Shown here piece after piece: positions 1 through 64,000 of a DNA stretch of 64,000 bases. This stretch comes from Nitrospirota bacterium (lineage in GTDB: Bacteria > Nitrospirota > JACRHJ01). The DNA is taken from positions 64,001-128,000 of the forward strand of contig CAWJRJ010000011.1 of assembly GCA_963845245.1 (NCBI GenBank). The letters are read 5' to 3'. The number at the start of each line of letters is the position of its first letter. Within the stretch, counting starts at the first letter, position 1. The notes under the pieces are model-generated. The model did no database searches. It was not told the DNA's origin and saw only the letters and a list, made by a program, of their open reading frames with translations. The translations under genes and the position numbers were made by a program.

Positions 1-3000
1 CCATCGGCAGAAAGCAACTTGACGCACTCCGGCTCTGTGTTTATGATGGTCTCCAGAAAATTCTGGCTGGCCCTAAGGGCGTCTTCGGCCAGCTTGCGCG
101 CGGAGATGTCTATGCCGATGCCGGCAAAATACGCCTTGCCGCCGATATCAAGACGGACCGCGGTGAAATGGTGCAATACCTTTGCGCCGCTCTTCATCTG
201 CAGATTACCGTCGGCTTCCGCGTACCCTTCAGCAAAGCAACGCTCGACACCGCGGGTAATCACTTCGATGTCCTCTTCGCTCCCACGGTACCAATCGAGG
301 AGGTGCATCTTTCCCAGCTCCTCGGCGGAGTACCCCGTAAGCGTTTCATGCTGCTTGTTCCAGCGGATCAAATTTCCCTCATCGTCGTAGAGATAGAGCA
401 TACCAGGGACGCTGTCGAACAGTGCTTTGGTTAATACCTGTTCCCTTTTCAGCGCCTCATCGGCCTGCTTGCGCTCAGTGATGTCTCTGAATATCCCCAT
501 CATATATGTCTTCCCGTCCAATACCATGGGGGTGGAGTTGATGTCGGCGTAAAAGACGGTTCCGTCCTTCCTTTTCACCGGGAGGTCTTGGGCGAGCGAG
601 ACCTCTCTCCTCATCTGCCGCTCAAACTGCTCCATTACATACGGCAGGTCTTCTTCTGGATGAATATCACTCACTCCAAGTGTCTTGATCTCACCGAGGC
701 TGTAACCGAGCATATCACAGACGGTTTTGTTGCCATCGTGAAAAACCCCGCTATCCAGGTCCACGAGGATGATCCCGTCGGTTGCCTCATCGAAGATGGT
801 CCTGAATTTCTGCTCGGACTGTTGTACCTTCTCTTCTGCCTGCTTGCGGAGTTTTTCCTGCTCCATAGTCCATAACGAGAAGGACGTATCCGCTGCAAGT
901 TCGTCCAGGAGCCGTACCTCTTCGTCGTCGAAAAAAGCCGGGATGTCGGAGTGGAAGGCTATTATTGCCACACTGGCATCCTTGGGTTTGATGGGAAATA
1001 TCGCGGTGGAGCGGTAGCCGCGCTTTAGTGCCTCATCCCTCCAGGGTATGACACAGGACTCATCGGCCAGGTCGCCACATACGAAGTGGCTGCCGGCCAT
1101 AATGGCTTCGTGCATAGGGCCTAAGCCCTCAGGGGCATGTTTCAGGACGGCATCAGGAAAGCCATCGTTTCGTCCGCAGACCGCCACAGGCCTCGCAGAA
1201 CGAGTCACTTCGTCAATGAGGCCTACCCAGGCCTTTGCAAAACCTCCATCCTCCACGGCTATCCTGCATATACTGTCAAAAAGATTCTGTTGGTCCGGCA
1301 CCCTGATTATGAGTTGGTTAACATTGCTAAGAACGCGGTAAACGCGGTTGAGGTCCCTGATTTTCTCCTCGGCAGCCTTACGTTCAGTGATATCCTGGAC
1401 GGTGCCGATCCCTGTCAACGCATTGCCGTTTTCGTCGAATTCCACTTTCGCGATTTCTTTGACCCACTTTGTCTCGCCTTCTACAACTATCCGGTGCTCG
1501 ATATCATACGGCTTCCGCTCAAGCGCAGCCGCCCAGGCATTATTGACGTATGCCCTGTCGTCCGGATGCACATCGGAAAGGAAAATTTCGTACGTCAAGG
1601 GCGTACCTGCCGGAATCCCGAAGATACGGTATGCCTCATCGGACCATGTCAATAAATTTTTTACTACATCAAGATACCAGCTGCCGACATGGGCAACTTC
1701 CTGCGCTCTTTTGAGGTTTGCTTCACTCTTCTGTACCGCTTCCTCTGCCTGCTTGCGTATTTTTTCCTGCTCTATAGTCCATAACGAGAAGGAAGTGTCA
1801 GCTGCAAGTTCATCCAAAAGCCGTACCTCTTCGTCGTCGAAGAAAGCCGGGCTGTCTGAGTGGAAGACTACTATTGCCACACTGGCATCCCTGGGTTTGA
1901 TGGGAAATATAGCAGTGGAGAGGTAGCCACGCTTTAGTGCTTCATCCCGCCAGGGTATGACGCAGGACTCATCGGCCAGGTCGCCGCATACGAAGTGGCT
2001 GCCGGCCATAACGGCTTCGCGCATAGGGCCTAAGCCCTCAGGGGCATGTTTCAGGACGGCATCGAGAAAGCCGTCATCTCTCCCGTAAACCGCCACTGGG
2101 TTGACCAAGTGCGTGTCTTTATGGATGAGGCCAACCCAAGCCTTTGCAAAACCTCCATCCTCCACGGCTATCCTGCATATACTGTCAAAAAGATTCTGTT
2201 GGTCCGGCACCCTGATTATGAGTTGGTTGACATTGCTAAGGACACGGTAAACGCGGTTGAGGTCTCTGATCTTGCCATCTGAGTAAGAGACCTGCTCCGC
2301 CATCCTGTCAAAAGTCTGACCCAGGGTCGCAATCTCATCTTTGCCATGAAAGCCGGTACGTACGTCCAATTGGCCAGACGCGAGCTGTTCCGCGCTCTTT
2401 ATCAGGCTTGTTACACGCCTTGAAAGGCTGAAATAAAAGAACATCCACAGCAGGACCGCAAACCCGCCCATGGACAGCAACATGATGATCATCCGGTGGT
2501 ATGCCCTGCTGTGCCTCAGGGCCTTCTGGAGACCAAGGTCATAGTGCGCGTACAGGATGCCGATGCGAGAAGGACGTAGTTCGCCCGCCTTTAATCCAAA
2601 GGCCACGGGAAAATAGCCGCTGACGTATCTTCTGTCGTCGGAAATCCGCACCACGCCGGACATCGTTTTCCTGGCATTCGCCATCATGGACTGGTCCAGG
2701 TACGGTGCAGCCTCCTGCCAGCTCCTGCCTGCCTCAGCGATATGCGTAGAGGTGACTACACTGCCCTGCTCGTCAATCAGCATTGCCGATTTGAAGTTGG
2801 TTTCCGCTCCTCTGTTAAGAAGCTCGTTTTCGGCACTGGTCGTGTCGTTTTGCGCAAGGAGCCTGTTCAGTGTTCCTTGAAGCGCTGTCATATCCTGGAC
2901 CAGCTCGGCAGATACCTCTTCTTCGACATCCCTGTCGCCCGTGATTTTAGTATATTGGAAGATGAATACCGCGACTGCGGCAGCAAAAAGGACGATTGCC

Positions 3001-3056
3001 ACGGGGATAGCGGTCCTCAGCCTGAACCTGTATAGCAGTGCCGGAAGCCATTTCAT
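1..3056 (-). CDS. Membrane multi-sensor signalling protein (TM-periplasmic-TM-HAMP-GAF-PAS-GAF-PAS-PAS...), 3' end outside window; probably a histidine kinase or cyclase
   Basis: Translated by hand (absent from the ORF track because it has no stop in the window): MKWLPALLYRFRLRTAIPVAIVLF..., HAMP (GKDEIATLGQTFDRMAEQ), two GAF copies, PAS/PAC ends (TVQDITERK, IFRDITERK, GIDISARK). ATG at 3056 overlaps the upstream TGA (ATGA). Confidence 0.9.
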   Translation of the reverse strand, partial: MKWLPALLYRFRLRTAIPVAIVLFAAAVAVFIFQYTKITGDRDVEEEVSAELVQDMTALQGTLNRLLAQNDTTSAENELLNRGAETNFKSAMLIDEQGSVVTSTHIAEAGRSWQEAAPYLDQSMMANARKTMSGVVRISDDRRYVSGYFPVAFGLKAGELRPSRIGILYAHYDLGLQKALRHSRAYHRMIIMLLSMGGFAVLLWMFFYFSLSRRVTSLIKSAEQLASGQLDVRTGFHGKDEIATLGQTFDRMAEQVSYSDGKIRDLNRVYRVLSNVNQLIIRVPDQQNLFDSICRIAVEDGGFAKAWVGLIHKDTHLVNPVAVYGRDDGFLDAVLKHAPEGLGPMREAVMAGSHFVCGDLADESCVIPWRDEALKRGYLSTAIFPIKPRDASVAIVVFHSDSPAFFDDEEVRLLDELAADTSFSLWTIEQEKIRKQAEEAVQKSEANLKRAQEVAHVGSWYLDVVKNLLTWSDEAYRIFGIPAGTPLTYEIFLSDVHPDDRAYVNNAWAAALERKPYDIEHRIVVEGETKWVKEIAKVEFDENGNALTGIGTVQDITERKAAEEKIRDLNRVYRVLSNVNQLIIRVPDQQNLFDSICRIAVEDGGFAKAWVGLIDEVTRSARPVAVCGRNDGFPDAVLKHAPEGLGPMHEAIMAGSHFVCGDLADESCVIPWRDEALKRGYRSTAIFPIKPKDASVAIIAFHSDIPAFFDDEEVRLLDELAADTSFSLWTMEQEKLRKQAEEKVQQSEQKFRTIFDEATDGIILVDLDSGVFHDGNKTVCDMLGYSLGEIKTLGVSDIHPEEDLPYVMEQFERQMRREVSLAQDLPVKRKDGTVFYADINSTPMVLDGKTYMMGIFRDITERKQADEALKREQVLTKALFDSVPGMLYLYDDEGNLIRWNKQHETLTGYSAEELGKMHLLDWYRGSEEDIEVITRGVERCFAEGYAEADGNLQMKSGAKVLHHFTAVRLDIGGKAYFAGIGIDISARKLAEDALRASQNFLETIINTEPECVKLLSAD
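835..1362. repeat. Intragenic duplication, copy 2 (GAF domain)
   Basis: Near-identical to 1744-2271 at an offset of 909 bp; 1231-1319 is identical to 2140-2228. Confidence 0.95.
1744..2271. repeat. Intragenic duplication, copy 1 (GAF domain)
   Basis: Near-identical to 835-1362. Confidence 0.95.
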
Positions 3057-4027
3057 GGCCGCGTTCCTCCCATGAACCTGCCGTCAATAAAGTAGCCTCC
3101 ATCGACGGGCTTCTGTATGAGGCCGTTGTCCAGCATGACCTTTGCCGTCTTGTCGGCAGTGGCGACAAGCCTCCTTCCGCCTCCGCTGAAGGCCTCCTGA
3201 TTGTCCTTCAATTTTAGAAGGTAAAGCCCCTTGTAGCTTTCAAGGGTCTGGTCGGCGCTCAGACCCAGCCTGTCGCTCATCCGCCGTGCCGCGTCGCGGG
3301 GGTCTTTATCAATATAATCGAGGGCAAGGAACCACCCGTCCAGGATGTATTTTATATCGCCCGGACGTTTTTCCAGAACCGAGCGGCGTACAACGAGGAC
3401 GTCTATGACTTCGCCCGGTATCCGGGAGCTGTCAAACAACAGCCTTGCGCCTGACCCGAGGAGCTCGGTGCGCACAGGCTCGAAGGTGACCACTGCATCG
3501 ACCTTGCCGGCATTGAACGCCTCAACATGCCCTGACACGTCTATCGGCACGACCACCACGTCCGCCGGAGACATGCCCGCAGATTGCAGGGCACGGGTCA
3601 GCATGAAGGACCCAAGTGCCGTGTTCTCAACCCCAACCCGCTTGCGCTTCAGGTCCCGAAGGTTTTGGATGTATGGCTTCCCCAAAACTACGTCGGCCCC
3701 ATTTGAGTAATCGATTACCAATATCATACTAAGGTCTTGAGTGTACTGTGACAGCAGGAGGGCCTCGTCCAGGGTGAGCGCTGCGGCGGCGATAGCCCCG
3801 TTCTGGAAGGCACGGATGACCTCGGTGGCGGACTTATACTCCACAAGCCTGACTCGGCTGTTGTCATAATATCCCAGTTGCCTGGAGAGGTAAAAAGGCT
3901 CGTAACCTGGCCAGACGTTGGTGCCGACTTTGACTGGCGGGCGCGGCTCCTGCATGCACGCGCCAAGGCAGCACGAGACCAGGATGGTACACAGAGAAAA
4001 TAGGATATACCGGCGAGTCCTATCCAT
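3053..4027 (-). CDS. ABC-type substrate-binding lipoprotein, NMT1/SsuA/TauA-like
   Basis: Lipobox LGAC; motifs WPGYEPFYL, DYSNGADVV, DAVVTFEP, IPGEVIDVL. Start placed at ATG 4027 (ORF track extends to 4072). Confidence 0.85.
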   Translation of the reverse strand: MDRTRRYILFSLCTILVSCCLGACMQEPRPPVKVGTNVWPGYEPFYLSRQLGYYDNSRVRLVEYKSATEVIRAFQNGAIAAAALTLDEALLLSQYTQDLSMILVIDYSNGADVVLGKPYIQNLRDLKRKRVGVENTALGSFMLTRALQSAGMSPADVVVVPIDVSGHVEAFNAGKVDAVVTFEPVRTELLGSGARLLFDSSRIPGEVIDVLVVRRSVLEKRPGDIKYILDGWFLALDYIDKDPRDAARRMSDRLGLSADQTLESYKGLYLLKLKDNQEAFSGGGRRLVATADKTAKVMLDNGLIQKPVDGGYFIDGRFMGGTRP

Positions 4028-4070
4028 ACAGGATAGTATACCAAACTTAAAAGATGCCCGGGAGACCCAC

Positions 4071-4108
4071 AATAATGGCCACTTACGCTAACGTAAGTGG
4101 CCATTATT
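4071..4108. repeat. Type-A junction hairpin (17-bp perfect inverted repeat), most distal copy; may act as a terminator
   Basis: aataatggccacttacg-ctaa-cgtaagtggccattatt; same ggcc(a/g)cttac...gtaag(c/t)ggcc family as at 13764, 20323, 23211 and 36283. Confidence 0.75.
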
Positions 4109-4132
4109 TTTAGTTTCCAAAGCGTTGATAAG

Positions 4133-6359
4133 TTATACAGGCATAATTCTAACGGGCAGGACAAGCCTGAAGGTGCTGCCCTTGCCGACTTCGCTCTCCA
4201 GCTCGACCCTTCCCCCGTGCGCCTCGGCCACAGCCTTCACGATGGCAAGGCCAAGGCCGGTACCGCTGATACCGGCGGTCCTCGGAGAGCGGTAGTATTT
4301 CTCAAATACCATCTCCTGCTCTTCCTTTTCTATACCAGGCCCGGTATCCGCAACGGATATCACGACAGCATCTTCATTGTTTATGGCTATCCTGTCCAGC
4401 CCAACTGTAATTGTCCCTCCCGGTGGAGTATAATTGAACGCATTTTGTATCAGGTTGTTGACTGCTCTCTGGATTAACTTCGGGTCTACCAGGATATTTG
4501 CCGTTACGCCGTCTGGAATCTGCACTCGCAGATCAAGCCCTTTCTTCCGGACGTCGTTTTCCAGCCCCGTACAGATATCCTTTAATATCTGGGTTATGTC
4601 GAACGGGACGGGGTGAACGGACAACTCGCCGGCATCCATTTTTGAAATAGCCAGGAAGTCCTCGATCATCCGGTTAAGCTTTCCGCCGCTTTTAACGATC
4701 GCGCGGACCATCTCCTTTGTATCAGGGTCCAGTTTTCCGGAAGGGTCTTCCAGTATCAGCTCGGAATAACCCAGCATGGCGGCCAGGGGCGATTTTATGT
4801 CGTGCGTCACCATGGCATAGAAGTCGGCTTTCTTCTGTTCGAGTTTTTTCCTTTCCCTGATGTCGCGCGCAATGCCCACGGTACCCAACAGTTCGCCTTT
4901 GTCGTTGTATATCGGGGACTTTATAGTCTCCGCAAATATTCCGTTTCCATCCCTCCCGACTATCTGCTCTTCAACCACCTTCTGCCTGCCGGAACGTATG
5001 GTTTCCTGGTCATCCGCCATGTATTTCTGGGCCAATTCGGTTGACCATAGATGAAGGTCGGTTTTTCCGATTATGTCCTCGGGACTTAAGCCGCATGTCT
5101 TGCCAAATGATTCATTTACGGCCTCATATCTGCCATCTACGTCCTTTAACCACGCTATATCAGGGATGTTGTCTATTATGGATTTAAGCCTGTTCTCGCT
5201 GTCGCGCAGTTCGTCACGAGACGCGGTGATATTCTTAAGGCTGTCTGGTCATACGGTCGAACGCCCTTGAAAGCTGGCCGATCTCGTCACTGGCGGAGGT
5301 GCCGACCTTATAGCCAAGGTTGCCGGAGCCGATTATTTCAGTCCCCTTACGAAGCTCTATTATTGGTTTCGTAATATATCTGGAGGTAACAAAGACAGCG
5401 ATGGCCCCAATGGCAATGATTATTGCCGTCAGTAAAATGGCAAGGCGTTCCAGTCGGCGCACCGGCAGAAATGCCTCGGATGCGTCTATTTTTACCACCA
5501 GCCCCCAGTCAAGCAAGGGTAGGTATCTCCATGCTGCAACCACCTCCCTGCCACGGTAATCAACCGTGATCCCTGCGCCGCTCTTGCCTTGGGCAGCCAT
5601 CTGGAGCGGCAGGGCAACATCCGAGCCGATAACGATCTTCCTATTCAGTGCCGCATCCTGATCATGGCTGAGCGGGTTTAATATCCTTATCTCATTGCCC
5701 ATTTTCTTGCAGATAAGTCGTCTCGCCCGTCTTGCCAAGGCCGGCTGCGTCCTGGATGGAATCATAGAATTCATCCATCTTCTTGTCTAAGGCTACTACT
5801 CCTATAAACTTCCCGTCAAAATCGTGTAGTGGTGCCGCTATAATCATGCTGGCATTGTTGTAATCGTACTTCGTTTTTGAAGATATCGCTGAAATAGATC
5901 CCCTTTCTTCCGTCTTCAAAGGCATCCCTTTCAAGTTCTGACAAGGGTCTTCCGAGGTGTTTTGCCTGATGGGCTTCATTTGTCGCATAGACGATCTTCC
6001 CTTCCTGGTCGGTAAGGATGACGTCGGTATACCCAAGGTCATGGAAGGGTTTCAGTCGTGCATCCAACAGCTTTTTGGCGTCGATGTAGGCAGGGTGAGG
6101 TCTTGGCGTTGAAGTGTTTACTGATTACCGGCAGATACTTTTTGACCATGAAGAAGTGCTGAAAGGATTTTATATCTATTTCCCGTTCGGTGATGAACGT
6201 ATCGATTTTGTCGTGTTTCAGGGCGGCTATATTCGTTACTTCTTCAACCCTCAACTTCTTAAGCGATTCCTTGGTGTTCAAAAAGAAAAGGGCGGCAACG
6301 ATCATCGTTGAGATGATAATTGCCAGGAAAATTGTTATGAGCTTTGTCCTTATAGACAT
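4133..6359 (-). CDS. Sensor histidine kinase (Cache-like, HAMP, PAS, HisKA, HATPase), split by about 5 frameshifts
   Basis: Fragments 6039-6359, 5816-6067, 5692-6042, 5235-5774 and 4133-5035 join into one kinase; HAMP SDEIGQLSRAFDRMT, H-box THDIKSPL, G2 GTGLGL. Confidence 0.85.
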
Positions 6360-6532
6360 GCCCCCCCTATTATGCCTGCTCCTGAAATCTGTCTCTCAGG
6401 GGTGCCGGCTCCCAAGTCGTTACAATATTAAATACTATCACCTAAACTTTCTTTAGTCTATGAAAACCTGATTATGAAGCCGGTCTGATAATTCTGTTGT
6501 TTTCAACAGATTAACCAATGCGAATAAGTAAA

Positions 6533-6560
6533 TTGACTCTGGCCCTGTAACTGGTACAAT
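6533..6560 (+). promoter_or_regulatory. Putative sigma70 promoter for the GT2 gene
   Basis: TTGACT-16 nt-TACAAT upstream of 6606. Confidence 0.45.
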
Positions 6561-6605
6561 TACTAAAGGCGAACTTACAATGAGGCCCTGGGGATAATAC
6601 TGTTT

Positions 6606-7391
6606 ATGCCGAGCAATGATCAAATACCTTTTGTTTCCGTTATCATCCCTTGCTACAACGAAGAAAAAAACCTGAAAAAGGGGGTGTTGGAGGAGGTCCG
6701 CCAGTATCTCGCAAAACAGGCGTACCCCTGGGAAGTCATTATCGTCAATGACGAGTCAACGGACAACAGCAAATATTTAATCGGGCAGTTTATCTCAGAC
6801 AAGCCAGCATTTTCCCTTTTTGATATCCCCCACGGCGGGAAACCTGCGGCGGTCTGGGCCGGGATCGAGAAGGCAAAAGGGGAAATAGTGCTGTTTATAG
6901 ATATGGACCAGTCAACGCCTATCAATGAACTCGGCAGACTGCTCCCATGGTATGAACGGGGTTTCGATATAGTAATAGGTTCACGGGGCAGCGTACGCAG
7001 CGGATATTCCTTTCTGAGAAAGGCAGGAAGCTTCGTGTTCCTCAACTTTCGCCGCCTGTTCCTTCTTCATAATATCCACGATACACAGTGCGGCTTCAAG
7101 TCTGCCAGACGTCAGGCGGCGCTGGAAATATTCCCTCGCCTCCAGTTTTTTGAAGTTGCCGAAAGGCCTACGGGCTGGAAGGTCACGGCATACGACGTCG
7201 AACTCCTGTATTTATTTGAACGGGCCGGGTACCGTATAAAGGAAGTGGACGTGGACTGGTTCAACCGCGATGAAAGCGACACCAAGGGTAAAAAAGGAGA
7301 ACTGGGGCGATATATCCACGAGTCGGTAGATATGGTCAAGGAACTCATCAAAATAAAGCTTCGCCAGCTCAGGGGCGGTTACAATAAATAA
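6606..7391 (+). CDS. GT2 glycosyltransferase, polyprenol/dolichyl-phosphate sugar synthase-like
   Basis: VSVIIPCYNE, IVNDESTD, DxD (IDMD), DIVIGSR, DTQCGFK, YDVELL. Confidence 0.85.
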   Translation: MPSNDQIPFVSVIIPCYNEEKNLKKGVLEEVRQYLAKQAYPWEVIIVNDESTDNSKYLIGQFISDKPAFSLFDIPHGGKPAAVWAGIEKAKGEIVLFIDMDQSTPINELGRLLPWYERGFDIVIGSRGSVRSGYSFLRKAGSFVFLNFRRLFLLHNIHDTQCGFKSARRQAALEIFPRLQFFEVAERPTGWKVTAYDVELLYLFERAGYRIKEVDVDWFNRDESDTKGKKGELGRYIHESVDMVKELIKIKLRQLRGGYNK

Positions 7392-7402
7392 CGAGGCACG
7401 CT

Positions 7403-9253
7403 CTAGAAATACCAGCTCTTGAGCCACTTCAGGTGCTCTATGTACCCCTGGCTAACCTCCATCCCTGAAAGTGCTGGATAGAATACCACGAACAAAACCG
7501 CAACAGCCGCCAGATAAATATACGCTATATAGCGCCATCCCCTGTATTTCTCGGCCATGCTTTTCAGCACGTAGACGATGGAGAGTATCACGAACGGCAG
7601 TACCGGGAAAAAATGATAGATGAAGGCTATCCTCGACACCAGGACCCACGGAAGATAGAGCGATACCAAGGCAATAAAGACGGCCAGCATATTCCTGTCG
7701 CGCCTTTCAGCCGCGATCCCGGCTGCGAAAACTACCGCCGGTATCCCTACCCACCAGATGGCGGGGTTCCCGAACGTTGCTATAGTGGACGCCATGCCGG
7801 CCGGCATATCAGAACCCATATAAAACCATACGGGTTTCACCATCAATGGCCATTGCCACCAGCTGGACTGGAACGGGTGGGTCGCCACAAGGGTCTTGTG
7901 GTAGTGGTACATGTTCTCCATCAGGCTTGGGATATCTGTCAGCCCATGGCCGGGTCCCGGCACCAGCATGAAGGGGATGTACGAGATGATATAAATGACG
8001 ACCGGGATAGCCACGAAAAAGAGTACGCAGTAAAAGAGCGTCCCGAACAGGTATTTGGATACAAAGTCATTAAGCCAGGGCGCATGGCTGCCCTTCTCCA
8101 TCAGGCTCCGGTAGTCCTTGTATTCGCCGTATTTGGCAAGGAAAAAGAGCAAGGCAAGGCCCGGGACGCCGTATACCGCATTCCATTTGGTCGCTGCTCC
8201 GAGGCCGAAGAACAACCCGCTAAGAAACAGCGGCTTCAGCGATTCCTTGTAACCTGTCTGGTAAGACCTGACCGAAAAGTAATCATACATAAAATAGAAC
8301 ATCAGGAGCGAGAAGAACGTCACGTAACTGTCGACGGTGGCTATCCTGGTCAGCGTAAAATGCATGAAGTCGAACATCATGAGGAACGCGGCCGCAAATG
8401 CATAGAACCTGTCGCCGAACAACCTTTTCCCGAATATGTACATGGCGGGAAGCAACATTACTCCAAAGAACGTCCCGACTATGCGCCAGCCGAACGGTAC
8501 CATACCGAATACGAGTATTCCGAGGGCTATCAGGTCCTTGCCGAGGGGAGGGTGGACCGTCTCGAACGGTTCGATGCGGTGTATGTGCTCATAGGCTGTC
8601 CTGGCGTGGTAGATCTCGTCAAATATCATGTCAGAAAGGTAAGAAGGCCTGTATTCGAAACTATTCTGTTCGTCGAACAGGTTGGTCACCTTGCCCTCGT
8701 CCCCTGGGTCGGTGTTATTGGCGGTAACCAAAAACCCTGTTATGGGCGCCTTGCTGTCACGCTCGACAAACGCAAGCTCGTTCAACGTGCCTCCCGGCGC
8801 CTCCACTGTCAGCTTTATCCGGTCCGTCAATACAGGCGGAGTGCTCAGGTACTTCCAAGTGAATATTTCTTTCTTGTCTATCACCGCAAGTGGGTAGTAG
8901 TTGCCGACCCCATCCATGAAATCGAGCCTGTACCTTCCGGACGCCTCCCTTCCGTCTCCAAGGCCTGCGTAATAATATACACGCGATATGACCCTGGGCC
9001 GGTCAAGCTTGACTACGAAACTCTCGCCCGCCTTGACAGGTTTCCATCCGGTCTTCGGGACGTCCAGCCGTCCGAGGTTGACCAGCGCGACGACCAGATA
9101 TACGGCCGTCATCACAGCCATAATGATATAATCCGTGCGGTCTAGAAGCGGTTTCTTTGAAGATTGGGCTGGCTGGGCCACCTTCATATCATCTTTTGAG
9201 GCAGACAGGGTCTCTTTTATTTTTACGCTTTCTGGTTGGGATTTTTTGCGCAT
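7403..9253 (-). CDS. Lipid-carrier-dependent glycosyltransferase, protein O-mannosyltransferase (GT39/PMT) family
   Basis: FDEIYH, HPPLGK, FGWR, ATKW, HPFQSSWWQWP, GNPAIWW; many TM helices. Confidence 0.85.
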   Translation of the reverse strand: MRKKSQPESVKIKETLSASKDDMKVAQPAQSSKKPLLDRTDYIIMAVMTAVYLVVALVNLGRLDVPKTGWKPVKAGESFVVKLDRPRVISRVYYYAGLGDGREASGRYRLDFMDGVGNYYPLAVIDKKEIFTWKYLSTPPVLTDRIKLTVEAPGGTLNELAFVERDSKAPITGFLVTANNTDPGDEGKVTNLFDEQNSFEYRPSYLSDMIFDEIYHARTAYEHIHRIEPFETVHPPLGKDLIALGILVFGMVPFGWRIVGTFFGVMLLPAMYIFGKRLFGDRFYAFAAAFLMMFDFMHFTLTRIATVDSYVTFFSLLMFYFMYDYFSVRSYQTGYKESLKPLFLSGLFFGLGAATKWNAVYGVPGLALLFFLAKYGEYKDYRSLMEKGSHAPWLNDFVSKYLFGTLFYCVLFFVAIPVVIYIISYIPFMLVPGPGHGLTDIPSLMENMYHYHKTLVATHPFQSSWWQWPLMVKPVWFYMGSDMPAGMASTIATFGNPAIWWVGIPAVVFAAGIAAERRDRNMLAVFIALVSLYLPWVLVSRIAFIYHFFPVLPFVILSIVYVLKSMAEKYRGWRYIAYIYLAAVAVLFVVFYPALSGMEVSQGYIEHLKWLKSWYF

Positions 9254-9375
9254 TTTCGTACCTTTAGGTTTAAATAATTACCCGGTTATCGTATTGGGCT
9301 ATATATAAAAGTATACAATATACGGAGCTGGGATGCTTTAATAATTTGAGGGCGGCAACCAGACAAGGGCAGCCA

Positions 9376-11271
9376 TTACCATTTTGGGATAGTGCGGATT
9401 TGAGGCTCAAGTGGCAGGTAGAGCTTGAATTTGCTACCCTTCCCTACTTCGCTTTCGAGTTCAACCTGACCTCCGTGTTCCTCGGCCACGGCCTTCACGA
9501 TAGCCAGGCCTAGCCCGCAGCCTTTTACGCCTTTGACGGTTTTGGAGCGGTAATATTTTTCAAAAACCTTTTCCTGCTCATCGGCAGGTATACCACCGCC
9601 TTCGTCTGTCACGCAGATAAGCACGCAGTCCTCTCCCCCGCGCGCGCAAGTCCCCGCCGACAGCTTTATGGAGTTACCGGAAGGAGTGTAATTAACGGCG
9701 TTTTGCAGCAGGTTGGTCACCGCGCTGAGCACGTGCAGCCTGTCGACGCCAACGTGAGGCAGTCCGTCAGGCAATTCCAGGTCGAACGTCAAACCTTTGC
9801 TTTTAGCCAGTTGAGAGATACCGAGCGATGCATCCCCAAGCAGCTCTGTAATATCGGCTTTTTCCCTGTCAGGTTTTGCGCCGCCAGATTCGATATTGGA
9901 TATGATCAACTGGTCGTCGAGCATCTTGCTCAGTTTTTTTGCGCCGGCATAGATGAAGCCGATCATGGCAACGATATCATGGCCCAGCGTGCCTTTGCCT
10001 TCCGACAGGACCAGCTCGGCATTGCCGGTTATTACATTTAGCGGCGTCTTCATATCATGCCTTAGCATCTCGAGCAAACCTTCTTTTTGACTTTCCAGAG
10101 CCTTCCGTTCTGTGATATCCTGTACCGTACCCAGTATCCTGAATGGCTTGCCTCCTTCACCCGGCTTCAACTTCCCGTATCCGAATATCGTCCTGACGGA
10201 GCCGTCCCTTTTGATTATACGCGCCTCGAATTCGAGCGGCCGTTCTCCCTTTTTGGCCTCTGCGACGAGTGTAGCAACGCGCTCTTTGTCTTCAGGGTGT
10301 ATAAAATCAAGGAAGGATTTATAGGTGCCCCCGAATTCGTTGGGCAAAACGCCGAAAATGTTATAAAGGCCTGCGGACCAATAGACCTCGTCACTTTCGA
10401 TCAGCCACTCCCAGCTTCCGAATTTGGCTATAAGCTCGCCCTCTGCAAGCCTTGCCTCGCTTTTGCGCAGGGCCTCCTCAGCTTTTTTGCGCTCGGTTAA
10501 GTCTCTAACTATAGCCTGAACATAAGTCTTGTCTTTCAGGTCGAGCCTGTTCAGCGACACTTCCACATCAAAAGGGGTCCCGTCCTTACGCTTCGGTCTC
10601 CAGTAGAATTTTTGCGGCACGCCGTTCAAGGCTGCCTTAATGTGCCTAAGCGCCTTCTCTTCCGAGCTTTCGCCGTCCGGCTGGAAGGGAGGCGCAAACT
10701 CCGTGGGTGGATGGCCTATTATGTCACTTTTTCCTTCATAGCCATACATCTCCACGCCCCTCGAATTGCAGTCCACAAAGACAGGCCCCTCCGTGAGGAA
10801 TATGCCGTCTTCCGCGGATTCGAACAAAATCCGGAACCTTTCTTCACTCTCCTGAAGGGCCGCCTCGGCGAACGACTTCGAACGCTCGGCCCTGTTCTTT
10901 CTCACTGACTGTTCGACTGTATTTATTATCCTTGCAAAATGGGAGAAACCCGCATCCTTGGTAAAATAGTCACAGGCACCGTTCTTGAAGGCCTCGCTAG
11001 CCACCTCCTCGCTGCCCTGCGCCGTCATGAATATAAAAGGGATGTCGTTTCCCTGCGACCTGATAGCTTTCAAGAGTTCCAAGCCGGTCATCCCTGACAT
11101 CTGATAGTCCGAAAGGATGCAGTCCACATCGTGGGAGTCCAGGTACTGAAGGCATTCCTCTCCGCTTTCGACAGCGACGATAGTGAAATGTCTGGACTCT
11201 GCACGAAACCCTCGAGCGATTATATCGCTTACCTCGGGCTCGTCGTCAACTATCAATAAACTCAGGTTCAT
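9376..11271 (-). CDS. Hybrid kinase REC-PAS-PAS-HisKA-HATPase
   Basis: N-terminal receiver (IVDDE, ILSDYQMSGMTG), PAC motifs, H-box RHDMKTPL, GCGLGL. Confidence 0.92.
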   Translation of the reverse strand: MNLSLLIVDDEPEVSDIIARGFRAESRHFTIVAVESGEECLQYLDSHDVDCILSDYQMSGMTGLELLKAIRSQGNDIPFIFMTAQGSEEVASEAFKNGACDYFTKDAGFSHFARIINTVEQSVRKNRAERSKSFAEAALQESEERFRILFESAEDGIFLTEGPVFVDCNSRGVEMYGYEGKSDIIGHPPTEFAPPFQPDGESSEEKALRHIKAALNGVPQKFYWRPKRKDGTPFDVEVSLNRLDLKDKTYVQAIVRDLTERKKAEEALRKSEARLAEGELIAKFGSWEWLIESDEVYWSAGLYNIFGVLPNEFGGTYKSFLDFIHPEDKERVATLVAEAKKGERPLEFEARIIKRDGSVRTIFGYGKLKPGEGGKPFRILGTVQDITERKALESQKEGLLEMLRHDMKTPLNVITGNAELVLSEGKGTLGHDIVAMIGFIYAGAKKLSKMLDDQLIISNIESGGAKPDREKADITELLGDASLGISQLAKSKGLTFDLELPDGLPHVGVDRLHVLSAVTNLLQNAVNYTPSGNSIKLSAGTCARGGEDCVLICVTDEGGGIPADEQEKVFEKYYRSKTVKGVKGCGLGLAIVKAVAEEHGGQVELESEVGKGSKFKLYLPLEPQIRTIPKW

Positions 11272-11423
11272 TTTAAGCCTCAGGGATGATTGACAGCCTG
11301 GGACATGGCAATTTTGACTGATTATACCACATAGCGATAATTGTGTATTTTTTCATTTTGAGAAGGTACTGGGTACTGCACACAGGGAAAAGCCGCTTGC
11401 AGCAGGATTGATATTACAAGAGA

Positions 11424-13634
11424 TCAGTTCACTGGCAGTATCAGTCTGAAGGTGCTCCCCTTCCCAACCTCGCTTTCGAGTTCCACGCGGCCGCCATGAG
11501 CTTCTGCCGCGCTTTTTACGATGAAGAGACCGAGCCCGGTACCTTTTATATCCCTGTTCGAGGACGAGCGGTAATACTTTCCGAACACCTTGTTCTGTTC
11601 TTCCGGAGGTATCCCACGCCCGGTGTCCGCCACCGAAAACACAATAAAGTCTTTGCCGTCCCATGCCCTTCTATCCACACCCACAGTAACCGCACCACCT
11701 GCGGCGGTATAGTTCACCGCGTTCTGGACCAGGTTGTACACCGCCCGGTGTATAAGCTTCTGGTCCATGAGGACCAGGGAGGTCATGGCTTCAGGACCGT
11801 GCATCTTCATCACTATGCCTTTTGCCTGCGCGGCCTTTCCCAGCCCCAACAATACCTCTTTGATCACCGAATTAATGTCGTGGGGATAGGGGAGGAGATT
11901 CAGGTTTCCTGCCTCGATACGCGAGATGGCAATAAAATCCTCGAAAAGCCCCACAAGCTTACCGCAACTACTGCTGATGGAATCTACAATGGGAGCTACA
12001 CGCTTTCCCTGCATCTCTGGCATTTCGGTTAGCATGTCCACGTTACCAAGTATTGCGGTAAGGGGTGATTTAATGTCATGGGTTACCATCGCGTAAAAGT
12101 CGGCCCTCTGCCGGTCAAGCTCTTTCTTTTCGGTTATATCCCTGGCAATGCCCGTCAAGCCGATAATAACACCTGCGTCATTGAACACCGGTGTCTTGAT
12201 CGTATCTATCACCACTGTGTTCCCGTCTTTCGTAATGTGAGGCTCTTCAAACAACGACCGCTTGCCGGATTTGATGGTCTCCGAATCGGTTTCTCCGCAT
12301 TTATCGGCAAACTCCCTGTCGAAAAAATCATACTCGGTTTTTCCAATAATATCACCCGGCCGGAGCCCGATGGCGTTGGCCAATACTTCATTTACGGCGA
12401 TAAACCTTCCCTCCACATCTTTAAGCCAGGCCATGAATGGTACGTTGTCAAGGATCGCCTTTTGCAGACGGAGGCTCGTTGCCAATACCTCCTCAGCCCT
12501 TTTGTGTTCAGTGATATCGCGCCAGATTGTATGAAAAACCGTCTGCCCTGATAAGACCATCACCTGCGTGATCACATGAACGTCTCTTACTTCGCCGTCT
12601 TTGGTTATATGCCTGACATCAAACTCAGCCTTGCCTTTATCCAGCAAACAGTCCAGGCTGCCCTGTATTTCTTCCGGACTCTCGACCGGGTCGATATCTG
12701 CGATCCCAAGTTTTGCGAATTCCTCCCTTGAATATCCAAGCTGTGAATGTGCCGCTTCGTTGAATTCGATGAAGTTACCTTTGTCGTCCATGATCAAAAT
12801 ACCGTCGGGAGATTGGTCGAAGACTGTGCGGTAGCGGACCTCGGCCTCTTGGAGGTTATGCTCATACAGCTTACGCTTGGTGATATCGTGGACCACTGCC
12901 ACCATGTAGTCTTTTTCGCCAATGGTCGTGTATGTGACGTTCACCTCGACCGGAAACGATGCGCCTTCACTGCGCATTTGTTTCCCTTCAAATATTAGAT
13001 GTCCTTTGGCTTTCAATTCGTCGACGTGGGCGTCCCATGAGGCCTGGTCCTGAAAATTACTTTCTATATCGCGGGCCCTGAGGGTAAGCAATTTCCCCCT
13101 GTCATACCCCAGGCTGCTGCACGCCTTGTCGTTGACGAACAAAAACCTGCCCGTCGGAGGGTCGGTCACAAATATGGCCTCGCTAGTGCGGTCTAGAAGG
13201 TTCCTGAAGAGCAGCAAGGACTCATCCGCCATTTGCTTTGAACTTTCCGCATGGCGGTGCCTGACCGCCTGGACGACAGAGTTTATTATCCTGGCGAAAT
13301 GTGCGAAGCCTATGTCTTTCGTGAAGTAGTCGTACGCCCCGTTCTTGAAGGCGTCCCTTGCCACCTCTTCGTTGCCTTGGCCGGTCAGAAAGATAAACGG
13401 GATTTTATTGCCCCGGCTCCTTAGCTCAAGGAGAAGCTCCATCCCGTCCATATCGGGCATCTGGTAGTCGGACAATATGCAATCTACCTTGTTGTCTTTG
13501 AGGTACTCCAGGCACTGAACGCCGCCTTCCACAAAATGGAACGTCATCTCGGAGGCTTCCCTGGCAAGCTTCATTTTCATAAGCGTACCGATGTCGGCGT
13601 CGTCGTCCACAAGAAGTATGCTCAAAGGCTCCAA
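11424..13634 (-). CDS. Hybrid kinase REC-PAS-PAS-PAS-HisKA-HATPase
   Basis: Receiver LVDDD...ILSDYQMPDMDG, three PAS/PAC units, THDIKSPL, GTGLGL. Confidence 0.92.
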   Translation of the reverse strand: MEPLSILLVDDDADIGTLMKMKLAREASEMTFHFVEGGVQCLEYLKDNKVDCILSDYQMPDMDGMELLLELRSRGNKIPFIFLTGQGNEEVARDAFKNGAYDYFTKDIGFAHFARIINSVVQAVRHRHAESSKQMADESLLLFRNLLDRTSEAIFVTDPPTGRFLFVNDKACSSLGYDRGKLLTLRARDIESNFQDQASWDAHVDELKAKGHLIFEGKQMRSEGASFPVEVNVTYTTIGEKDYMVAVVHDITKRKLYEHNLQEAEVRYRTVFDQSPDGILIMDDKGNFIEFNEAAHSQLGYSREEFAKLGIADIDPVESPEEIQGSLDCLLDKGKAEFDVRHITKDGEVRDVHVITQVMVLSGQTVFHTIWRDITEHKRAEEVLATSLRLQKAILDNVPFMAWLKDVEGRFIAVNEVLANAIGLRPGDIIGKTEYDFFDREFADKCGETDSETIKSGKRSLFEEPHITKDGNTVVIDTIKTPVFNDAGVIIGLTGIARDITEKKELDRQRADFYAMVTHDIKSPLTAILGNVDMLTEMPEMQGKRVAPIVDSISSSCGKLVGLFEDFIAISRIEAGNLNLLPYPHDINSVIKEVLLGLGKAAQAKGIVMKMHGPEAMTSLVLMDQKLIHRAVYNLVQNAVNYTAAGGAVTVGVDRRAWDGKDFIVFSVADTGRGIPPEEQNKVFGKYYRSSSNRDIKGTGLGLFIVKSAAEAHGGRVELESEVGKGSTFRLILPVN

Positions 13635-13754
13635 TCCATCTCCTCCAAAAACCCGTTTACATGAAATGTATCATTTTCTTTCCGATACAAAAAGTAAAAA
13701 ATGATATTATGGCATTGCATATTATCAGGAAGATACTAATGAACTCGGGATTAC

Positions 13755-13810
13755 AAAATAAAAAGGCCGCTTACGTTTCCGTAAGCGGCCTTTGGGCTTT
13801 TAGGTTCCCC
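13755..13810. repeat. Degenerate junction: type-A hairpin plus degraded tRNA 3'-end copy; also a likely terminator of the RND operon
   Basis: aaaataaaaaggccgcttacgtttccgtaagcggcctttgggcttttaggttcccc aligns with 36275-36328 (aaataaaatggccacttac...gtaagcggcctttggtcttttggctcccc). Confidence 0.75.
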
Positions 13811-15230
13811 CTCCGCCAAACACCTTGTACAGCGTCACCGAGTTGGTCATCCGGGAGAGGCGCGCGCCGATCAGGTTCTGCTGGGCGGCATAGAGTGCGC
13901 GCTGGAAGATGAGGACACTCAGGTAGCTGTCCACCCCTTTCTCATAGCGGGCCTGTGATAGGCGGTAACTCTCGGCAGTGGCGTCGGTAAGCGACTGTCG
14001 GGCTGCCACCAGGTCGTCTATCGTCCCCCTGTCGGCAAGGGCGTCAGCCACCTCCCGGAAGGCGGTCTGGATCGCCTTCTCGTAACCGGCCACTGCGATG
14101 TCCCGGTCAACCTCCGCAGCCCTCAGGTTTGCCCGGTTGCTACCGGCGTTGAATATCGGAATGGATATCTGCGGGGCAAACTTCCAGGCGAATGAGCCGG
14201 GCTTGAAGAGACCGACAAGGTCATCGCTGCCGACGCCGACGGAGGAGACTAGGGTGATCCTTGGGAAGAAAGCAGCCCTGGCCGCGCCGATGTTTGCATT
14301 GGCCCCCATGAGAAGGTCCTCGGCCTGAAGGATATCCGGGCGGTTTAGCAGCACGTCCGACGGCAGGCCGGGAGTAATATCCCTAAACGCTGCTTGCGCC
14401 TCGTTGAGACTTTGCGGGAGAAGGCCGGCAGGCACCGGAGAGCCGACAACGAGGTTCAGGGCATTCTCGTCCTGCGCCTCCACTGCCATATAACGGGCTA
14501 TATCGACACGCGCCGCATCCACGCTGATCTGGGCCTGCTGGAGGTCGAGGGCGGACGCCACCCCGGCATCGAAGCGGCTTTTGACAAGTCGGTAGTTGGC
14601 TTGCTGGTTCGTCAGGGTCTCCATGGCAAGTCTTTGCCACTCCCAGTCGGCGGCTATGTCCAGGTATGTCGATGCGACCTGGGCGACAAGGCTGATCTGG
14701 ACGGCGCGCCGGGCCTGCTCTGTGGCCAGGTACTGTTCCAATGCCTGGTCCTTGAGGCTTCTTATCCTGCCGAAAAGGTCAAGCTCATATGAGCTCAGAC
14801 CTAGACCGACGCTGTACTGCCGGACTATTTCAGCTCGTCCTATGCCGGAGAGCGTCTTGGGCAACCGTTGAACATTTTCGTCTGCCACGGCATCTATCTT
14901 GGGGAACAGGTCCGACCTCTGGATCTGGTACTGTGCCCGGGAACGCTCGATATTGAGTACGGCAACGCGCAGGTCTCGGTTGTTGTTCAGGGCCATGCCG
15001 ATCAGTTCGCGCAGGTTCGGGTCAAGAAAAAACTCCTGCCATGGGATGTCGGCCACCGCTTTTTCGGACGGCTTGCCTGATGTCTCCTTGTAGGCCGGGC
15101 CGTTTGGCCATGCGGTCGGGACTGGGGCAATAGGCCGGGTATATTTTGGGGCCATGGTGGCGCAGCCGGCCAGCCAGAGGACCGCTCCCAGGGGAAGACA
15201 CAGTGCTGTAATGCGCTTTATGTTTTTCAT
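13800..15230 (-). CDS. RND efflux outer-membrane lipoprotein (OprM/TtgC family)
   Basis: Lipobox LAGC; NNRDLRVA, ELDLFGR, LNRPDI, AFREVADAL, TLYKVFGGG. Confidence 0.95.
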   Translation of the reverse strand: MKNIKRITALCLPLGAVLWLAGCATMAPKYTRPIAPVPTAWPNGPAYKETSGKPSEKAVADIPWQEFFLDPNLRELIGMALNNNRDLRVAVLNIERSRAQYQIQRSDLFPKIDAVADENVQRLPKTLSGIGRAEIVRQYSVGLGLSSYELDLFGRIRSLKDQALEQYLATEQARRAVQISLVAQVASTYLDIAADWEWQRLAMETLTNQQANYRLVKSRFDAGVASALDLQQAQISVDAARVDIARYMAVEAQDENALNLVVGSPVPAGLLPQSLNEAQAAFRDITPGLPSDVLLNRPDILQAEDLLMGANANIGAARAAFFPRITLVSSVGVGSDDLVGLFKPGSFAWKFAPQISIPIFNAGSNRANLRAAEVDRDIAVAGYEKAIQTAFREVADALADRGTIDDLVAARQSLTDATAESYRLSQARYEKGVDSYLSVLIFQRALYAAQQNLIGARLSRMTNSVTLYKVFGGGGT

Positions 15231-15231
15231 G

Positions 15232-18200
15232 TCAGTTCACCTCCGGGGCACTTGAAGTTACGTCAGGTTGTACAGGTGGCCGCTGGCGGTGCTTCTTCAC
15301 AAACAGGCGCGAGACAAGAACAAAGAAGAACGGGATAAAGATCAGGTCGATGAATGTGGCCGAAAGCAGCCCGCCCGTGACGGCAGTCCCGATGGCGTTC
15401 TGTGCTCCGGCCCCCGCCCCGCGGGTCAGGGCAAGCGGCAAGGTGCCGAAGAAGAATGCCAGGGAGGTCATGATGACCGGGCGGAGCCTGATCTTTACTG
15501 CCGCCAGTGTGGCTTCGACCAGTTCATGGCCCTGGTGAAGCTGGTCCTTGATGAACTGGATTATCAGGATGGCGTTCTTGGTTGAAAGCCCAACGGTGGT
15601 GAGAAGGCCTATCTGGAGATAGATGTCGTTGGGGAGCACCCTTAGCGTAACTGCCGTAACCGCCCCCACCAGCCCAAGCGGCAGCATCAGCAGGTTGACG
15701 AAGGGGATGGTCCAGCTTTCATAGAGTGCCGCCACGCTAAGGAACACCACCAGCAACGAGATGGCGTAAAGGATCGGAGCCTGTTTGCCTGCGTTCTTTT
15801 CCTCGTACGAAAGGCCTGTCCACTCATAACCAGTCCCGGACGGCAGTTGGGCGGCCATCTTCTCCATCTCATCCATCGCCTCGCCGGTGCTCACGCCAGG
15901 TGCGGCCTGCCCCAGTACCTCTACGGACGGTATACCGTTGTAACGCTCCAGGCGTGGCGAGCCGAACTCCCAGCGGGCAGTGGCGAAGGCTGAAAATGGG
16001 ACCATATCTCCGGTGTTGTTGCGGACATACCAGGTGTTGATATCCTCCGGCAGCATCCGGGAATTTGGTTCCGACTGTACATAGACTTTCTTGACCCTGC
16101 CGTTCTGGATAAAGTCGTTGACGTAAGAACTTCCCCAAGCGGTGGAGAGGACTTCGTTGACCTGCTGCAGGGAGACTCCCAGGGCGCCGGCCCGCACATC
16201 GTCTATGTCGAGTTTGAACTGGGGCGAGTCGTCCTGACCGTTGGGGCGCACCGCCACCAACTTTGGATTTTTCATGGCCATCCCCAGGAGCTGGTTGCGC
16301 GCCTCCATCAGCTTATCATGCCCCAGCCCGCCCCGGTCCTGCAACTCGAAGTCGAAACCGTTTGCCACGCCCAGTTCAAGCACCGCCGGTGGCGAAAACG
16401 CGAAGGCCAGCCCGTCACGGTACTGTGAAAACGCCTTCATGGCCCGCGCGGCAATGGCTGGAGCTTTCAGGTCGGGTGACTTCCGCAGACTCCAGTCTTT
16501 GAGCTTGACAAATGCAAGCCCCATGTTCTGGCCTCGGCCGGCGAAGCTGAACCCGGCCACGGTAATAACCCCTTCCACTGTTTTTGTTTCATCCTCAAGG
16601 AAATGCCGCTCCAGCTGCCGTATGACCTTGATGGTCCTTTCCTGGGTGGCCCCGGCCGGCAACTGGACCTGGCAGATAATGAACCCCTGGTCTTCATCCG
16701 GCAGGAACGAGGTCGGGAGCCGCAGAAAGAAGAACGCCATGGCGGCAACTATGGCGACATAGACCACAAGATAGCGTACAGGCTTGCCGAATGATCGGCC
16801 GACGATCCCCTCATACTTCGACCGGCTGAATTCGAATGCGGCGTTGAACACGCGGAAGAAACCCTTGAACCAGCCGGACTCGCCCGCCTTATGTCCCTTG
16901 GGTATCGGCTTGAGGATCGTTGCGCAGAGCGCCGGGGTCAGGATCATCGCCGTCAGCACCGACAATATCATGGCGGAGATGATGGTGATGGAGAACTGGC
17001 GGTAGATAATGCCGGTGGAACCGGGAAAGAAGGCCATCGGGAGAAAGACCGCCGTCAGTACGGTGGCGATGCCCCAGAGGGCGCTGGTGATCTGCCCCAT
17101 GGATTTGACGGTGGCGTCATGGGGCGACAGCCCCTCCTCGGACATGATACGCTCCACGTTCTCGACCACGACGATGGCGTCGTCGACCAGAAGCCCGATG
17201 ACTATAACCAGGGCGAACATGGTGAGGGTGTTGATGGAAAAACCGGCGGCCGACAGTACACCCATGGTGCCCAGCAGAACCACCGGGACTGCGATAGTCG
17301 GGATAAGGGTGGCGCGGATGTTCTGCAGGAACAGGAACATTATGATGAAAACCAGGAAGACTGCGATGAGCAGTGTATGTACGACCTCTTCGATCGATAT
17401 CTTGACAAACGGGGTGGTGTCGTAGGGATAGACCACCTTCATGCCATGTGGGAAGTATTTCGACAGCTCATCCATCTTGGCCTTGACCCGGTTGCCGGTA
17501 TCCAGCGCGTTGGCCCCGGCCGCCAGGCGGATTGCCATGCCGCCCAGGGGTTTCCCATTGTAATACGACTGTACCTCGTAGTTCTCCGTACCGATTTTGA
17601 CATCGGCCACATCCTTCAACTTGACCGTGGAGCCGTCCGGGTTGGTGCGGAGCACTATGGCGCCGAACTGCTCCGGGGTCTGGAGCAGGGTCCTGGCATT
17701 GATGGTAGCATTGAGCTGCTGACCCTTTACGGCAGGGACGGCTCCGAACTGGCCGGCCGACACCTGGACATTCTGGGACAGCAGCGACGCGACAACGTCA
17801 TCGGTGGTCATCTGATAGTTATCCAGTTTGGCGGGGTTCAACCAGATGCGCATGGCGTTCTGTGTGCCAAACAACAGCAGTTCCCCAACCCCATCCACCC
17901 GGCTTATGATGTCCTGGACGTTGGAGACCATGTAGTCGGTCAGGGCGTTTCTATCCATCGACCCGTCTTCCGACACGAGCCCGATGATCATCAGGAAATT
18001 TCTGGTGGATTTGACTACCTGTATTCCCGAGCGCTGTACGATCTGGGGGAGGAGGGGTATGGCCAGTTGCAGTTTGTTCTGTACCTGCACCTGGGCGATA
18101 TTGGGGTCTGTGCCGGCCTTGAAGGTCAGCGTGATGCTCACCGCCCCGGCCGAGTCGCTGGTGGAGGCCATGTATATCAGGTTGTCGATCCCGTTCAGCT

Positions 18201-18402
18201 TCTGTTCGATGACCTGGGTGACCGTATCCTGTACCGTCTGTGCCGAGGCGCCCGGGTAGACGGCGTTGATGGCGATCTGTGGCGGCGCAATAGGCGGATA
18301 CTGGGAGATCGGTAAAGTCTTTATTGCCAGGAGGCCCGCCAGCATGACCATGATGGCAATCACCCAGGCGAATATGGGTCTGTTAATGAAAAACCGGGGC
18401 AT
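15232..18402 (-). CDS. acrB: HAE1-family RND efflux permease (AcrB/MexB-like)
   Basis: 1056 aa; [39 protein letters not shown]. Confidence 0.96.
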
Positions 18403-18412
18403 GGGGTCTCCT

Positions 18413-19609
18413 TTACTTCTTTACTTTGGTGGTCTGCGTAGCAGCGCCGGTGTTTGTGTCTGATTTTCCGCCGAACGGCACCGCCTTGACCGGTGTTCCC
18501 GGCCGGGCCCTCTGTATCCCTTCGAGGATGACACGGTCGCCGGTATTGAGACCTTCGCTGACCAGCCAGCTGTCTCCAACGGTCCGGGCGACCTTTATGG
18601 TACGAGGCTCCACTTTCTCTTCGGCCCCCACCACCATTACCATTGCGTCTCCCTGAGGGGTACGGGTAACCCCCTGCTGAGGAACTAGTATCGCCCGGTC
18701 GTTGACCCCTTCCTCAATAACGGCCCGCACGAACATGCCCGGGAGCAGGGTCTGTTTCGGGTTCGGAAATATCGCCCGCAGGATTATGGAACCGGTGCTC
18801 TGGTCCACGGTCACTTCCGAAAATTTCAGAGTACCCTCCAACGGATAGGCATTGCCGTCCTCCAGTACCAGCTTGACCCTTGCCTGGTCGGCCCCGCCCT
18901 TTTTCATCAGACCGCTTGCAAGGTTCTGCTTCAGCTTCAGAAGCTCGGCGCTGGACTGGGTGACATCCACATACACCGTGCTAAGCTGCTGGATTGTGGC
19001 GAGCGCCACGGGCTGGTTGGCGGTAACAAGTGCACCGTCGGTCACGCTTGAGCGGCCGATACGTCCGGATATCGGCGCAGTTATCTTTGTATAGGCCAGG
19101 TTGATCCGCGCCGTTTCAAGCGCGGCTTTTGCTGCCTCGATGTCCGCCTCCGCCTGCTTGAGCTGGGCCGAGGTATCGTCTGAGTCCTGCTTGCTTACCG
19201 CGTTGATTTCAACCAATTGGCCGTAACGCTCGGCCTTTAGCCGGAGCGGGACGGCGTTTGCCTCAGCCCTGCTGAGTGCGGCCTTAGTGCTGGCATAGGC
19301 TGCCTGGTATATGGCTGGGTCGATCTGGTATAGGACCGCCCCCGCCTTGACATCCGAGCCCTCTGTGAAGAGGCGCTTCAGGATGATACCCCCGACCTGC
19401 GGCCTAACCTCGGCGACATAATACGCGGAGGTGCGCCCCGGAAGCTCGGTCGTCAGCGCCACATGCTGCGGCTTTACTGTAATCACCCCGACCTCGGGAG
19501 GCGGCATCTGCTGGGGGGCGGTGGCTTTTTTCCCGCAACCGCCGGTTATAAACACGCCCGCCATGACGACGATGGCGGCTGCATACCTAATACTGTTATG
19601 GACTTGCAT
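18413..19609 (-). CDS. acrA: RND periplasmic adaptor (AcrA/MexA-like)
   Basis: Lipoprotein [41 protein letters not shown] before ATG 19609. Confidence 0.95.
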
Positions 19610-19652
19610 ATATACCTCCATGGATTAAACAGTGTTTTTATATTATAGCGGT

Positions 19653-20227
19653 TTACAATTTCATTGCGTCCCAGCAGGCTGAGACCGTCAGTTCGATAAG
19701 GTTGTCGTCCAGGTTTATAAACCCGAGGATATGGTCGCGGGCCAAAGTAAGAAGCGGGCCAAAGGCGAGTCCGAAGAGGACCGGGAGAGGAAGGTCCTTC
19801 ACTATCCCTCTTAACGAGTGCTTCGTTGAAAAGTTCCTTGATTATATCCTTGTTGTTTTTGCCGAAAAGTTTCTCCCGGCGGTGGGCCACCCCGTATGGG
19901 GAGTTGTGGAACTGTTCCATAAACCTGAAACTCCAGCGGCGCTTCTATACAGTAGCGGACAAGCACTTTTCCTATGTGGAGGAAGCGGTCGCGTACCTCG
20001 CCGTCCTCAGGGTAGCCCTCCATCACCGCCGCGAAGAAACGTTCCTCCAGGTAGTGGTGCACCTCGTTTATGAGGACGTCCTTGCTCTCGAAGTAGCGGT
20101 ATATAGTCCCCGCAGCGACCCCTGCACGCTATGCTACAAGGGCCATGGGCGCACCGTGGAAACCCTGCTCCGCTACCAGGTCGAGCGTCGCACGGACGAT
20201 GGCGCATCGTTTGTCAGTTTTCTCCAT
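19653..20227 (-). pseudogene. TetR/AcrR-family regulator with an in-frame TAG and two frameshifts
   Basis: MEKTDKRCAIVRATLDLVAEQGFHGAPMALVA*RAGVAAGTIYRYFESKD...; TAG at 20129-20131; frameshifts near 19930 and 19810; C-terminus ...ACWDAMKL*. Confidence 0.85.
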
Positions 20228-20241
20228 CAGAAACCTCAGTG

Positions 20242-20255
20242 AATGAACGTTCATT
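20242..20255. promoter_or_regulatory. Perfect 14-bp palindrome, putative TetR operator
   Basis: AATGAACGTTCATT lies between the promoter-like elements (TTGACA at 20285-20280, minus strand) and the RBS of tetR. Confidence 0.75.
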
Positions 20256-20314
20256 TTTATATCATACTCGTCCACTATTTGTCAAGACCTTAGGATGTTC
20301 TTACTGATATCAAC

Positions 20315-20404
20315 AAATAAAATGGCCGTTTACATTGCTGTAAGCGGCCATTGCTTGGATGGCTCCCGGCGCGGGGTTATTAGAACCCTATTACGTGAAC
20401 CGCA
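20315..20404. repeat. Junction: type-A hairpin, tRNA 3'-end copy and degenerate, truncated tail
   Basis: aaataaaatggccgtttacattgctgtaagcggcc...tggctcccggcgcggggttattagaaccctatta aligns with 36275-36360, with 2 small deletions. Confidence 0.85.
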
Positions 20405-20407
20405 CTC

Positions 20408-20974
20408 TTACCTGACCAGGTTCAGTTTCGCTTTGGGTTGCTTTCGGGTGACCGTCATCTCCATTTCTTTCTCTTCCTTGCCCCCCTTTGGGGTAATGTA
20501 CATTTCATATTCCAAGGTATTGTCATCCACGATCCTGGTCACGCTACGCCAGTCAACCGGCCCCCTTACCGGGTCGTCATAGTTGCATTCCTGCGTGATG
20601 GTCTTGCCATCAGCGCTGGCGGTACCCTCGAAATAATAGATGGCGGTACTCATCGAGTCGACCCAGGTGGACACATACTTCCTGCTATGGTTGTCATACC
20701 CTATGAGGTTGATACCGGTGAACGGATTCCCCATCATGTCGCCGGTATACTTCTGCTGGAGATAACGTCCGTCGAGGATCATCTCCTGTTCACAGGTACC
20801 TGTGCTCTCCACCTGAGGCTTGCCGGGTTCCGTCCTTGCCCTGGTTATGGTAACCCAGCTTCCGGCCAGGCTAGCCAGCAGCTTGTGGGGTGCGCCTGGA
20901 ACCCCCAGCTTCCTGTATACCTCCATCATCGAATCCATGTCCATCTTCACCGCTTGATTTGTTCCTTTTTTCAT
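20408..20974 (-). CDS. DUF1579-family protein
   Basis: PGAPHKLLASLAGSW, MILDGRYLQQ, GYDNHSRKYVSTWVDSMST. Confidence 0.8.
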   Translation of the reverse strand: MKKGTNQAVKMDMDSMMEVYRKLGVPGAPHKLLASLAGSWVTITRARTEPGKPQVESTGTCEQEMILDGRYLQQKYTGDMMGNPFTGINLIGYDNHSRKYVSTWVDSMSTAIYYFEGTASADGKTITQECNYDDPVRGPVDWRSVTRIVDDNTLEYEMYITPKGGKEEKEMEMTVTRKQPKAKLNLVR

Positions 20975-21203
20975 CAGGGACCTCCTTCAGATGTCGATTA
21001 GAAACCCGCAAAAGTAGAGGTTACGGGTTTGCCGTCTGGCACCTTTTAATTATTGTTCCTATCTAGATATATAACAGATATGGCGCCCTGCGTCAAACTG
21101 CAGGGAAGCCGCAATGGAGGCTGCCAAAGTCAGGAAGACATGCTGATTTTTGGTGAGATATTGACTACTTTGGCCATGGCAATAGAGCTTTTATCATTAT
21201 AAA

Positions 21204-23051
21204 TCAGTCTAACGGCAGTATCAGTTTGAAGGTGCTCCCTTTCCCGGCTTCGCTTTCCAGTTCGACCCTACCGCCATGCGCCTCGGCTACGGCCTTCACG
21301 ATGGAGAGTCCAAGACCTGTCCCTTTGACACCTGAAGTCTTCGGGGAGCGGTAGTATTTCTCGAAAACCTTATCCTGTTCTTCGGCATGTATGCCTTCTC
21401 CGGTATCCGCTACCGATATCAATATAAAATCGCCCCCCTTTTCACGGATTGGCTCTGCTTTCAGTGTAATCCTGCCTTCGGATTGGGTATAATTTACCGC
21501 ATTCTGGAGTAGGTTGAACACCGCCCTTTGTACCAGTTTCTGGTCGATTTTGACTTTCGGCAGGACATCCGCGATTTCCGTGTTAAAAACAAGGCCCTTT
21601 TCCTGAAAGACCTTTTCAAAACCTGCATACGTTTCTTTAAGAGTCTGGCCAATATCGTATGAAGCGACGTTTAGTGCAAACGCTCCAGCATCCATTTTTG
21701 AAACGGATAAAAAGTCCTCAACCAGGCGAGTCAGCCTCTCTCCACTAGAACGTATTGATTTTATCATGTCCATCGTATCCGCACTAAAAGTGTCAGCCAT
21801 GCCTTCAAGCAAATCCGCATATCCCATTATAGAGATGAGAGGGGACTTCAGGTCATGTGTGAGCATGGCATAAAAATCAGCTTTCTGCTGTTCAAGTTCC
21901 TTTATCTCCGTTATATCTCTTGCCGTTGATAATGACCCGGCAAAGTTGCCCTGCCCATCTTTAAGCACACGGCACCACCATGCGAGAAGGCATTTTTTGC
22001 CGTCACGACGACGCTGCCAGTTTTCAAAATAGACAATATCCTCCAAACCTTTGAAAAGAGGGATCGCTGCCCTTGTTTCCTGTTCACCCTCAAAATAGAA
22101 TGCCGCCTCTTTGCCTAAAACATCATAGCCAAAAAAGTCAAAACCTGCCTGGTTTGTCCAGGTATAGACATCATTTGTATCCACTTCCATGATAATGTCT
22201 GGAACTGCAGCCAGGATTGCCTGCTGGCGTGAAGACATTTTCGTCAACTCCTTTTCCACCTGCTTCTGCTTGTCAAGTGCAGACCTGAGCCTGTCAACCC
22301 CGCTTTTATGCTTTGACGCAAGCCAGCCTAGCAATACGATGGATGCTGTCATACGCAAGATGTGCCAGAACCACCATAGGGCGTCCCAAGGCCTTGAGTA
22401 ATCGAATGTCAGAGATGAGATGCCGAAGAGAAGCGCCAGGCAAGAAAATGTGCAATATTCTGTTTTACCGGAATTGTGAAAATCTATCATAAGGCGGACA
22501 GCGGCTGCGACGAACAACACCCCGGCTATAAAGTTAATCGCTTTTGCCGCTATGGTGAACTCTCCCTGATATAACATTGCAGGGAGTGTTTCTTTGAATG
22601 CGAGTATCCAAGATCCAAGGATTACGGATGCGGACATGACAACCCAGGGTAGCCATTTGGGATGCGGCTCCAGCCTTTTGACTACCGGGAACCAGACAAG
22701 CGCAAAAAAGAATCCGCCCATAAGGCTTGCCAAACTTCGGAGAAGGACAAAGCCGCTGCCTGTCGGGGAGACAGCATGGAAGACGTCAAGCATTCCCATG
22801 CTGAGAAAACCCATAGCAATCATCAGTGTTTTTCCGTCAGCCTCTTCCCATTCTCTAATTAGCAGAAAAAATGACATGATAATTGCTGCAAGCGCGCCGA
22901 AAGCCTCCATTGAGGAATGCACCGGCTCATTGACAAATTGCCAGCCGGGAAAAAGGTTCTGCATTGCCAGCCCCAAAATAAGCGATAACGCGCCAATTAT
23001 TGCCAGCCCGAGGTACTGCGGATTGCGCCAAATTAACAGTCTTGTCTTCAT
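21204..23051 (-). CDS. Membrane sensor histidine kinase (MASE3-like TM domain, PAS, HisKA, HATPase)
   Basis: About 8 TM segments with HSSME and MLDVFH motifs; THDLKSPL; GTGLGL. Confidence 0.88.
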   Translation of the reverse strand: MKTRLLIWRNPQYLGLAIIGALSLILGLAMQNLFPGWQFVNEPVHSSMEAFGALAAIIMSFFLLIREWEEADGKTLMIAMGFLSMGMLDVFHAVSPTGSGFVLLRSLASLMGGFFFALVWFPVVKRLEPHPKWLPWVVMSASVILGSWILAFKETLPAMLYQGEFTIAAKAINFIAGVLFVAAAVRLMIDFHNSGKTEYCTFSCLALLFGISSLTFDYSRPWDALWWFWHILRMTASIVLLGWLASKHKSGVDRLRSALDKQKQVEKELTKMSSRQQAILAAVPDIIMEVDTNDVYTWTNQAGFDFFGYDVLGKEAAFYFEGEQETRAAIPLFKGLEDIVYFENWQRRRDGKKCLLAWWCRVLKDGQGNFAGSLSTARDITEIKELEQQKADFYAMLTHDLKSPLISIMGYADLLEGMADTFSADTMDMIKSIRSSGERLTRLVEDFLSVSKMDAGAFALNVASYDIGQTLKETYAGFEKVFQEKGLVFNTEIADVLPKVKIDQKLVQRAVFNLLQNAVNYTQSEGRITLKAEPIREKGGDFILISVADTGEGIHAEEQDKVFEKYYRSPKTSGVKGTGLGLSIVKAVAEAHGGRVELESEAGKGSTFKLILPLD

Positions 23052-23200
23052 GACTTCTCCGAGTGCCGGGCGGTTATTGCTTTAAGAGTTCATTTATTCT
23101 ATTGCAATAAAATCACGTCTCTCGTAAATAACGCATTCAAATATATCATATCTAATAGCAATATTCCATATTTACCAACCTGCCAATCCAGCAATATGGA

Positions 23201-23365
23201 AAAATAAAAAGGCCGCTTACAGTGATGTAAGCGGCCATTGGTCTTTTGCTCCCCAGAGTGGACGTTTTTAGAACTTTATTGTTAGACCCAACGGGGGAGA
23301 TATTGAGTACTTTTGCAGCCGCAAAAGGCTTTAAGGAATCCGACAAGCAGATACAGATATTTTAA
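23201..23365 (+). repeat. Junction: type-A hairpin, tRNA 3'-end copy and intact coding-like tail
   Basis: Hairpin 23211-23236; 23246-23365 reads LLPRVDVFRTLLLDPTGEILSTFAAAKGFKESDKQIQIF*. Confidence 0.9.
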
Positions 23366-23369
23366 ACCC

Positions 23370-23516
23370 CTATTGCCTCTTCGCCAACTTTTCCGCCATC
23401 TTCCTGATGAATTTTAGCTCCTCAAGGCTCATCATGCGGGCCGCTTCTGTCAGGGCTATTATTTCTATGTCAGTTTGAGATTTAATATTCGCTCCGATGG
23501 TCTTTGGTAGTTCCAT
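23370..23516 (-). CDS. Small hypothetical protein (48 aa), possibly a relic of an element gene
   Basis: GGAGGG RBS; MELPKTIGANIKSQTDIEIIALTEAARMMSLEELKFIRKMAEKLAKRQ. Confidence 0.45.
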   Translation of the reverse strand: MELPKTIGANIKSQTDIEIIALTEAARMMSLEELKFIRKMAEKLAKRQ

Positions 23517-23538
23517 TTCCCCTCCGATTAAACTTAAT

Positions 23539-26500
23539 TCACTTTTTTGCCGCAACCCTGACCTCGGCCATGTGTTCCTGACGGTCGTCAACAAGGGGGA
23601 TAGCCTCACCCTGTTGCAGTATCCCGTCGACCGTCACGCTCGTCTCGCCTTTCTCATCGCGTGTTTGCAGGACGGTGATATGGTAGATAGTTTCCCTGTA
23701 CCGGTAGTGGATCTTGAACGTCTCCCAATCCTCAGGCAGGCATGGCGCGAAGCGCAGCTTGTCCACTTCGAGCCTCAGCCCCAGAAGTGATTCCAGGATA
23801 AGCCGGTACATCCAGCCGGCAGACCCCGTGTACCAGGTCCACCCGCCGCGGCCGATGTGAGGCGAGACTGCGTATACGTCGGCAGCGACAACGTACGGTT
23901 CAACTTTATAGGTCTCCATCTCTTCCCGGGATAACGCATGGTTCACCGGGTTGATCATCGTAAGCAGTTCCCATGCCCGCCTGCTGTCGCCTAATTGAGC
24001 GAAAGGCCATCGCAGCCCAGATTGCGCCATGCGTGTACTGCCCGCCATTCTCCCTCACGCCGGGGACGTACCCCTTTATATAGCCTGGGTTCAGATCCGA
24101 TTTGTCGAACGGCGGGTCAAGCAGCTGGACCAGGCGATGGTCGCGCCTTACCAGGCGCTTGTCCACCGCTTCCATTGCCATAGCCGAACGAGTGGCATCT
24201 CCGGCACCGGAGAGGACGGACCAGCTTTGCGAAATGGAATCAACCTGGCATTCTTCATTACTTGCCGAACCGAGCGGCAAGCCGTTGTCGAAGTAGGCGC
24301 GGCGGTACCAGCCGCCATCCCAGCCGTTCTTCTCGATATTCAGTCTCAGCCGGGCCGCCTCTTCCTGACAGTGTTCTGCAAATGTCAGGTCACCGCGCAG
24401 GCGTGCAATTTTGGCAAACTGCACGAGGACTTCGTAGAGGAAGAACCCAAGCCAGACGCTTTCGCCCTTGCCACCTGCGCCGACCATATTCATGCCGTCA
24501 TTCCAGTCACCCGAGCCGATGAGCGGCAGGCCATGCTCACCAAGGCTGACGCCCTTCATGATAGCCCGTACGCAGTGTTCGTAAAGATTGGCCGATTGTT
24601 CAGACTGTACTGGAAGGTCGTAATACGAGTCCTCGTCCGGGTTTACCTGGCGGCCCTTGATGTACTGGACAGGTTCGTCCAGCACCCCGGTATCCCCGGT
24701 GCCAAGGACGTAGCGGCATGCAGCCAGCGGCAGCCAGAGAAGATCGTCGGAACAGTGCGTGCGGACGCCTTGACCCAACGGAGGATGCCACCAGTGCTGA
24801 ACATCCCCCTCCTGGAACTGACGCGACGCGCACAGGAGCAGGTGTTCGCGCACGAGGCGCGGCTCTGAGTGGATAAGTGCCATCACGTCCTGCAACTGGT
24901 CGCGGAAACCGTAAGCGCCCCCTGACTGGTAGTATCCGCTTCTGGCCCAGAGGCGGCACGCCAGGGTCTGATATATCAGCCAGCCATTGGTCATTATGTT
25001 AACGGACTGGTCGGGCGTCTCCACCTGCACTGCGCCTAAAGTGTGGTTCCAGTGCTGCCAGACCATCTCTAGCGCGTCGCGCGCGGCGGCGGCCCCCCGG
25101 AACCGGAGTACCAGTTTGCTGGTGTCGTCGGCGTCCCGCCCAGCGCCGAGTCTGAAGATGACCTCGCGCTCCTGCCCGTCGGCAAGCTCAAAGGGGACCT
25201 GGATAGCGGCACAGGGGTCCAGGGCGGCCCCTACCCTGCCGGAAAGCCGTGAACGGGCCATCGCCGCCGGATTTTGAAGCGTGCCGTTGCGGCCAAGGAA
25301 CTCCGTCCGGTCGCCGCTCACGGTACGGGTCGCCTCATCCACGTCGAAGAAGGCGGTCCGGTCCGCGAACTTCGTATTATAGGGGTTCCGCGCGAATAGC
25401 GCGCCGCTGCCAGAATCAAGTTCAGTGATCACATGCATTGCCGTTTTTGACCGCAGATCTCCCAGTACCCATTCCACATAACCTGTAGCGGATAACCGGC
25501 GCGGTCTGCCTGACTCGTTTTTCACCTTCAACACCGTAAACTTGACCGATGCGTCCAGGGCCACGTATACCCACATCTCGGTACGTATGCCGTCCTCCAC
25601 GTGCTCAAAGACGCTGTATCCGAAGCCGTGGCGGCTGACGTAATGCATCATCCCACGGCTGGGCAGAGGCGTTGGGGACCAGAAGTGGCCACTCTCTTCG
25701 TCGCGGATGTAAAAAGCCTCTCCGCTGGAATCGCTTACCGGGTCGTTATACCAGGGAGTGAGGCGGAACTCATGGGCATTGTCTATCCAGGTGTAGGCGA
25801 GCCCGCTCTCCGAGATAACGGTCCCGAACTGCGGGTTTGCCAGGACATTCACCCATGGAGCCGGAGTCGCCTGATCGTGCGATGGTTGTAATTACGTATT
25901 CGCGGCCATCAGGCGTGAAACCGCCGAGTCCGTTAGAGAACAACAGGTCGCCGCGAGGCGTCGTAACGGCCGCGTGAGACTCTTTGCGGTAGGCCCGGGT
26001 CGGCGTGAGACGCGGCATGCTTGCCTCAGCGACACCGCGACGGTTAACAGACCAGATGACCTGGTCCACCAGTGTCCCCCGGCTGTCGGTGATGATGGCG
26101 CGGGCTACCGTCTTAAACAAGATGCGGTCCTCGTTCGATATCTGGTCTGCGGGTCTCACAAAAATGCCGCCCGGTTGATCCGCCGCAATCGATTCCAGGC
26201 CTTCGGCGATGAGCCCCAGTATCTGCTCTTGCAGAAGTTGCCTGTAACCGGCATGGTCCTCGTTCCAGATAACCAGGTCCACCGGCAGTCCTTTTAAGCG
26301 CCAGTATGCGTGGGCCCGTACGAGCTGGCGTACCAGTTCGATATTGGCCTGGTCTTCAATCTGCAACAACACGATAGGTAGGTCGCCCGAAATGGAATAG
26401 CCCCATAGACCGGATTGCCCTCTGCGGTTGCTGAGGATGACGCCCGTGTCGGCACGCAGCGAAGAATTGGAATATATCAGCGAACTGGCCAGGCGTCCGT

Positions 26501-29500
26501 AGAGTTGCGCGTCGGTCTCTGTGGCATTGATCTGTCGCAAGAGCACCTGGCTATGCGTCCATGCCAGGTCGAAGACACGGTCCGCGAGAAGCCGGTCCTG
26601 ATATTTCTCGATGAACCCCATACAGGCCTCTCGATTTTCTCCGACGCCGGTGACAATATTTATTGTGGCCGGCTTTTCCGGCTCCAGGGTTATCCTGTAG
26701 CGTACTGCGACAATGGGGTCCAGCACCGAGCCCTGGCTGCCTGAGAGCGCCCCAGAGGGGTTTGCGGTATAGTGCATAGCCTGCGGGTCAGCGACAGTGT
26801 TGCCTCGGCCTATGAACTGCATACGGTCGGTCTCATAGGAAGCCTCCCCGGCATCTGCACCGTGTACTGCCACCAGATGAAACATCCACGGCGCCTGCTC
26901 GTCTGAGGAACGGGGCCTGCGCGTGCAGAGTATGGCTCCCTGCTGGTGAATGATTTCGGTCTGGACAAACAGGTTGCTGAACGCCGGATGCAGTGCGTCC
27001 GATGCCGGAGATGCAAGGACCACTTCCGCGTAACTCGTTATATCTATCTCCCTGCGCGTCTGTGAGCGGTTCGTGATCGTTATCCGGCGCAGTTCGATGT
27101 CATCCTCGGGCGAAACTGTGATCTCCGTATGCATCTCAATATTGTTGTCCGTCCGGCGGAACTCCACTCTTGCTTCAGAAAAAATCGCTTCGTACTTCTT
27201 TTGCCGTTTGAGAGTCGGCTGATATGCGGTTGACCAGAACTCTCCGCTCGCCACGTCGCTGATGTAACAGAACGTGCCCCAATTATCGCAGGTACTGTCT
27301 TCGCGCCAGCGTGTAACCGCTATGTCTTTCCATCTGCTGTAGCCGCCCCCGGCGTTCGTGACCATCACGTGGTACCTGCCGTTAGACAATAGCTGTACCT
27401 CCGGGACCGGCGTGTCGGGACTGCCCAGTACGCGCACCGGCATCTCCTGGCCACCTGATGCAGAACGTATCTCTGACGTTTCGGCGGTGTGCGAATAAAA
27501 CGCCGTGGCCTTTGGCACACGCTCCTGTAGCAGTAGCATGGTTGCCTGGAACTCCGGGTCGGACTCGAACCGCTTCTGCATCTGACCGTCCAGGAGCAGA
27601 CAGGCCAACGAGAGAAGGCTCATTCCCTGGTGATGTGCCATGAAGGACCGGACTACTGCGCTCGACTGTCCGCGCGGCAGGCGGGAAGGAGTGTAGTCTA
27701 TCGCCTCATAGAAGCCATACCGGGTTTCAAGACCTTCTGCCGAGAGCCGTTGCAGGTTCGCGCAGGCCTCCTCGGGCGCCACCATCAGTGCAAGCGCCGA
27801 TGCATAGGGCGCAATGACCAGGTCCCCGGCGAGCCCGCGTTTAAGCCCCAGGTCAGGCACGCCAAACGCGCGGTACTGGTAGCTTAAATGAACATCAATC
27901 GTGTTGTAGCCGGATTCCGAAATACCCCAAGGCACCTTGTGCTTCTTTCCGTATTGAATCTGGCCGGCGACAGCCGCCTTGCAGGTCTGGTCCAGCAGCG
28001 TGTTTTTATACGTCGGCATCACCAAAAGCGGCATCAGATACTCAAACATCGATCCGCTCCATGAAAGCAGGACAGGGTCTCCACCGGTGGTGGTGAGCAG
28101 GCGTCCCAGAGCGAACCAGCTCTCCTGTGGCAGTTGTCCCTGAGCAATCCCTACGAAACAGCACAGCCTGGCTTCAGAGGCCAACAGGTCATAAAAACTC
28201 TCATCCAGCCGCCGCTCCCTGACGTTATACCCGATGGATAATAAATGACGTGCCTTGTCGAACAGAAAGTCATATTCCATGCGGGCGAACTCGCCGGACT
28301 GCAGTGCAAGCCTTTCAATTTCCGCAATCCTCAACTTGGCACGCTGGCCTGCCTCTGCAACAAGCTTTTTAAGCTCATCTGTCGGCAGCAACTCCGCCTC
28401 GATGTTGGACAGTTGGCGCAGAGTCTGGATTTCATGAAGGGCCGGGAACTCCCGGAAGCTATCAGGAGGATCCGGAAGCCTTGTCCATGGAGCGAGAATC
28501 ATCAGTTCATCTAGGGCTGTCTGGCACTGACCGGCGAAGGCACGTGCCCACCACAGGGCTTTGTTATCTATTACGTTACCGGCAGAATCGAGGGCAGCGA
28601 TTATGGCGACCAGTTCCGCAGCGGACGTTGCCAGGTGTTCAAGGCACTGCCGTGCTGCCATAAGAGTATCGGGTGGGTGATTATACGCTGACTCCGTATC
28701 CCTCTGAAGGCGGGCGAGCTGAGTGCCGGAGCGGTTCCTTCCGTGGCGTCCACGAGAATCCGCATGGTATCGCTGAGGCCGTCAAACAGACTCGCTCCCA
28801 GTATCTTCTGGTCGGGAAGCGCCAAAAGACCGGGCCGCAGAGTAAGCAGGCTGCCCGCAAGGTTACCACTGTCCACCGATGAAATGTAGGTGGGCAACAG
28901 CGGCTTTAAAGTTTGCGTATCGTACCAGTTATAAAAGTGGCCCCGGTGTTTTTCCAGGGCTTCCATTGTTTTAAATGCATTTTCGGTGCGTTCGATGAGT
29001 TGTCCGGCTACGATATAGCCAAAATCGTACGCGGATAAATTCGATAACAGCGCAAGCCCCATGTTGGTCGGCGACGTGCGATGGGCAACTACGGGAACGA
29101 GGATGCTCCTGATAGTTATCAGGCGGAAGCCAGTTATCTTCCGGGCCGACGAACGTCTCAAAAAATGCCCATGTCTTTCTGGAAAGCTTCCGGAGAAAAA
29201 TGGTCTGGTCAGCAGTCAGCCTTGCTTCGCGGCGGGCGATCGGCCGGCTGAGCCACCACGCGATAACAGGGGACGAAAACCAGAGACCCAATAGTGGACC
29301 AGCAACTCCAATAGTGGCTGGCCTCGAAAGGGCCAGTTGGACCGCTGCCGCAGTGGCAATTACTGGGGCGATCCACATTGACCGGCAGAAGCCTGCAAGG
29401 CTGGCCTTGCTGGCGCCACCGGTTTCGCTCGATGTACTCCATTCGAGAAGCCGTTTATGCGTGAATAGCATCCGCCACGCGGTGCGCACGATTGCGTCCA

Positions 29501-32279
29501 GACTGTAAAACGCCTCATAAGGCAGGCAGGCGAGCATAAATACAGCCTGGGCAGCGCTTACGCCGGTGGAACGGCCTACGGCAGCAAGATGCTGTCCAAG
29601 GAGCACATCCTTTGGCTTCTGAAGCAGATGCAAATATCGAGGTAATCAAAGAAGGTATCAGGATAATCCCGAACACTGACAAGGTCCAGAACAATGGCGC
29701 CGCCAAGACCGTCCAGCCGAGCAGCAGCAGGATTGTCAGCCCGGCAGGCACGAGACTGCGCCGAAGGTTGTCGAGGAGCTTCCATCGGGACAGCAACGAG
29801 AGCGGGTTCTTTTGAAAGCGGGCAAGGGTGCCCGGAACACCCGGCAGCAGCCATCGTACAAGCTGCCAGTCCCCGCGGATCCAACGATGCCGGCGGCTCA
29901 CATCCGCGCTGTAGCGGGACGGATATTCCTCGTACACCATTACATCGCTCAGAAGCCCCGCCCGCGCGTAACATCCTTCCAGCAGATCGTGGCTAAGGAT
30001 CCGGTTCTCAGGGAAACGCCCACCCAGCGCCATCTCGAATGCGTCAACATCATAGATGCCCTTGCCTATGAACGACCCTTCCTGGAACAGGTCCTGGTAG
30101 ACATCCGATACAACACGCGTATAAGGATCTATCCCCGGTTCACTGCCGAACATGCGCGCATACCGCGACCGGTTCGCACCGGGCAGGCTGACGGCCACAC
30201 GCGGCTGAAGTATGCCATATCCCTCACAGACGCGCTGTTTGTCTTTGTCGTAACGCGCACGGTTCAGAGGGTGCGCCATTGCACCCACAAGCTGCCAGGC
30301 ACTGTCGCGCGGCAGTTGAGTGTCAGTGTCAAGCGTGATCACGTACTTCACACTTGATAATACCGCAGTATCACCGACTATGAGCGAAAAGTGCTCTTTT
30401 GTGGCACCATCTGCTCCGGCGCGCAGTAAAGAGTTTAAGTTCCGAAAGCTTGCCACGCTTGCGCTCGTATCCCATCCAGATACGGTCCTGGGGATTCCAT
30501 AGGCGCGGGCGATGGAAAAGGAAGAACGTATCGCCTTTTGAACTCCCGTACTTTTCATTCAGTTCCTCGATTCTCTGCCGTGGCCAGCAGCAGAAGCGGT
30601 TCGTCCTCGGGCAGCGTTTCGCTGTCCGCGTCCCGAAAATCAGTCAGCAGGCCGAAGTGCAGGTTGTCGTCACGGTTTGCCAGGAACCTGACTTCCAGCG
30701 CCTCGACCAGGTCCTCGATGTTTTGAGCGCTTATGAGCATGGTCGGGACAACTGTCAGAGTCCGCGATTCAGGCGGTATACCTTTGGAGAAATCCATCCG
30801 CGGCAGCGGGTGCGGTGTCGCGAGCAATGTGACCAGCCAGTTCACCAGGGCCACGGACAGGTGACTTGCGCACAGAAGCGAGAGGACACCTGTCAACACG
30901 AGTACCCAGCCATACAGCCCGGCAGCATGTGCCTTAAATAATACGCTCCCCGTGAAGGCCGCTGTAATCAACATAATACTGCCGATATACATCAGCAAAG
31001 GAAACCGTGCGGCCCATTTCCGAAGGGCCTCAAAGACGGATAAGCGTCACTTCTGCCAGTCGCTCAAGCTGCGCCAGTCCATTGCCTATCAAGGTAATAG
31101 CCCACATGTGCCGAGCGGCTGTCGAGGCCTTGTTTGTCGTCTTTGCTGGCCGCGCTTTCATGCGCAAGCCTGATTGCTTCGGCCGCAACCTCGCTCTCCG
31201 ATAACGGGCTTTTCTTTGCTATCTTCTCTACAGCGTGGCGGTAACGGTCACGCGTGGAAAAATCCATCTTGCCGTAGACACCATCGGTGTCCTCACGCAG
31301 GGTCTGTTCGACAATGCTCATCGTCTCGACGAATTCGCGCCAATCCATTGCGCCAAGGAAACGGAGGCTGCCGATACTGTTGCTCATCGAGACTTGATCA
31401 GCGGCCTGTTGTTGGTTCTGCGACTGCACCAGTTGCTTGATTGTCAGGCCGGACTCGGACAGCCGCTGCTCGATCCAGGTAAGAGGCAATGCAAGGGCAG
31501 GGCCCTTGTCCCTGGAGCCGGCGCGTGAGTTCCGCAACAAACGAACTAACCATCGGCGGTTCCGACCGCGCCATGTCGGCAATCACAAGAATCAGGCTCT
31601 TCGGGTCCTTTTCCGCGGTTTCCGTCATCAGGTCAGCCCAGTAATCGGCACTGTTTCGGTCGAGCCTGTCAGTGGCGATCCGGGCCGCAACCCGCCGGAG
31701 GTTCTCGATCAGTGCCAGGCGCAGCATGATGGGGATTGCCCACAACTCGCCTAATTTCAGGCTGGTGACTGTCTGGTAGGCCGTTACAAAACCGCTGAGG
31801 TTCTCCGGGTCTACCCGCCCATCGCCATGTGAAATCGTTTCCAACGCAATGTCGTATACGCGCGGAAGACCGGCCGAAGGACCATTTTGCAGGCGAGGCA
31901 GTTCCCGGCTGTAACCTTTTGGCAAATGCCTTCTCGCCGTGCGAATCTGCTCTTCAATCAGATAGAAGTTGTCGAGCAGCCATTCCCCGGCCGGTGTAAT
32001 GCTGCGGTTTGTCTTGACCGCCTCTGCCAGGAGGTTGCGGGCTTTAAACAGTACGCCTTCGTTCTCGGCCAGCCGGGCCAGCAGCTGTTCCGAAGCATGA
32101 CCCGGGCTCAATTTGTGCGAACCGGCCAATTCCTTGCCATGCTGCTCCATCTGATAGGCGCTGAGCAACTCCGACCGAAGCGGCGGCTCGTCGCCGATGC
32201 ACTTTTGCGCTACGTCGTAACCGCTGAAGCTCGCCCTTAAATTGAGCAGGTACTTGAGAATAGTACTATTCTCCTTCAC
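23539..32279 (-). CDS. ndvB: Cyclic beta-1,2-glucan synthase/phosphorylase (Cgs/NdvB/ChvB; GT84 plus GH94), about 2900 aa, split by about 8 frameshifts
   Basis: EWLLDNFYLIEEQI, LGELWAIPIMLRL, VITLDTDTQL, LSHDLLEG, SWSGSMFEYLMP, YYQSGGAYGFRDQLQD, GSGDWNDGMN, GWTWYTGSAGW. Confidence 0.92.
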
Positions 32280-32450
32280 GATTCATTCCGATCTTTTGTA
32301 ATAGGAGCCTCGCCCTGAAATGTATTTGCGTTTACAACCGGTCTTGGGTAGCTATATCTCCGGCGTGGAGAACAATAAGAAGTATATCAGATGTACTTCG
32401 GTGAGGCCTTGCGCAGGGGAGGAGCTCGGTAGGTATCTCTTGTATGAGAC

Positions 32451-32479
32451 ACTATAGCCTCTTATTCATAGTAAGTCAA
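32451..32479 (-). promoter_or_regulatory. Putative sigma70 promoter for the glucan synthase, implying a leader of about 165 nt
   Basis: Minus strand TTGACT-17 nt-TATAGT. Confidence 0.55.
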
Positions 32480-32686
32480 TGTAAAACGGCTTTAACTATT
32501 TGAAATAACGGGATTTTGAATGTCGTGTGTTCTTTGTGAATTCTCTACCTGCACCTGTACTGTCGGGTTCGGTCATGTTTTACATGCTTTATGGGTGAGT
32601 TTATTTCGCTATGAATTAATGGTATGAACCGCAAGCCCTTGAGTCATTTGATGTGCTGAGGGGTAGGTTTAGGGAAGGTCCGGGAG

Positions 32687-33322
32687 TTATTTAAGAGCGG
32701 GAAACAGATGGACCAGCCCTCCGGCAATGAACTCTACGGAGATGGCCGCCAGCAGCAGTCCCATAAGTCGCGTTGCGATATTGATTGCGGTTTTGCTCAT
32801 TATTTTGCTGAGAGGGTCGGCGACAAGCAGCGCAACCCACGTCAATAATGCTACCAATAAGGTGATAAAAATAATCAAGCCGATATGCAGCGGCTGAAAC
32901 GATGCATGCGAATAGATTATCACCGTTGATATTGCACCCGGCCCGGCCAGAAGCGGCATGGCAATCGGTACAACGGCGATACTCTTCTTATCTTCGGCTT
33001 CCGTGGCCTCTTCTGGCGTCTGCCTGCCCTGAGTATTTTTGGCCTGCATCATGGAGATTGCCATCAGCATTAATAGGATACCGCCACCAACCTTGAACGA
33101 ATCGATGCTGATACCAAAAAAACTCAGTAGTATCGTACCCATAAGGGTAGCTGCAATTAAAATCAGGGCGACTGCTACGCTTGTTGTCTTCGCTATATTA
33201 CTGCGTTCCTGTGCTGACATATTATTGGTAAGGCTGACAAAGACAGGAATCACTCCGATAGGGTTTACTATCGACAGGAGTGCTGTAAATATTTTTATAT
33301 ACACTGTCCAATCGAGCATCAC
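32687..33322 (-). CDS. marC: MarC-family membrane protein
   Basis: IVNPIGVIPVF, FKVGGGILL, VPIAMPLLAGPGAISTVI, RLMGLLLAA. Confidence 0.92.
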   Translation of the reverse strand: MMLDWTVYIKIFTALLSIVNPIGVIPVFVSLTNNMSAQERSNIAKTTSVAVALILIAATLMGTILLSFFGISIDSFKVGGGILLMLMAISMMQAKNTQGRQTPEEATEAEDKKSIAVVPIAMPLLAGPGAISTVIIYSHASFQPLHIGLIIFITLLVALLTWVALLVADPLSKIMSKTAINIATRLMGLLLAAISVEFIAGGLVHLFPALK

Positions 33323-33442
33323 TTGTATCGTCCTTCAGCCCTCACCGTCCGACCAGATTGCAACCGTTGTACTAGTTCCAATTGTATCACACCTTATTAT
33401 TTTATTGCCCCGGCAACTTGACATGCGAATACCCTTGACAAG

Positions 33443-33591
33443 AAAAGGGGTTACGCTGTAAAGCGCAACCCCTTGATTTTTTTTGGCTCCTCCGCGTGGA
33501 CGATATTAGAACTTTATTGCTTGACCCGACAGGGGAGATATTGAGTACGTTTGCAGCCGCAAAAGGCTTTGAGGACGCCGGATTAACTTAA
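33443..33591 (+). repeat. Junction: type-B hairpin (near-copy of the hairpin beside the tRNA), tRNA 3'-end copy and intact tail
   Basis: 33443-33490 nearly equals 37137-37182; 33484-33591 reads WLLRVDDIRTLLLDPTGEILSTFAAAKGFEDAGLT*. Confidence 0.92.
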
Positions 33592-33760
33592 GCGGCTACT
33601 CCAGAACACGTATTTTAACTCCCGCAAAGAGATAAGAAGGCAGGAGTAAAAGCAGGGCCGATACAGGAGGACAGAACTACACTTCTGTGATAATATAAAT
33701 AAATAATCCCCATTACTCTCAAACAATTTAAATAACTTTTATCGCGGCGGCTATTCTTGA

Positions 33761-35986
<2,226 letters not shown>

Positions 35987-36062
35987 TCTTGTGAGTTGGC
36001 AATTAAAGTTGACCCGCGATTGGAGCCCAAACTGCATCACTTTCTGGCGTGCTATTAAAGAC

Positions 36063-36104
36063 AAAGACTTACGGTAACACCCGTAAGCCCTTGATTTTTG
36101 GTAG
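36063..36104. repeat. Variant junction-like hairpin followed by cttgatttttggtag
   Basis: cttacgg-taacac-ccgtaag then cccttgatttttgg, resembling the type-B junction but with a different base run after tgg. Confidence 0.45.
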
Positions 36105-36274
36105 AAGGTGAGCCATTTTGGGCACCGACTCACACTATTGGCTATACAATGCCCGCCTAAAAAGTCAAGGGCAGAGCGGACTCGAACAATGTAACATGCT
36201 GTAATTATTAGACAAAATGTGTTTTGTTGGTATAGGGATGGTATCGGGCAGTTATTATCTAACTCAGAATTACC

Positions 36275-36436
36275 AAATAAAATGGCCACTTACATCGCTG
36301 TAAGCGGCCTTTGGTCTTTTGGCTCCCCAGCGCGGACGTTATTAGAACTTTATTGCTTGACCCAACCGGGGAGATATTGAGTACGTTTGCAGCCGCGAGA
36401 GACTTTCAGGCCAACAGGCTTACCCGCAAAACATAA
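36275..36436 (+). repeat. Junction: type-A hairpin, exact 9-nt tRNA 3'-end copy and intact tail
   Basis: tggctcccc at 36320; 36320-36436 reads WLPSADVIRTLLLDPTGEILSTFAAARDFQANRLTRKT*. Confidence 0.92.
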
Positions 36437-36588
36437 CTCGTCTGAAAAACATGCGGCTGAAGCGCTTCCCCTGCTTTTTTCTTGACTTGAAGTTCTGCGT
36501 ATGAGAAAAGTACGGTCGACGAAGTTGTTGCTCTTTTAATGGGGCTGTTTGTCTCTGATAATACTCTCTCACGCTGAGGGAAAGTTTT

Positions 36589-37095
36589 GTGAAAAAAGCG
36601 GTTATCATGATCATGACGCTGGCGCTGGCCTTCGGGCTAGTGGCTACAGGCTGCAAGGACAAATTCAAGAAAGACTTCAAGACGCTCCTTGAGGAGGGCC
36701 GTATCGCGTACAAGGCTGGAAACTATCCGAAGGCCCTTGATGCATACGTTACCGCGGCAGAGATCAGCCCGATGGACCCCAGACCACAGTTTTACCAGGG
36801 CAATGTGCTGTACACCATGGGTGAGGTCAACGAGTCTGTACAGGCATTTGACAAGGCCATCGCCTTGGCCCCGACAATCGCCCAACCATACTTTAACAGG
36901 GGCATAGCGCTCGCCCGCCTGAAACGCTACGACGAATCGGTAGAGTCGTTCAACAAGGCGATCGAGCTCAGCCCCAACCAAGTCAAGGCTATATATAACA
37001 AGGCGCTAAGACTGGACAAGAAGGGCAAGAAGGACGAGGCGCGGGCCGCGTTCGACGAGGCGGCAAACCTTGACCCCCAGTACAAGAATAAGTAG
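36589..37095 (+). CDS. TPR-repeat lipoprotein
   Basis: Signal peptide ending ATGC; 3-4 TPR motifs (FDKAIALAP, FNKAIELSP). Confidence 0.88.
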   Translation: MKKAVIMIMTLALAFGLVATGCKDKFKKDFKTLLEEGRIAYKAGNYPKALDAYVTAAEISPMDPRPQFYQGNVLYTMGEVNESVQAFDKAIALAPTIAQPYFNRGIALARLKRYDESVESFNKAIELSPNQVKAIYNKALRLDKKGKKDEARAAFDEAANLDPQYKNK

Positions 37096-37138
37096 TTAAG
37101 CGCACAAGATAGGTTAGCCGAGGGATTATTTAAAACAA

Positions 37139-37168
37139 AAGGGGTTACGCTGAAAAGCGAAACCCCTT
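37139..37168 (-). terminator. Type-B hairpin/terminator downstream of tRNA-Asn
   Basis: Minus strand aaggggtttcgcttttcagcgtaacccctt followed by T-rich sequence. Confidence 0.75.
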
Positions 37169-37175
37169 GATTTTT

Positions 37176-37251
37176 TGGCTCCCCGGGCCGGACTCGAACC
37201 AGCGACAAGGTGGTTAACAGCCACCTGCTCTACCAACTGAGCTACCGGGGA
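37176..37251 (-). tRNA. tRNA-Asn (GTT)
   Basis: TCCCCGGTAGCTCAGTTGGTAGAGCAGGTGGCTGTTAACCACCTTGTCGCTGGTTCGAGTCCGGCCCGGGGAGCCA; 76 nt cloverleaf with encoded CCA. Confidence 0.97.
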
Positions 37252-37479
37252 TCGGTAGTAACTGACATAAGCCGTGGCGGCGGTAATCGCCCCGACAGAC
37301 CGTTACTTTTACCACAGGCTAAACCCTCTTGTCAAGCCTCTTTTCCTTTAAACAGGTTCGCAACCCCCACTCAGCCTATATAGATATAAATTTAGATTAT
37401 CACCTGTCATTTATGATATATTTGTAAAGAGGTTGAAGGAATCCATAACACCTGATATTTCTTAAAAAAAACCCTTTAC

Positions 37480-38442
37480 ATGGGAGGGGATATCTTGGGT
37501 CCTATCACCAGGCCTCAGCGCTACCTTATCCTCGCAGCCATACTGGCAATCGTCGCGTCCGCCTTGTGGTATGTTCTGTTCAGTAGTCAGGGCGTTAAGG
37601 TCGAGTTCGAAAAAACATCGCCCGCCCCCCCGGCAGCGGAGGACAAAAGGCCGGTCCTGAGAGTGGCGGTCGCGGCAATGATATCCCCTGAGGCCACAAG
37701 GGACAACTACAACGAATTACTTCACATAATCGGCGACAAGGTAGGCCGCCGGGTCATCTTTCTCCAGCGCAGGACCTATGCCGAGGTCAATGCCCTTATC
37801 GAAAAAAAGGAGGTCGACCTCGCCTTTGTGTGTTCCGGCCCATATGTTGCCGGAAAAGACCGCTTTGGCCTGGAAATCCTGGCCGTACCTGTAAGCCACG
37901 GCAGGTCCGTCTATTATTCCTACATCATAGTCAACAAAGACAGCACGGCTGGCTCATTAAGCGACATGCGCGGGAAGACATTCGCCTTCACCGACCCGGA
38001 CTCAAACACCGGCTACCTGGTGCCTACATACATGCTCGCACAGCAAGGCGAGACTCCTGGTTCTTTCTTCAAACATACTCTCTTCACCAACAGTCACGAC
38101 AACTCCATAAAAGCAGTGGCCGATGGCCAGGTGGACTCCGCTTCGGTGGACTCGCTGATATATGACTTCCTGTATACTGCCGGCGACCCCAACGCCGCCC
38201 GCACCCGCATATTAACCAAGTCTTCCCCTTACGGCATACCGCCCGTAGTGGTACACCCGGCCCTTAATAATAATTTGAAGCTCCAGCTTAAGGCGGCCCT
38301 TTTGTCCCTGCATCAAGACCCCGAGGCCAGGAAGCTGCTCGACAAGCTGCAGATTGACCGCTTTCAGGAGGGCGACCCCGGCATGTACGATTCTGTCCGT
38401 GAGATGAACCGTTGGCTCGCGAAGAGAAGGACCAAAGAATGA
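37480..38442 (+). CDS. PhnD-family (phosphate/phosphite/phosphonate) substrate-binding protein
   Basis: AAMISP, AFVCSGPY, FAFTDPDSNTG, SHDNSIKAV, IPPVVV. Confidence 0.88.
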   Translation: MGGDILGPITRPQRYLILAAILAIVASALWYVLFSSQGVKVEFEKTSPAPPAAEDKRPVLRVAVAAMISPEATRDNYNELLHIIGDKVGRRVIFLQRRTYAEVNALIEKKEVDLAFVCSGPYVAGKDRFGLEILAVPVSHGRSVYYSYIIVNKDSTAGSLSDMRGKTFAFTDPDSNTGYLVPTYMLAQQGETPGSFFKHTLFTNSHDNSIKAVADGQVDSASVDSLIYDFLYTAGDPNAARTRILTKSSPYGIPPVVVHPALNNNLKLQLKAALLSLHQDPEARKLLDKLQIDRFQEGDPGMYDSVREMNRWLAKRRTKE

Positions 38443-39833
38443 ACCTCCGAAAAATCATATTGGTCCGCACGGTCGTCCTTCTTGCGGCACTTATCTTCCT
38501 GTGCAACATAGCCATGGTGATATTTTTGATCAGGCAGAACAGGGCGGCATGGAAAAGGCTGGGCGGAGACGAGGCCGTCTTCATTGCCAGCCAGTCCGAG
38601 AGGCTGCTGCTCTGGGACGACCAGGTGGCGGTGCACGACCTTATCATGAACCGCAAAAGGCTGAACGGCCATATAGACAACATGTTCATAGAGATGGGCG
38701 GCGCACCCTACGCCCACACGTTCCCCACCGGTGTGCCGACAGGCCTGATCGGTTTTCACGGCCCGCTTCCCGATGGCTATGCCGTTCGCGAAGTGCGAGA
38801 CGGGCAAGGACGCGTATTCTACGACATCTCCTCGCAGGTGCGCGGGATGGACGCCGTGGTACATCTCCTCCTTTCCCGTAACACTGTGGACAACAAGGCA
38901 CTAGGCCTGGTTGTGAGCATTTCAGTAATTTGCCTGACCGGCTGGCTGTTGAGCATACTCCCGGCAATGCATTCCGCGGGCGCCATAACGCAAGAAGCAG
39001 ATAAAGCCACTCGGGACCTCCAAAACCTGAACGAGCAGCTTGAGACCAGGATACTGGAACGCACAGCAGAGCTTTCGACTACCAACGAAAAACTTAAAAC
39101 TGAGATCGCGGAAAAGAAAAGGTTAGAAAAGGAAAAGGATGATTTTTATGCGATGGTCACGCACGACTTGAAGTCACCCATCGCCGTGATAGCAGGCTAT
39201 GCGGACCTGATCCGTGAAATGAACGCAGGCCTCAACAGTGAAGCCCTCGAAATGCTGGGCCATATAAGGCAGAGTTCAAAAAAATTGTCTAATATCGTGG
39301 ATGAATTCCTGACTATATCACGCCTGGAACGCGGCACCATGACGTTGAACATCTCCATAAACGACATAAACGGCCTGGTGCGTGAGGTGTTGGAGGATTG
39401 CACTCCCATGTGCAAGGAAAAGGATATCGTGGTAACGGCGGAACTGGAAGATGACCTTCCAAAGGCCTTGATGGACAAGTTCTACGTGCAACGGGCGGTG
39501 GCGAACCTTGTCCAAAATGCTATCAAGTTCACGCCTGAGGGAGGCAGGGTATCCGTCTGCGTGCGGCGTGCCGGCGAAAATGATAACTACGTCACGGTTA
39601 GCGTGTCAGATACGGGCATCGGGATACCGGCTGATGAGCAGGACAAGGTCTTTGACAAGTATTACCGCTCACCGTCTGCCGCCGGTACCAAGGGCAGCGG
39701 GCTCGGGCTTGCGATTGTAAAGGCGGTGGCCACGGCGCATAGCGGTTCGGTCGAACTCCAAAGCGAGGTGGGCAAGGGCAGCACCTTCAGCCTCAAACTG
39801 CCCCTCACGCCCGATGCCATCCTGGCGACTTGA
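38439..39833 (+). CDS. Membrane sensor histidine kinase
   Basis: Two TMs, coiled coil, THDLKSPI, GSGLGL; ATGA overlap with the upstream SBP gene. Confidence 0.9.
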   Translation: MNLRKIILVRTVVLLAALIFLCNIAMVIFLIRQNRAAWKRLGGDEAVFIASQSERLLLWDDQVAVHDLIMNRKRLNGHIDNMFIEMGGAPYAHTFPTGVPTGLIGFHGPLPDGYAVREVRDGQGRVFYDISSQVRGMDAVVHLLLSRNTVDNKALGLVVSISVICLTGWLLSILPAMHSAGAITQEADKATRDLQNLNEQLETRILERTAELSTTNEKLKTEIAEKKRLEKEKDDFYAMVTHDLKSPIAVIAGYADLIREMNAGLNSEALEMLGHIRQSSKKLSNIVDEFLTISRLERGTMTLNISINDINGLVREVLEDCTPMCKEKDIVVTAELEDDLPKALMDKFYVQRAVANLVQNAIKFTPEGGRVSVCVRRAGENDNYVTVSVSDTGIGIPADEQDKVFDKYYRSPSAAGTKGSGLGLAIVKAVATAHSGSVELQSEVGKGSTFSLKLPLTPDAILAT

Positions 39834-39849
39834 TCCTTTCCTGAGAATG

Positions 39850-39878
39850 AAAAAGGCAGGCCCAATGGCCTGCCTTTT
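39850..39878. terminator. Bidirectional intrinsic terminator
   Basis: aaaaaggcaggcc-caat-ggcctgcctttt between convergent genes. Confidence 0.75.
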
Positions 39879-39906
39879 ATTATTTACTTTTATTGAAACT
39901 TGCAGC

Positions 39907-41451
39907 TTAGCCGCGCGGCGGGCGGGTGGTGTAACCGCCTCTCTCTGGCCTTGCCGCGTTGCGGTTGTCGAACCCGCCGCCTGGCCTGCCAGCAGGCCTG
40001 CCTGCGGGCCTACCCTCTGGGCGGGGACCGCTGAAGCTTTTTTCATACGGCCTGCCCTCGGGCCTTGCGCCGTAAGGCTTCCTGCTGTCGGTGCGCACTG
40101 CGTTGCCGGTCCGTTCAGACTGGCCGGGGCCGTTTCCGCCGCCCCTGACTGCCGGGCGTGGTGCGCTGAAGTCTCTGCCTTCCGGCCTCGGGCTGTTGTA
40201 GCTCCTGCCTTCCGGGCGCGGCCTGTTGTACCCGCCGCCGCTCCTGTCAAAAGACCTGCCCTCGGGCCTGCGGCCGTCCCTTGACGGGGCAGAAGGCCTG
40301 GGCCTGCTGGATGCGAACACCGGCTCGAGGCCCGGCACGGTGTGGACCGGAAGCATCTTGCCCGTGTAGCGCTCTATCATCTTTATCTGCTTGAACTCGC
40401 CATCGGTGGCAAAGGATACCGCTATGCCGGTCTCGCCTGCGCGGCCCGTGCGGCCAATACGGTGCACGTAGTCCTCTGCGGCCTTCGGCAGGTCGTAGTT
40501 TATCACATGGCTGATGCCGGTGACATCAAGACCGCGCGCCGCGACGTCTGTCGCAACGAGGAGCCTGACGCTGCCGCTCCTGAGGCTGCTTATCGTGCGG
40601 TTACGCGCCCTCTGGTCCATATCCCCGTGGAGTGCCGCGGCGGAGTAGCCCAGGGACTTGAGTCTGGTGGCCAGCTTGTCGGCGTTCCTCTTGGTGGCCG
40701 AGAATATTATTGCCTTGGTCACCTCGGATGCGCCTGCGAAGTGCTGAAGGAGGCGGTCCTTGTGCTCGGCGCCGTCCGTCATGTGGAGCCTCTGCTCAAT
40801 CGCATTCTGTTCCACTTTCGTCGGGGTTATCTCTATGCGCTCCGGGTCGTTAAGGAGCGACTTGGCTATCTTTATTATCTCAAAGTCGAGCGTCGCAGTG
40901 AAAAGCAGCGTCTGCCTTCCGGACGGGGTCATGGACCCTATCCTCTTGACGTCGTCGATGAAGCCCATGTCCAGCATGCGGTCTGCCTCGTCAAGGACGA
41001 GCATCTTCAAGGACTTGAGGTTTATGTTGCCGCGCTCGAGGTGGTCAAGCAACCTGCCGGGGGTGGCGACTACTATGTCGCATTGGGCAAGCTGCCTGAA
41101 CTGCTCGCGGTACGGCATCCCACCCAGTATGCAGGCGGTGCGCACGCTCATGTACTTGCCATAGGTGCGGGCGGCCATATATATCTGGTCGGCCAGCTCG
41201 CGGGTGGGCGTCAGCACAAGTATGCGCGGCGTTGCCGGGGTCCTGGGGCGCTCGGTCTCGCTTAGGAGCTGGAGGGCCGGGAGCACGAAGGCCGCGGTCT
41301 TGCCCGTGCCGGTCTGGGCGGAGGCCATGACGTCGCGGCCAGCCATGACCAGCGGCATCGCCTGATCCTGAACCGGTGTCGGCGTGGAATATCCGCATTC
41401 GTTAATAGCCTTAAGTATCGGATTTGCAAAGCCAAATTCACTGAAATTCAT
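39907..41451 (-). CDS. DEAD-box RNA helicase (RhlE-like) with an Arg/Gly/Pro-rich tail
   Basis: Q motif, AQTGTGKT, PTRELA, TPGRL, DEAD, TAT, HRIGRTGRAG. Confidence 0.95.
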   Translation of the reverse strand: MNFSEFGFANPILKAINECGYSTPTPVQDQAMPLVMAGRDVMASAQTGTGKTAAFVLPALQLLSETERPRTPATPRILVLTPTRELADQIYMAARTYGKYMSVRTACILGGMPYREQFRQLAQCDIVVATPGRLLDHLERGNINLKSLKMLVLDEADRMLDMGFIDDVKRIGSMTPSGRQTLLFTATLDFEIIKIAKSLLNDPERIEITPTKVEQNAIEQRLHMTDGAEHKDRLLQHFAGASEVTKAIIFSATKRNADKLATRLKSLGYSAAALHGDMDQRARNRTISSLRSGSVRLLVATDVAARGLDVTGISHVINYDLPKAAEDYVHRIGRTGRAGETGIAVSFATDGEFKQIKMIERYTGKMLPVHTVPGLEPVFASSRPRPSAPSRDGRRPEGRSFDRSGGGYNRPRPEGRSYNSPRPEGRDFSAPRPAVRGGGNGPGQSERTGNAVRTDSRKPYGARPEGRPYEKSFSGPRPEGRPAGRPAGRPGGGFDNRNAARPERGGYTTRPPRG

Positions 41452-41649
41452 TAATTTACCTTTCGAAACAATATAAAACACAGTACCGCACAAGGCAACG
41501 ACTGCCCATACCGGGATAAGACGCACCGGGCGGCGTTTTTCATTTGCCGCTAACCTATGCGGTCTGCTATGTATCAGTGTGTTGGTGCTGAAAAGCAGGA
41601 GGGGTCAGAGACAAGTGTATTTAGCGGGTTGGTCCGCTGAGTTCTGCAA

Positions 41650-41677
41650 ATTATACACCAAAAAGGGCAAAAAGCAA
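41650..41677 (-). promoter_or_regulatory. Putative sigma70 promoter for the helicase (leader about 190 nt)
   Basis: Minus strand TTGCTT-16 nt-TATAAT. Confidence 0.55.
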
Positions 41678-41708
41678 GAATAATTATTAAAATTCCTAAA
41701 AAACCTTT

Positions 41709-42068
41709 TTATTCATCTCTATGCACAGCATCCGGCGAGAACGCTGGCAGGCATACCGCCATGTATTCCGCGCCTTCGGGGGTGCTATATCGCACCCATT
41801 CACTCTTCGGGGCAATGACCGCCTCACCCGCTTTAATGTCTACCGAGCCGTCTTTGGTAGTCACGCGAAGGAAGCCCGACAGCACCACGGTATACTCGTC
41901 AAACTGAGGCGTCTGGCCCGGCTCTTCCCAGCCAGCAGGGCTTTTCATCCGCGCGATGCTCACGGCGTCCGTGCCGGAGTTGACCCGCCCGATAAATTCC
42001 TCTATTACCTTAGGCTTGTTGCCTGCGGCCTGGATAACTGTGGGGGTTTTGATGTGTATCAATTTCAA
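41709..42068 (-). CDS. Cupin-domain protein
   Basis: GWEEPGQTPQFDEYTVVLSG, EWVRYSTP, VCLPAFSP. Confidence 0.85.
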   Translation of the reverse strand: MKLIHIKTPTVIQAAGNKPKVIEEFIGRVNSGTDAVSIARMKSPAGWEEPGQTPQFDEYTVVLSGFLRVTTKDGSVDIKAGEAVIAPKSEWVRYSTPEGAEYMAVCLPAFSPDAVHRDE

Positions 42069-42071
42069 CCT

Positions 42072-42602
42072 CTAAAAATATAAACGGTAATGGAAATAAT
42101 CCATCATCTGCTTCAACAACCACATCATCAGAAATATAATTGATATAAAAGCTGCTGACCAAATAATAATCGGAACAAGGTCTTCCTTTGGGAAACCTTT
42201 CTTCCACCCTTTTCCAGGAACCGATATGTCAATAAATATAGCTTCAAAAAACATCCTTATTTTATCCATGATGGAATATTTTTCAAACTTGGTGTGCGTG
42301 ATTTCAATAAAATCAATTATTAGCCCTCTTGCCTGAGCTTCATAGCTTTTTTCAACGAAGATAGTTTTCTGGTTTAACAATTCAATTATAAACCCGACCC
42401 TCAAAGAGCCGAAGTGGTCGTTATGGACGAAATACGGTATATCTTCGCCTTCTAGAATGCCTTTGAGAAATGCCAGCTCGATTTCATTACCAGGGGAAAA
42501 TACTTTAACGAGTTTAACGTCATACATATCCCGGTCTTCGCCCTGAGGCTGTTTGATGCCTAATAAAGTTTCTTTTAGTCCCATAGCTTCCGAATATATC
42601 AT
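42072..42602 (-). CDS. DUF2007-like (putative signal transducing) protein with a C-terminal TM
   Basis: ELAFLKGILEGEDIPYFVHNDHFG; AT-rich; start codon uncertain. Confidence 0.65.
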   Translation of the reverse strand: MIYSEAMGLKETLLGIKQPQGEDRDMYDVKLVKVFSPGNEIELAFLKGILEGEDIPYFVHNDHFGSLRVGFIIELLNQKTIFVEKSYEAQARGLIIDFIEITHTKFEKYSIMDKIRMFFEAIFIDISVPGKGWKKGFPKEDLVPIIIWSAAFISIIFLMMWLLKQMMDYFHYRLYF

Positions 42603-42684
42603 TTCTTAATACAAAAGGACACAGAAATGGCCATCCCCCTTTACAGAGGATGGCCTTGAATTCGTTCCAAACTTAACCCGCGTC

Positions 42685-43113
42685 TTAGTTGTGCCCGTGC
42701 TGGAGCACCTTGATCGAGACGTCTTCGGCCTTCACAATCTCGTCCTCGGTCAGGGCGTACCCCATTGCGTTCAGGTACTTTATGGCCTCCGCCCTCTCCT
42801 TGAATATGCTCCACTTCTTGCTTGAGAACATGGCGACCGTGTGGGCCATCATGCGCGGTATCGAGCCGGGGATGGCGCATACCACCTCCACGACCCGTTC
42901 CGAGATCTGCTTGTCAAGCTCCTTGAACGAGCCCGCATAGCCGGTGTTCGCCGTCTCCATGTTCGTGGCGTCGTGGTAGATGCATACCGGGCCATGGCTG
43001 GTGGCAAGCTTCTGGAGTATCTTGCTGCATATGGCCTTGCCGTTGTCTGCGTCGCCCTTCGGCGGGTGTTTCACTATCGCGAGTACGTCCTTAAGGTTCT
43101 TTTCGTCAACCAT
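42685..43113 (-). CDS. Hypothetical protein (weakly STAS/SpoIIAA-like)
   Basis: GGAGG RBS; host-like codon usage; C-terminal IFKERAEAIKYL. Confidence 0.6.
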   Translation of the reverse strand: MVDEKNLKDVLAIVKHPPKGDADNGKAICSKILQKLATSHGPVCIYHDATNMETANTGYAGSFKELDKQISERVVEVVCAIPGSIPRMMAHTVAMFSSKKWSIFKERAEAIKYLNAMGYALTEDEIVKAEDVSIKVLQHGHN

Positions 43114-43137
43114 ACCGGACCTCCTTTTGAATTCACA

Positions 43138-45064
43138 CTACGCCTTCTGGCTCGCATAATTGAGCGCGCCGCCGGCCATCATAAGCTCCTTGTCGCGGTC
43201 TGAGTTCAGCTGCGCTACCACCGCGATCTTTATGCCCTTCGTGACATTCGTAAGCGTCGGCTTCATCACGTTCGAAATGTCTAACGACAGCTCGTCGCCC
43301 TGGTCCACCTTGTCATAGTCAGCCGCGTCCTTGAACGTCAGCGGCAGGATGCCGAAGTTTATCAGGTTCGCAAGATGAATGCGCGCAAACGACTTGGTTA
43401 TGACCGCCTTCACGCCCAGGTACATAGGCGCAAGCGCGGCATGCTCACGCGAAGACTCCCTGCCCGTAGTTCTCGCCGCCCAACACGAAGCCGCCGCCGG
43501 ACTCTTTCGCCCTTGCGGGGAAGCCCGGGTCGACCGCCTCGAACACGAACTCGGATATCTTCGGGAGGTTGCTCCTGAGAGGAAGCACCTTCGCGCCCGC
43601 AGGCATTATGTGGTCTGTCGTTATGTTGTCGCCGGTCTTCAAAAGCACCTTGCCCGGTAAGGGTATTGCCCGGCTTCTCCTTGCGGGGCAGCGGGGCGAT
43701 GTTCGGGCCGCGCACTATCTCCACCTTGCTCGCCTCCTCGGGCGAAAGAGGCGGGATGATCATCGCGTCGTCTGTCGCGAACTTCTTGGGCATCTTCACC
43801 GTTATCGGTGCCATGCCGAGTGTGCGCGGGTCTGTCATCTCGCCCGTGAGCGCGGCGGCGGCGCAGGTCTCGGGGGAGGCCAGCAGCACGCTTGCGGACT
43901 TCGTGCCGGAGCGGCCCTCGAAGTTGCGGTTGAACGAACGCACACTGACTGCTGCCGGTCGGGGGTGCGAAGCCCATGCCGATGCACGGCCCGCAGCCGG
44001 ACTCGAGTATCCGGGCGCCCGCCTTTATCATCGGTGCAAGCCCGCTCGACTCGGTTATCATCTCGAGCACCTGACGGCTGCCGGGGGAGATGCCGAGCGA
44101 AACGCCCTGCTTTACTATCTTGCCGTCCAGCATCGCCGCGACGGTCATCATGTCCTTGTATGAGCTGTTGGTGCAGGAGCCTATCGCCACCTGCTGCACC
44201 TTCATGCCCTTAAGCTCGGATACCTTCTTCACCTTGTCCGGCATGTGCGGCATCGCGGCCATCGGCTCAAGCGTTGATAAGGTCGATCTCGATCACTTCG
44301 TCGTATGTGGCGGTCTTGTCGGCGACCAGCCTCTTCCATGAGGCCTCACGCCCCTGCGCCTTCATGAAGCCCTTGGTTATGTTGTCCGACGGGAACAGCG
44401 ATGTTGTTGCGCCGAGTTCCGCGCCCATGTTGGTTATCGTCGCACGCGAGGGCACGTCCAGCGTCTCGACGCCCGGCCCGAAGTACTCGAACACGCAGCC
44501 GACCCCGCCCTTTACAGTCTTGAGCCTCAGCACCTCAAGTATAACATCTTTCGCGGATACGAACGGCTGGAGCGAGCCGGTGAGGTTCACGCCTATCACC
44601 TTCGGCATCTTCAGGAAGAACGGCTGGCCCGCCATCGCAAGCGCGACGTCAAGCCCGCCCGCGCCTATCGCCATCTGGCCGATGCCGCCGCCGGTGGGTG
44701 TGTGCGAGTCGGAACCGATAAGCGTGGTGCCCGGCACGCCGAAGCGCTCCAGGTGCACCTGGTGGCAGATGCCGTTGCCGGGGCGCGAGAAGTACAGCCC
44801 GTGCTTCGCCGCTATGCTCTGGAGGAATGCATGGTCGTCCGCGTTCTCAAACCCGCTCTGGAGCATGTTGTGGTCCACATATGACACGGAGAGGTCAGTC
44901 TTTACGCGGTCAACGCCCATCGCCTCGAACTGGAGGTATGCCATCGTACCGGTCGCGTCCTGGGTGAGGGTCTGGTCCATGCGGATGGAAATCGGGTTGC
45001 CCGCCTTCATCCTGCCCTCTAAAAGGTGCGCCTTGATTATCTTCTGCGTTACGTTCAAGCCCAC
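43138..45064 (-). CDS. Aconitate hydratase, split by about 4 frameshifts
   Basis: [70 protein letters not shown]. Confidence 0.92.
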
Positions 45065-45252
45065 GTTATTTACCGTCCTTTATAAAGTATTAAGACCCCG
45101 CATGTGCGGGGCCTGTTGAAGCTTGGGTAATTATACATTGGCGGGGGATGGGAGGGCAAGAAATAAAAATGTACACTTCTTGGTGTCATGCTTTGATAAG
45201 AAATAATTGCTTTTAATAATATTTAATATATTATATGTTTTGGGAGGGCATA

Positions 45253-46731
45253 ATGAGTCTTTTTTTTGTTGATAGATTTTACGATGGAATCTTCGGTTTT
45301 ATTGAATTAACCGCTATAGAAAATGAAATAGTTAATACACCCATCTTCCAGCGGCTACATCATATAAATCAGTTAGGATTAGCACAAATAATTTTCCCAA
45401 ATGCAACACATACTCGTTTCTCACATTCGTTGGGAGTTCTAAAAATAATTGATAAAATGATTTTGCAATTAAATAACAAGGCTCGAGAAAAACGCATAGC
45501 TGATGATTTTATCAACGATAAAGCCCGCCAAATTCTTCGGTTAGCTGCATTGCTTCATGATGTTGGACACCTACCTTTTTCGCATGCAGGAGAAAATGCA
45601 ACAGAAGCTTTCGAAAAATCAGCGGATAGAGAGGTGGTTAAAAAGGGGGCTGCCCCTTCTTTGCCTGATGAAAAAGTTCACAACTTTAAACTTCATGAAG
45701 AATTATCCAGGCATATTGTAATTAACTTTAACGATGTAACTGACGTGTTGAGAAAACATTATTCTCAAGAAGATATAATGGAAATCGGTAACATAATTTA
45801 TGGAAAATCAGCAAATCCTCTTTTTAGTTCTTTGCTCCATTCTGAATTAGATGCTGACAGACTTGATTATCTAATTAGAGATTCCAGCTTCACTGGTGTT
45901 GTCTACGGAAAAGTTGAGATTGATCAAATAATTTCAAAATTAGATTTTCTTCAAAACGCTGATGGAATAATACTAGGTGTAAAAGCTAAAGGCATCCATG
46001 CCGTAGAACACTATTTACTCTCAAGATATTACTGGTATTCTCAGATTTTAAATTACCCGAAAATGCTTTATATCGATAAGATATTACAAAAAGTTTATCA
46101 GTTTATGATAGGGCAAGGCATTTTACCAAATAAAAAGAATTTAATGGATGCCATTGAAAAAAATAATCATCACGCAATTCTTGATTTCAACGACCACTTA
46201 GTTTTGACAGAAATGCGTAGATTGCATGATAAATTTGATAAAGAAAAAGACAAGCTAGCAGGAGAAGCGTTATTTATAAACAATGCTATTAAAATTTTGC
46301 TTTCTGGCAAAATACCTGAACCTATCATAGTTAGGCAACAAATTATCGAACAGGAAAAAGCAACTGATAGGAAAACAATTTGTGAAAAGGAAATTCTACA
46401 ATTAAGAGATAAATTTGCCGAAGAAACTGGCATTTCTAAACATTACATAGATTATATCTTCATTGATTCAAAGATAAGCAAAGCGAAGGCAACGGAAGAT
46501 GGTTCTGCGCAGGCAATTCCAGACGTAACAAACGAAGCAATTAAAGTTATTGACTCTTTTAAAGAACCGCCTTATTATTATCTAGTAGATAATAAAAGTA
46601 CACTAATAAACAAATTAAGCCACTTACAATTACAGAGTTTTTATTTATTTGTAACTTATCCAGAACGAGATGATAGGTTTAATTCCTTATTTCGTAACAT
46701 TGATAGTGCGTTGATGCCTTTATTTGATTAA
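45253..46731 (+). CDS. HD-domain phosphohydrolase, dNTP triphosphohydrolase (YwfO/SAMHD1-like)
   Basis: FQRLHHINQLG, HTRFSHSLG, LLHDVGHLPFSH, HEE, DADRLDYLIRD; strongly AT-rich; GGAGGG RBS before 45253. Confidence 0.9.
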   Translation: MSLFFVDRFYDGIFGFIELTAIENEIVNTPIFQRLHHINQLGLAQIIFPNATHTRFSHSLGVLKIIDKMILQLNNKAREKRIADDFINDKARQILRLAALLHDVGHLPFSHAGENATEAFEKSADREVVKKGAAPSLPDEKVHNFKLHEELSRHIVINFNDVTDVLRKHYSQEDIMEIGNIIYGKSANPLFSSLLHSELDADRLDYLIRDSSFTGVVYGKVEIDQIISKLDFLQNADGIILGVKAKGIHAVEHYLLSRYYWYSQILNYPKMLYIDKILQKVYQFMIGQGILPNKKNLMDAIEKNNHHAILDFNDHLVLTEMRRLHDKFDKEKDKLAGEALFINNAIKILLSGKIPEPIIVRQQIIEQEKATDRKTICEKEILQLRDKFAEETGISKHYIDYIFIDSKISKAKATEDGSAQAIPDVTNEAIKVIDSFKEPPYYYLVDNKSTLINKLSHLQLQSFYLFVTYPERDDRFNSLFRNIDSALMPLFD

Positions 46732-46745
46732 ACAAAGAGGAATAT

Positions 46746-47231
46746 ATGATATCGAATCCTGCTAAATTAAATCTGTTTTTTAATCGGTTAGATTGGTTAA
46801 AAATAGAGGACATGTCCAACAGGATAATCTTACAGAAAACAATTTTTATTCTGCAAGAATTGGGGTTAGATTTAAACTATAATTTTAATTGGTACATTTA
46901 TGGACCATATTCGCCATCTTTAACAGAGGACGCTTTTGAACTAAAGCAGAATGAAAAAACATATAGAGAAGAATCCGACGAATTCAATTTGAGTGATCAT
47001 GCACAAAAAATAATTGAGCGATATAATTCTATTTTTGGTGCAAAAAAAGAAGACTCCGTTTGGCTTGAATTAATTGCCTCTTTGTTATTCCTACGAAAGT
47101 TTTATTCAAAAACTAATTATGATGATCTAAAAGCATTTTTATTGGAAAAAAAACCAAAGTTCGAAAGTAATCCATCTTTAGTTAACGATGCAATAAATTT
47201 TCTTAAAGAAAATTTGCCCGCAACCACTTAA
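46746..47231 (+). CDS. YwgA-like protein (related to the SocA/Panacea-type winged helix)
   Basis: RIILQKTIFILQ, YNFNWYIYGPYSPSL, WLELIASLLF; 14 bp downstream of the HD gene. Confidence 0.7.
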   Translation: MISNPAKLNLFFNRLDWLKIEDMSNRIILQKTIFILQELGLDLNYNFNWYIYGPYSPSLTEDAFELKQNEKTYREESDEFNLSDHAQKIIERYNSIFGAKKEDSVWLELIASLLFLRKFYSKTNYDDLKAFLLEKKPKFESNPSLVNDAINFLKENLPATT

Positions 47232-47260
47232 TCTATATTTGAGCTTTACTTTTATATTAG

Positions 47261-47290
47261 AAAGCCGCCATTTGCTTTAGGCGGCTTTTT
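47261..47290 (+). terminator. Intrinsic terminator
   Basis: aaagccgcc...ggcggcttttt. Confidence 0.8.
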
Positions 47291-47415
47291 ATATTTTCTC
47301 TCCCCTTACTCACTCTTTTTTCCCGTCTGTTTTTCTCCTGTATATAAGCTATATTTTATTTGACTTTGCCTATTTTTAGGTATATGAATACCTCTAACCA
47401 AAGTGAGGTGTTAAT

Positions 47416-48339
47416 ATGGCCGGAGCATTTACGCACTTTCTAATTTGTGAAAAAGCAATAAGCGAGAAGCATGCCCTGGGTACAGAGTTATGGCAATTTG
47501 TAAACAACAACTCCCAATATATATCCATCGGGGCTGCAAGCCCTGACCTGCCGTATCTCAGTCCCCCTACCGGTGACGTCAAATGGGCTGACGTGATGCA
47601 CTACGAAAAAACAAACGGTATCGCCACTAAAGGCTACGAGGAATTAAAAAGCCGGTGGCTTTTAAAAACGCAAGCCGAAGATGTTAAGCTTGCCTGGTTA
47701 ATGGGTTTTATTTCTCATCTGATTGCAGACGCTACCATTCACCCTATTGTCAAAGCCATTGTCGGAGATTATGACACGCATAAAATCCCGCACAGAAACT
47801 GTGAGATGACCCAGGATGCGATTTTGTTTAATGAAATAATGGGAAACGAAATCAATTATGCGGAATTTTCTGAACAGTTAAAATTTTGTAAAGCATCTGC
47901 TCATTTTGATGCATTAATGGAGTTCTGGAAAAATCTATTAAAGGGCAACTACACCAAAGATGATGAACCCCATCCCACCTTATGGTTTGACACCTACACC
48001 GAAGCTATCGATTTGGCAGAAGGGGGTTCGGATATTGTCGCTATATTCAGGCATTGTGGAGTAGGTCTTTGTTATAACCGTAGCGATCTAATTCCTGCCG
48101 GTGACCGAAAACTTTATTATGATAACGTAAAACTTCCTACTGGCAAATTTGGGAATTTTATGGATGATGGTTTTTTGAAAACGGTAAAGAATGTAACTGA
48201 TGTTTGGAGCTTACTTTATTCAAATTTAAACTCAAAAACCACACCTACTGTTTTAGCAGTGAACTCTTTAAAAGACTGGAATCTCGACACCGGGGTAGAT
48301 ATGGCATCTGCCGCCAATGAAATTACCTACTGGGCCTAA
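47416..48339 (+). CDS. Zinc-dependent phospholipase C/P1-nuclease-fold protein
   Basis: N-terminal FTH, GAASPDLPY, MHY, GFISHLIADATIHP, HRNCE..D metal-ligand pattern; no signal peptide. Confidence 0.75.
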   Translation: MAGAFTHFLICEKAISEKHALGTELWQFVNNNSQYISIGAASPDLPYLSPPTGDVKWADVMHYEKTNGIATKGYEELKSRWLLKTQAEDVKLAWLMGFISHLIADATIHPIVKAIVGDYDTHKIPHRNCEMTQDAILFNEIMGNEINYAEFSEQLKFCKASAHFDALMEFWKNLLKGNYTKDDEPHPTLWFDTYTEAIDLAEGGSDIVAIFRHCGVGLCYNRSDLIPAGDRKLYYDNVKLPTGKFGNFMDDGFLKTVKNVTDVWSLLYSNLNSKTTPTVLAVNSLKDWNLDTGVDMASAANEITYWA

Positions 48340-48341
48340 TA

Positions 48342-48764
48342 ATGAAAAAAATACTATTGTCTTTTGTTCTGCTTATCTTCATTTCTACGAATGCATGCGC
48401 GACTCTATCGGAACAACAGAGGCGCGAGTATGGGGTACTTTCAGAGGCGGCCCAATCCTCGGCTCAAAAGATTAACGGTTATTTCGGGGATAACATACCA
48501 GACGATTTAAACGGGGAACAGTTGTTGGCGATTGTCAAAGATAAAATACCATCATCTTACTATGATGAGCTGGCTCAATATTCTTTAGAAGTCAGGCCCA
48601 AGAAAACCTATTATCTCTTGCTAGTCTATAAGCCAGGAACTAAAGATATAATTTTATTTGATTACAGTTGCACGCCGAAAGCCGATGGCACTGTATTATT
48701 GACTCCCGAGAAATACGATTTGAATAATTTAGACCTTTATGACCAGTGCAAGGGAGGCTTCTAA
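48342..48764 (+). CDS. Hypothetical exported protein (possible lipoprotein)
   Basis: Signal peptide MKKILLSFVLLIFISTNAC; starts 2 bp after the PLC-like stop. Confidence 0.7.
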   Translation: MKKILLSFVLLIFISTNACATLSEQQRREYGVLSEAAQSSAQKINGYFGDNIPDDLNGEQLLAIVKDKIPSSYYDELAQYSLEVRPKKTYYLLLVYKPGTKDIILFDYSCTPKADGTVLLTPEKYDLNNLDLYDQCKGGF

Positions 48765-48795
48765 AACCTCCACACAAAATCATTCTGTTTTAAAG

Positions 48796-48825
48796 AAGCC
48801 GCTTTCCTCAAAGGCGGCTTTTTTT
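48796..48825 (+). terminator. Intrinsic terminator
   Basis: aagccgct...ggcggcttttttt. Confidence 0.75.
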
Positions 48826-48897
48826 ATTTCCCCTCTTCCTCAACAAAAAAGGCGCACTATAAAATGCGCCTTAAGCGTACCTTTTTAAGGACAAAGT

Positions 48898-49125
48898 TCA
48901 CGCCGCTTTCTTGCCTTCAGCGAGCGCCTTTACGTCCTCTGTGGTCAAGGTTTTCCCGGCAATGCCCCAATCGCCGCTCTTCACTTCTTCCACTATGCAC
49001 GTCGTAACCTCACGCATGTTCTCCCCTTCCACGGAGACCATCGCGTCAGTGAGTTTTTTCACAATCTCTTGCTTCTGCTTGGGCGAAAATACACCCTCGA
49101 TAAGCTTGACCTGAATTAACGGCAT
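48898..49125 (-). CDS. 4-oxalocrotonate tautomerase family protein
   Basis: Pro after the initiator Met (MPLIQVKLIEG), EEVKSGDWGIAG; 75 aa. Confidence 0.88.
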   Translation of the reverse strand: MPLIQVKLIEGVFSPKQKQEIVKKLTDAMVSVEGENMREVTTCIVEEVKSGDWGIAGKTLTTEDVKALAEGKKAA

Positions 49126-49171
49126 ACTTTACTCCTTTGCTTACGGATGCGTCACGCCTCCTTTAATTTAA

Positions 49172-49279
49172 TTATAACAAAGAACTCCCTATTATCTTGA
49201 ACGCCACCACCGGCGACACCAGCGTGGACAAAAGCACGAGCAGCCAGAGCCTGCCAACGAAGACGTTATAGCCCGCACT
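49172..49279 (-). pseudogene. 3' remnant of a small membrane protein gene
   Basis: GC-rich patch in AT-rich intergenic DNA reading SAGYNVFVGRLWLLVLLSTLVSPVVAFKIIGSSLL*, with no start codon. Confidence 0.5.
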
Positions 49280-49390
49280 CGAATATCAGGGGCAGAATGT
49301 CCAAAATATATTGTCATTTAATTTAATCTGTGATATTTAATTAAACTCTTTGGCTTAATATTTCATTGACCGCAGGTAAAGGAGAGCACC

Positions 49391-50026
49391 ATGTCTAAAA
49401 AGATCGTTGTAGCACTGGCATTATTTACTTTTTGTCTATTCGCCCCGGCCGTCCATGCAGCCGCGCCGGTTCCCACGGTAAACTATTCCGCCGATATGGA
49501 AACGGTATCCAAGCACGGGGAAACCACCCTAACGCATGTGTACTCAAAGGGTATGAAGCAGAGGATGGAGACCGGGGCAAAAGGCCGTAAGAACACTGTC
49601 ATAATGAGGCTCGACATGAAAAAGATGTGGATGCTCATGCCGGACCAGAAGATATACATGGAGATGCCCATCCAGCAGCAGGACATAACCACCAAGATGA
49701 AAGACCCGAACGCAAAGGTGGAGAAGAAGTTCATAAAGAACGAAAGCGTCGACGGCCATCCCTGCAAGGAATATTTCGTGACTGTAACAAACAACGGGAA
49801 GAAGGACGCCTCCGGTTATGTATGGGAGGCCTCGGACCTGAAAAACATGACCGTGAAGTGGCAGGATGAGGACAAGCAGACCACGATCACCTGGAAGAAG
49901 ATAGACATAAACGGCCAGATAGCCGATTCCCTCTTCGAGGTACCTTCCGGCTACCAGAAGATGGACATGTCCAACATGGGCGCCATGGGCGCCGGACGCG
50001 AGAGGCACAGAAGCCACCGGGAATAA
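49391..50026 (+). CDS. Secreted DUF4412-like protein
   Basis: Signal peptide; YSAD, KQRME, WMLMPDQKIYMEM, ESVDGHPCKEY, SLFEVPSGY. Confidence 0.75.
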   Translation: MSKKIVVALALFTFCLFAPAVHAAAPVPTVNYSADMETVSKHGETTLTHVYSKGMKQRMETGAKGRKNTVIMRLDMKKMWMLMPDQKIYMEMPIQQQDITTKMKDPNAKVEKKFIKNESVDGHPCKEYFVTVTNNGKKDASGYVWEASDLKNMTVKWQDEDKQTTITWKKIDINGQIADSLFEVPSGYQKMDMSNMGAMGAGRERHRSHRE

Positions 50027-50190
50027 CTGCTGTCGAAGCATCGGAACTCATTCAAGGCCGCATTCGTGCGGCCTTTTTATTTTAAACGTAAACCACCTGC
50101 GATACCATCGCCATTCAAATCCTCTTCCATGCAGGCACGAAATATAGTAACATCTCTCCTCATAATCACATTCGGTTGCGAGGCTGGCCA

Positions 50191-50679
50191 ATGGACAAAA
50201 TTCCCGTACAGTATTACCCGTTTTTATTCGCCGGTATCTTCGTCGCTTCCTGGTTCGTCACGGCGCGAATCGTATCCGCAATGGGCTGGCAAAAGCTTGC
50301 AAAGGTGTACGGCTCAGAGAAGGAATGCGAAGGCACGCGCTGGTCCATGCAAAGCGCAAAGGTCGGCAGCGCATCGTACAATGGATGCCTGACTATCGGC
50401 GCAAACTATGACGGCCTGTACCTGTCCATCCTTTTCATTCTCAGGCCGTGGCACCCGCCCATCTTCATACCCTGGAGCGACATATCGGCAAAGGAGGCCA
50501 AGCGGTCCATGCTCCTGGGGGACCTGTGCGTCCTCACCTTCAGCAGGGCACCTGGGCTGGAGGTGGTACTGCGGAAAAAGCTCGCCGAGAAGATAAAAGC
50601 CCAATACCGGAACTACTGGCCTGACAAGGAAGGGCGGATAGTGACCGGGCTGACACTGGGCGGGACGGGCACGGATTAG
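50191..50679 (+). CDS. Hypothetical membrane protein
   Basis: N-terminal TM; GWQKLAKVY, GLYLS, HPPIFIPW. Confidence 0.7.
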   Translation: MDKIPVQYYPFLFAGIFVASWFVTARIVSAMGWQKLAKVYGSEKECEGTRWSMQSAKVGSASYNGCLTIGANYDGLYLSILFILRPWHPPIFIPWSDISAKEAKRSMLLGDLCVLTFSRAPGLEVVLRKKLAEKIKAQYRNYWPDKEGRIVTGLTLGGTGTD

Positions 50680-50753
50680 GAGTGGGCAACAAAAAAGCCC
50701 GCCCTGAGGCTTTGCGCCCCGGAGCGGGCTGAATATTATTGTTTAACGGACTC

Positions 50754-51165
50754 TCAGCCGTTTGACGGCAGGCATGACAGATTCGGCTTTGCCGCGATGT
50801 CGCCTCTATCCACCTTTCCGACTATTACCCTGCCTTCGGCATAGGCGCCTCTGGAGACATTGTCCACCTTGACCTCGCCTATCAGCTGCATCTTCTTGAG
50901 GTCGTATGTCTTATTGCCGAACATGTCCGTGGTACGACCTGTAGATCGGGAGGTTGTCGCCCTTGCAGAGGACTTCGCTGCCTATTGGGCTGAATAGCCT
51001 CACACTGCTGCCGTGCACCGACATGACAGCCGCCCTTATGGGTATGTTAAGCGTCAGGTCCGTCTTCGGCCCTTGCATCGAGTTGTAATTCGTCCCATAG
51101 GCATATACCACGCCCGCTAGGGACAGCCCTGACAACAGCAGGGATAATACAATTATTTTTTTCAT
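50754..51165 (-). CDS. Secreted two-Cys small protein, paralog 1 (one frameshift near 50935)
   Basis: MKKIIVLSLLL...LCKGDNLPIYR, then in a shifted frame ...QLIGEVKV...GDIAAKPNLSCLPSNG*. Confidence 0.75.
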
Positions 51166-51338
51166 TTCCAAACACCTCCGACTTGCAAGTTACTATTCTT
51201 ATATTATATTATAACACCGGAAAGAACCCGTTTTGCCATATGTGCATGGTCCGGTTTGCCATGTGGTATAATATAGTATCCATTATTACCAAACCAAGTA
51301 ATCTGCACCCTGTCCTATTCATTAAACGGAGGTGGCAT

Positions 51339-52007
51339 ATGGCAGGCACAGAGAACACCGTATGGAATAAACCGGATACTCCGGGCGGCAGCAATCCGCC
51401 GGAGGCATCCAAGCCGATAACGTCCCCACCGAACCTGTTATTCTTCGGCTACCTGGTCTTTTTGATATTCAACATAATAAGAAACACGACGGCGGCCGTA
51501 ACACACTATTCACTGGGGACGATCATCGGGTACATTGCCATGCTGTTCATACCCTTTGCCGTCGTTGCCGCCTATAACCTGGTAACGGGCCATGAAAGGG
51601 CCATCGGCAAGGCGTCCATCGGGATTACTGCGTTTTTCCTCATCTTTTCGATGGTTGTGGAGCTGGAAATTGCGTGGAATACGAAGCAGAAGATGAACGA
51701 ATGCCAGTCCATGGTCAATGCGTTGAATGCGCAGCGTGAAGCAGCCCAAAATTATGTCCCAGCCGCTGCTATGCCGTCGGTAGTGTCACGGGAGAGTAAG
51801 CTGGCGGTCCCCGTTAAGGGCTCCGTCAACCTTAAAATGGACTCGGAACCCATGAAGACGGTTGTGCTGGTAAACCCCGCCATCGCGCGGGTGGCCACCC
51901 TATCGCCCTATGAACTGCGCGTGATGGGCATGAAAAAAGGCGTGACCACACTGAGCATACAGGACAGGGCAGGTTATAAATTCGCTTACGAGGTTAATGT
52001 GCAATAA
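51339..52007 (+). CDS. Membrane protein with a C-terminal pilus-secretin-N-terminal-like (T2SS/T3SS_pil_N) domain
   Basis: Three TMs, then KTVVLVNPAIARVATLSPYELRVMGMKKGVTTLSI; GGAGG RBS. Confidence 0.6.
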   Translation: MAGTENTVWNKPDTPGGSNPPEASKPITSPPNLLFFGYLVFLIFNIIRNTTAAVTHYSLGTIIGYIAMLFIPFAVVAAYNLVTGHERAIGKASIGITAFFLIFSMVVELEIAWNTKQKMNECQSMVNALNAQREAAQNYVPAAAMPSVVSRESKLAVPVKGSVNLKMDSEPMKTVVLVNPAIARVATLSPYELRVMGMKKGVTTLSIQDRAGYKFAYEVNVQ

Positions 52008-52022
52008 GGGTCCGCCCCGTTT

Positions 52023-53705
52023 TCAGGCGGCCTCCATATCCTTCTTTTTCCCCGCGACCGTGGTCTGACTGAGCGGCATGAGTAGCTTGAAAACCGTGCC
52101 TTCGCCTTCCCTGCTCTTCACGGTCACATTCCCCCCGTGCGCTTGCACGACCGCCTTGACGATGGCCAGTCCGAGCCCGGTCCCGGCCTCTTTCGCGCTC
52201 GCCTTCCTGCCCCTGAAAAACTTGTCGAATACGTGCGGGACGTCCTCCCTGGGAATGCCCAGACCGGTGTCCGCGACCTCTATCCGCATCATATCGGGAC
52301 TGTCTGAGGGCAGTACCGCGGTGACCCTGACCCTGCCGCATTCCTTGTTGTACTTGACCGCGTTGCAAACGAGGTTTGCGACCACGCGGGCAAACTGCGA
52401 ACGGTCCGCCTCGACGGGTGGCAGTTCTTCGGAGGCCTCAACTTCCACACGGATTTTATGCGCCAGCGCGTGGGCCTCGCTTTCTTTTACCGCCTGACGT
52501 ATGATTTCAGGGACTGATACCGGCTCGGGCCTCAGCTCCATCCTGGTCTCTGCCCTTGTAACCGAAAGCATGTCGCAAATTAGCTCGTATATCCTCCCCG
52601 ATGCCCGGTTGATGCTTTCGACCATCTCGAGGGAGTCCTTGTCCTCAAGCCGGCCTCCGAGCAGTTCGGCGTAACCGGAGATAATGGTTAGCGGGCCCTT
52701 GATGTCGTGGGTAAGCATGTGAAAAAGCCCGGTGCGCTCATCCTCAGCCCTCACCTGCTCCGTAATGTCGACCAGAGTGCCGATCACGGCGGGCCTGCCC
52801 TTATACGTGGTCCCCCACGCCGAGACCTCCACATAAAAAACACTGCCATCCTTTTTGAGCCCTCTGAACCTGGCATGCCCGTTGGTCTTCCCCCTCATTA
52901 TCCGTTCTATCATCCCCGAGGGTATATGCCTGTCCTCCGGGTGGGCAAGCTCATCAAGTATGCCGCCCGCCTGTATAAGCTCCTCGACGGTATAACCGAG
53001 TATCTCGGCAAGCTTGGGATTTGCATAAACAAACTGTCCATCCTGGAATATATAGGCCCCTGCAAGGGACTCCTCCACGAGGCTTCTGAACCGTTCCTCG
53101 GAGTCTTTTAGGCTCGCTTCCGTCTGCTTCCTTTTTATACCGACGGCGACCTCGTCGGCTATTGAGGCAAGAGTACCGAAAGTGGCCTCTGACATCGGGT
53201 TCTTGGAGAATACGGCCATTACGCCGAGCATCTCGTCCTCAACGACCAGCGGGTAGCCACCGTAAGACACTATGCCTACCCGCTTCACCCATTCCTTGTC
53301 GCTGATCTGCGGGTCGTGCATGGTGTCGTTGGTCAAAAGGGGCTTTCGCTCACGCGCGATTATGCCTATCTTGTAAGGGTAGCTGCTGTAAGATATCCGT
53401 CCGTGCGGGCCGTCAAGGTGGGTATAGATCCCCGCGCTTGCGTGGAGCACGAGCATGTCCTCCTCCCTCTTCAGCACCCATATCCTCGCAAAGGCCGCGT
53501 CCAGGTTATCCACAAGGGCCTGGGCACAGCCCTGAAGCATCTCGTACAGAGTGCCACCGAGGGTGAGCGCAGCTCCGATGTCCGCGCCGAGCGAGGCGTG
53601 CCTTATCCTGTCTGCAAGGTTGTCCTCAAATTGCTTGCAGTCGACACAATCCGGGGCGGCATCTCGCTGTCGCAGGGGTCTCTTATTGCCTGAACCAGTG
53701 TCCAT
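52023..53705 (-). CDS. Cytoplasmic GAF-PAS histidine kinase
   Basis: GAF (AAFARIW...ASAGIYTHLDGPH), PAS, THDIKGPL, GTGLGL. Confidence 0.9.
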   Translation of the reverse strand: MDTGSGNKRPLRQRDAAPDCVDCKQFEDNLADRIRHASLGADIGAALTLGGTLYEMLQGCAQALVDNLDAAFARIWVLKREEDMLVLHASAGIYTHLDGPHGRISYSSYPYKIGIIARERKPLLTNDTMHDPQISDKEWVKRVGIVSYGGYPLVVEDEMLGVMAVFSKNPMSEATFGTLASIADEVAVGIKRKQTEASLKDSEERFRSLVEESLAGAYIFQDGQFVYANPKLAEILGYTVEELIQAGGILDELAHPEDRHIPSGMIERIMRGKTNGHARFRGLKKDGSVFYVEVSAWGTTYKGRPAVIGTLVDITEQVRAEDERTGLFHMLTHDIKGPLTIISGYAELLGGRLEDKDSLEMVESINRASGRIYELICDMLSVTRAETRMELRPEPVSVPEIIRQAVKESEAHALAHKIRVEVEASEELPPVEADRSQFARVVANLVCNAVKYNKECGRVRVTAVLPSDSPDMMRIEVADTGLGIPREDVPHVFDKFFRGRKASAKEAGTGLGLAIVKAVVQAHGGNVTVKSREGEGTVFKLLMPLSQTTVAGKKKDMEAA

Positions 53706-53802
53706 GGGTATATTGTACCATATTGGTCAGATATATGTGCACGAGACAATGGCGCAACAAAACATCCCCATGCCGCCTATCCCAATATTATGGACGGTCT
53801 GC

Positions 53803-54201
53803 TCAGCCCTTCAGACATGTCTTGTCAGGCTTGATCGCCAAATCTCCCGGGTCCGCCTCTCCTGTTACCAGGCTGCCCTGGACATATGATTCGCCTACCA
53901 GGTAGTCTACCCTGACCTCGCCGACCAGCCTCAGGCCAGAAAGGCCTTCGGATGACAGCCTTCCCTTCATGCCGGACTCTATCCTGTATACAGGGATGCT
54001 TTCACCCTTGCATACTGTTTCGATTCCGTCGGGTACAAACAGCCTTACGGTATCAAGTCTATTGGACATCACCGTAGCCGTGACCATGCCGGAGTCCAAT
54101 CCCGCAGACCTTGTCTTAATAGTGGCCGTATCGTTCGCATAAACCCCGGACGATAGTACGGGAACCGTGAGCAGCAATATCAGCATTAAAATCTTTTTCA
54201 T
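53803..54201 (-). CDS. Secreted two-Cys small protein, paralog 2
   Basis: MKKILMLILLL...VCKGESIPVYR...LVGEVRV...GDLAIKPDKTCLKG; GAGG RBS. Confidence 0.8.
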   Translation of the reverse strand: MKKILMLILLLTVPVLSSGVYANDTATIKTRSAGLDSGMVTATVMSNRLDTVRLFVPDGIETVCKGESIPVYRIESGMKGRLSSEGLSGLRLVGEVRVDYLVGESYVQGSLVTGEADPGDLAIKPDKTCLKG

Positions 54202-54331
54202 TTCATACACCTCATACTTTCTTGTCCATATATTAATTATAGCACCCGGATGGATATGCCCAAAATGCCGCAAAAAGGCCCGCCCCGTTTCCGGAAGCGG
54301 GCCAATAACCTTAAACGAGAAGGTGTCTACC

Positions 54332-54772
54332 TTACGAAGCAAGGCATGACTTGCTCGGCTTGGCAGCCACGTCGCCCTCGTTGGCGCCTCCGACAACCAG
54401 CTTGCCGAAAGCGTAATGGTCGCCAAAGTGTTTGAATATCTTGACCTCCCCTACTAGCTGCTTGTTCGCAAGGTCGGGGTCAGTGTTCATACTGTTAATA
54501 TACGTCGGCATGCGTTCGCCAGTCTTCTTTCCAGAATATAACGCCGGCGACCTGTAGATGGGGATATTTTCGCCCTTGCAGAGCGCAATATTGGCATCGG
54601 GGCTGTAAATACTGACGGTGTTCCCGGCCCTGTAAATGATTGACGCCCTGACATTCGGGGCGCTCCACAGCCTCTCATCCTTAGTGGTACCGGTCTTCGT
54701 CATGTTCGCGGATACCATGCCCGCGGACACTAGCCCTGATACCAGCAAAACCAGTACAAATACTCTTTTCAT
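54332..54772 (-). CDS. Secreted two-Cys small protein, paralog 3
   Basis: MKRVFVLVLL...LCKGENIPIYR...LVGEVKI...GDVAAKPSKSCLAS; GGAGG RBS. Confidence 0.8.
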   Translation of the reverse strand: MKRVFVLVLLVSGLVSAGMVSANMTKTGTTKDERLWSAPNVRASIIYRAGNTVSIYSPDANIALCKGENIPIYRSPALYSGKKTGERMPTYINSMNTDPDLANKQLVGEVKIFKHFGDHYAFGKLVVGGANEGDVAAKPSKSCLAS

Positions 54773-54952
54773 GTTAAACACCTCCAATTATCAAGAGCAG
54801 TGTGCTTATATATAAATTATAGCATCTGGCAAGCCCGGACGACGCGCAAAATTAAGCTTGTTTTTCTCACGGGAAGATGCTAATTTTCTTTGTAGCCGAT
54901 TGGCCTTGGTTTATAAAATTCCCTTATCACTTCATCAGCAACCGGAGACTAT

Positions 54953-55696
54953 ATGCAAACCTCAGCAAAACTCAGCCGATTTACCGTCCTTGTAGCCATC
55001 GCAACACTGGCTGTGGCCGTCTTGCTTTCCGCCTGCGGCAAGGCCGAGAAGAAGCCCCTTTCGTATTATGATTCCGAAGGCGAAAAGATGTACACTTCCG
55101 GAAACTACGAAGATGCGCGGAAGCTGATGACTGAGGCGATAGCAAACTACCCGCACGATGCGTCGGCGCACGTCATCCTGGGCAGGGTATATATAGAGCT
55201 GACCCAGAACGACAGGGCGCTGGCCGAGTTTAATTCTGCGATAGGCATAGACGCTAACATGGCTGCGGCATATGCCGGACGTGGTCTGGTGTTCAAAAAT
55301 ACCGGACGGCAGCAAGAGGCCCTAAGCGATTATGACCATGCCCTTTCGCTCGACCCGAACCTGGTCCTGGCACTGGTCGGCAAAGGCTCTATACTCAGGG
55401 AGATGGGCCGTTATGAAGAAGCCCTTGCTGCAGTGGACAAGGCATTGGGGCTTGAGCCTGACAACGCGGACCTATATTACAACAAGGGCAACATATACCT
55501 GTCGTCCGGCAAAGACGAGCAGGCGATCCCGCTGTACGACAAGGCGCTTGCACTGAAACCGGACAACTACCACGCTTACATAAACAAGGCGGCCGCGCTT
55601 GCACATTTGAAAAGAACTGACGAGGCGGCCGCATTATACAGGAAGGCACACGAACTGAACCCGAGCTTCGAGCCGCCCGACTGGGCAAAGAAGTAA
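54953..55696 (+). CDS. TPR-repeat lipoprotein
   Basis: Lipobox LSAC; about 6 TPR motifs. Confidence 0.88.
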   Translation: MQTSAKLSRFTVLVAIATLAVAVLLSACGKAEKKPLSYYDSEGEKMYTSGNYEDARKLMTEAIANYPHDASAHVILGRVYIELTQNDRALAEFNSAIGIDANMAAAYAGRGLVFKNTGRQQEALSDYDHALSLDPNLVLALVGKGSILREMGRYEEALAAVDKALGLEPDNADLYYNKGNIYLSSGKDEQAIPLYDKALALKPDNYHAYINKAAALAHLKRTDEAAALYRKAHELNPSFEPPDWAKK

Positions 55697-55706
55697 GCCT
55701 CAGGCC

Positions 55707-56156
55707 TCAGAAGTCCCCCGGCCTCTCTTTTGGCAGGGATGTCTCGTCAAACGGCAGGGCGCCAAGCTGAATCATTATGGACTCTACGCCGGATATCATC
55801 CAGGCAGGGTCATATTCATGGTCATAGACGGGTAATTCCTCGTTCACTGCCTCCTCGACCATTTCCTTAAACCGCAAGAACTCAAACCGGCCGTCGAGGA
55901 CGCCGGCTCTCACCAGGGCATCATGCAGCACCTGCTCGCTACCGATATCAATATTCTCAAACCTCTGGCGGTTCGCCGGGCTAAGCACATAGGCGCGCAT
56001 GGCGGAATAAAGCGCGTCGTATACCGTCTCGACACCGGAGCGCAGCTTCCCCTCCGAAAGCCGCCTCCTCCCGCTTCGCAGGTGGAGCCTCGCGCGGAAC
56101 AAGTCGGCCTCGTGTATCTCCATCTTAGACTCGTCTATATGGCCGAAATGCGGCAT
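55707..56156 (-). CDS. Hypothetical protein, weakly HEPN-like helical fold
   Basis: RARLHLRSGRRRLSEG...YDALYSAMRAY; start at MPHFGH chosen by eye. Confidence 0.55.
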   Translation of the reverse strand: MPHFGHIDESKMEIHEADLFRARLHLRSGRRRLSEGKLRSGVETVYDALYSAMRAYVLSPANRQRFENIDIGSEQVLHDALVRAGVLDGRFEFLRFKEMVEEAVNEELPVYDHEYDPAWMISGVESIMIQLGALPFDETSLPKERPGDF

Positions 56157-56274
56157 AACCCACCCCATGTACAAAATACTCTGATGATAACATAACTATA
56201 ATCTATTTGTGAATAAATGGAAATCAAGTAATGGAGAATGCGCCCGAGGAACCTTGGTGGACGGCCCACGCGGT

Positions 56275-57540
56275 TTAGTCAACCACTACCCGGCTCCTGC
56301 CCTCGTCCTTTGCACGGTATAGCGCCCTGTCCACTCTTTGCAATAGGGCTTCCGAACCCTCATCGGCTTCGCTGTATACGCTTACCCCGATGCTGGCCGA
56401 GACTGTGATCTCGTTTGTGCCGTCTCCTACCTTCTCCGCCCTTATCACATCCAGTATCCTGTCCGCAAGTGTCGCCCCGTCTTCAAGCGGGGTCCTAGGC
56501 GAGATGATCAGGAACTCCTCACCGCCATACCGTCCGAAGACGTCGTACGCCCTAAGCCGGGCCTTTATCCGCTGCGCTACAGTCTTCAGCACCACGTCCC
56601 CGAAGGGATGTCCGTAGGTATCGTTTATCTTCTTGAAATGGTCCAGGTCGAGCATTATGGCGGTCATGGGGCTGCCCGTACGCTTCGCCATCTGGAACTC
56701 CTCGGCCAGCCTCTCCATGATGAAGCGTCTGTTCCGTGCTCCGGTCAGCTCGTCCGTGATAGAGACCTCCCTAAGCCGCTCCTGCATTGCGTCTAGCTTC
56801 CGCACCATGCTCGACGACATGGTGATAAGAGTGCCCAGCAGTAACAATAGGGTGAAGGCCGAATAGAATATCACCCTTGTTCTGCTCTCCTTAAGCTGTC
56901 GGCTTATCTCGTCGAACGGGATCGAGATGCTGATCCCTCCTCTTATGTCGCCAAGCTTGTAGTCCTTGTGACAGTTTAGGCAGCCCTGCTGTATATAAAG
57001 AGGCTTTATCAACCTGAAGAACATTTTGTCGCCTCGCGCCTCTATCTTCCAGGCCTCCTTAGCTCCCTGCTCGAAGCTGACCATTGCGGCCCGCTCGAAC
57101 GGGTCCGGCGCATTTTCCGGGTTGATAAGCCTCAGGCTCGTGATGCGGAACGTAGTCCCCTCCTCTTTTAGAGTAAGTGCCGATATCTCTTTTGTCATCA
57201 GCGCCGGGTTACGCAGCGTAAGGACACGGCCGTCTTTCGCGGTTATATCCGGCTCGATCCCAAGCTTTTTCAGGTATGGGTTAGATTCCATCCCTGGCTT
57301 CTTCAGGATATACACTCCGGAATGCAGCGCGTTCCACTCCCTTGCCTTAAGTATGAGGTCGAAATATGAAGCCGCCTCACCCTTTAGGGTCTGGATAATC
57401 ATGTTTCGGTTGCTGTAATAGATGCCGATGAAGATTGTTACAATGGATACGGAGATAATGATGCCAAGCATTATGATGAAGAACCGGACTGGCTTGAAGT
57501 ACTTCAGGAGGCTGATCCAGAAAACCCGTTTTTCCGTCAT
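56275..57540 (-). CDS. Diguanylate cyclase with a periplasmic c-type heme sensor (DUF3365/Tll0287-like)
   Basis: TM, NPALMTKEIS, CLNCH, GDIRGGISISIP, TM; DLDHFKKINDTYGH, RAYD I-site, GGEEF. Confidence 0.9.
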   Translation of the reverse strand: MTEKRVFWISLLKYFKPVRFFIIMLGIIISVSIVTIFIGIYYSNRNMIIQTLKGEAASYFDLILKAREWNALHSGVYILKKPGMESNPYLKKLGIEPDITAKDGRVLTLRNPALMTKEISALTLKEEGTTFRITSLRLINPENAPDPFERAAMVSFEQGAKEAWKIEARGDKMFFRLIKPLYIQQGCLNCHKDYKLGDIRGGISISIPFDEISRQLKESRTRVIFYSAFTLLLLLGTLITMSSSMVRKLDAMQERLREVSITDELTGARNRRFIMERLAEEFQMAKRTGSPMTAIMLDLDHFKKINDTYGHPFGDVVLKTVAQRIKARLRAYDVFGRYGGEEFLIISPRTPLEDGATLADRILDVIRAEKVGDGTNEITVSASIGVSVYSEADEGSEALLQRVDRALYRAKDEGRSRVVVD

Positions 57541-57695
57541 ATGGACCTTTGGGTTAGGTTTACTTCTCCGCGTATCGCACAGGAATATTATGCCTATAAC
57601 GATACCATCGCGATATGCGCCCGTCAAAAAGCATTTTCTGATATGATTATATATATTGGTTAACCGGATAAGTATGCATTAATACATAAAGATAT

Positions 57696-58019
57696 ATGCA
57701 CATGAAAGAGCTCCTAAAATTCTTAGGCTGGATGTTCACGGTATTCTACCTTTATCAGGCAAGCCTGAACCTACCCGAATACTTCTCGCCAAAATCGGTC
57801 ATGCCTTGCGTCACCCGTATCCTGGACTCGTACATCGTCTGGTTTATCTTCCCGATGAGCTTCATAATGGCGGGCATAGTCGTTGCGGATATCCGGGACC
57901 TGCAAAAGGACTTTTATGCCGGGTCGTCAAGGCTTTATATCATAGCGAGGGTTGCCTTTGGCTGCGCAGCGATAACCGCATCATCCATTGCGGCAGTCCG
58001 CATCATATCTGCGTGTTGA
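57696..58019 (+). CDS. Hypothetical small membrane protein
   Basis: Three hydrophobic segments; 107 aa. Confidence 0.5.
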   Translation: MHMKELLKFLGWMFTVFYLYQASLNLPEYFSPKSVMPCVTRILDSYIVWFIFPMSFIMAGIVVADIRDLQKDFYAGSSRLYIIARVAFGCAAITASSIAAVRIISAC

Positions 58020-58039
58020 GCTTATTCCTCCTGCCGCCT

Positions 58040-58164
58040 CCTCATCCGCATTCCAGGGGGACGAGTGGCTCCCGTCATATATTTCTGAGCAGGTCACAGC
58101 TGGCGTGCACCGTGTTACGCCTAAGTCCGTGCTCTAACGGCGCGTCCCCCTGAAGCCGGCGAGG
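58040..58164 (-). ncRNA. Candidate rod-shaped structured RNA (unassigned)
   Basis: Nested complementary pairs cctc/gagg, cagggggacg/cgtccccctg, ccgtta/tgacgg, gagca/tgctc, ggcgt/acgcc in an intergenic gap. Confidence 0.4.
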
Positions 58165-58240
58165 TTTCCGTACCTCTTCAGATAACTCTTCTACTTAAAT
58201 AGACGCCAATCGGGGTCATCAGGTTACAGTTTTTGTTGAC

Positions 58241-58260
58241 AGCCTGTATTTAAACAGGCT
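58241..58260. promoter_or_regulatory. Inverted repeat upstream of msrA (operator-like)
   Basis: AGCCTGT-atttaa-ACAGGCT, flanked by TTGACA and TGCTATCAT promoter-like elements. Confidence 0.45.
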
Positions 58261-58311
58261 TTTATGCTATCATTAAATAAGAAGCATTATTAATTGTTGC
58301 AGGTGTTTACA

Positions 58312-58791
58312 ATGGAAAAGGCGACATTCGGAGCGGGGTGTTTCTGGCACGTCGAAGAGGCCTTCCGTCATTTATCCGGTGTGATATCCACCCAGGTGGG
58401 ATATTCCGGCGGTACGAAGGATAACCCGACCTACAGGGAGGTATGCACGGGGACCACGGGGCATGCGGAGTCGGTGGAACTGGTATACGACCCTTCAAAG
58501 ATCAGCTACGACAGGCTCCTCGAGGTCTTCTGGGATAATCATGACCCGACCACCCTGGACAGGCAGGGGCCGGATGTCGGCCACCAGTACCGCTCGGTCA
58601 TTTTTTACCACAACGAGGAACAACACAAAAAAGCGCTTGAATCGAAGGAGCGGCTGGAGAGGTCAGGCAGGAACAGGGGCCGGAAGGTCGTCACCGAGAT
58701 AGTGACGGCGGGGAAATTCTACAGGGCGGAGGAGTACCACCAGCAGTACTTCGAGAAACACGGGCTTACATCCTGCAAGGTAAGCCACTAA
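58312..58791 (+). CDS. msrA: Peptide-methionine (S)-S-oxide reductase
   Basis: [37 protein letters not shown]. Confidence 0.95.
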
Positions 58792-58832
58792 TGGCCGTTC
58801 AGCCATCTGAAGGTAATTCAGAACTTATTAAT

Positions 58833-59915
58833 TTATTTGGCGGGCGGCGTTGTGTGCCGTGCGGCAGTGTAGTTCTCCATCCTCGCCGCCTTCTCTTCTT
58901 TTGCCAGAACCTGATACTGGTGGACGGCCCTGTTATGAGCGGCCAGGTTGTTCGAGAAGATGTGCGTACCGTCGTTTTTGGATACAAAGTAAATATAGTC
59001 CACGTCTGCGGGGTTAAGCGCCGCGATAATGGACTGCGCGCCCGGGTTGCATATCGGGCCTGGGGGGAGTCCCCTGTATACATATGTGTTGTAAGGGTCC
59101 TTGAACCGCAGGTTCTCCCTGGTCAGGTCGCCGAAGTACCTGCTATGCCTCTGAAGGGCGTATATGACGCATGGGTCACACTGGAGCGGTATCCCCTGTT
59201 TGAGGCGGTTGTGGAAGACGGCCGATATCAGCAGCCTCTCCGAGTCCACAGCCGACTCCTTCTCGATTAGCGAGGCCATGGTAACCGCCTGGAGTTCGGT
59301 CATACCTATCGCGGCCGCGCGTGCCTTCAGGCTGTCATTGAACACCGCATGGTACTTGGAGACCATCTGTTTTATCATGCCGTCGATGGTTATGCCCTTG
59401 GGGAAGAAATAGGTAGCGGGAAAGAGGTAACCCTCAAGCGTAGTCCCATCGAGCCCGAGGGACCGCACATAGACAGGGTCTTTGACCTTGGCCATGAAAT
59501 CTTCACGGGTCACAACCCCTGATTTTGATATGGCGTCAGCCACCTTCTCTATGTCGAACCCCTCCGGCAGAACCACCTGGTACTCTATTATCTTTCCTCG
59601 CCTTAGTATCTCTATGATGTCGAGCGGCTTCATTCCCGTGTTGAAAGAGTAGAAACCTGCCCTTATCTTGCGGGTGACCCCTTTCAGCTTGCCGAGTATT
59701 ATGAACGTGGTCATATCGGTTACGAGGCCGTTTTTCTTCAGCTCGGCCGCGACGGTGCGGAAGCTTGAGCCCTCGGGGATGAGGAGCTCCTTGTATTCCT
59801 TTGTGCCTGAAGCGGGGTTCATAATGAATAGGGCCGTGTGGATACCGACAACAAGCAAAAGCGCGCCGGTTATGAAAAATATGAACCTGAGTGTGACGTG
59901 TCGTTTGACGTTCAT
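58833..59915 (-). CDS. mltG: Endolytic transglycosylase MltG (YceG)
   Basis: PEGF, LEGYLFPATY, ASLIEKE, PYNTYVYRGLPPGPICNPG. Confidence 0.93.
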   Translation of the reverse strand: MNVKRHVTLRFIFFITGALLLVVGIHTALFIMNPASGTKEYKELLIPEGSSFRTVAAELKKNGLVTDMTTFIILGKLKGVTRKIRAGFYSFNTGMKPLDIIEILRRGKIIEYQVVLPEGFDIEKVADAISKSGVVTREDFMAKVKDPVYVRSLGLDGTTLEGYLFPATYFFPKGITIDGMIKQMVSKYHAVFNDSLKARAAAIGMTELQAVTMASLIEKESAVDSERLLISAVFHNRLKQGIPLQCDPCVIYALQRHSRYFGDLTRENLRFKDPYNTYVYRGLPPGPICNPGAQSIIAALNPADVDYIYFVSKNDGTHIFSNNLAAHNRAVHQYQVLAKEEKAARMENYTAARHTTPPAK

Positions 59916-60841
59916 AGGGTGCTCAATATGTCGAAGTTGACTTCGATCTTGGTCCGGGTCTTCAACTCTTCATGCCATCTGGCGAAAAGTTCATCACCCT
60001 TTATCAGGGTCAACCGCTTTATCACCTCGGCTTCGGCTTCACGGTAATCAGGCTCCTGTGCCTTGACGACCTCCTCCACCTTGAATATATGGTAGCCGTA
60101 CGGAGTCTTCACTATATCGCTCATCTTTCCCGGCTTCATCCTGAACATGACCGCTTCAAACTGGGGCGGCATCTCGCCCTTGGAGAAATAGCCCAGGTCT
60201 CCGCCTTTTGCGCTGTCGGGCGAGAGTGAGCGCGCCTTTGCGACTGCGGCAAAGTTCGCGCCTTTTTTCAACTCTTCCATAATATGCCTTGCGTCTTCCG
60301 GCCTGTCAACCACAATCTGCCTGGCCCTTATCCGCATTGGCTTGCGGAACTCACGCCTGTTCTTATCAAAGTAGGCCTTTGCCTCCTCAGCGCCCACCTT
60401 TATTTTGGAATAAACCTGTGTGCTCAGGAGCTTCTCAACGAGTATACGCCTTTCCAGGTCCTCTTTGAACTCGTCGATACCTATGTCTTCCTGCTTGATT
60501 GACTTTTTGAAGTCTCCGTTGAACTCTGACTCCACCTTCGCAAACCTGGCGTCAAGTTCGGCGCCGGGGACCTCTATCCCAAGCTTCCGGGCCTCCTGCA
60601 CGTACATCTCTTCGTCGATAAGCTGAGAGAGGAGGTCAAGCTTCGCCTCCTCGCCGCCGGATACCCCACCGGACAGGTTTGAGAACCCGAGCTTTAAAAA
60701 GCGCAGTTTTTCCTTGAACCTGGACACACTGACAGGGGCCTGGTTCACCCGTGCAAGCACGGGGGACTCAGGCCCCTTTTCTTTGGCTGGAGCGCATCCT
60801 GCAAGCAGGATAAACGCTAGTATTGCAAACCTTGCCTTCAT
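59912..60841 (-). CDS. Parvulin-type PPIase lipoprotein with a SurA-N-like domain
   Basis: LAGC lipobox; GGDLGYF, KTPYGYHI. Confidence 0.88.
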   Translation of the reverse strand: MKARFAILAFILLAGCAPAKEKGPESPVLARVNQAPVSVSRFKEKLRFLKLGFSNLSGGVSGGEEAKLDLLSQLIDEEMYVQEARKLGIEVPGAELDARFAKVESEFNGDFKKSIKQEDIGIDEFKEDLERRILVEKLLSTQVYSKIKVGAEEAKAYFDKNRREFRKPMRIRARQIVVDRPEDARHIMEELKKGANFAAVAKARSLSPDSAKGGDLGYFSKGEMPPQFEAVMFRMKPGKMSDIVKTPYGYHIFKVEEVVKAQEPDYREAEAEVIKRLTLIKGDELFARWHEELKTRTKIEVNFDILSTL

Positions 60842-60867
60842 TGGAAGGTATATCTGGGAACTCCCAC

Positions 60868-61797
60868 TTATTTCGCCTGGGGCATCATGGCTGCCGGTGC
60901 CTCCGCCGAGGCGGAGAGGTCGATCTTTTTGAGGTTCTCGGTGTTGATGTTCACCTTTGCCTGTGCCTTGAGGTCCTTGACGATCGCCTCAAAGGCATCT
61001 TCCTTCTTCTTTTCGGCAACCTGAGCCTTGAGGGCATCCTTCATGGCGGCGAAGTCCGCGTCCGTGGCCGGCTTCTTCTCCGTGACCTTCATGATATGGT
61101 AACCGAACTGGCTTTGGACTATCCCGCTTGTCTCGCCCGGTTTCAGCTTGAAGGCAGCATCCTTGAGGCCGGCCGAGCCGAACTGCTCCCACTTTACCCA
61201 ACCGAGGTCTCCGCCGTTGTTCTTGGTCTTGGTGTCAAGAGAATACTGTTTAGCAAGGGCCTTGAAGTCGCCGCCGGCCTTGAGCTTGGCCAATATATCC
61301 TCTGCTTCCTTCTGTGAGGCGACCAGTATGTGGCTTATACGCACAGACCCCATGTCGGCCTTGTTCTTGTCAAAGTAGTCCTTTACGTCCTTGTCGGTGA
61401 CATTCGCCTTGTCCAGGACCTCTTTTTTAACGAAATAGCCGAGGAGCAGCGAGCTCTTTATCTGGTCCAGCCTTTTGGCTACTTCGGGTTCCTTCTCCAT
61501 GCCGAGGCTTTCCGCCTTCTGGACTATAAGGGCCTTGTCCACCAGGTTGTCCAGGAACTTTTGCCTGTTCTTCTCATCCACAAGGGACTTCACAGCCATC
61601 GGAGATAGACTTGCAGCCTCCGCCTTGAAATCCTCGGCAGTTATGTTTTTGCCGTTGACAACCGCGAGCACGGTGGATGTATCCGCCTTTGCGGCCTCGC
61701 CCGCTTTGCCTTCCTGGCCAGCCTTCTGTCCGCAGCCGGCAAAAAGGGCCGCTGCCATCGCTATTACAACTACCGTTTTCAGTCCCCTGGTAAACAT
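60868..61797 (-). CDS. Parvulin-type PPIase lipoprotein (PrsA-like)
   Basis: FAGC lipobox; SHILV, GGDLG, SQFGYHIMKV. Confidence 0.9.
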   Translation of the reverse strand: MFTRGLKTVVVIAMAAALFAGCGQKAGQEGKAGEAAKADTSTVLAVVNGKNITAEDFKAEAASLSPMAVKSLVDEKNRQKFLDNLVDKALIVQKAESLGMEKEPEVAKRLDQIKSSLLLGYFVKKEVLDKANVTDKDVKDYFDKNKADMGSVRISHILVASQKEAEDILAKLKAGGDFKALAKQYSLDTKTKNNGGDLGWVKWEQFGSAGLKDAAFKLKPGETSGIVQSQFGYHIMKVTEKKPATDADFAAMKDALKAQVAEKKKEDAFEAIVKDLKAQAKVNINTENLKKIDLSASAEAPAAMMPQAK

Positions 61798-61828
61798 AAT
61801 CTGCTGGTTTCTCCCCTGGTCAAGATTG

Positions 61829-62785
61829 TTATTTTTTATCCTCGGAAGGTTTTTCCGCTTTTTCGACTTTTGCGGCATCTTCCTTGGGCTGCTCTTTTCC
61901 CTTGAAAAGCTCCTCGTTGACCTTGATGTCGGCCTTCGCCTTGAGGGAAGCCATCAGATCGTCGTAGGCCTTCTTCTGTTTCTCCTGCAGTAGCTTCTGC
62001 TCTATCTCGCCCTTCACCTCGTCAAATTCCTTTGTCTTTGCAGCCTTTGTGCCAGTAACCTTTATGATATGCCAGCCGAACTGCGTCTTCACCGGGGCTG
62101 ATATCTCGCCCACCTTAAGGGCAAAGGCAACCTTCTCGAACTCCGGCACCATCCTGCCCTTGCCGAAAGAACCGAGGTCTCCGCCGCGTGGCGCGCTCGG
62201 ACATTTTGACTTCTCCTTGGCAAGCGTGGCAAAGTCTGCGCCCTTGTCGAGCTGTTCCTTTATCTTCTTTGCCTCTTCCTCGGTGTCCACCAGGATGTGG
62301 CTCGCCTGCACCTCTTCCGAGGAGACGTACTTTGCCTTGTCCTTCTCATAAGCGGCCTTCACCTCGTCCGGAGTAACCTTTACACTATCTATGACGGCCT
62401 TCCTCATGAGTGACACGTACAGCTGCTGCTTCCTGAGCATCTCCATGTTCAGCTTGAACTCGTCCGTATCGGCCAAGCCCTGCTTCTCGGCCTCCTGGGC
62501 GACGATCTCGACGTCGATAAGCTTGTCGAGCACGCTTCGCCTGGCTGCGGGTTCTGTCGTCGGGGTACCGGCAGGGGCCTGCTGCATAACCTTGTCAAGC
62601 AGGTCGGCAGTGATTTTTTTGCCGTTGACCGAGGCGACAATGTCCGGGCTCATCGGCTGAAGTGAAACCGGCTTTGCCTGGGAGATGTCCACGGCCTGGG
62701 GCGCGGGGCCGGCTGATGCCGCGGGACCGGCCGATAATGCAATTAACCCGGCAGCCATTACCGATATAAACGGTGAAATCCTCAT
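61829..62785 (-). CDS. Parvulin-type PPIase (PpiC/PrsA-like), exported
   Basis: ASHILV, SKCPS, GGDLG, MVPEFE, KTQFGWHII. Confidence 0.9.
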   Translation of the reverse strand: MRISPFISVMAAGLIALSAGPAASAGPAPQAVDISQAKPVSLQPMSPDIVASVNGKKITADLLDKVMQQAPAGTPTTEPAARRSVLDKLIDVEIVAQEAEKQGLADTDEFKLNMEMLRKQQLYVSLMRKAVIDSVKVTPDEVKAAYEKDKAKYVSSEEVQASHILVDTEEEAKKIKEQLDKGADFATLAKEKSKCPSAPRGGDLGSFGKGRMVPEFEKVAFALKVGEISAPVKTQFGWHIIKVTGTKAAKTKEFDEVKGEIEQKLLQEKQKKAYDDLMASLKAKADIKVNEELFKGKEQPKEDAAKVEKAEKPSEDKK

Positions 62786-62870
62786 CTGCGTACCTCTCTT
62801 TACGTTATTTTGTGTATAAAAGGCAAGGTCCCGCACAGGGGCTCCGGCCAAGCAATAACGCTATAATATA

Positions 62871-64000
62871 TCACAGCCCCGCCAATTCTTTCAAGCTGTT
62901 TTTTATTTCAGCGTAAAGGGTTTCCCAGCCTCCGGAAGGTTTTTTAATGAACAGCGAATATTGCGGGACATATCTGGCCGACCCTCTCCTTTTGCCCATG
63001 AAACGGACCAGCCTGTCCGGGTCTATGTCCACCTTATCAGTAAAGGTAATTTTTATCTCGGACGGCATAAGCTGTATACCCCCCACCTTGAGTATTTTTG
63101 CCAGCACCTTGAGTTCCATAACCTCTATGAGCCTGCCTGCCTCAAGCGGAGGGGGTCCGTATCTGTCCCTGAGTTCGCCTCTTATCACATCCAGTTCGTC
63201 GCTGCTGCGCGCCCCGGAAAGCCGTTTGTAGATGCTTAACCTCTCGGAAGTTTCGGCTATGTAGGAGTCTGGTATGAACGCCGACACCTTGAGGTCTAAT
63301 GCCGGGTCCACCACCTCTTCCACCAACTCACCCTTCAACTCCTTGACCGCGTCCTCGAGAAGCCGGGTATAAAGCTCGAACCCGATGGCCGAGATCTGGC
63401 CGGACTGTTCCGCACCCAGTATGTTCCCCGCACCCCGTATCTCCAGGTCGTGTAGCGCGAGCTTGAAACCAGCCCCTAGCTCGGTAAGCTCGGTAAGCAC
63501 CCGGAGCCTCTTCTGTGCGGTCAAGGTCAAGGTGTCCTCGCCCGGCACGAGCAGGTATGCGTAGCCCCTGTCGCTGGCGCGGCCAACCCTGCCTCTTAGC
63601 TGATACAGGTCGGCCAGGCCGAAACGGTCGGCCCTGTCGATGATGATGGTGTTGGCGGTGGGGATGTCCAAGCCTGATTCAATGATGGAGGTCGCGAGCA
63701 GAATGTCGTACTCGCCTGAAATGAACTTCCGCATCACGTCTTCCAGCATGTCCTCGTGCATACGGCCGTGCGCAACGCCTATCCTGGCATCGGGGAGTAT
63801 AGACTTCAGGATGCCCCCTATCGCGAATATGCTGTCTATCCTGTTGTGCACGAAGAAGACCTGGCCGCCTCGCATCAGCTCGCGCGTTATCGCCTCGCGT
63901 ATCACCGCTTTGTCGAACCTCGCGACTACCGTCTTTATAGGCTGGCGGTCGGGGGGCGCGGTCTCGATTATGGAGAGGTCGCGTATGCCTGATATGGACA
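62871..64000 (-). CDS. mfd: Transcription-repair coupling factor Mfd (C-terminal part; start outside window)
   Basis: RGGQVFFVHNR, IIESGLDIP, LYQLRGRVGR, HDLEIRGAGNILG, TRCF domain. Confidence 0.96.
   Translation of the reverse strand, partial: SISGIRDLSIIETAPPDRQPIKTVVARFDKAVIREAITRELMRGGQVFFVHNRIDSIFAIGGILKSILPDARIGVAHGRMHEDMLEDVMRKFISGEYDILLATSIIESGLDIPTANTIIIDRADRFGLADLYQLRGRVGRASDRGYAYLLVPGEDTLTLTAQKRLRVLTELTELGAGFKLALHDLEIRGAGNILGAEQSGQISAIGFELYTRLLEDAVKELKGELVEEVVDPALDLKVSAFIPDSYIAETSERLSIYKRLSGARSSDELDVIRGELRDRYGPPPLEAGRLIEVMELKVLAKILKVGGIQLMPSEIKITFTDKVDIDPDRLVRFMGKRRGSARYVPQYSLFIKKPSGGWETLYAEIKNSLKELAGL

Follow-up and report, generated by a model that had tools for sequence, protein, structure and literature searches.

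The 16.8 kb between position 20360 and the tRNA-Asn gene are probably a genomic island that grew through site-specific accretion of CIME-like elements in tandem, a reading to which we assign a probability of roughly 70%. The island consists of four blocks that hold cargo only, with no recombinase, and for this reason they are called CIME-like; the array is a clear new example of this already published mode of island building. The DNA analysed here (the window) comprises 64,000 nt of the forward strand of contig CAWJRJ010000011.1 (positions 64,001 to 128,000; assembly GCA_963845245.1) from an uncultured Nitrospirota bacterium, whose own genome assembly amounts to 2.88 Mb and is 90% complete. 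The contig with the array is referred to as C11, and a co-binned contig with its own tRNA-Asn as C35. Comparisons covered 11 relatives of the family (seven tRNA-Asn loci were located in 6 of them), 401 Nitrospirota genomes searched for the repeat, and, for the metagenome runs X4, X5 and X6, assembled contigs of related populations. The features are listed in Table 1.

Table 1. Features of the tRNA-Asn array and its left flank, in window positions.
Feature	Positions	Strand	Evidence
tRNA-Asn(GTT), intact, anchor of the array (attB side)	37176..37251	-	ARAGORN; Rfam tRNA, 66.5 bits
TTTTGGCTCCCC, tRNA-side copy of the 12-nt identity block flanking block 1; likely crossover region	37173..37184	-	
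Type B terminator hairpin and T-run adjoining the tRNA; tRNA-proximal (right) end of block 1	37129..37175	.	90% identical to the hairpin at 33435
Block 1, 847 bp: arm, TPR lipoprotein gene (36589-37095, +), type B hairpin	36329..37175	.	Pfam TPR
J1: core and ~90-nt arm (collapsed pseudo-tRNA-Asn)	36317..36416	-	
Type A hairpin before J1, right end of block 2	36272..36312	.	
Block 2, 2827 bp: arm, katG (33794-35986, +), own terminator, ~170 nt, type A hairpin	33493..36319	.	Pfam peroxidase
J2: core (8/9) and arm	33484..33580	-	
Type B hairpin before J2, right end of block 3	33435..33482	.	
Block 3, 10.2 kb: arm, small ORF (23370-23609, -), GH94 cyclic-glucan-synthase-like gene (23539-32279, -), marC (32687-33322, -), type B hairpin	23255..33483	.	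Pfam
J3: core (8/9) and arm	23246..23342	-	
Type A hairpin before J3, right end of block 4	23199..23239	.	
Block 4, 2877 bp: truncated arm, DUF1579 gene (20408-20974, -), MASE3/PAS histidine kinase (21204-23051, -), type A hairpin	20369..23245	.	Pfam
J4: core (8/9) and first ~33 nt of the arm only	20360..20401	-	
Type A hairpin before J4	20312..20352	.	
OEP-AcrB-MFP efflux operon and broken TetR (earlier "block 5")	13800..20242	-	Pfam OEP/AcrB/HlyD
Type A hairpin serving as terminator of the efflux operon (earlier "J5")	13753..13809	.	

An earlier note on this DNA had proposed five junctions, each marked by the last bases of tRNA-Asn, TGGCTCCCC. The positions and scores given for four of them were right: the motif is exact at 36320 (9/9), as it is at the tRNA (37176), and has one mismatch at 33484, 23246 and 20360. 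By itself the 9-mer is uninformative, being no commoner than chance, with 18 occurrences at up to one mismatch in the window versus 21.3 +/- 4.4 expected and 84 of 100 shuffles reaching 18. These four of the five sites fall within a longer repeat of up to 99 nt that follows a hairpin, and they stand as junctions J1 to J4. The 99-nt copies (n = 3, at 23244, 33482 and 36318) show 83-86% identity with the reference copy and agree with each other at 80-84 of 99 positions, and a truncated copy lies at 20360-20401 (BLAST E 1e-14). This last one, J4, is the most decayed junction and would be the oldest; the same joint in a related X4 contig has a canonical core.

The repeat is composed of a terminator hairpin, the last tRNA-Asn bases and then an arm resembling a collapsed tRNA-Asn. 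The minus strand of J1 reads TCCCCGGT...GTCCGCGCTGGGGAGCCA, which are both acceptor-stem halves of tRNA-Asn, and 7/7 aligned copies keep, on the same strand, TCCCC.GT (5' acceptor half) and GTCC.C.C.GGGGAGCCA (3' T-stem and acceptor). These conserved bases indicate a derivation of the junction module from tRNA-Asn. All copies are direct and in the orientation of the tRNA. When a 161-nt J1 query was compared with the 2.88-Mb assembly, six matches with E < 1e-10 were obtained, namely J1-J4, the hairpin at 13742-13810 and the flank of tRNA-Asn on C35. Scattering of the junction sequence over the genome was therefore not observed. Beyond the array, the repeat was found at the C35 tRNA-Asn, in one related genome (G008) and in three metagenome contigs, and in no other places; real module matches occurred in 2 of the 401 Nitrospirota genomes. 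Taken together, the sequence comparisons support the view that the repeats represent att-type junctions with the tRNA-Asn 3' end as their anchor.

With stems of 11-13 bp, the hairpins at the junctions rank highest among the terminator-like structures of the region and belong to two types, A at 20312, 23199 and 36272, and B at 33435 and, adjoining the tRNA, 37129. In the assembly search, type A was confined to C11 left of the tRNA and to C35, save for one looser match on C18, and type B matched at 33447 and 37141 only. B-type hairpins also follow tRNA-Arg on C17, tRNA-Ala in G008 and tRNA-Asn in G007. In its original chromosomal setting, the tRNA was probably flanked by the type A hairpin at 20312.

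The fifth site, 13801, had to be discarded as a junction. The arm is absent there, and the supposed core coincides with the 3'-terminal codons of the outer-membrane efflux gene (...GGGGT*), homologous to the ...GGGSI* of the G007 ortholog, which lacks a hairpin at that point. In G007, a homologous efflux operon lies within 2 kb of tRNA-Asn and no partial tRNA copies were found there. Since the RND-TetR genes adjoin tRNA-Asn in this relative without any tRNA-end repeats, the fifth cargo block claimed earlier is probably chromosomal flank and not a cassette. With the fifth junction being coding sequence and these genes a likely flank, the array has four blocks. TetR_N was detected at 20060-20200 with one internal TAG.

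The gene contents described previously for the blocks were confirmed by Pfam (TPR, KatG, MarC, DUF1579, histidine kinase and OEP/AcrB/HlyD), with TetR interrupted by its stop and the glucan synthase fragmented. The latter gene is broken into about 8 ORF pieces in the window assembly; elsewhere, its N-terminal part is a single 896-aa ORF in L007, and G001 has an intact ORF of 2897 aa. G+C is 48.1% in block 4 and ranges from 48 to 56% over the blocks, versus 52% in the flanks. The cargo genes have a patchy distribution and an unusually high similarity between genera: katG was detected in 1/11 family relatives with 92% aa identity and the glucan synthase in 3/11 with 86-89%, compared with a benchmark of 65% between the flanking phosphonate-binding gene and its G002 ortholog. 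At genus distance, katG and glucan-synthase homology ends at the gene ends.

Relatives were then compared for the presence or absence of blocks. C35 carries a tRNA-Asn gene identical to that of the window and is syntenic with it, at 82-93% identity, from 36025 to past the window's end. On this contig hairpin A is joined straight to tRNA-Asn, with exactly 36329-37184 missing, and this constitutes an empty site for block 1. In the window, block 1 is flanked by two identical 12-nt copies of TTTTGGCTCCCC (36317-36328 and 37173-37184), of which there is no third copy. One X5 contig joins 36311 to 37171, the same empty joint as in C35, and in X6 block 1 is present, in a contig that begins at 36318. 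Cargo boundaries in relatives thus coincide exactly with the cores for block 1 (C35, X5) and do not in L007 and L008, where marC and hairpin B are replaced from ~32601, a point without a core. Several further indels were observed between C11 and C35.

The neighbours of the module also vary, comprising Fic in G008, two Usp genes and a sigma-54 two-component pair in L007, and an OprB porin in L008, and in L009 a J3 homolog stands behind a different left flank. The ~85-nt hairpin module that precedes the junction of G008 abuts an intact tRNA-Asn in G006; this module is the only part common to the two, and their upstream genes differ. Block 3 is common to relatives, yet its neighbours differ on both sides, so that strict stacking with the newest block next to the tRNA is insufficient as the sole explanation. 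Among contigs assembled from related populations, none demonstrated a circular or excised form; a single back-joint (X4, 23236 to 20382, depth 2.8) fits a J4 homolog equally well.

In agreement with the earlier note, no block contains an integrase or transfer gene: a Pfam scan of 64 ORFs (19 + 39 + 6) over the 64-kb window detected no integrase, transposase or transfer gene, and no integrase fragment was found in the array. A recombinase encoded elsewhere beside a matching att site, as had been suggested, was not encountered in the 90% complete genome, where five PF00589 matches all lie on other contigs, none adjoining the module, and PF00239 gave 0 matches. Likewise, no recombinase was found on the contigs of the seven tRNA-Asn loci from 6/11 family relatives, on L007-L009, or in the 16.9 kb seen of G008. 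When the arm was compared with the junctions of the Gln and Lys islets and with those of the sole intact integrase islet, at tRNA-Leu, no resemblance was seen. Integrase remnants do occur beside other tRNAs in the family, at tRNA-Val on C19 and at tRNA-Ala in G008.

The same pattern was observed at other tRNAs. tRNA-Gln has two exact extra copies of its 3' end, with identical arms, which bound recombinase-less blocks of 10 and 13 kb, and tRNA-Lys(TTT) and tRNA-Val(TAC) have one extra copy each, the Val copy enclosing an integrase fragment. Between partial tRNA-Val junctions, G001 has a single-gene block formed by the same glucan-synthase gene as in block 3.

According to the accretion model, related integrative elements would have inserted successively at the extreme 3' end of tRNA-Asn by site-specific recombination, presumably catalysed by a tyrosine-type integrase. 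The crossover would take place within TTTTGGCTCCCC, which comprises the terminator T-run, CCA, the discriminator base and five acceptor-stem bases. The ~90-nt arm of each element, a collapsed tRNA-Asn copy, would become the tRNA-distal junction, and the terminator hairpin at its far end would land beside the tRNA and restore its termination. Every new arrival would have displaced the older blocks outward, an order of arrival that we infer, and the blocks would now depend on an integrase encoded elsewhere or be immobile.

Alternatively, and in line with the earlier note, the blocks could be cargo-only cassettes that never had an integrase, each with a complete attP (terminator, core and pseudo-tRNA arm), and moved singly by a dedicated integrase elsewhere in the genome or community, as a tRNA-anchored functional analogue of an integron. 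We consider this rather unlikely. Block 1, with just 847 bp, one gene, both conserved ends and precise presence or absence, would suit such a cassette, and block 3, shared while both neighbours differ, is what would be expected if blocks moved singly. The absence of a recombinase from all contexts seen (four junctions here and four in relatives), the array without an integrase fragment, and the same recombinase-less state at the host's own tRNA-Gln and at the G001 tRNA-Val point in the same direction. However, the module lacks a link to any candidate integrase, circular forms were not seen, and integrase decay beside tRNAs does occur in the family, as the Val and Ala remnants illustrate. In addition, L007 and L008 retain, as read from the sequence, a deletion scar in the form of a MacB C-terminal fragment left of the hairpin. 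Gene number per block varies between 1 and about 4, with either strand used, and the right end is of type A in two blocks and of type B in the other two, so that a single uniform attP is lacking.

Less probable still is homologous exchange, in which the modules would act as "portable homology" for RecA-dependent double crossovers after DNA uptake, with no site-specific recombinase active today. Being 80-90% identical over 100-180 nt between strains, the modules would be sufficient for occasional exchange, and both the breakpoints away from the core and the failure to find a recombinase fit this idea. It leaves unexplained, though, the origin of the collapsed tRNA copy and of the duplicated 12-nt core at each joint, as well as the common tRNA orientation of all copies, and the ends of block 1 have just 12 nt of identity in common.

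Repeats distal to E. coli tyrT have been attributed to unequal crossing-over. A comparable local duplication of the tRNA 3' end and trailer, with no mobile DNA and with the blocks as ordinary chromosomal genes, would account for direct repeats only on the downstream side of the tRNA and would agree with an outermost "block" that is probably chromosomal. We regard it as very improbable, because the C35 indel takes a gene along with the module, unrelated genes stand beside the module in relatives, and the cargo genes combine a patchy occurrence with very high similarity between genera. Hardly any weight is left for a minus-strand small RNA gene or tRNA-like element with its own terminator, for which a 6-bp stem like that of an acceptor (CUCCCC/GGGGAG) and, ahead of the terminator, a CCA end are shared by 7/7 copies but no module has an Rfam or ARAGORN match and 0/16 predicted pairs show a compensatory change, or for a dispersed MITE/REP-type repeat, which is refuted by the restricted distribution of the module described above.

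Tandem accretion as proposed here has a close parallel in the streptococcal ICESt1-type elements, for which CIMEs and tandem accretion at att sites have been described (PMC5704250). CIMEs resemble our blocks in having attL- and attR-type repeats of the target gene 3' end as their limits, in lacking integration and transfer genes, and in their tandem arrangement at one attB, intact at the proximal end. Unlike them, the Asn array shows no ICE or IME partner and no integrase, all four blocks being recombinase-less; its smallest block is an 847-bp single gene, and it is known from sequence, in an uncultured Nitrospirota host. For the Dehalococcoides ssrA islands, 15 of 31 of which have no integration module, the authors suggest that these may be CIMEs (PMC3146451). 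That work reports multiple tandem islands downstream of a single small-RNA gene, limited by a short direct 3'-end repeat plus extra conserved bases and carrying niche-adaptive cargo, as in our case. In contrast, about half of those islands have a serine-recombinase module next to attL, so that the enzyme is known (PMC3146451); the Asn array has no recombinase in any block, its target is tRNA-Asn, and it possesses a tRNA-derived arm of ~90 nt.

The earlier description as integron-like holds as a functional analogy only. What the two have in common is a polar series of gene units at a single site, every unit being delimited by a repeat of a recombination site, but the Asn array has no intI, attI or Pc, its repeat is a copy of the tRNA end and not an attC hairpin or attC-like fold, and each of its units contains one to several genes, encoded on either strand and equipped with signals of their own. 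In the tycheposon islands of Prochlorococcus, incoming elements push older ones deeper (bioRxiv 10.1101/2020.12.28.424599). The defining feature of tycheposons is a tyrosine recombinase of their own, and often replication genes as well; no such genes or fragments were found in the Asn or Gln arrays. The same preprint places these islands beside tRNA genes, with partial tRNAs between elements and persisting remnants, as seen here, and reports several targeted tRNAs per genome, as in the present genome, where they are Asn, Gln, Lys, Val and Arg.

As shown in the table, tRNA-Asn(GTT) is the only tRNA gene of the window. The 9-mer TGGCTCCCC, from the end of this gene, was located by pattern search where the earlier note had placed it, exactly at 36320 as well as at 37176 and with one mismatch at 33484, 23246 and 20360. 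Its recurrence, offered there as evidence, was dropped because the frequency is at chance level: the 64 kb contain 18 matches with at most one mismatch versus 21.3 +/- 4.4 in shuffled sequences, and 84 of 100 shuffles reach 18. The four sites other than 37176 lie in a 99-nt repeat, present in three long copies that match each other pairwise at 80-84 of 99 positions, and in a truncated one. These four junction copies (J1 to J4, counted outward from the tRNA) and the intact tRNA-Asn at the proximal end are all on one strand, in the orientation of the tRNA, and ahead of every copy there is a strong hairpin; in the region, these hairpins rank highest among terminator-like stems.

On the tRNA's strand, the module formed by core and arm reads ...TCCCCGGT-(about 30 nt)-GTCCGCGCTGGGGAGCCA and is followed by the terminator; the arm has the pattern AGAACTTTATTG...GGGGAG.TA.TGAGTAC. 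The acceptor stem of tRNA-Asn is kept in both halves, as are the CCA and the 3' half of the T stem, and conserved sequence of non-tRNA type takes the place of the tRNA's middle. Because the module was called neither by ARAGORN nor by Rfam, which found only the true tRNA, and because its consensus fold retains just a 6-bp acceptor-like stem with compensatory changes in 0 of 16 pairs, it appears to be a collapsed pseudo-tRNA, as expected of the element-borne half of an att site targeting a tRNA 3' end. On the same calls and the lack of covariation, a tRNA or tRNA-like RNA gene is very unlikely, a covariation-free fold in itself saying nothing either way. The tRNA side and the J1 side are identical over 12 nt, TTTTGGCTCCCC, and beyond these they read AGCGCGGAC and GGGCCGGAC, respectively. 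Since identity is limited to these 12 nt, the crossover is presumed to lie at the very end of the tRNA gene. Among integrases, subfamilies differ in whether they favour a tRNA gene's anticodon loop, its T loop or its extreme 3' end; the last of these classes would include the Asn module, and the Lys, Val and Gln repeats would go with classes of longer identity.

No other significant tRNA fragment was detected in the window, an 18-nt match in the glucan-synthase coding sequence (E 0.013) being taken as chance. The interval from the katG terminator to hairpin A holds a further 'hairpin-TTGATTTTT-TGG...' signature (TGGTAGAAGGTGAGCC, 36099) and a T-loop-like GGACTCGAAC (36178), which are both conserved in contig C35 of the same assembly. 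None of the genome's 46 tRNAs matches this stretch significantly, and it may be a small RNA or what is left of another tRNA-type junction.

The array comprises four blocks with a mosaic G+C content, each of 1 to about 4 genes and on both strands. The fifth junction that had been proposed at 13801 has no arm, and its core-like bases turned out to be the last codons of the outer-membrane efflux gene (VFGGGGT*), homologous to those of the ortholog in relative G007 (VLGGGSI*), where a hairpin is absent. The G007 counterpart of the OEP-AcrB-MFP-TetR operon (69-76% nt identity) is found no more than 2 kb from tRNA-Asn, with only one epimerase-like ORF (read from translation) and a type B hairpin in between, and no partial tRNA copies are present in 20 kb of this locus. 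Because the same operon adjoins a tRNA-Asn lacking such copies, the RND-TetR genes, formerly counted as a fifth cargo block, are best read from this comparison as a conserved chromosomal neighbour. The decay of junctions with distance from the tRNA holds to the extent that the outermost junction, J4, has lost most of its arm, which fits 'oldest is most decayed', but with four junctions only the trend is weak. Type A hairpins also occur left of the array, and in this genome hardly any member of the family lies outside the ~45 kb to the left of tRNA-Asn.

Coordinates of the features (window positions unless a contig or locus is named)
Feature	Position	Remarks
tRNA-Asn(GTT)	37176-37251, minus strand	sole tRNA gene (ARAGORN, Rfam)
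Array of four blocks	20360-37175	2877, 10229, 2827, 847 bp (outermost first)
99-nt repeat copies	23244; 33482; 36318	83-86% identity to reference copy
Truncated copy (J4)	20360-20401	~33 nt of arm kept
Type A hairpin	20312; 23199; 36272	GGCCGCTTAC...GTAAGCGGCC
Type B hairpin	33435; 37129 (beside tRNA)	GGGGTTACGC...
Type A hairpins left of array	4065-4105; 13753-13793	end of histidine-kinase gene; end of RND operon
Insert missing from C35	36329-37184	arm, 168-aa TPR lipoprotein gene, type B hairpin, second core copy
Second hairpin signature	36053-36260; C35:130-335
G008 junction		third hairpin type, core and arm, Fic gene, then contig end
Metagenome contig L007		left, block 3 (29588-32601); right, two Usp genes and sigma-54 response regulator with kinase
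Metagenome contig L008		right, OprB porin
Metagenome contig L009		right, J3 and start of block 3; left, gene with homolog in tRNA-Arg(CCT) islet of C17
MacB/FtsX-type remnant	L007:3010-3190; L008:70-250	similar to C14:80816-80914
PF00589, two proteins		309 and 322 aa; taken as Xer-type from size and context only
PF00589, intact integrase		388 aa; 34 nt from tRNA-Leu(CAA), on C17
PF00589, partial match	C13
PF00589, fragment	C19	enclosed by tRNA-Val(TAC) repeat
tRNA-Gln(CTG)	C14:71054-94072 (L028, L029)	two exact copies, 13 and 23 kb away
tRNA-Lys(TTT)	C2:59683-62463	one exact copy, 2.7 kb away
tRNA-Val(TAC)	C19:27944-30018	one exact copy, 2 kb away; encloses integrase fragment
tRNA-Lys(CTT)	C17:113305-114015	copy with one mismatch, 0.6 kb away
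tRNA-Arg(CCT)	C17:195338-198198	copy with two mismatches, 2.8 kb away; islet holds homolog of L009 left-flank gene
G001 bracket repeats	L036 (G001:C27) 8852-8996; 17964-18109	hairpin, partial tRNA-Val(CAC)-like, arm
GH94 cyclic-glucan-synthase-like gene	23539-32279 (-)	about 8 ORFs
TetR_N domain	20060-20200 (-)	upstream of RND operon; TAG inside
Histidine-kinase 3' ends (HATPase)	4155-4362; 9413-9620; 11434-11641; 21214-21421	67-77% identity over 208 nt

Comparison of tRNA-Asn loci for gain or loss of blocks at the core, which the earlier note had called for, gave a positive result for block 1. Contig C35 (23 kb) is syntenic with the window from 36025 past the window's end, at 82-93% identity. 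Since it duplicates housekeeping genes of C11, the window's own contig, as deduced from synteny and from the Pfam domains of the matching C11 genes, C35 most likely represents a second, related population that was co-binned. Hairpin A directly abuts tRNA-Asn in this contig, and the insert listed in the table is missing between identical 12-mers. The same empty joint, 36311 to 37171, was found in one contig of sequencing run X5 (depth 5, likeness at least 85%), and contigs of run X6 include block 1, one of them beginning exactly at 36318. At most 17% of the sampled words of 33300-37400 occurred in any one run; the data are assembled contigs of related populations, and parts of the window that they leave uncovered are not evidence. 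A joint of 23236 to 20382 in run X4, considered as a trace of a circular excised form, is ambiguous. One low-depth contig of run X6 (2.3) joins 23605 to 32362 and would be a variant without the entire glucan-synthase gene. The initial 100 nt of C35 show no match to katG and are similar to repeat-rich sequence, CTGGGTCAAACGGGATGCCGAT..., which in relative G001 is situated ~400 nt downstream from katG (L035, G001:C85, about 10900-10950); the assembly may have been broken here by an IS or MITE end.

In G006, which belongs to the genus of G008, the ~85-nt hairpin module of G008 abuts an intact tRNA-Asn. As a pair of empty and filled sites the two are supportive, but not clean, as the upstream genes differ and are not syntenic. 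An inverted tRNA-Asn-like end, CCCGGGGGAGCCA, was noticed at L005 (G008:C3) 16673-16685, 1.4 kb right of the G008 junction, just past the Fic gene and near the contig end. Synteny in G002 was not informative, tRNA-Asn and the ortholog of the flanking gene being 48 kb apart on one contig. Cargo boundaries coincide with junctions for block 1 relative to C35 and X5, but not throughout: in metagenome contigs L007 and L008, marC and its type B hairpin are replaced from ~32601, where there is no core, by about 190 nt and a type A hairpin, and at the genus distance of G001, homology covers only the genes (katG, 33750-35989; glucan synthase, 23546-32305). The ~190 nt left of hairpin A read as a MacB/FtsX-type C-terminal remnant, which looks like a deletion scar in a relative's array. 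The cargo genes are patchy and unusually similar between relatives: katG occurs in 1 of 11 family relatives with 92% aa identity and glucan synthase in 3 of 11 with 86-89%.

That the blocks carry no integrase, excisionase or transfer gene was borne out by Pfam searches of the 64 window ORFs (19 + 39 + 6), among which there was no transposase either. A small ORF beside J3 (23370-23609), considered as an excisionase or regulator, had no Pfam or PHROGs match. In the whole genome, the tyrosine-recombinase profile PF00589 gave five matches, all on contigs other than C11 and none beside a module, and the serine-recombinase profile PF00239 gave none. tRNA-Asn was found in 6 of the 11 family relatives, at seven full-length loci, and none of these is on a contig with any PF00589 match listed for those genomes. 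The earlier note had suggested looking elsewhere for a recombinase gene at a matching att site; no integrase linked to the module was found in this genome, the 11 family relatives or the three metagenome contigs. For G008, as for the family genomes, no integrase turned up on the same contig as tRNA-Asn. The Asn arm does not resemble the tRNA-Leu, tRNA-Gln or tRNA-Lys junctions, with which it shares only chance 7-8-mers. A partial tRNA-Leu at C17:15459 was discarded as a junction since it sits in coding sequence, and an integrase remnant on contig C25 of G008 was discarded as a tRNA-Asn integrase since it belongs to tRNA-Ala. At this locus (L026, G008:C25, 8008-8331), an integrase C-terminal remnant, a type B hairpin and tRNA-Ala(GGC) form a decayed island; the hairpin found there shows that tRNA terminators in this Nitrospirota family are usually of the B type.

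As a control, the genome was searched with the 3'-terminal 18 nt of all 46 tRNA genes, and downstream copies in direct orientation were counted. Five further tRNA genes had such copies (see table), and the islets with a single copy measure 0.6-2.8 kb. At tRNA-Gln, the arms of the two junctions are identical over at least 85 nt; one block carries a two-component system, an ECF sigma factor and a MacAB-OEP pump, the other an acyl-CoA ligase, a 2-oxoacid dehydrogenase and an alternative ATP synthase operon, and neither has a recombinase. The glucan-synthase gene of G001, intact at 2897 aa, forms a block by itself and is bracketed by two repeats (38 + 95 nt, 88-89% identity, 9.1 kb apart), and there is no PF00589 match on this contig nor on that with a third copy of the repeat. 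The pattern seen at tRNA-Asn is general in this lineage. Since glucan synthase makes up block 3 at tRNA-Asn here and the G001 block between partial tRNA-Val(CAC)-like repeats, the same cargo gene is present in arrays on different tRNAs in two genera.

Our main reading is the tandem accretion of blocks resembling cis-mobilizable elements (CIMEs) at tRNA-Asn, to which we assign a probability of about 0.7. We found direct repeats of the tRNA 3' end, polymorphism with breakpoints at the repeat, accessory blocks varying among relatives, and attL and attR kept without integration or transfer genes; a cognate integrase, expected in a partner element, was not found linked to the module in the genomes and contigs searched. 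With att sites retained and recombination genes missing, the blocks fit the definition of CIMEs at the sequence level. Within tandem accretion, it is possible, if on the unlikely side, that the blocks are cargo only and belong to a dedicated system of cassettes mobilised in trans. This is favoured by the uniform absence of recombinases, an array without integrase fragments, an 847-bp single-gene block with both ends intact, and a block 3 that is shared while its neighbours on each side differ. Alternatively, the blocks may once have had integrases and since lost them; integrase remnants at tRNA-Val in this genome and at tRNA-Ala in G008, the deletion scars, the truncated arm of J4 and the two different right-end hairpins argue for such decay.

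An improbable extension is a tRNA-anchored cassette system of this Nitrospirota family, in which cargo units of gene to operon size, each a complete attP without a recombinase, would be inserted, excised and reshuffled at Asn, Gln, Val and Lys tRNA genes by one or a few integrases encoded elsewhere. The attP of each unit would consist of the terminator and a collapsed copy of the target tRNA, and the same cargo, such as glucan synthase, could move between arrays on different tRNAs. If true, integrons would have here a functional counterpart that is based on tRNA genes. The description of the array as integron-like holds as an analogy only: unlike an integron, it has no intI, attI or cassette promoter, and neither the window nor C11 encodes a tyrosine recombinase. 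Integron cassettes are promoterless and carry at the 3' end an attC, an imperfect palindrome that folds into a single-stranded hairpin, whereas the acceptor-like stem is the module's sole conserved pairing.

The closest published analogue of tandem accretion at tRNA-Asn is provided by the Dehalococcoides ssrA islands, which are arranged in tandem and bounded by a 20-bp repeat with an adjacent conserved motif, 15 of 31 lacking an integration module (PMC3146451). In the islands built by tycheposons, stacked elements are separated by partial tRNAs, and older elements are displaced inward by newer ones (bioRxiv 10.1101/2020.12.28.424599); in contrast to tycheposons, the Asn and Gln arrays have no tyrosine recombinase of their own beside the tRNA or partial tRNA. 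The locus is a clean, well-delimited example of the known tandem-accretion kind and shows no defining step of a new mechanism. Full-text searches aimed at CIMEs, accretion and tandem islands yielded no described case from this phylum.

At nucleotide level, the junctions show how an uncultured Nitrospirota of sediment or soil type assembles accessory functions (peroxide defence, envelope glucan synthesis, efflux and signalling) behind tRNA genes. Nearly all blocks in the lineage lack a recombinase, namely four at tRNA-Asn, two at tRNA-Gln and one at tRNA-Val in the sister genus. Should these blocks prove to move in trans, a large part of the mobile genes in organisms of this sort would systematically escape island-detection programs that depend on an integrase; should they be no more than decayed islands, they still constitute a well-delimited case of CIME-type accretion outside Firmicutes and Dehalococcoides that includes a naturally empty site. 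That the arrangement recurs at several tRNAs, and that one cargo is found at different anchors, makes the matter worth pursuing.

A dispersed repeat of MITE or REP type is ruled out, as significant copies of the module exist only in the array or at the tRNA-Asn of C35 and in 2 of 401 genomes of the phylum. In the assembly (2.88 Mb, 37 contigs, 90% complete, 5.2% contamination), a 161-nt J1 query had six matches below E 1e-10, which were J1-J4, the hairpin at 13742-13810 and C35 336-412; C35 holds a second, identical tRNA-Asn. The BLASTN comparison suggested in the earlier note thus found the junctions not to be scattered. A search of 41 relatives gave real module matches in 2, and a subsequent one of 401 Nitrospirota genomes likewise in 2 (this one and G008), the remaining four matches of the latter search being 19-35 nt long (E 0.005-0.008). 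An exact-pattern scan returned one locus in species-representative genomes (the G008 record) and three metagenome contigs, and a viral origin was discarded after 0 matches in viral_contigs. Hairpin A-like sites at C11:56261, between convergent genes, and at C18:67908, after a recombinase-led operon that we take to be xerC-hslVU, are ordinary terminators.

Some cargo and neighbouring genes are interrupted. The GH94 gene is one 896-aa ORF for its N-terminal part in L007 and intact in G001, and related contigs differ in it by single-base indels, for example at 29100; because of this, its breaks are either assembly indel errors or the mark of a recent pseudogene. The ORF of the TetR_N domain is likewise in pieces, by assembly error or as a pseudogene. 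Finally, the region is unusually rich in PAS/GAF sensor kinases, and four histidine-kinase 3' ends in it are paralogous.

Follow-up and report, generated by a model that had tools for sequence, protein, structure and literature searches.

Codon-like tails stacked at a tRNA-Asn gene of a Nitrospirota bacterium: probable cut-off ends of large serine recombinases

The window, a stretch of 64,000 nucleotides from the genome of a Nitrospirota bacterium (contig CAWJRJ010000011.1), holds a series of repeated units next to an intact tRNA-Asn(GTT) gene, which is most likely an integration target and whose 3' tip bears a shared core, TTTTGGCTCCCC. Each unit is composed of a terminator hairpin, a copy of the tRNA-Asn 3' tip and a tail of ~90 nt, in this order (36320, 33484, 23246 and, in broken form, 20363 plus 21152). 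The hairpin precedes every window copy, and the core copies are direct repeats (20363, 23246, 33484, 36320 and 37176; repeat family D5 and alignment). Only the real tRNA is matched by Rfam in the window. The features are as follows.

13751..13799, plus strand: H1-type hairpin with a degenerate core but no tail; overlaps an outer-membrane efflux gene at that gene's 3' end
20309..20401, plus strand: first part of the broken tail 4, namely hairpin H1, a core with a 1-nt deletion and the first 9 tail codons
21152..21202, plus strand: second part of the broken tail 4 (G-E-I-L-T-T-L-A-M-A-I... to the stop); repeat family D3; sequence-model match at 21152-21191, E 0.0024
23196..23245, minus strand: type H1 terminator hairpin preceding tail 3; repeat family D2
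23246..23365, plus strand: tail 3, a core (TTG instead of TGG) and a 39-codon frame, stop TAA
23366..33434, minus strand: block between tails 3 and 2, with a small ORF of 48-79 aa, a fragmented GH94/GT2 cyclic-glucan-synthase-like gene and a MarC-family gene
33435..33483, minus strand: type H2 terminator hairpin preceding tail 2; repeat family D4; terminator-like stem 33474-33445
33484..33591, plus strand: tail 2, a core and a 35-codon frame, stop TAA
33592..36268, plus strand: block between tails 2 and 1, with a catalase-peroxidase gene (33794-35986; Pfam peroxidase), a hairpin and tRNA-like debris
36269..36319, minus strand: type H1 terminator hairpin and spacer preceding tail 1; repeat family D2; terminator-like stem 36309-36284
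36320..36436, plus strand: tail 1, an 18-nt tRNA-like core and a start-less 38-codon frame, stop TAA
36320..37175, plus strand: 856-bp block comprising tail 1, a TPR-repeat gene (36589-37095; Pfam TPR), hairpin H2 and a core
37129..37175, minus strand: type H2 terminator hairpin immediately downstream of the tRNA-Asn; repeat family D4; 90% identity to 33435-33482
37176..37251, minus strand: intact tRNA-Asn(GTT) (ARAGORN; Rfam tRNA, 66.5 bits)

The two halves of tail 4 (20363-20401 and 21152-21202) lie ~750 bp apart, with a DUF1579 gene (20408-20974, minus strand; Pfam) between them. Possibly the hairpin with its degenerate core at 13751 is the array's outermost remnant. Broken tail 4, the hairpins before every copy and the 13751 hairpin with its degenerate core had all been overlooked in an earlier, sequence-only reading of this DNA.

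That reading had described three start-less frames on the plus strand, which are exactly as it gave them (36320-36436 with 38 codons, 33484-33591 with 35 and 23246-23365 with 39, each followed by TAA), and had stated that the antisense of the tRNA-Asn reads in the same register, which it does, as W-L-P-G-P-D-S-N-Q-R-Q-G-G-stop. Its statement that the copies differ synonymously is also correct: over the 18 codons RTLLLDPTGEILSTFAAA, the three window copies show 3, 4 and 4 pairwise synonymous differences and 0 non-synonymous ones. It had further proposed to look for an excess of synonymous change among collected copies, and this excess is present in seven DNA copies (three from the window, one from genome G008 and three from metagenome contigs), in all of which hairpin, core and tail are in register. 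In this set pN/pS is 0.28 in the plus frame, 0.37 in the antisense frame with common wobble positions, and 0.89-1.84 in the remaining four frames. The observed synonymous share was matched in 3 of 20,000 permutations, a figure obtained by shuffling the 27 variable columns among 72 positions and uncorrected for six frames and the choice of region. The variable columns fall at codon positions 1, 2 and 3 in 7, 6 and 14 cases (of 24 each), a modest skew. By pN/pS alone the antisense frame is not separable from the plus frame (0.37 against 0.28); two first-position Leu changes (CTT/TTA and TTG/CTG) are silent in the plus frame only, and the plus-frame stops sit 2-10 codons past the end of similarity. 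The tail, over ~90 nt, is evolving like coding sequence. Codon 5 is GTG in six of the seven DNA copies; in c36320, P0005 and P0006 the residue at this codon is Ala or Ile. The W-L-P is out of frame with the tail in two copies (20363 and L036), owing to a 1-nt indel in the C-run. No promoter-like site was found in the scanned interval 33300-37400, which contains tails 1 and 2. A structured minus-strand RNA (acceptor-stem-like TCCCCGG/CTGGGGA pairing) was considered and rejected, the variable position being a Thr wobble without covariation.

A tail profile matched only G008 among GTDB genomes, gave strong matches only in the window's own genome (G000) and G008 among 401 Nitrospirota genomes, and found three contigs from one sample in the JGI metagenomes. 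In viral contigs neither the profile nor an IUPAC pattern found a copy, and BLASTN found no match to the unit in plasmids or phages. A profile search of 1.84 billion protein representatives returned two short hairpin-core-tail frames and one unrelated repeat protein. The G008 contig continues for 1.5 kb beyond its tail, through a Fic gene, and then stops. In G006, a congener of G008, the H3 hairpin and flank that stand before core and tail in G008 are instead followed by an intact tRNA-Asn; the hairpin before the tail is therefore the tRNA's own terminator. A further copy, in G003, bears an in-frame TGA; such decay, also seen in the interrupted tail 4, is to be expected if stranded tails are no longer in use.

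Gain or loss at the repeats is demonstrated for one of the four blocks between the core copies. The related contig C35, otherwise collinear and 82-93% identical, lacks the 856-bp block 36320-37175, with the break precisely at the core, and BLAST of C35 against the window yields two alignments overlapping solely on the core. The same block is missing from a contig of sequencing run X5, with the joint running from 36311 to 37171. Another joint, in run X4, leads from 23236 to 20382 and could be a circle, a duplication or a different block order; the sequencing runs hold at most 0.17 of the sampled words. Tail 3, the small ORF and the GH94 end recur in metagenome contigs L035 and L036, behind differing left neighbours, and the block shared by the window and these two contigs shows synonymous to non-synonymous codon differences of 5:6, 5:8 and 7:9, the neutral expectation being ~1:3. 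The independent arrival of related elements, as proposed earlier, fits such a stacked array. Pfam finds no recombinase domain between the core copies of the window, and left of the hairpin of every window copy stands an ordinary gene or sequence with stop codons. Most simply, the gene blocks are decayed or cis-mobilizable remnants of successive insertions; the assembly contains no candidate for a recombinase that a neighbouring or resident element might supply to move them.

The sequence-only reading had placed attP inside the 3' end of a large serine recombinase (LSR) gene, and the parent of the tails was accordingly sought. No serine recombinase is found in the window (Pfam domains), PF00239 has no match in the assembled genome (90% complete), and the frame left of the intact tRNA-Asn at 37176 is only 27 aa long; G008 has a single resolvase, a 261-aa frame 159 kb away. 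Protein searches returned no tail-bearing protein longer than 147 aa, and a word-indexed search of longer proteins had no match, which is weak evidence. Across 87 fetched loci (526,944 residues) no recombinase C-terminus was matched by the tail profile, whose sole significant match was the genome's own copy. The profile also had no match in G055 or in four viral records taken from the closest LSR group. Against one LSR C-terminus, hhalign gave an E of 0.054 over 13 columns, which is not significant. The expected matches of the tail at recombinase C-termini were thus not obtained, no significant one having appeared in the protein searches and LSR loci examined. With the tail peptide as query, Pfam (E up to 10) gave just two chance matches at E 0.15 and the ESM Atlas no usable match; the minus-frame peptide had no match among longer proteins, and for neither frame is there a relative in Pfam, the Atlas or the protein collections. 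Weak PAS-like matches within frames of 660-1600 aa were also followed; the one checked was a chance match in a transaldolase/isomerase fusion, and the PAS idea was dropped because no PAS family is among the Pfam matches of the tail peptide. As for tyrosine integrases, PF00589 has no match in the window, and the genome's four matches above the family cut-off are on other contigs. The tyrosine integrase on contig C17 converges on a tRNA-Leu, yet it has an ordinary end and no likeness to the tail, and its putative far repeat turned out to be a chance match within a gene.

The evidence for a recombinase comes from relatives. The tRNA-Asn antisense peptide, searched over the 401 Nitrospirota genomes, revealed long frames entering tRNA-Asn in G055 (539 aa), G071 (554 aa), G123 (204 aa) and G001 (193 aa), the last being of the same family as the window. 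The full-length frames of G055 and G071 carry Resolvase, Recombinase and Zn_ribbon_recom domains, while the G001 and G123 frames share 51-57% identity with the G055 protein in its C-terminal part. At 23 of 31 Nitrospirota loci with LSR homologues, the recombinase frame crosses the TGG (antisense of CCA) and its stop codon lies inside the opposite-strand tRNA gene (Asn 11, Gln 4, Ser 3, Glu 2, Asp 1, Ala 1 and Arg 1). All 11 tRNA-Asn loci are in the W-L-P register (once C-L-P), matching the window tails, whose TGG-CTC-CCC encodes W-L-P in the same codon register as the recombinase frames entering tRNA-Asn. The WLPxxD motif, which had been regarded as typical of recombinase C-termini, is no recombinase signature but what the tRNA tip encodes on its antisense strand. 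The hairpin adjoining the tRNA is likewise crossed by the recombinase frame in G001 and G071, and the LSR relatives at such junctions lie at the margin of the integrated element, beside the target. The placement of attP is thus supported in the relatives, whose LSR frames cross the tRNA-Asn tip in the W-L-P register, whereas the window and its assembled genome yielded no recombinase, and the tail no significant similarity to any recombinase C-terminus examined. The far junction of the G071 element was not found within 60 kb (sequence model; 9-20-mers), and the tail-part DNA of G288 had no match (E up to 1) in G392, G262, G362 and G336, three of them with a split relative; in these four genomes only the recombinase-side 31 nt were recovered.

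Both states of the gene are seen in a related phage group, whose LSRs share 41-42% identity with that of G055. An unsplit 532-aa frame is present in record G403; in provirus G402 the tail is found in a 40-aa frame ~31 kb from the recombinase (74% identical, query residues 12-45), and in record G401 it occupies the contig end away from the recombinase, on the same strand as that gene. At the G402 far junction, terminator hairpin, tRNA tip, tail and stop follow one another in the same architecture as in the window copies, and the start-less tail is demonstrably a cut-off recombinase tail. Two attempts to see a stranded tail again gave a negative result, the G288 search described above and one in a second phage group, whose tail was not found in two records. 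The earlier proposal that integration strands the native tail at the far end of the element is therefore borne out in this phage group, which shows the gene both whole and split as well as the far-junction tail, whereas no protein with the window's own tail came to light; the split-recombinase idea is, in other words, supported in kind.

On these grounds the units are probably the far (tRNA-distal) junctions of mobile elements that inserted at the tRNA-Asn 3' tip by means of an LSR, the tails being cut-off recombinase ends. The attP would lie within the last ~35-50 codons of the recombinase gene, such that in the excised element the recombinase body would lead through a short variable linker, doubling as a terminator hairpin, into the W-L-P core, a native tail of ~30-35 codons and the stop. 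Integration would cut the gene at the core: the body would remain beside the tRNA with ~13 codons of tRNA antisense as its new end, and the native tail, now lacking a start codon, would be stranded at the element's opposite end, preceded by the tRNA's original terminator and a duplicate of the tRNA tip. The tails would be codon-like because their divergence occurred while they were part of working recombinase genes, from which the window tails presumably derive. The recombinase bodies would since have been lost, leaving three whole tails and a broken one to separate integrase-less blocks on tRNA-Asn. Given the recombinase-free sequence left of each hairpin, the bodies must then have disappeared from four blocks, with similar end points each time, which the split-gene model leaves unexplained.

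Other origins of the tail are to be weighed against this one. It is unlikely, though it merits some consideration, that the ~90 nt are just one arm of a recombination site, the one on the element side, and represent an attC-like module in a cassette array resembling an integron; their codon-like pattern would then have arisen by chance from non-coding constraint. Copies standing in a single orientation between unrelated gene blocks beside a tRNA would suit such a module, as would the unconserved start codon, the modest skew in codon position, the want of a promoter-like site in 33300-37400 and the parent gene's absence from the protein searches. The permutation result (3 of 20,000) speaks against it, and so do the first-position Leu changes silent in the plus frame, the end of similarity where the plus frame stops and the G402 provirus, where the same architecture holds a demonstrably cut-off recombinase tail.

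A slender chance may be granted to a stranded 3' end of some other attP-spanning gene, for example a repressor as in mycobacteriophage BPs, where, in the excerpts of the source (PMC4557955), integration removes 33 C-terminal repressor residues, a length resembling that of the window tails; that no recombinase could be linked to the window tails by sequence leans the same way. Yet each of the four examined frames of at least 190 aa that enter tRNA-Asn is an LSR or a fragment of one, none of the inspected tRNA-Asn genes is adjoined by a repressor-like frame, and none of the C-terminal ends of the tails (RKT, GLT, QIF, RVF, EEI and SFQ) is ssrA-like. Very improbable is a small gene translated in place (31-36 codons from the core GTG) or the end of a minus-strand gene. 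The ratios of 5:6, 5:8 and 7:9 in the window, L035 and L036 do exceed the neutral synonymous share of ~1:3, and the minus frame with common wobble positions is open, with a pN/pS of 0.37. A small gene, however, would have to be expressed from 10-15 nt behind a terminator hairpin, with neither a ribosome-binding nor a promoter-like sequence, from a GTG that is not conserved; a minus-strand gene has no start upstream of the conserved part in four of the seven copies, and its frame enters the variable hairpins. Neither frame has a relative in Pfam, the Atlas or the protein collections.

Returning to the cut-off recombinase ends, a wider and more tentative reading is that a broad clade of bacterial and phage LSRs carries attP in its own 3' end, that the exchange of a ~35-residue tail for ~13 tRNA-antisense residues serves as a built-in switch, and that tails and hairpin linkers act as attP-like capture sites for recombinase-less blocks. 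In the excised state the enzyme might then be short-lived, or competent for integration, and after integration its activity or stability might be changed. A switch of directionality or enzyme stability had also been supposed in the sequence-only reading. It would give the tail swap a regulatory role, while recombinase-less blocks might be reshuffled at tRNA-Asn in the manner of integron cassettes. If the preferred reading is true, start-less codon-like repeats by tRNA fragments are the footprint of past serine-integrase elements, even integrase-less ones. For annotation, it would mean that recombinase genes at tRNA junctions are called with tRNA-encoded C-termini, their true ends lying tens of kilobases away. 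Since LSRs are widely used for genome integration, a natural C-terminal swap, if real, would offer a simple handle on directionality or turnover.

Phage and element LSRs (Resolvase, Recombinase and Zn-ribbon) share with the junction genes of the relatives both the domain set and the position at the element edge beside the target. Here, however, attP lies inside the recombinase's own frame, hence its last ~35 residues are replaced by tRNA-antisense codons, an arrangement that no paper listed in the literature searches describes for serine recombinases. Stacked blocks bounded by direct repeats of an att core recall the tandem ssrA islands of Dehalococcoides and CIMEs; according to the sections of the source cited (PMC3146451), these islands are bounded by copies of the RNA gene 3' end, with a conserved element-side motif beside each repeat and a CcrB-like serine recombinase at the island margin, and it was proposed that 15 of the islands, which lack an integration module, are CIMEs. 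In contrast, no window block has a recombinase, and the conserved element-side stretch is ~90 nt long and codon-like. Integrons and integrase-less attC clusters likewise show a block array in one orientation with a conserved junction module and a content varying between relatives, but the window has neither an intI-type tyrosine integrase nor an attI, and its junction is a tRNA tip with a recombinase tail rather than a folded attC.

The closest parallels are genes interrupted by their own attachment site. In BPs and related mycobacteriophages with integration-dependent immunity, attP lies in the repressor frame and the 33 stranded C-terminal codons change the properties of the protein; the integrase is a separate gene and the lost repressor tail carries an ssrA-like tag (excerpts of PMC4557955), a tag which the window tails do not have. 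In the "suicidal" tyrosine integrases of the SSV type in archaea, the recombination site is within the integrase gene, which is split on integration into a tRNA gene, and self-disrupting recombinases are called exclusive to archaea in the passages of the review concerned (PMC8371274). The split genes of the relatives are instead bacterial and phage serine recombinases, from which only a short C-terminal tail is removed; if the present reading is true, the self-splitting of recombinase genes, treated in those passages as a trait of archaeal tyrosine enzymes only, occurs in bacteria and phages too, and with serine enzymes.

The genome bin that holds the window comprises 2.88 Mb in 37 contigs (90% complete, 5.2% contamination). 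Left of its tRNA-Asn gene lie the three start-less frames, here called tails, which had been described from the sequence alone, along with a broken fourth unit and a degenerate one.

37176-37251, minus strand: intact tRNA-Asn(GTT)
36320, plus strand: tail unit, already described
33484, plus strand: tail unit, already described
23246, plus strand: tail unit, already described
20363-20401 and 21152-21202: fourth unit, broken
13751: hairpin with degenerate core only

The three frames are real, and each shows the same arrangement. Every unit consists of three parts in one register: a hairpin, an 18-nt core and a tail of about 90 nt. The hairpins are G+C-rich, scan as minus-strand terminators and fall into two sequence types, which alternate across the window: H1, H1, H2, H1 and finally, next to the tRNA, H2. 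Of the bin's two genuine tRNA-Asn genes, the one in the window has H2 and the one on contig C35 has H1. The core resembles the antisense of the tRNA 3' end, and the first 12 nt of the stretch, spacer counted in (TTTTGGCTCCCC), match the real tRNA junction exactly. The tail reads ...V-D-V-I-R-T-L-L-L-D-P-T-G-E-I-L-S-T-F-A-A-A-K-G-F..., followed by a stop within 2-10 codons. Tail 4 is split by about 750 bp with a DUF1579 gene, and a copy in another genome, G003, has decayed, carrying an in-frame TGA. The DUF1579 gene and its upstream region (20402-21151) sit between the Pro and Gly codons, and the right edge of the insert (GATTTTTGG) is similar to the hairpin-core spacer; judging by these letters, it may be a secondary-site insertion.

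The tails diverge as coding sequence would. In an 18-codon centre every difference among the three window copies is synonymous, as the sequence-only reading had claimed, and the dN/dS comparison it had proposed points the same way. Four outside copies, one from genome G008 and three from contigs of a single metagenome, were added. The plus frame then has a pN/pS of 0.28, not separable by this measure from the 0.37 of the antisense frame with coinciding wobble positions, and the other four frames have 0.89-1.84; when the 27 variable columns were re-dealt, the observed synonymous share was reached in 3 of 20000 trials (uncorrected for six frames and for a preselected region). The plus frame is favoured over the minus because in it alone two first-base changes in Leu codons are silent, because between-copy similarity stops just at its stop codon, and because 4 of 7 copies lack any minus-frame start ahead of the conserved part. 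Translation of the tails where they now stand is nonetheless unlikely, since the start codon is not conserved (GTG at codon 5 in six of seven DNA copies; Ala or Ile in copy c36320 and in the protein copies P0005 and P0006) and a terminator lies 10-15 nt upstream.

A potential source of such tails is found among relatives. A search with the tRNA-Asn tip read in antisense covered 401 Nitrospirota genomes, and frame lengths were compared; long frames run into tRNA-Asn in four, namely G055 (539 aa), G071 (554 aa), G123 (204 aa) and G001 (193 aa), the last belonging to the same family as the window and the same genus as G008. The two full-length proteins, G055 and G071, have Resolvase, Recombinase and Zn_ribbon_recom domains, and the two shorter ones match the C-terminal portion of the G055 protein at 51-57% identity. 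The recombinase stop codon lies inside an opposite-strand tRNA gene at 23 of 31 homologue loci (Asn 11, Gln 4, Ser 3, Glu 2, and Asp, Ala and Arg one each), and not at the other 8. The frames cross TGG, the antisense of CCA; those entering tRNA-Asn give W-L-P, or C-L-P in one case, matching the register of the window tails. The frames of G001 and G071 cross the hairpin adjoining the tRNA as well, and this hairpin thus serves both as a variable protein linker and as the new terminator of the tRNA. Close pairs diverge only beyond W-L-P: G262 ends in tRNA-coded residues while G288 goes on with 16 other residues, and G031 and G039 repeat the pattern.

Among 24 viral contigs with relatives of these large serine recombinases (35-58% identity by best segment), some show a split gene at tRNA-Gln or at tRNA-Leu, and others have native tails of about 30-38 residues. 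One phage group, 41-42% identical to the G055 enzyme, demonstrates the split: G403 has an unsplit 532-aa frame, in provirus G402 the tail (74% identical over query residues 12-45) is separated from the recombinase by about 31 kb and stands in a frame of 40 aa, and in G401 it shares the recombinase's strand and sits at the other end of the contig. The far junction of G402 runs terminator hairpin, tRNA tip, tail and stop, the same architecture as the window units. Two attempts to repeat the demonstration elsewhere found no tail. The native tails of unsplit phage recombinases (L169, L176, L178, L179, L182, L183) end in ...YAAA, ...FDFAA, ...LKLVA or ...KNAV; among native tails of the viral relatives, several end in ...VA, ...AA or ...CA. 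Such endings look similar to degradation tags of the ssrA type and would agree with the stability switch previously suggested. None of the tail ends in the window set is ssrA-like.

The parent gene of these particular tails was not found by profile, word-indexed or locus searches. Genes at 20-40 kb in the window are ordinary ones (a histidine kinase, a fragmented GH94/GT2 glucan-synthase-like gene, MarC, a catalase-peroxidase and a TPR protein), the remaining window holds no recombinase either, and the assembled genome, a 90% complete bin, has no match to PF00239. Run against 1.84 billion representatives with E up to 0.001, the tail profile matched three sequences. One is a repeat protein with no relation to the tails, and the others are short frames of 84 and 54 aa in which hairpin, W-L-P and tail recur. 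A word-indexed search with either frame matched no longer protein, which is weak evidence of absence, and Pfam, Atlas, plasmids, phages and viral contigs gave no match to the tail. The expectation that the tail would be met at the C-terminus of recombinase-domain proteins was thus not borne out, the profile matching neither the recombinase ends in 87 fetched loci nor the four viral records of the closest group; the end of the G299 enzyme resembles the tail, but not significantly.

Comparison among relatives also clarifies the hairpins and the blocks between units. In G006, from the same genus as G008, a complete tRNA-Asn stands behind the H3 hairpin and flank which, in G008, precede core and tail; hence the far-junction hairpin is the tRNA's own terminator. 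C35 (23 kb) runs collinear with window 36025-64435, 82-93% identical and with several indels, and probably comes from a second strain in the bin, or else represents a large duplication. In it the catalase gene's downstream region and H1 hairpin are joined straight to tRNA-Asn; the 856 bp at 36320-37175 (tail, TPR gene, H2, core) are absent, the two alignments overlapping on the core only, and a contig from run X5 has the identical joint, 36311 to 37171. Among metagenome contigs, L035 and L036 share tail, small ORF and GH94 end with the window, behind H1 and a different gene in the former and behind H2 in the latter, whereas L034 runs from a glucan-synthase start through H1, core and tail to stress-protein and regulator genes. 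The units therefore delimit gene blocks, and relatives vary in which blocks they have and in what order.

Further observations concern these blocks and other parts of the genome. Immediately inside tail 3, a 48-aa ORF of unknown family (23370-23516, minus), conserved in L035 (964-1110, ORF call) and L036 (DNA alignment), may be left over from the original element. The GH94/GT2 cyclic-glucan-synthase-like gene (about 2900 codons, 23539-32279, minus) lies in at least six overlapping ORFs, with single-base indels in relatives' contigs at several breaks, and is either a pseudogene or affected by assembly indel errors. A run X6 contig of low depth (2.3) joins 23605 to 32362 with 9 other letters, pointing to a relative without the whole gene. 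Downstream of the catalase-peroxidase gene (36050-36200) come another H2-like hairpin, then TTTTTGG and a GCGGACTCGAAC fragment resembling a T arm, all conserved in C35; they may be older tRNA-derived scars. Window 45100-49000 is low in GC (0.34 at 46-48 kb), with a zinc phospholipase-C-like gene and unknown ORFs, and C35 has about 1 kb in its place. On contig C17 (L030, 925-2193) the gene of a 383-aa tyrosine integrase converges on the tRNA-Leu(CAA) 3' end, stopping 30 nt short, and represents a second tRNA-linked element in the genome.

Taken together, the best explanation of the tails, and a probable one, is a recombinase gene split by its own integration. The part of this idea that stands is that large serine recombinase frames cross the tRNA tip in relatives and that a tail is stranded in G402. 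The four blocks would have lost their recombinases yet kept hairpin, core and tail. Decay of successive insertions would fit such loss, and cis-mobilizable blocks, as proposed for the Dehalococcoides ssrA islands (PMC3146451), would fit too.

Along the same line, archaeal SSV-type tyrosine integrases have their gene split by their own integration, which one review calls exclusive to archaea (PMC8371274), whereas the relatives here encode serine recombinases with Resolvase, Recombinase and Zn_ribbon_recom domains. The BPs repressor has attP inside its gene, and 33 C-terminal codons are stranded (PMC4557955). A full-text literature search found no description of a self-split serine recombinase, which does not prove absence. 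On this reading the present system is a variant of kinds already described, namely large serine recombinases, self-split integrases and tandem tRNA islands.
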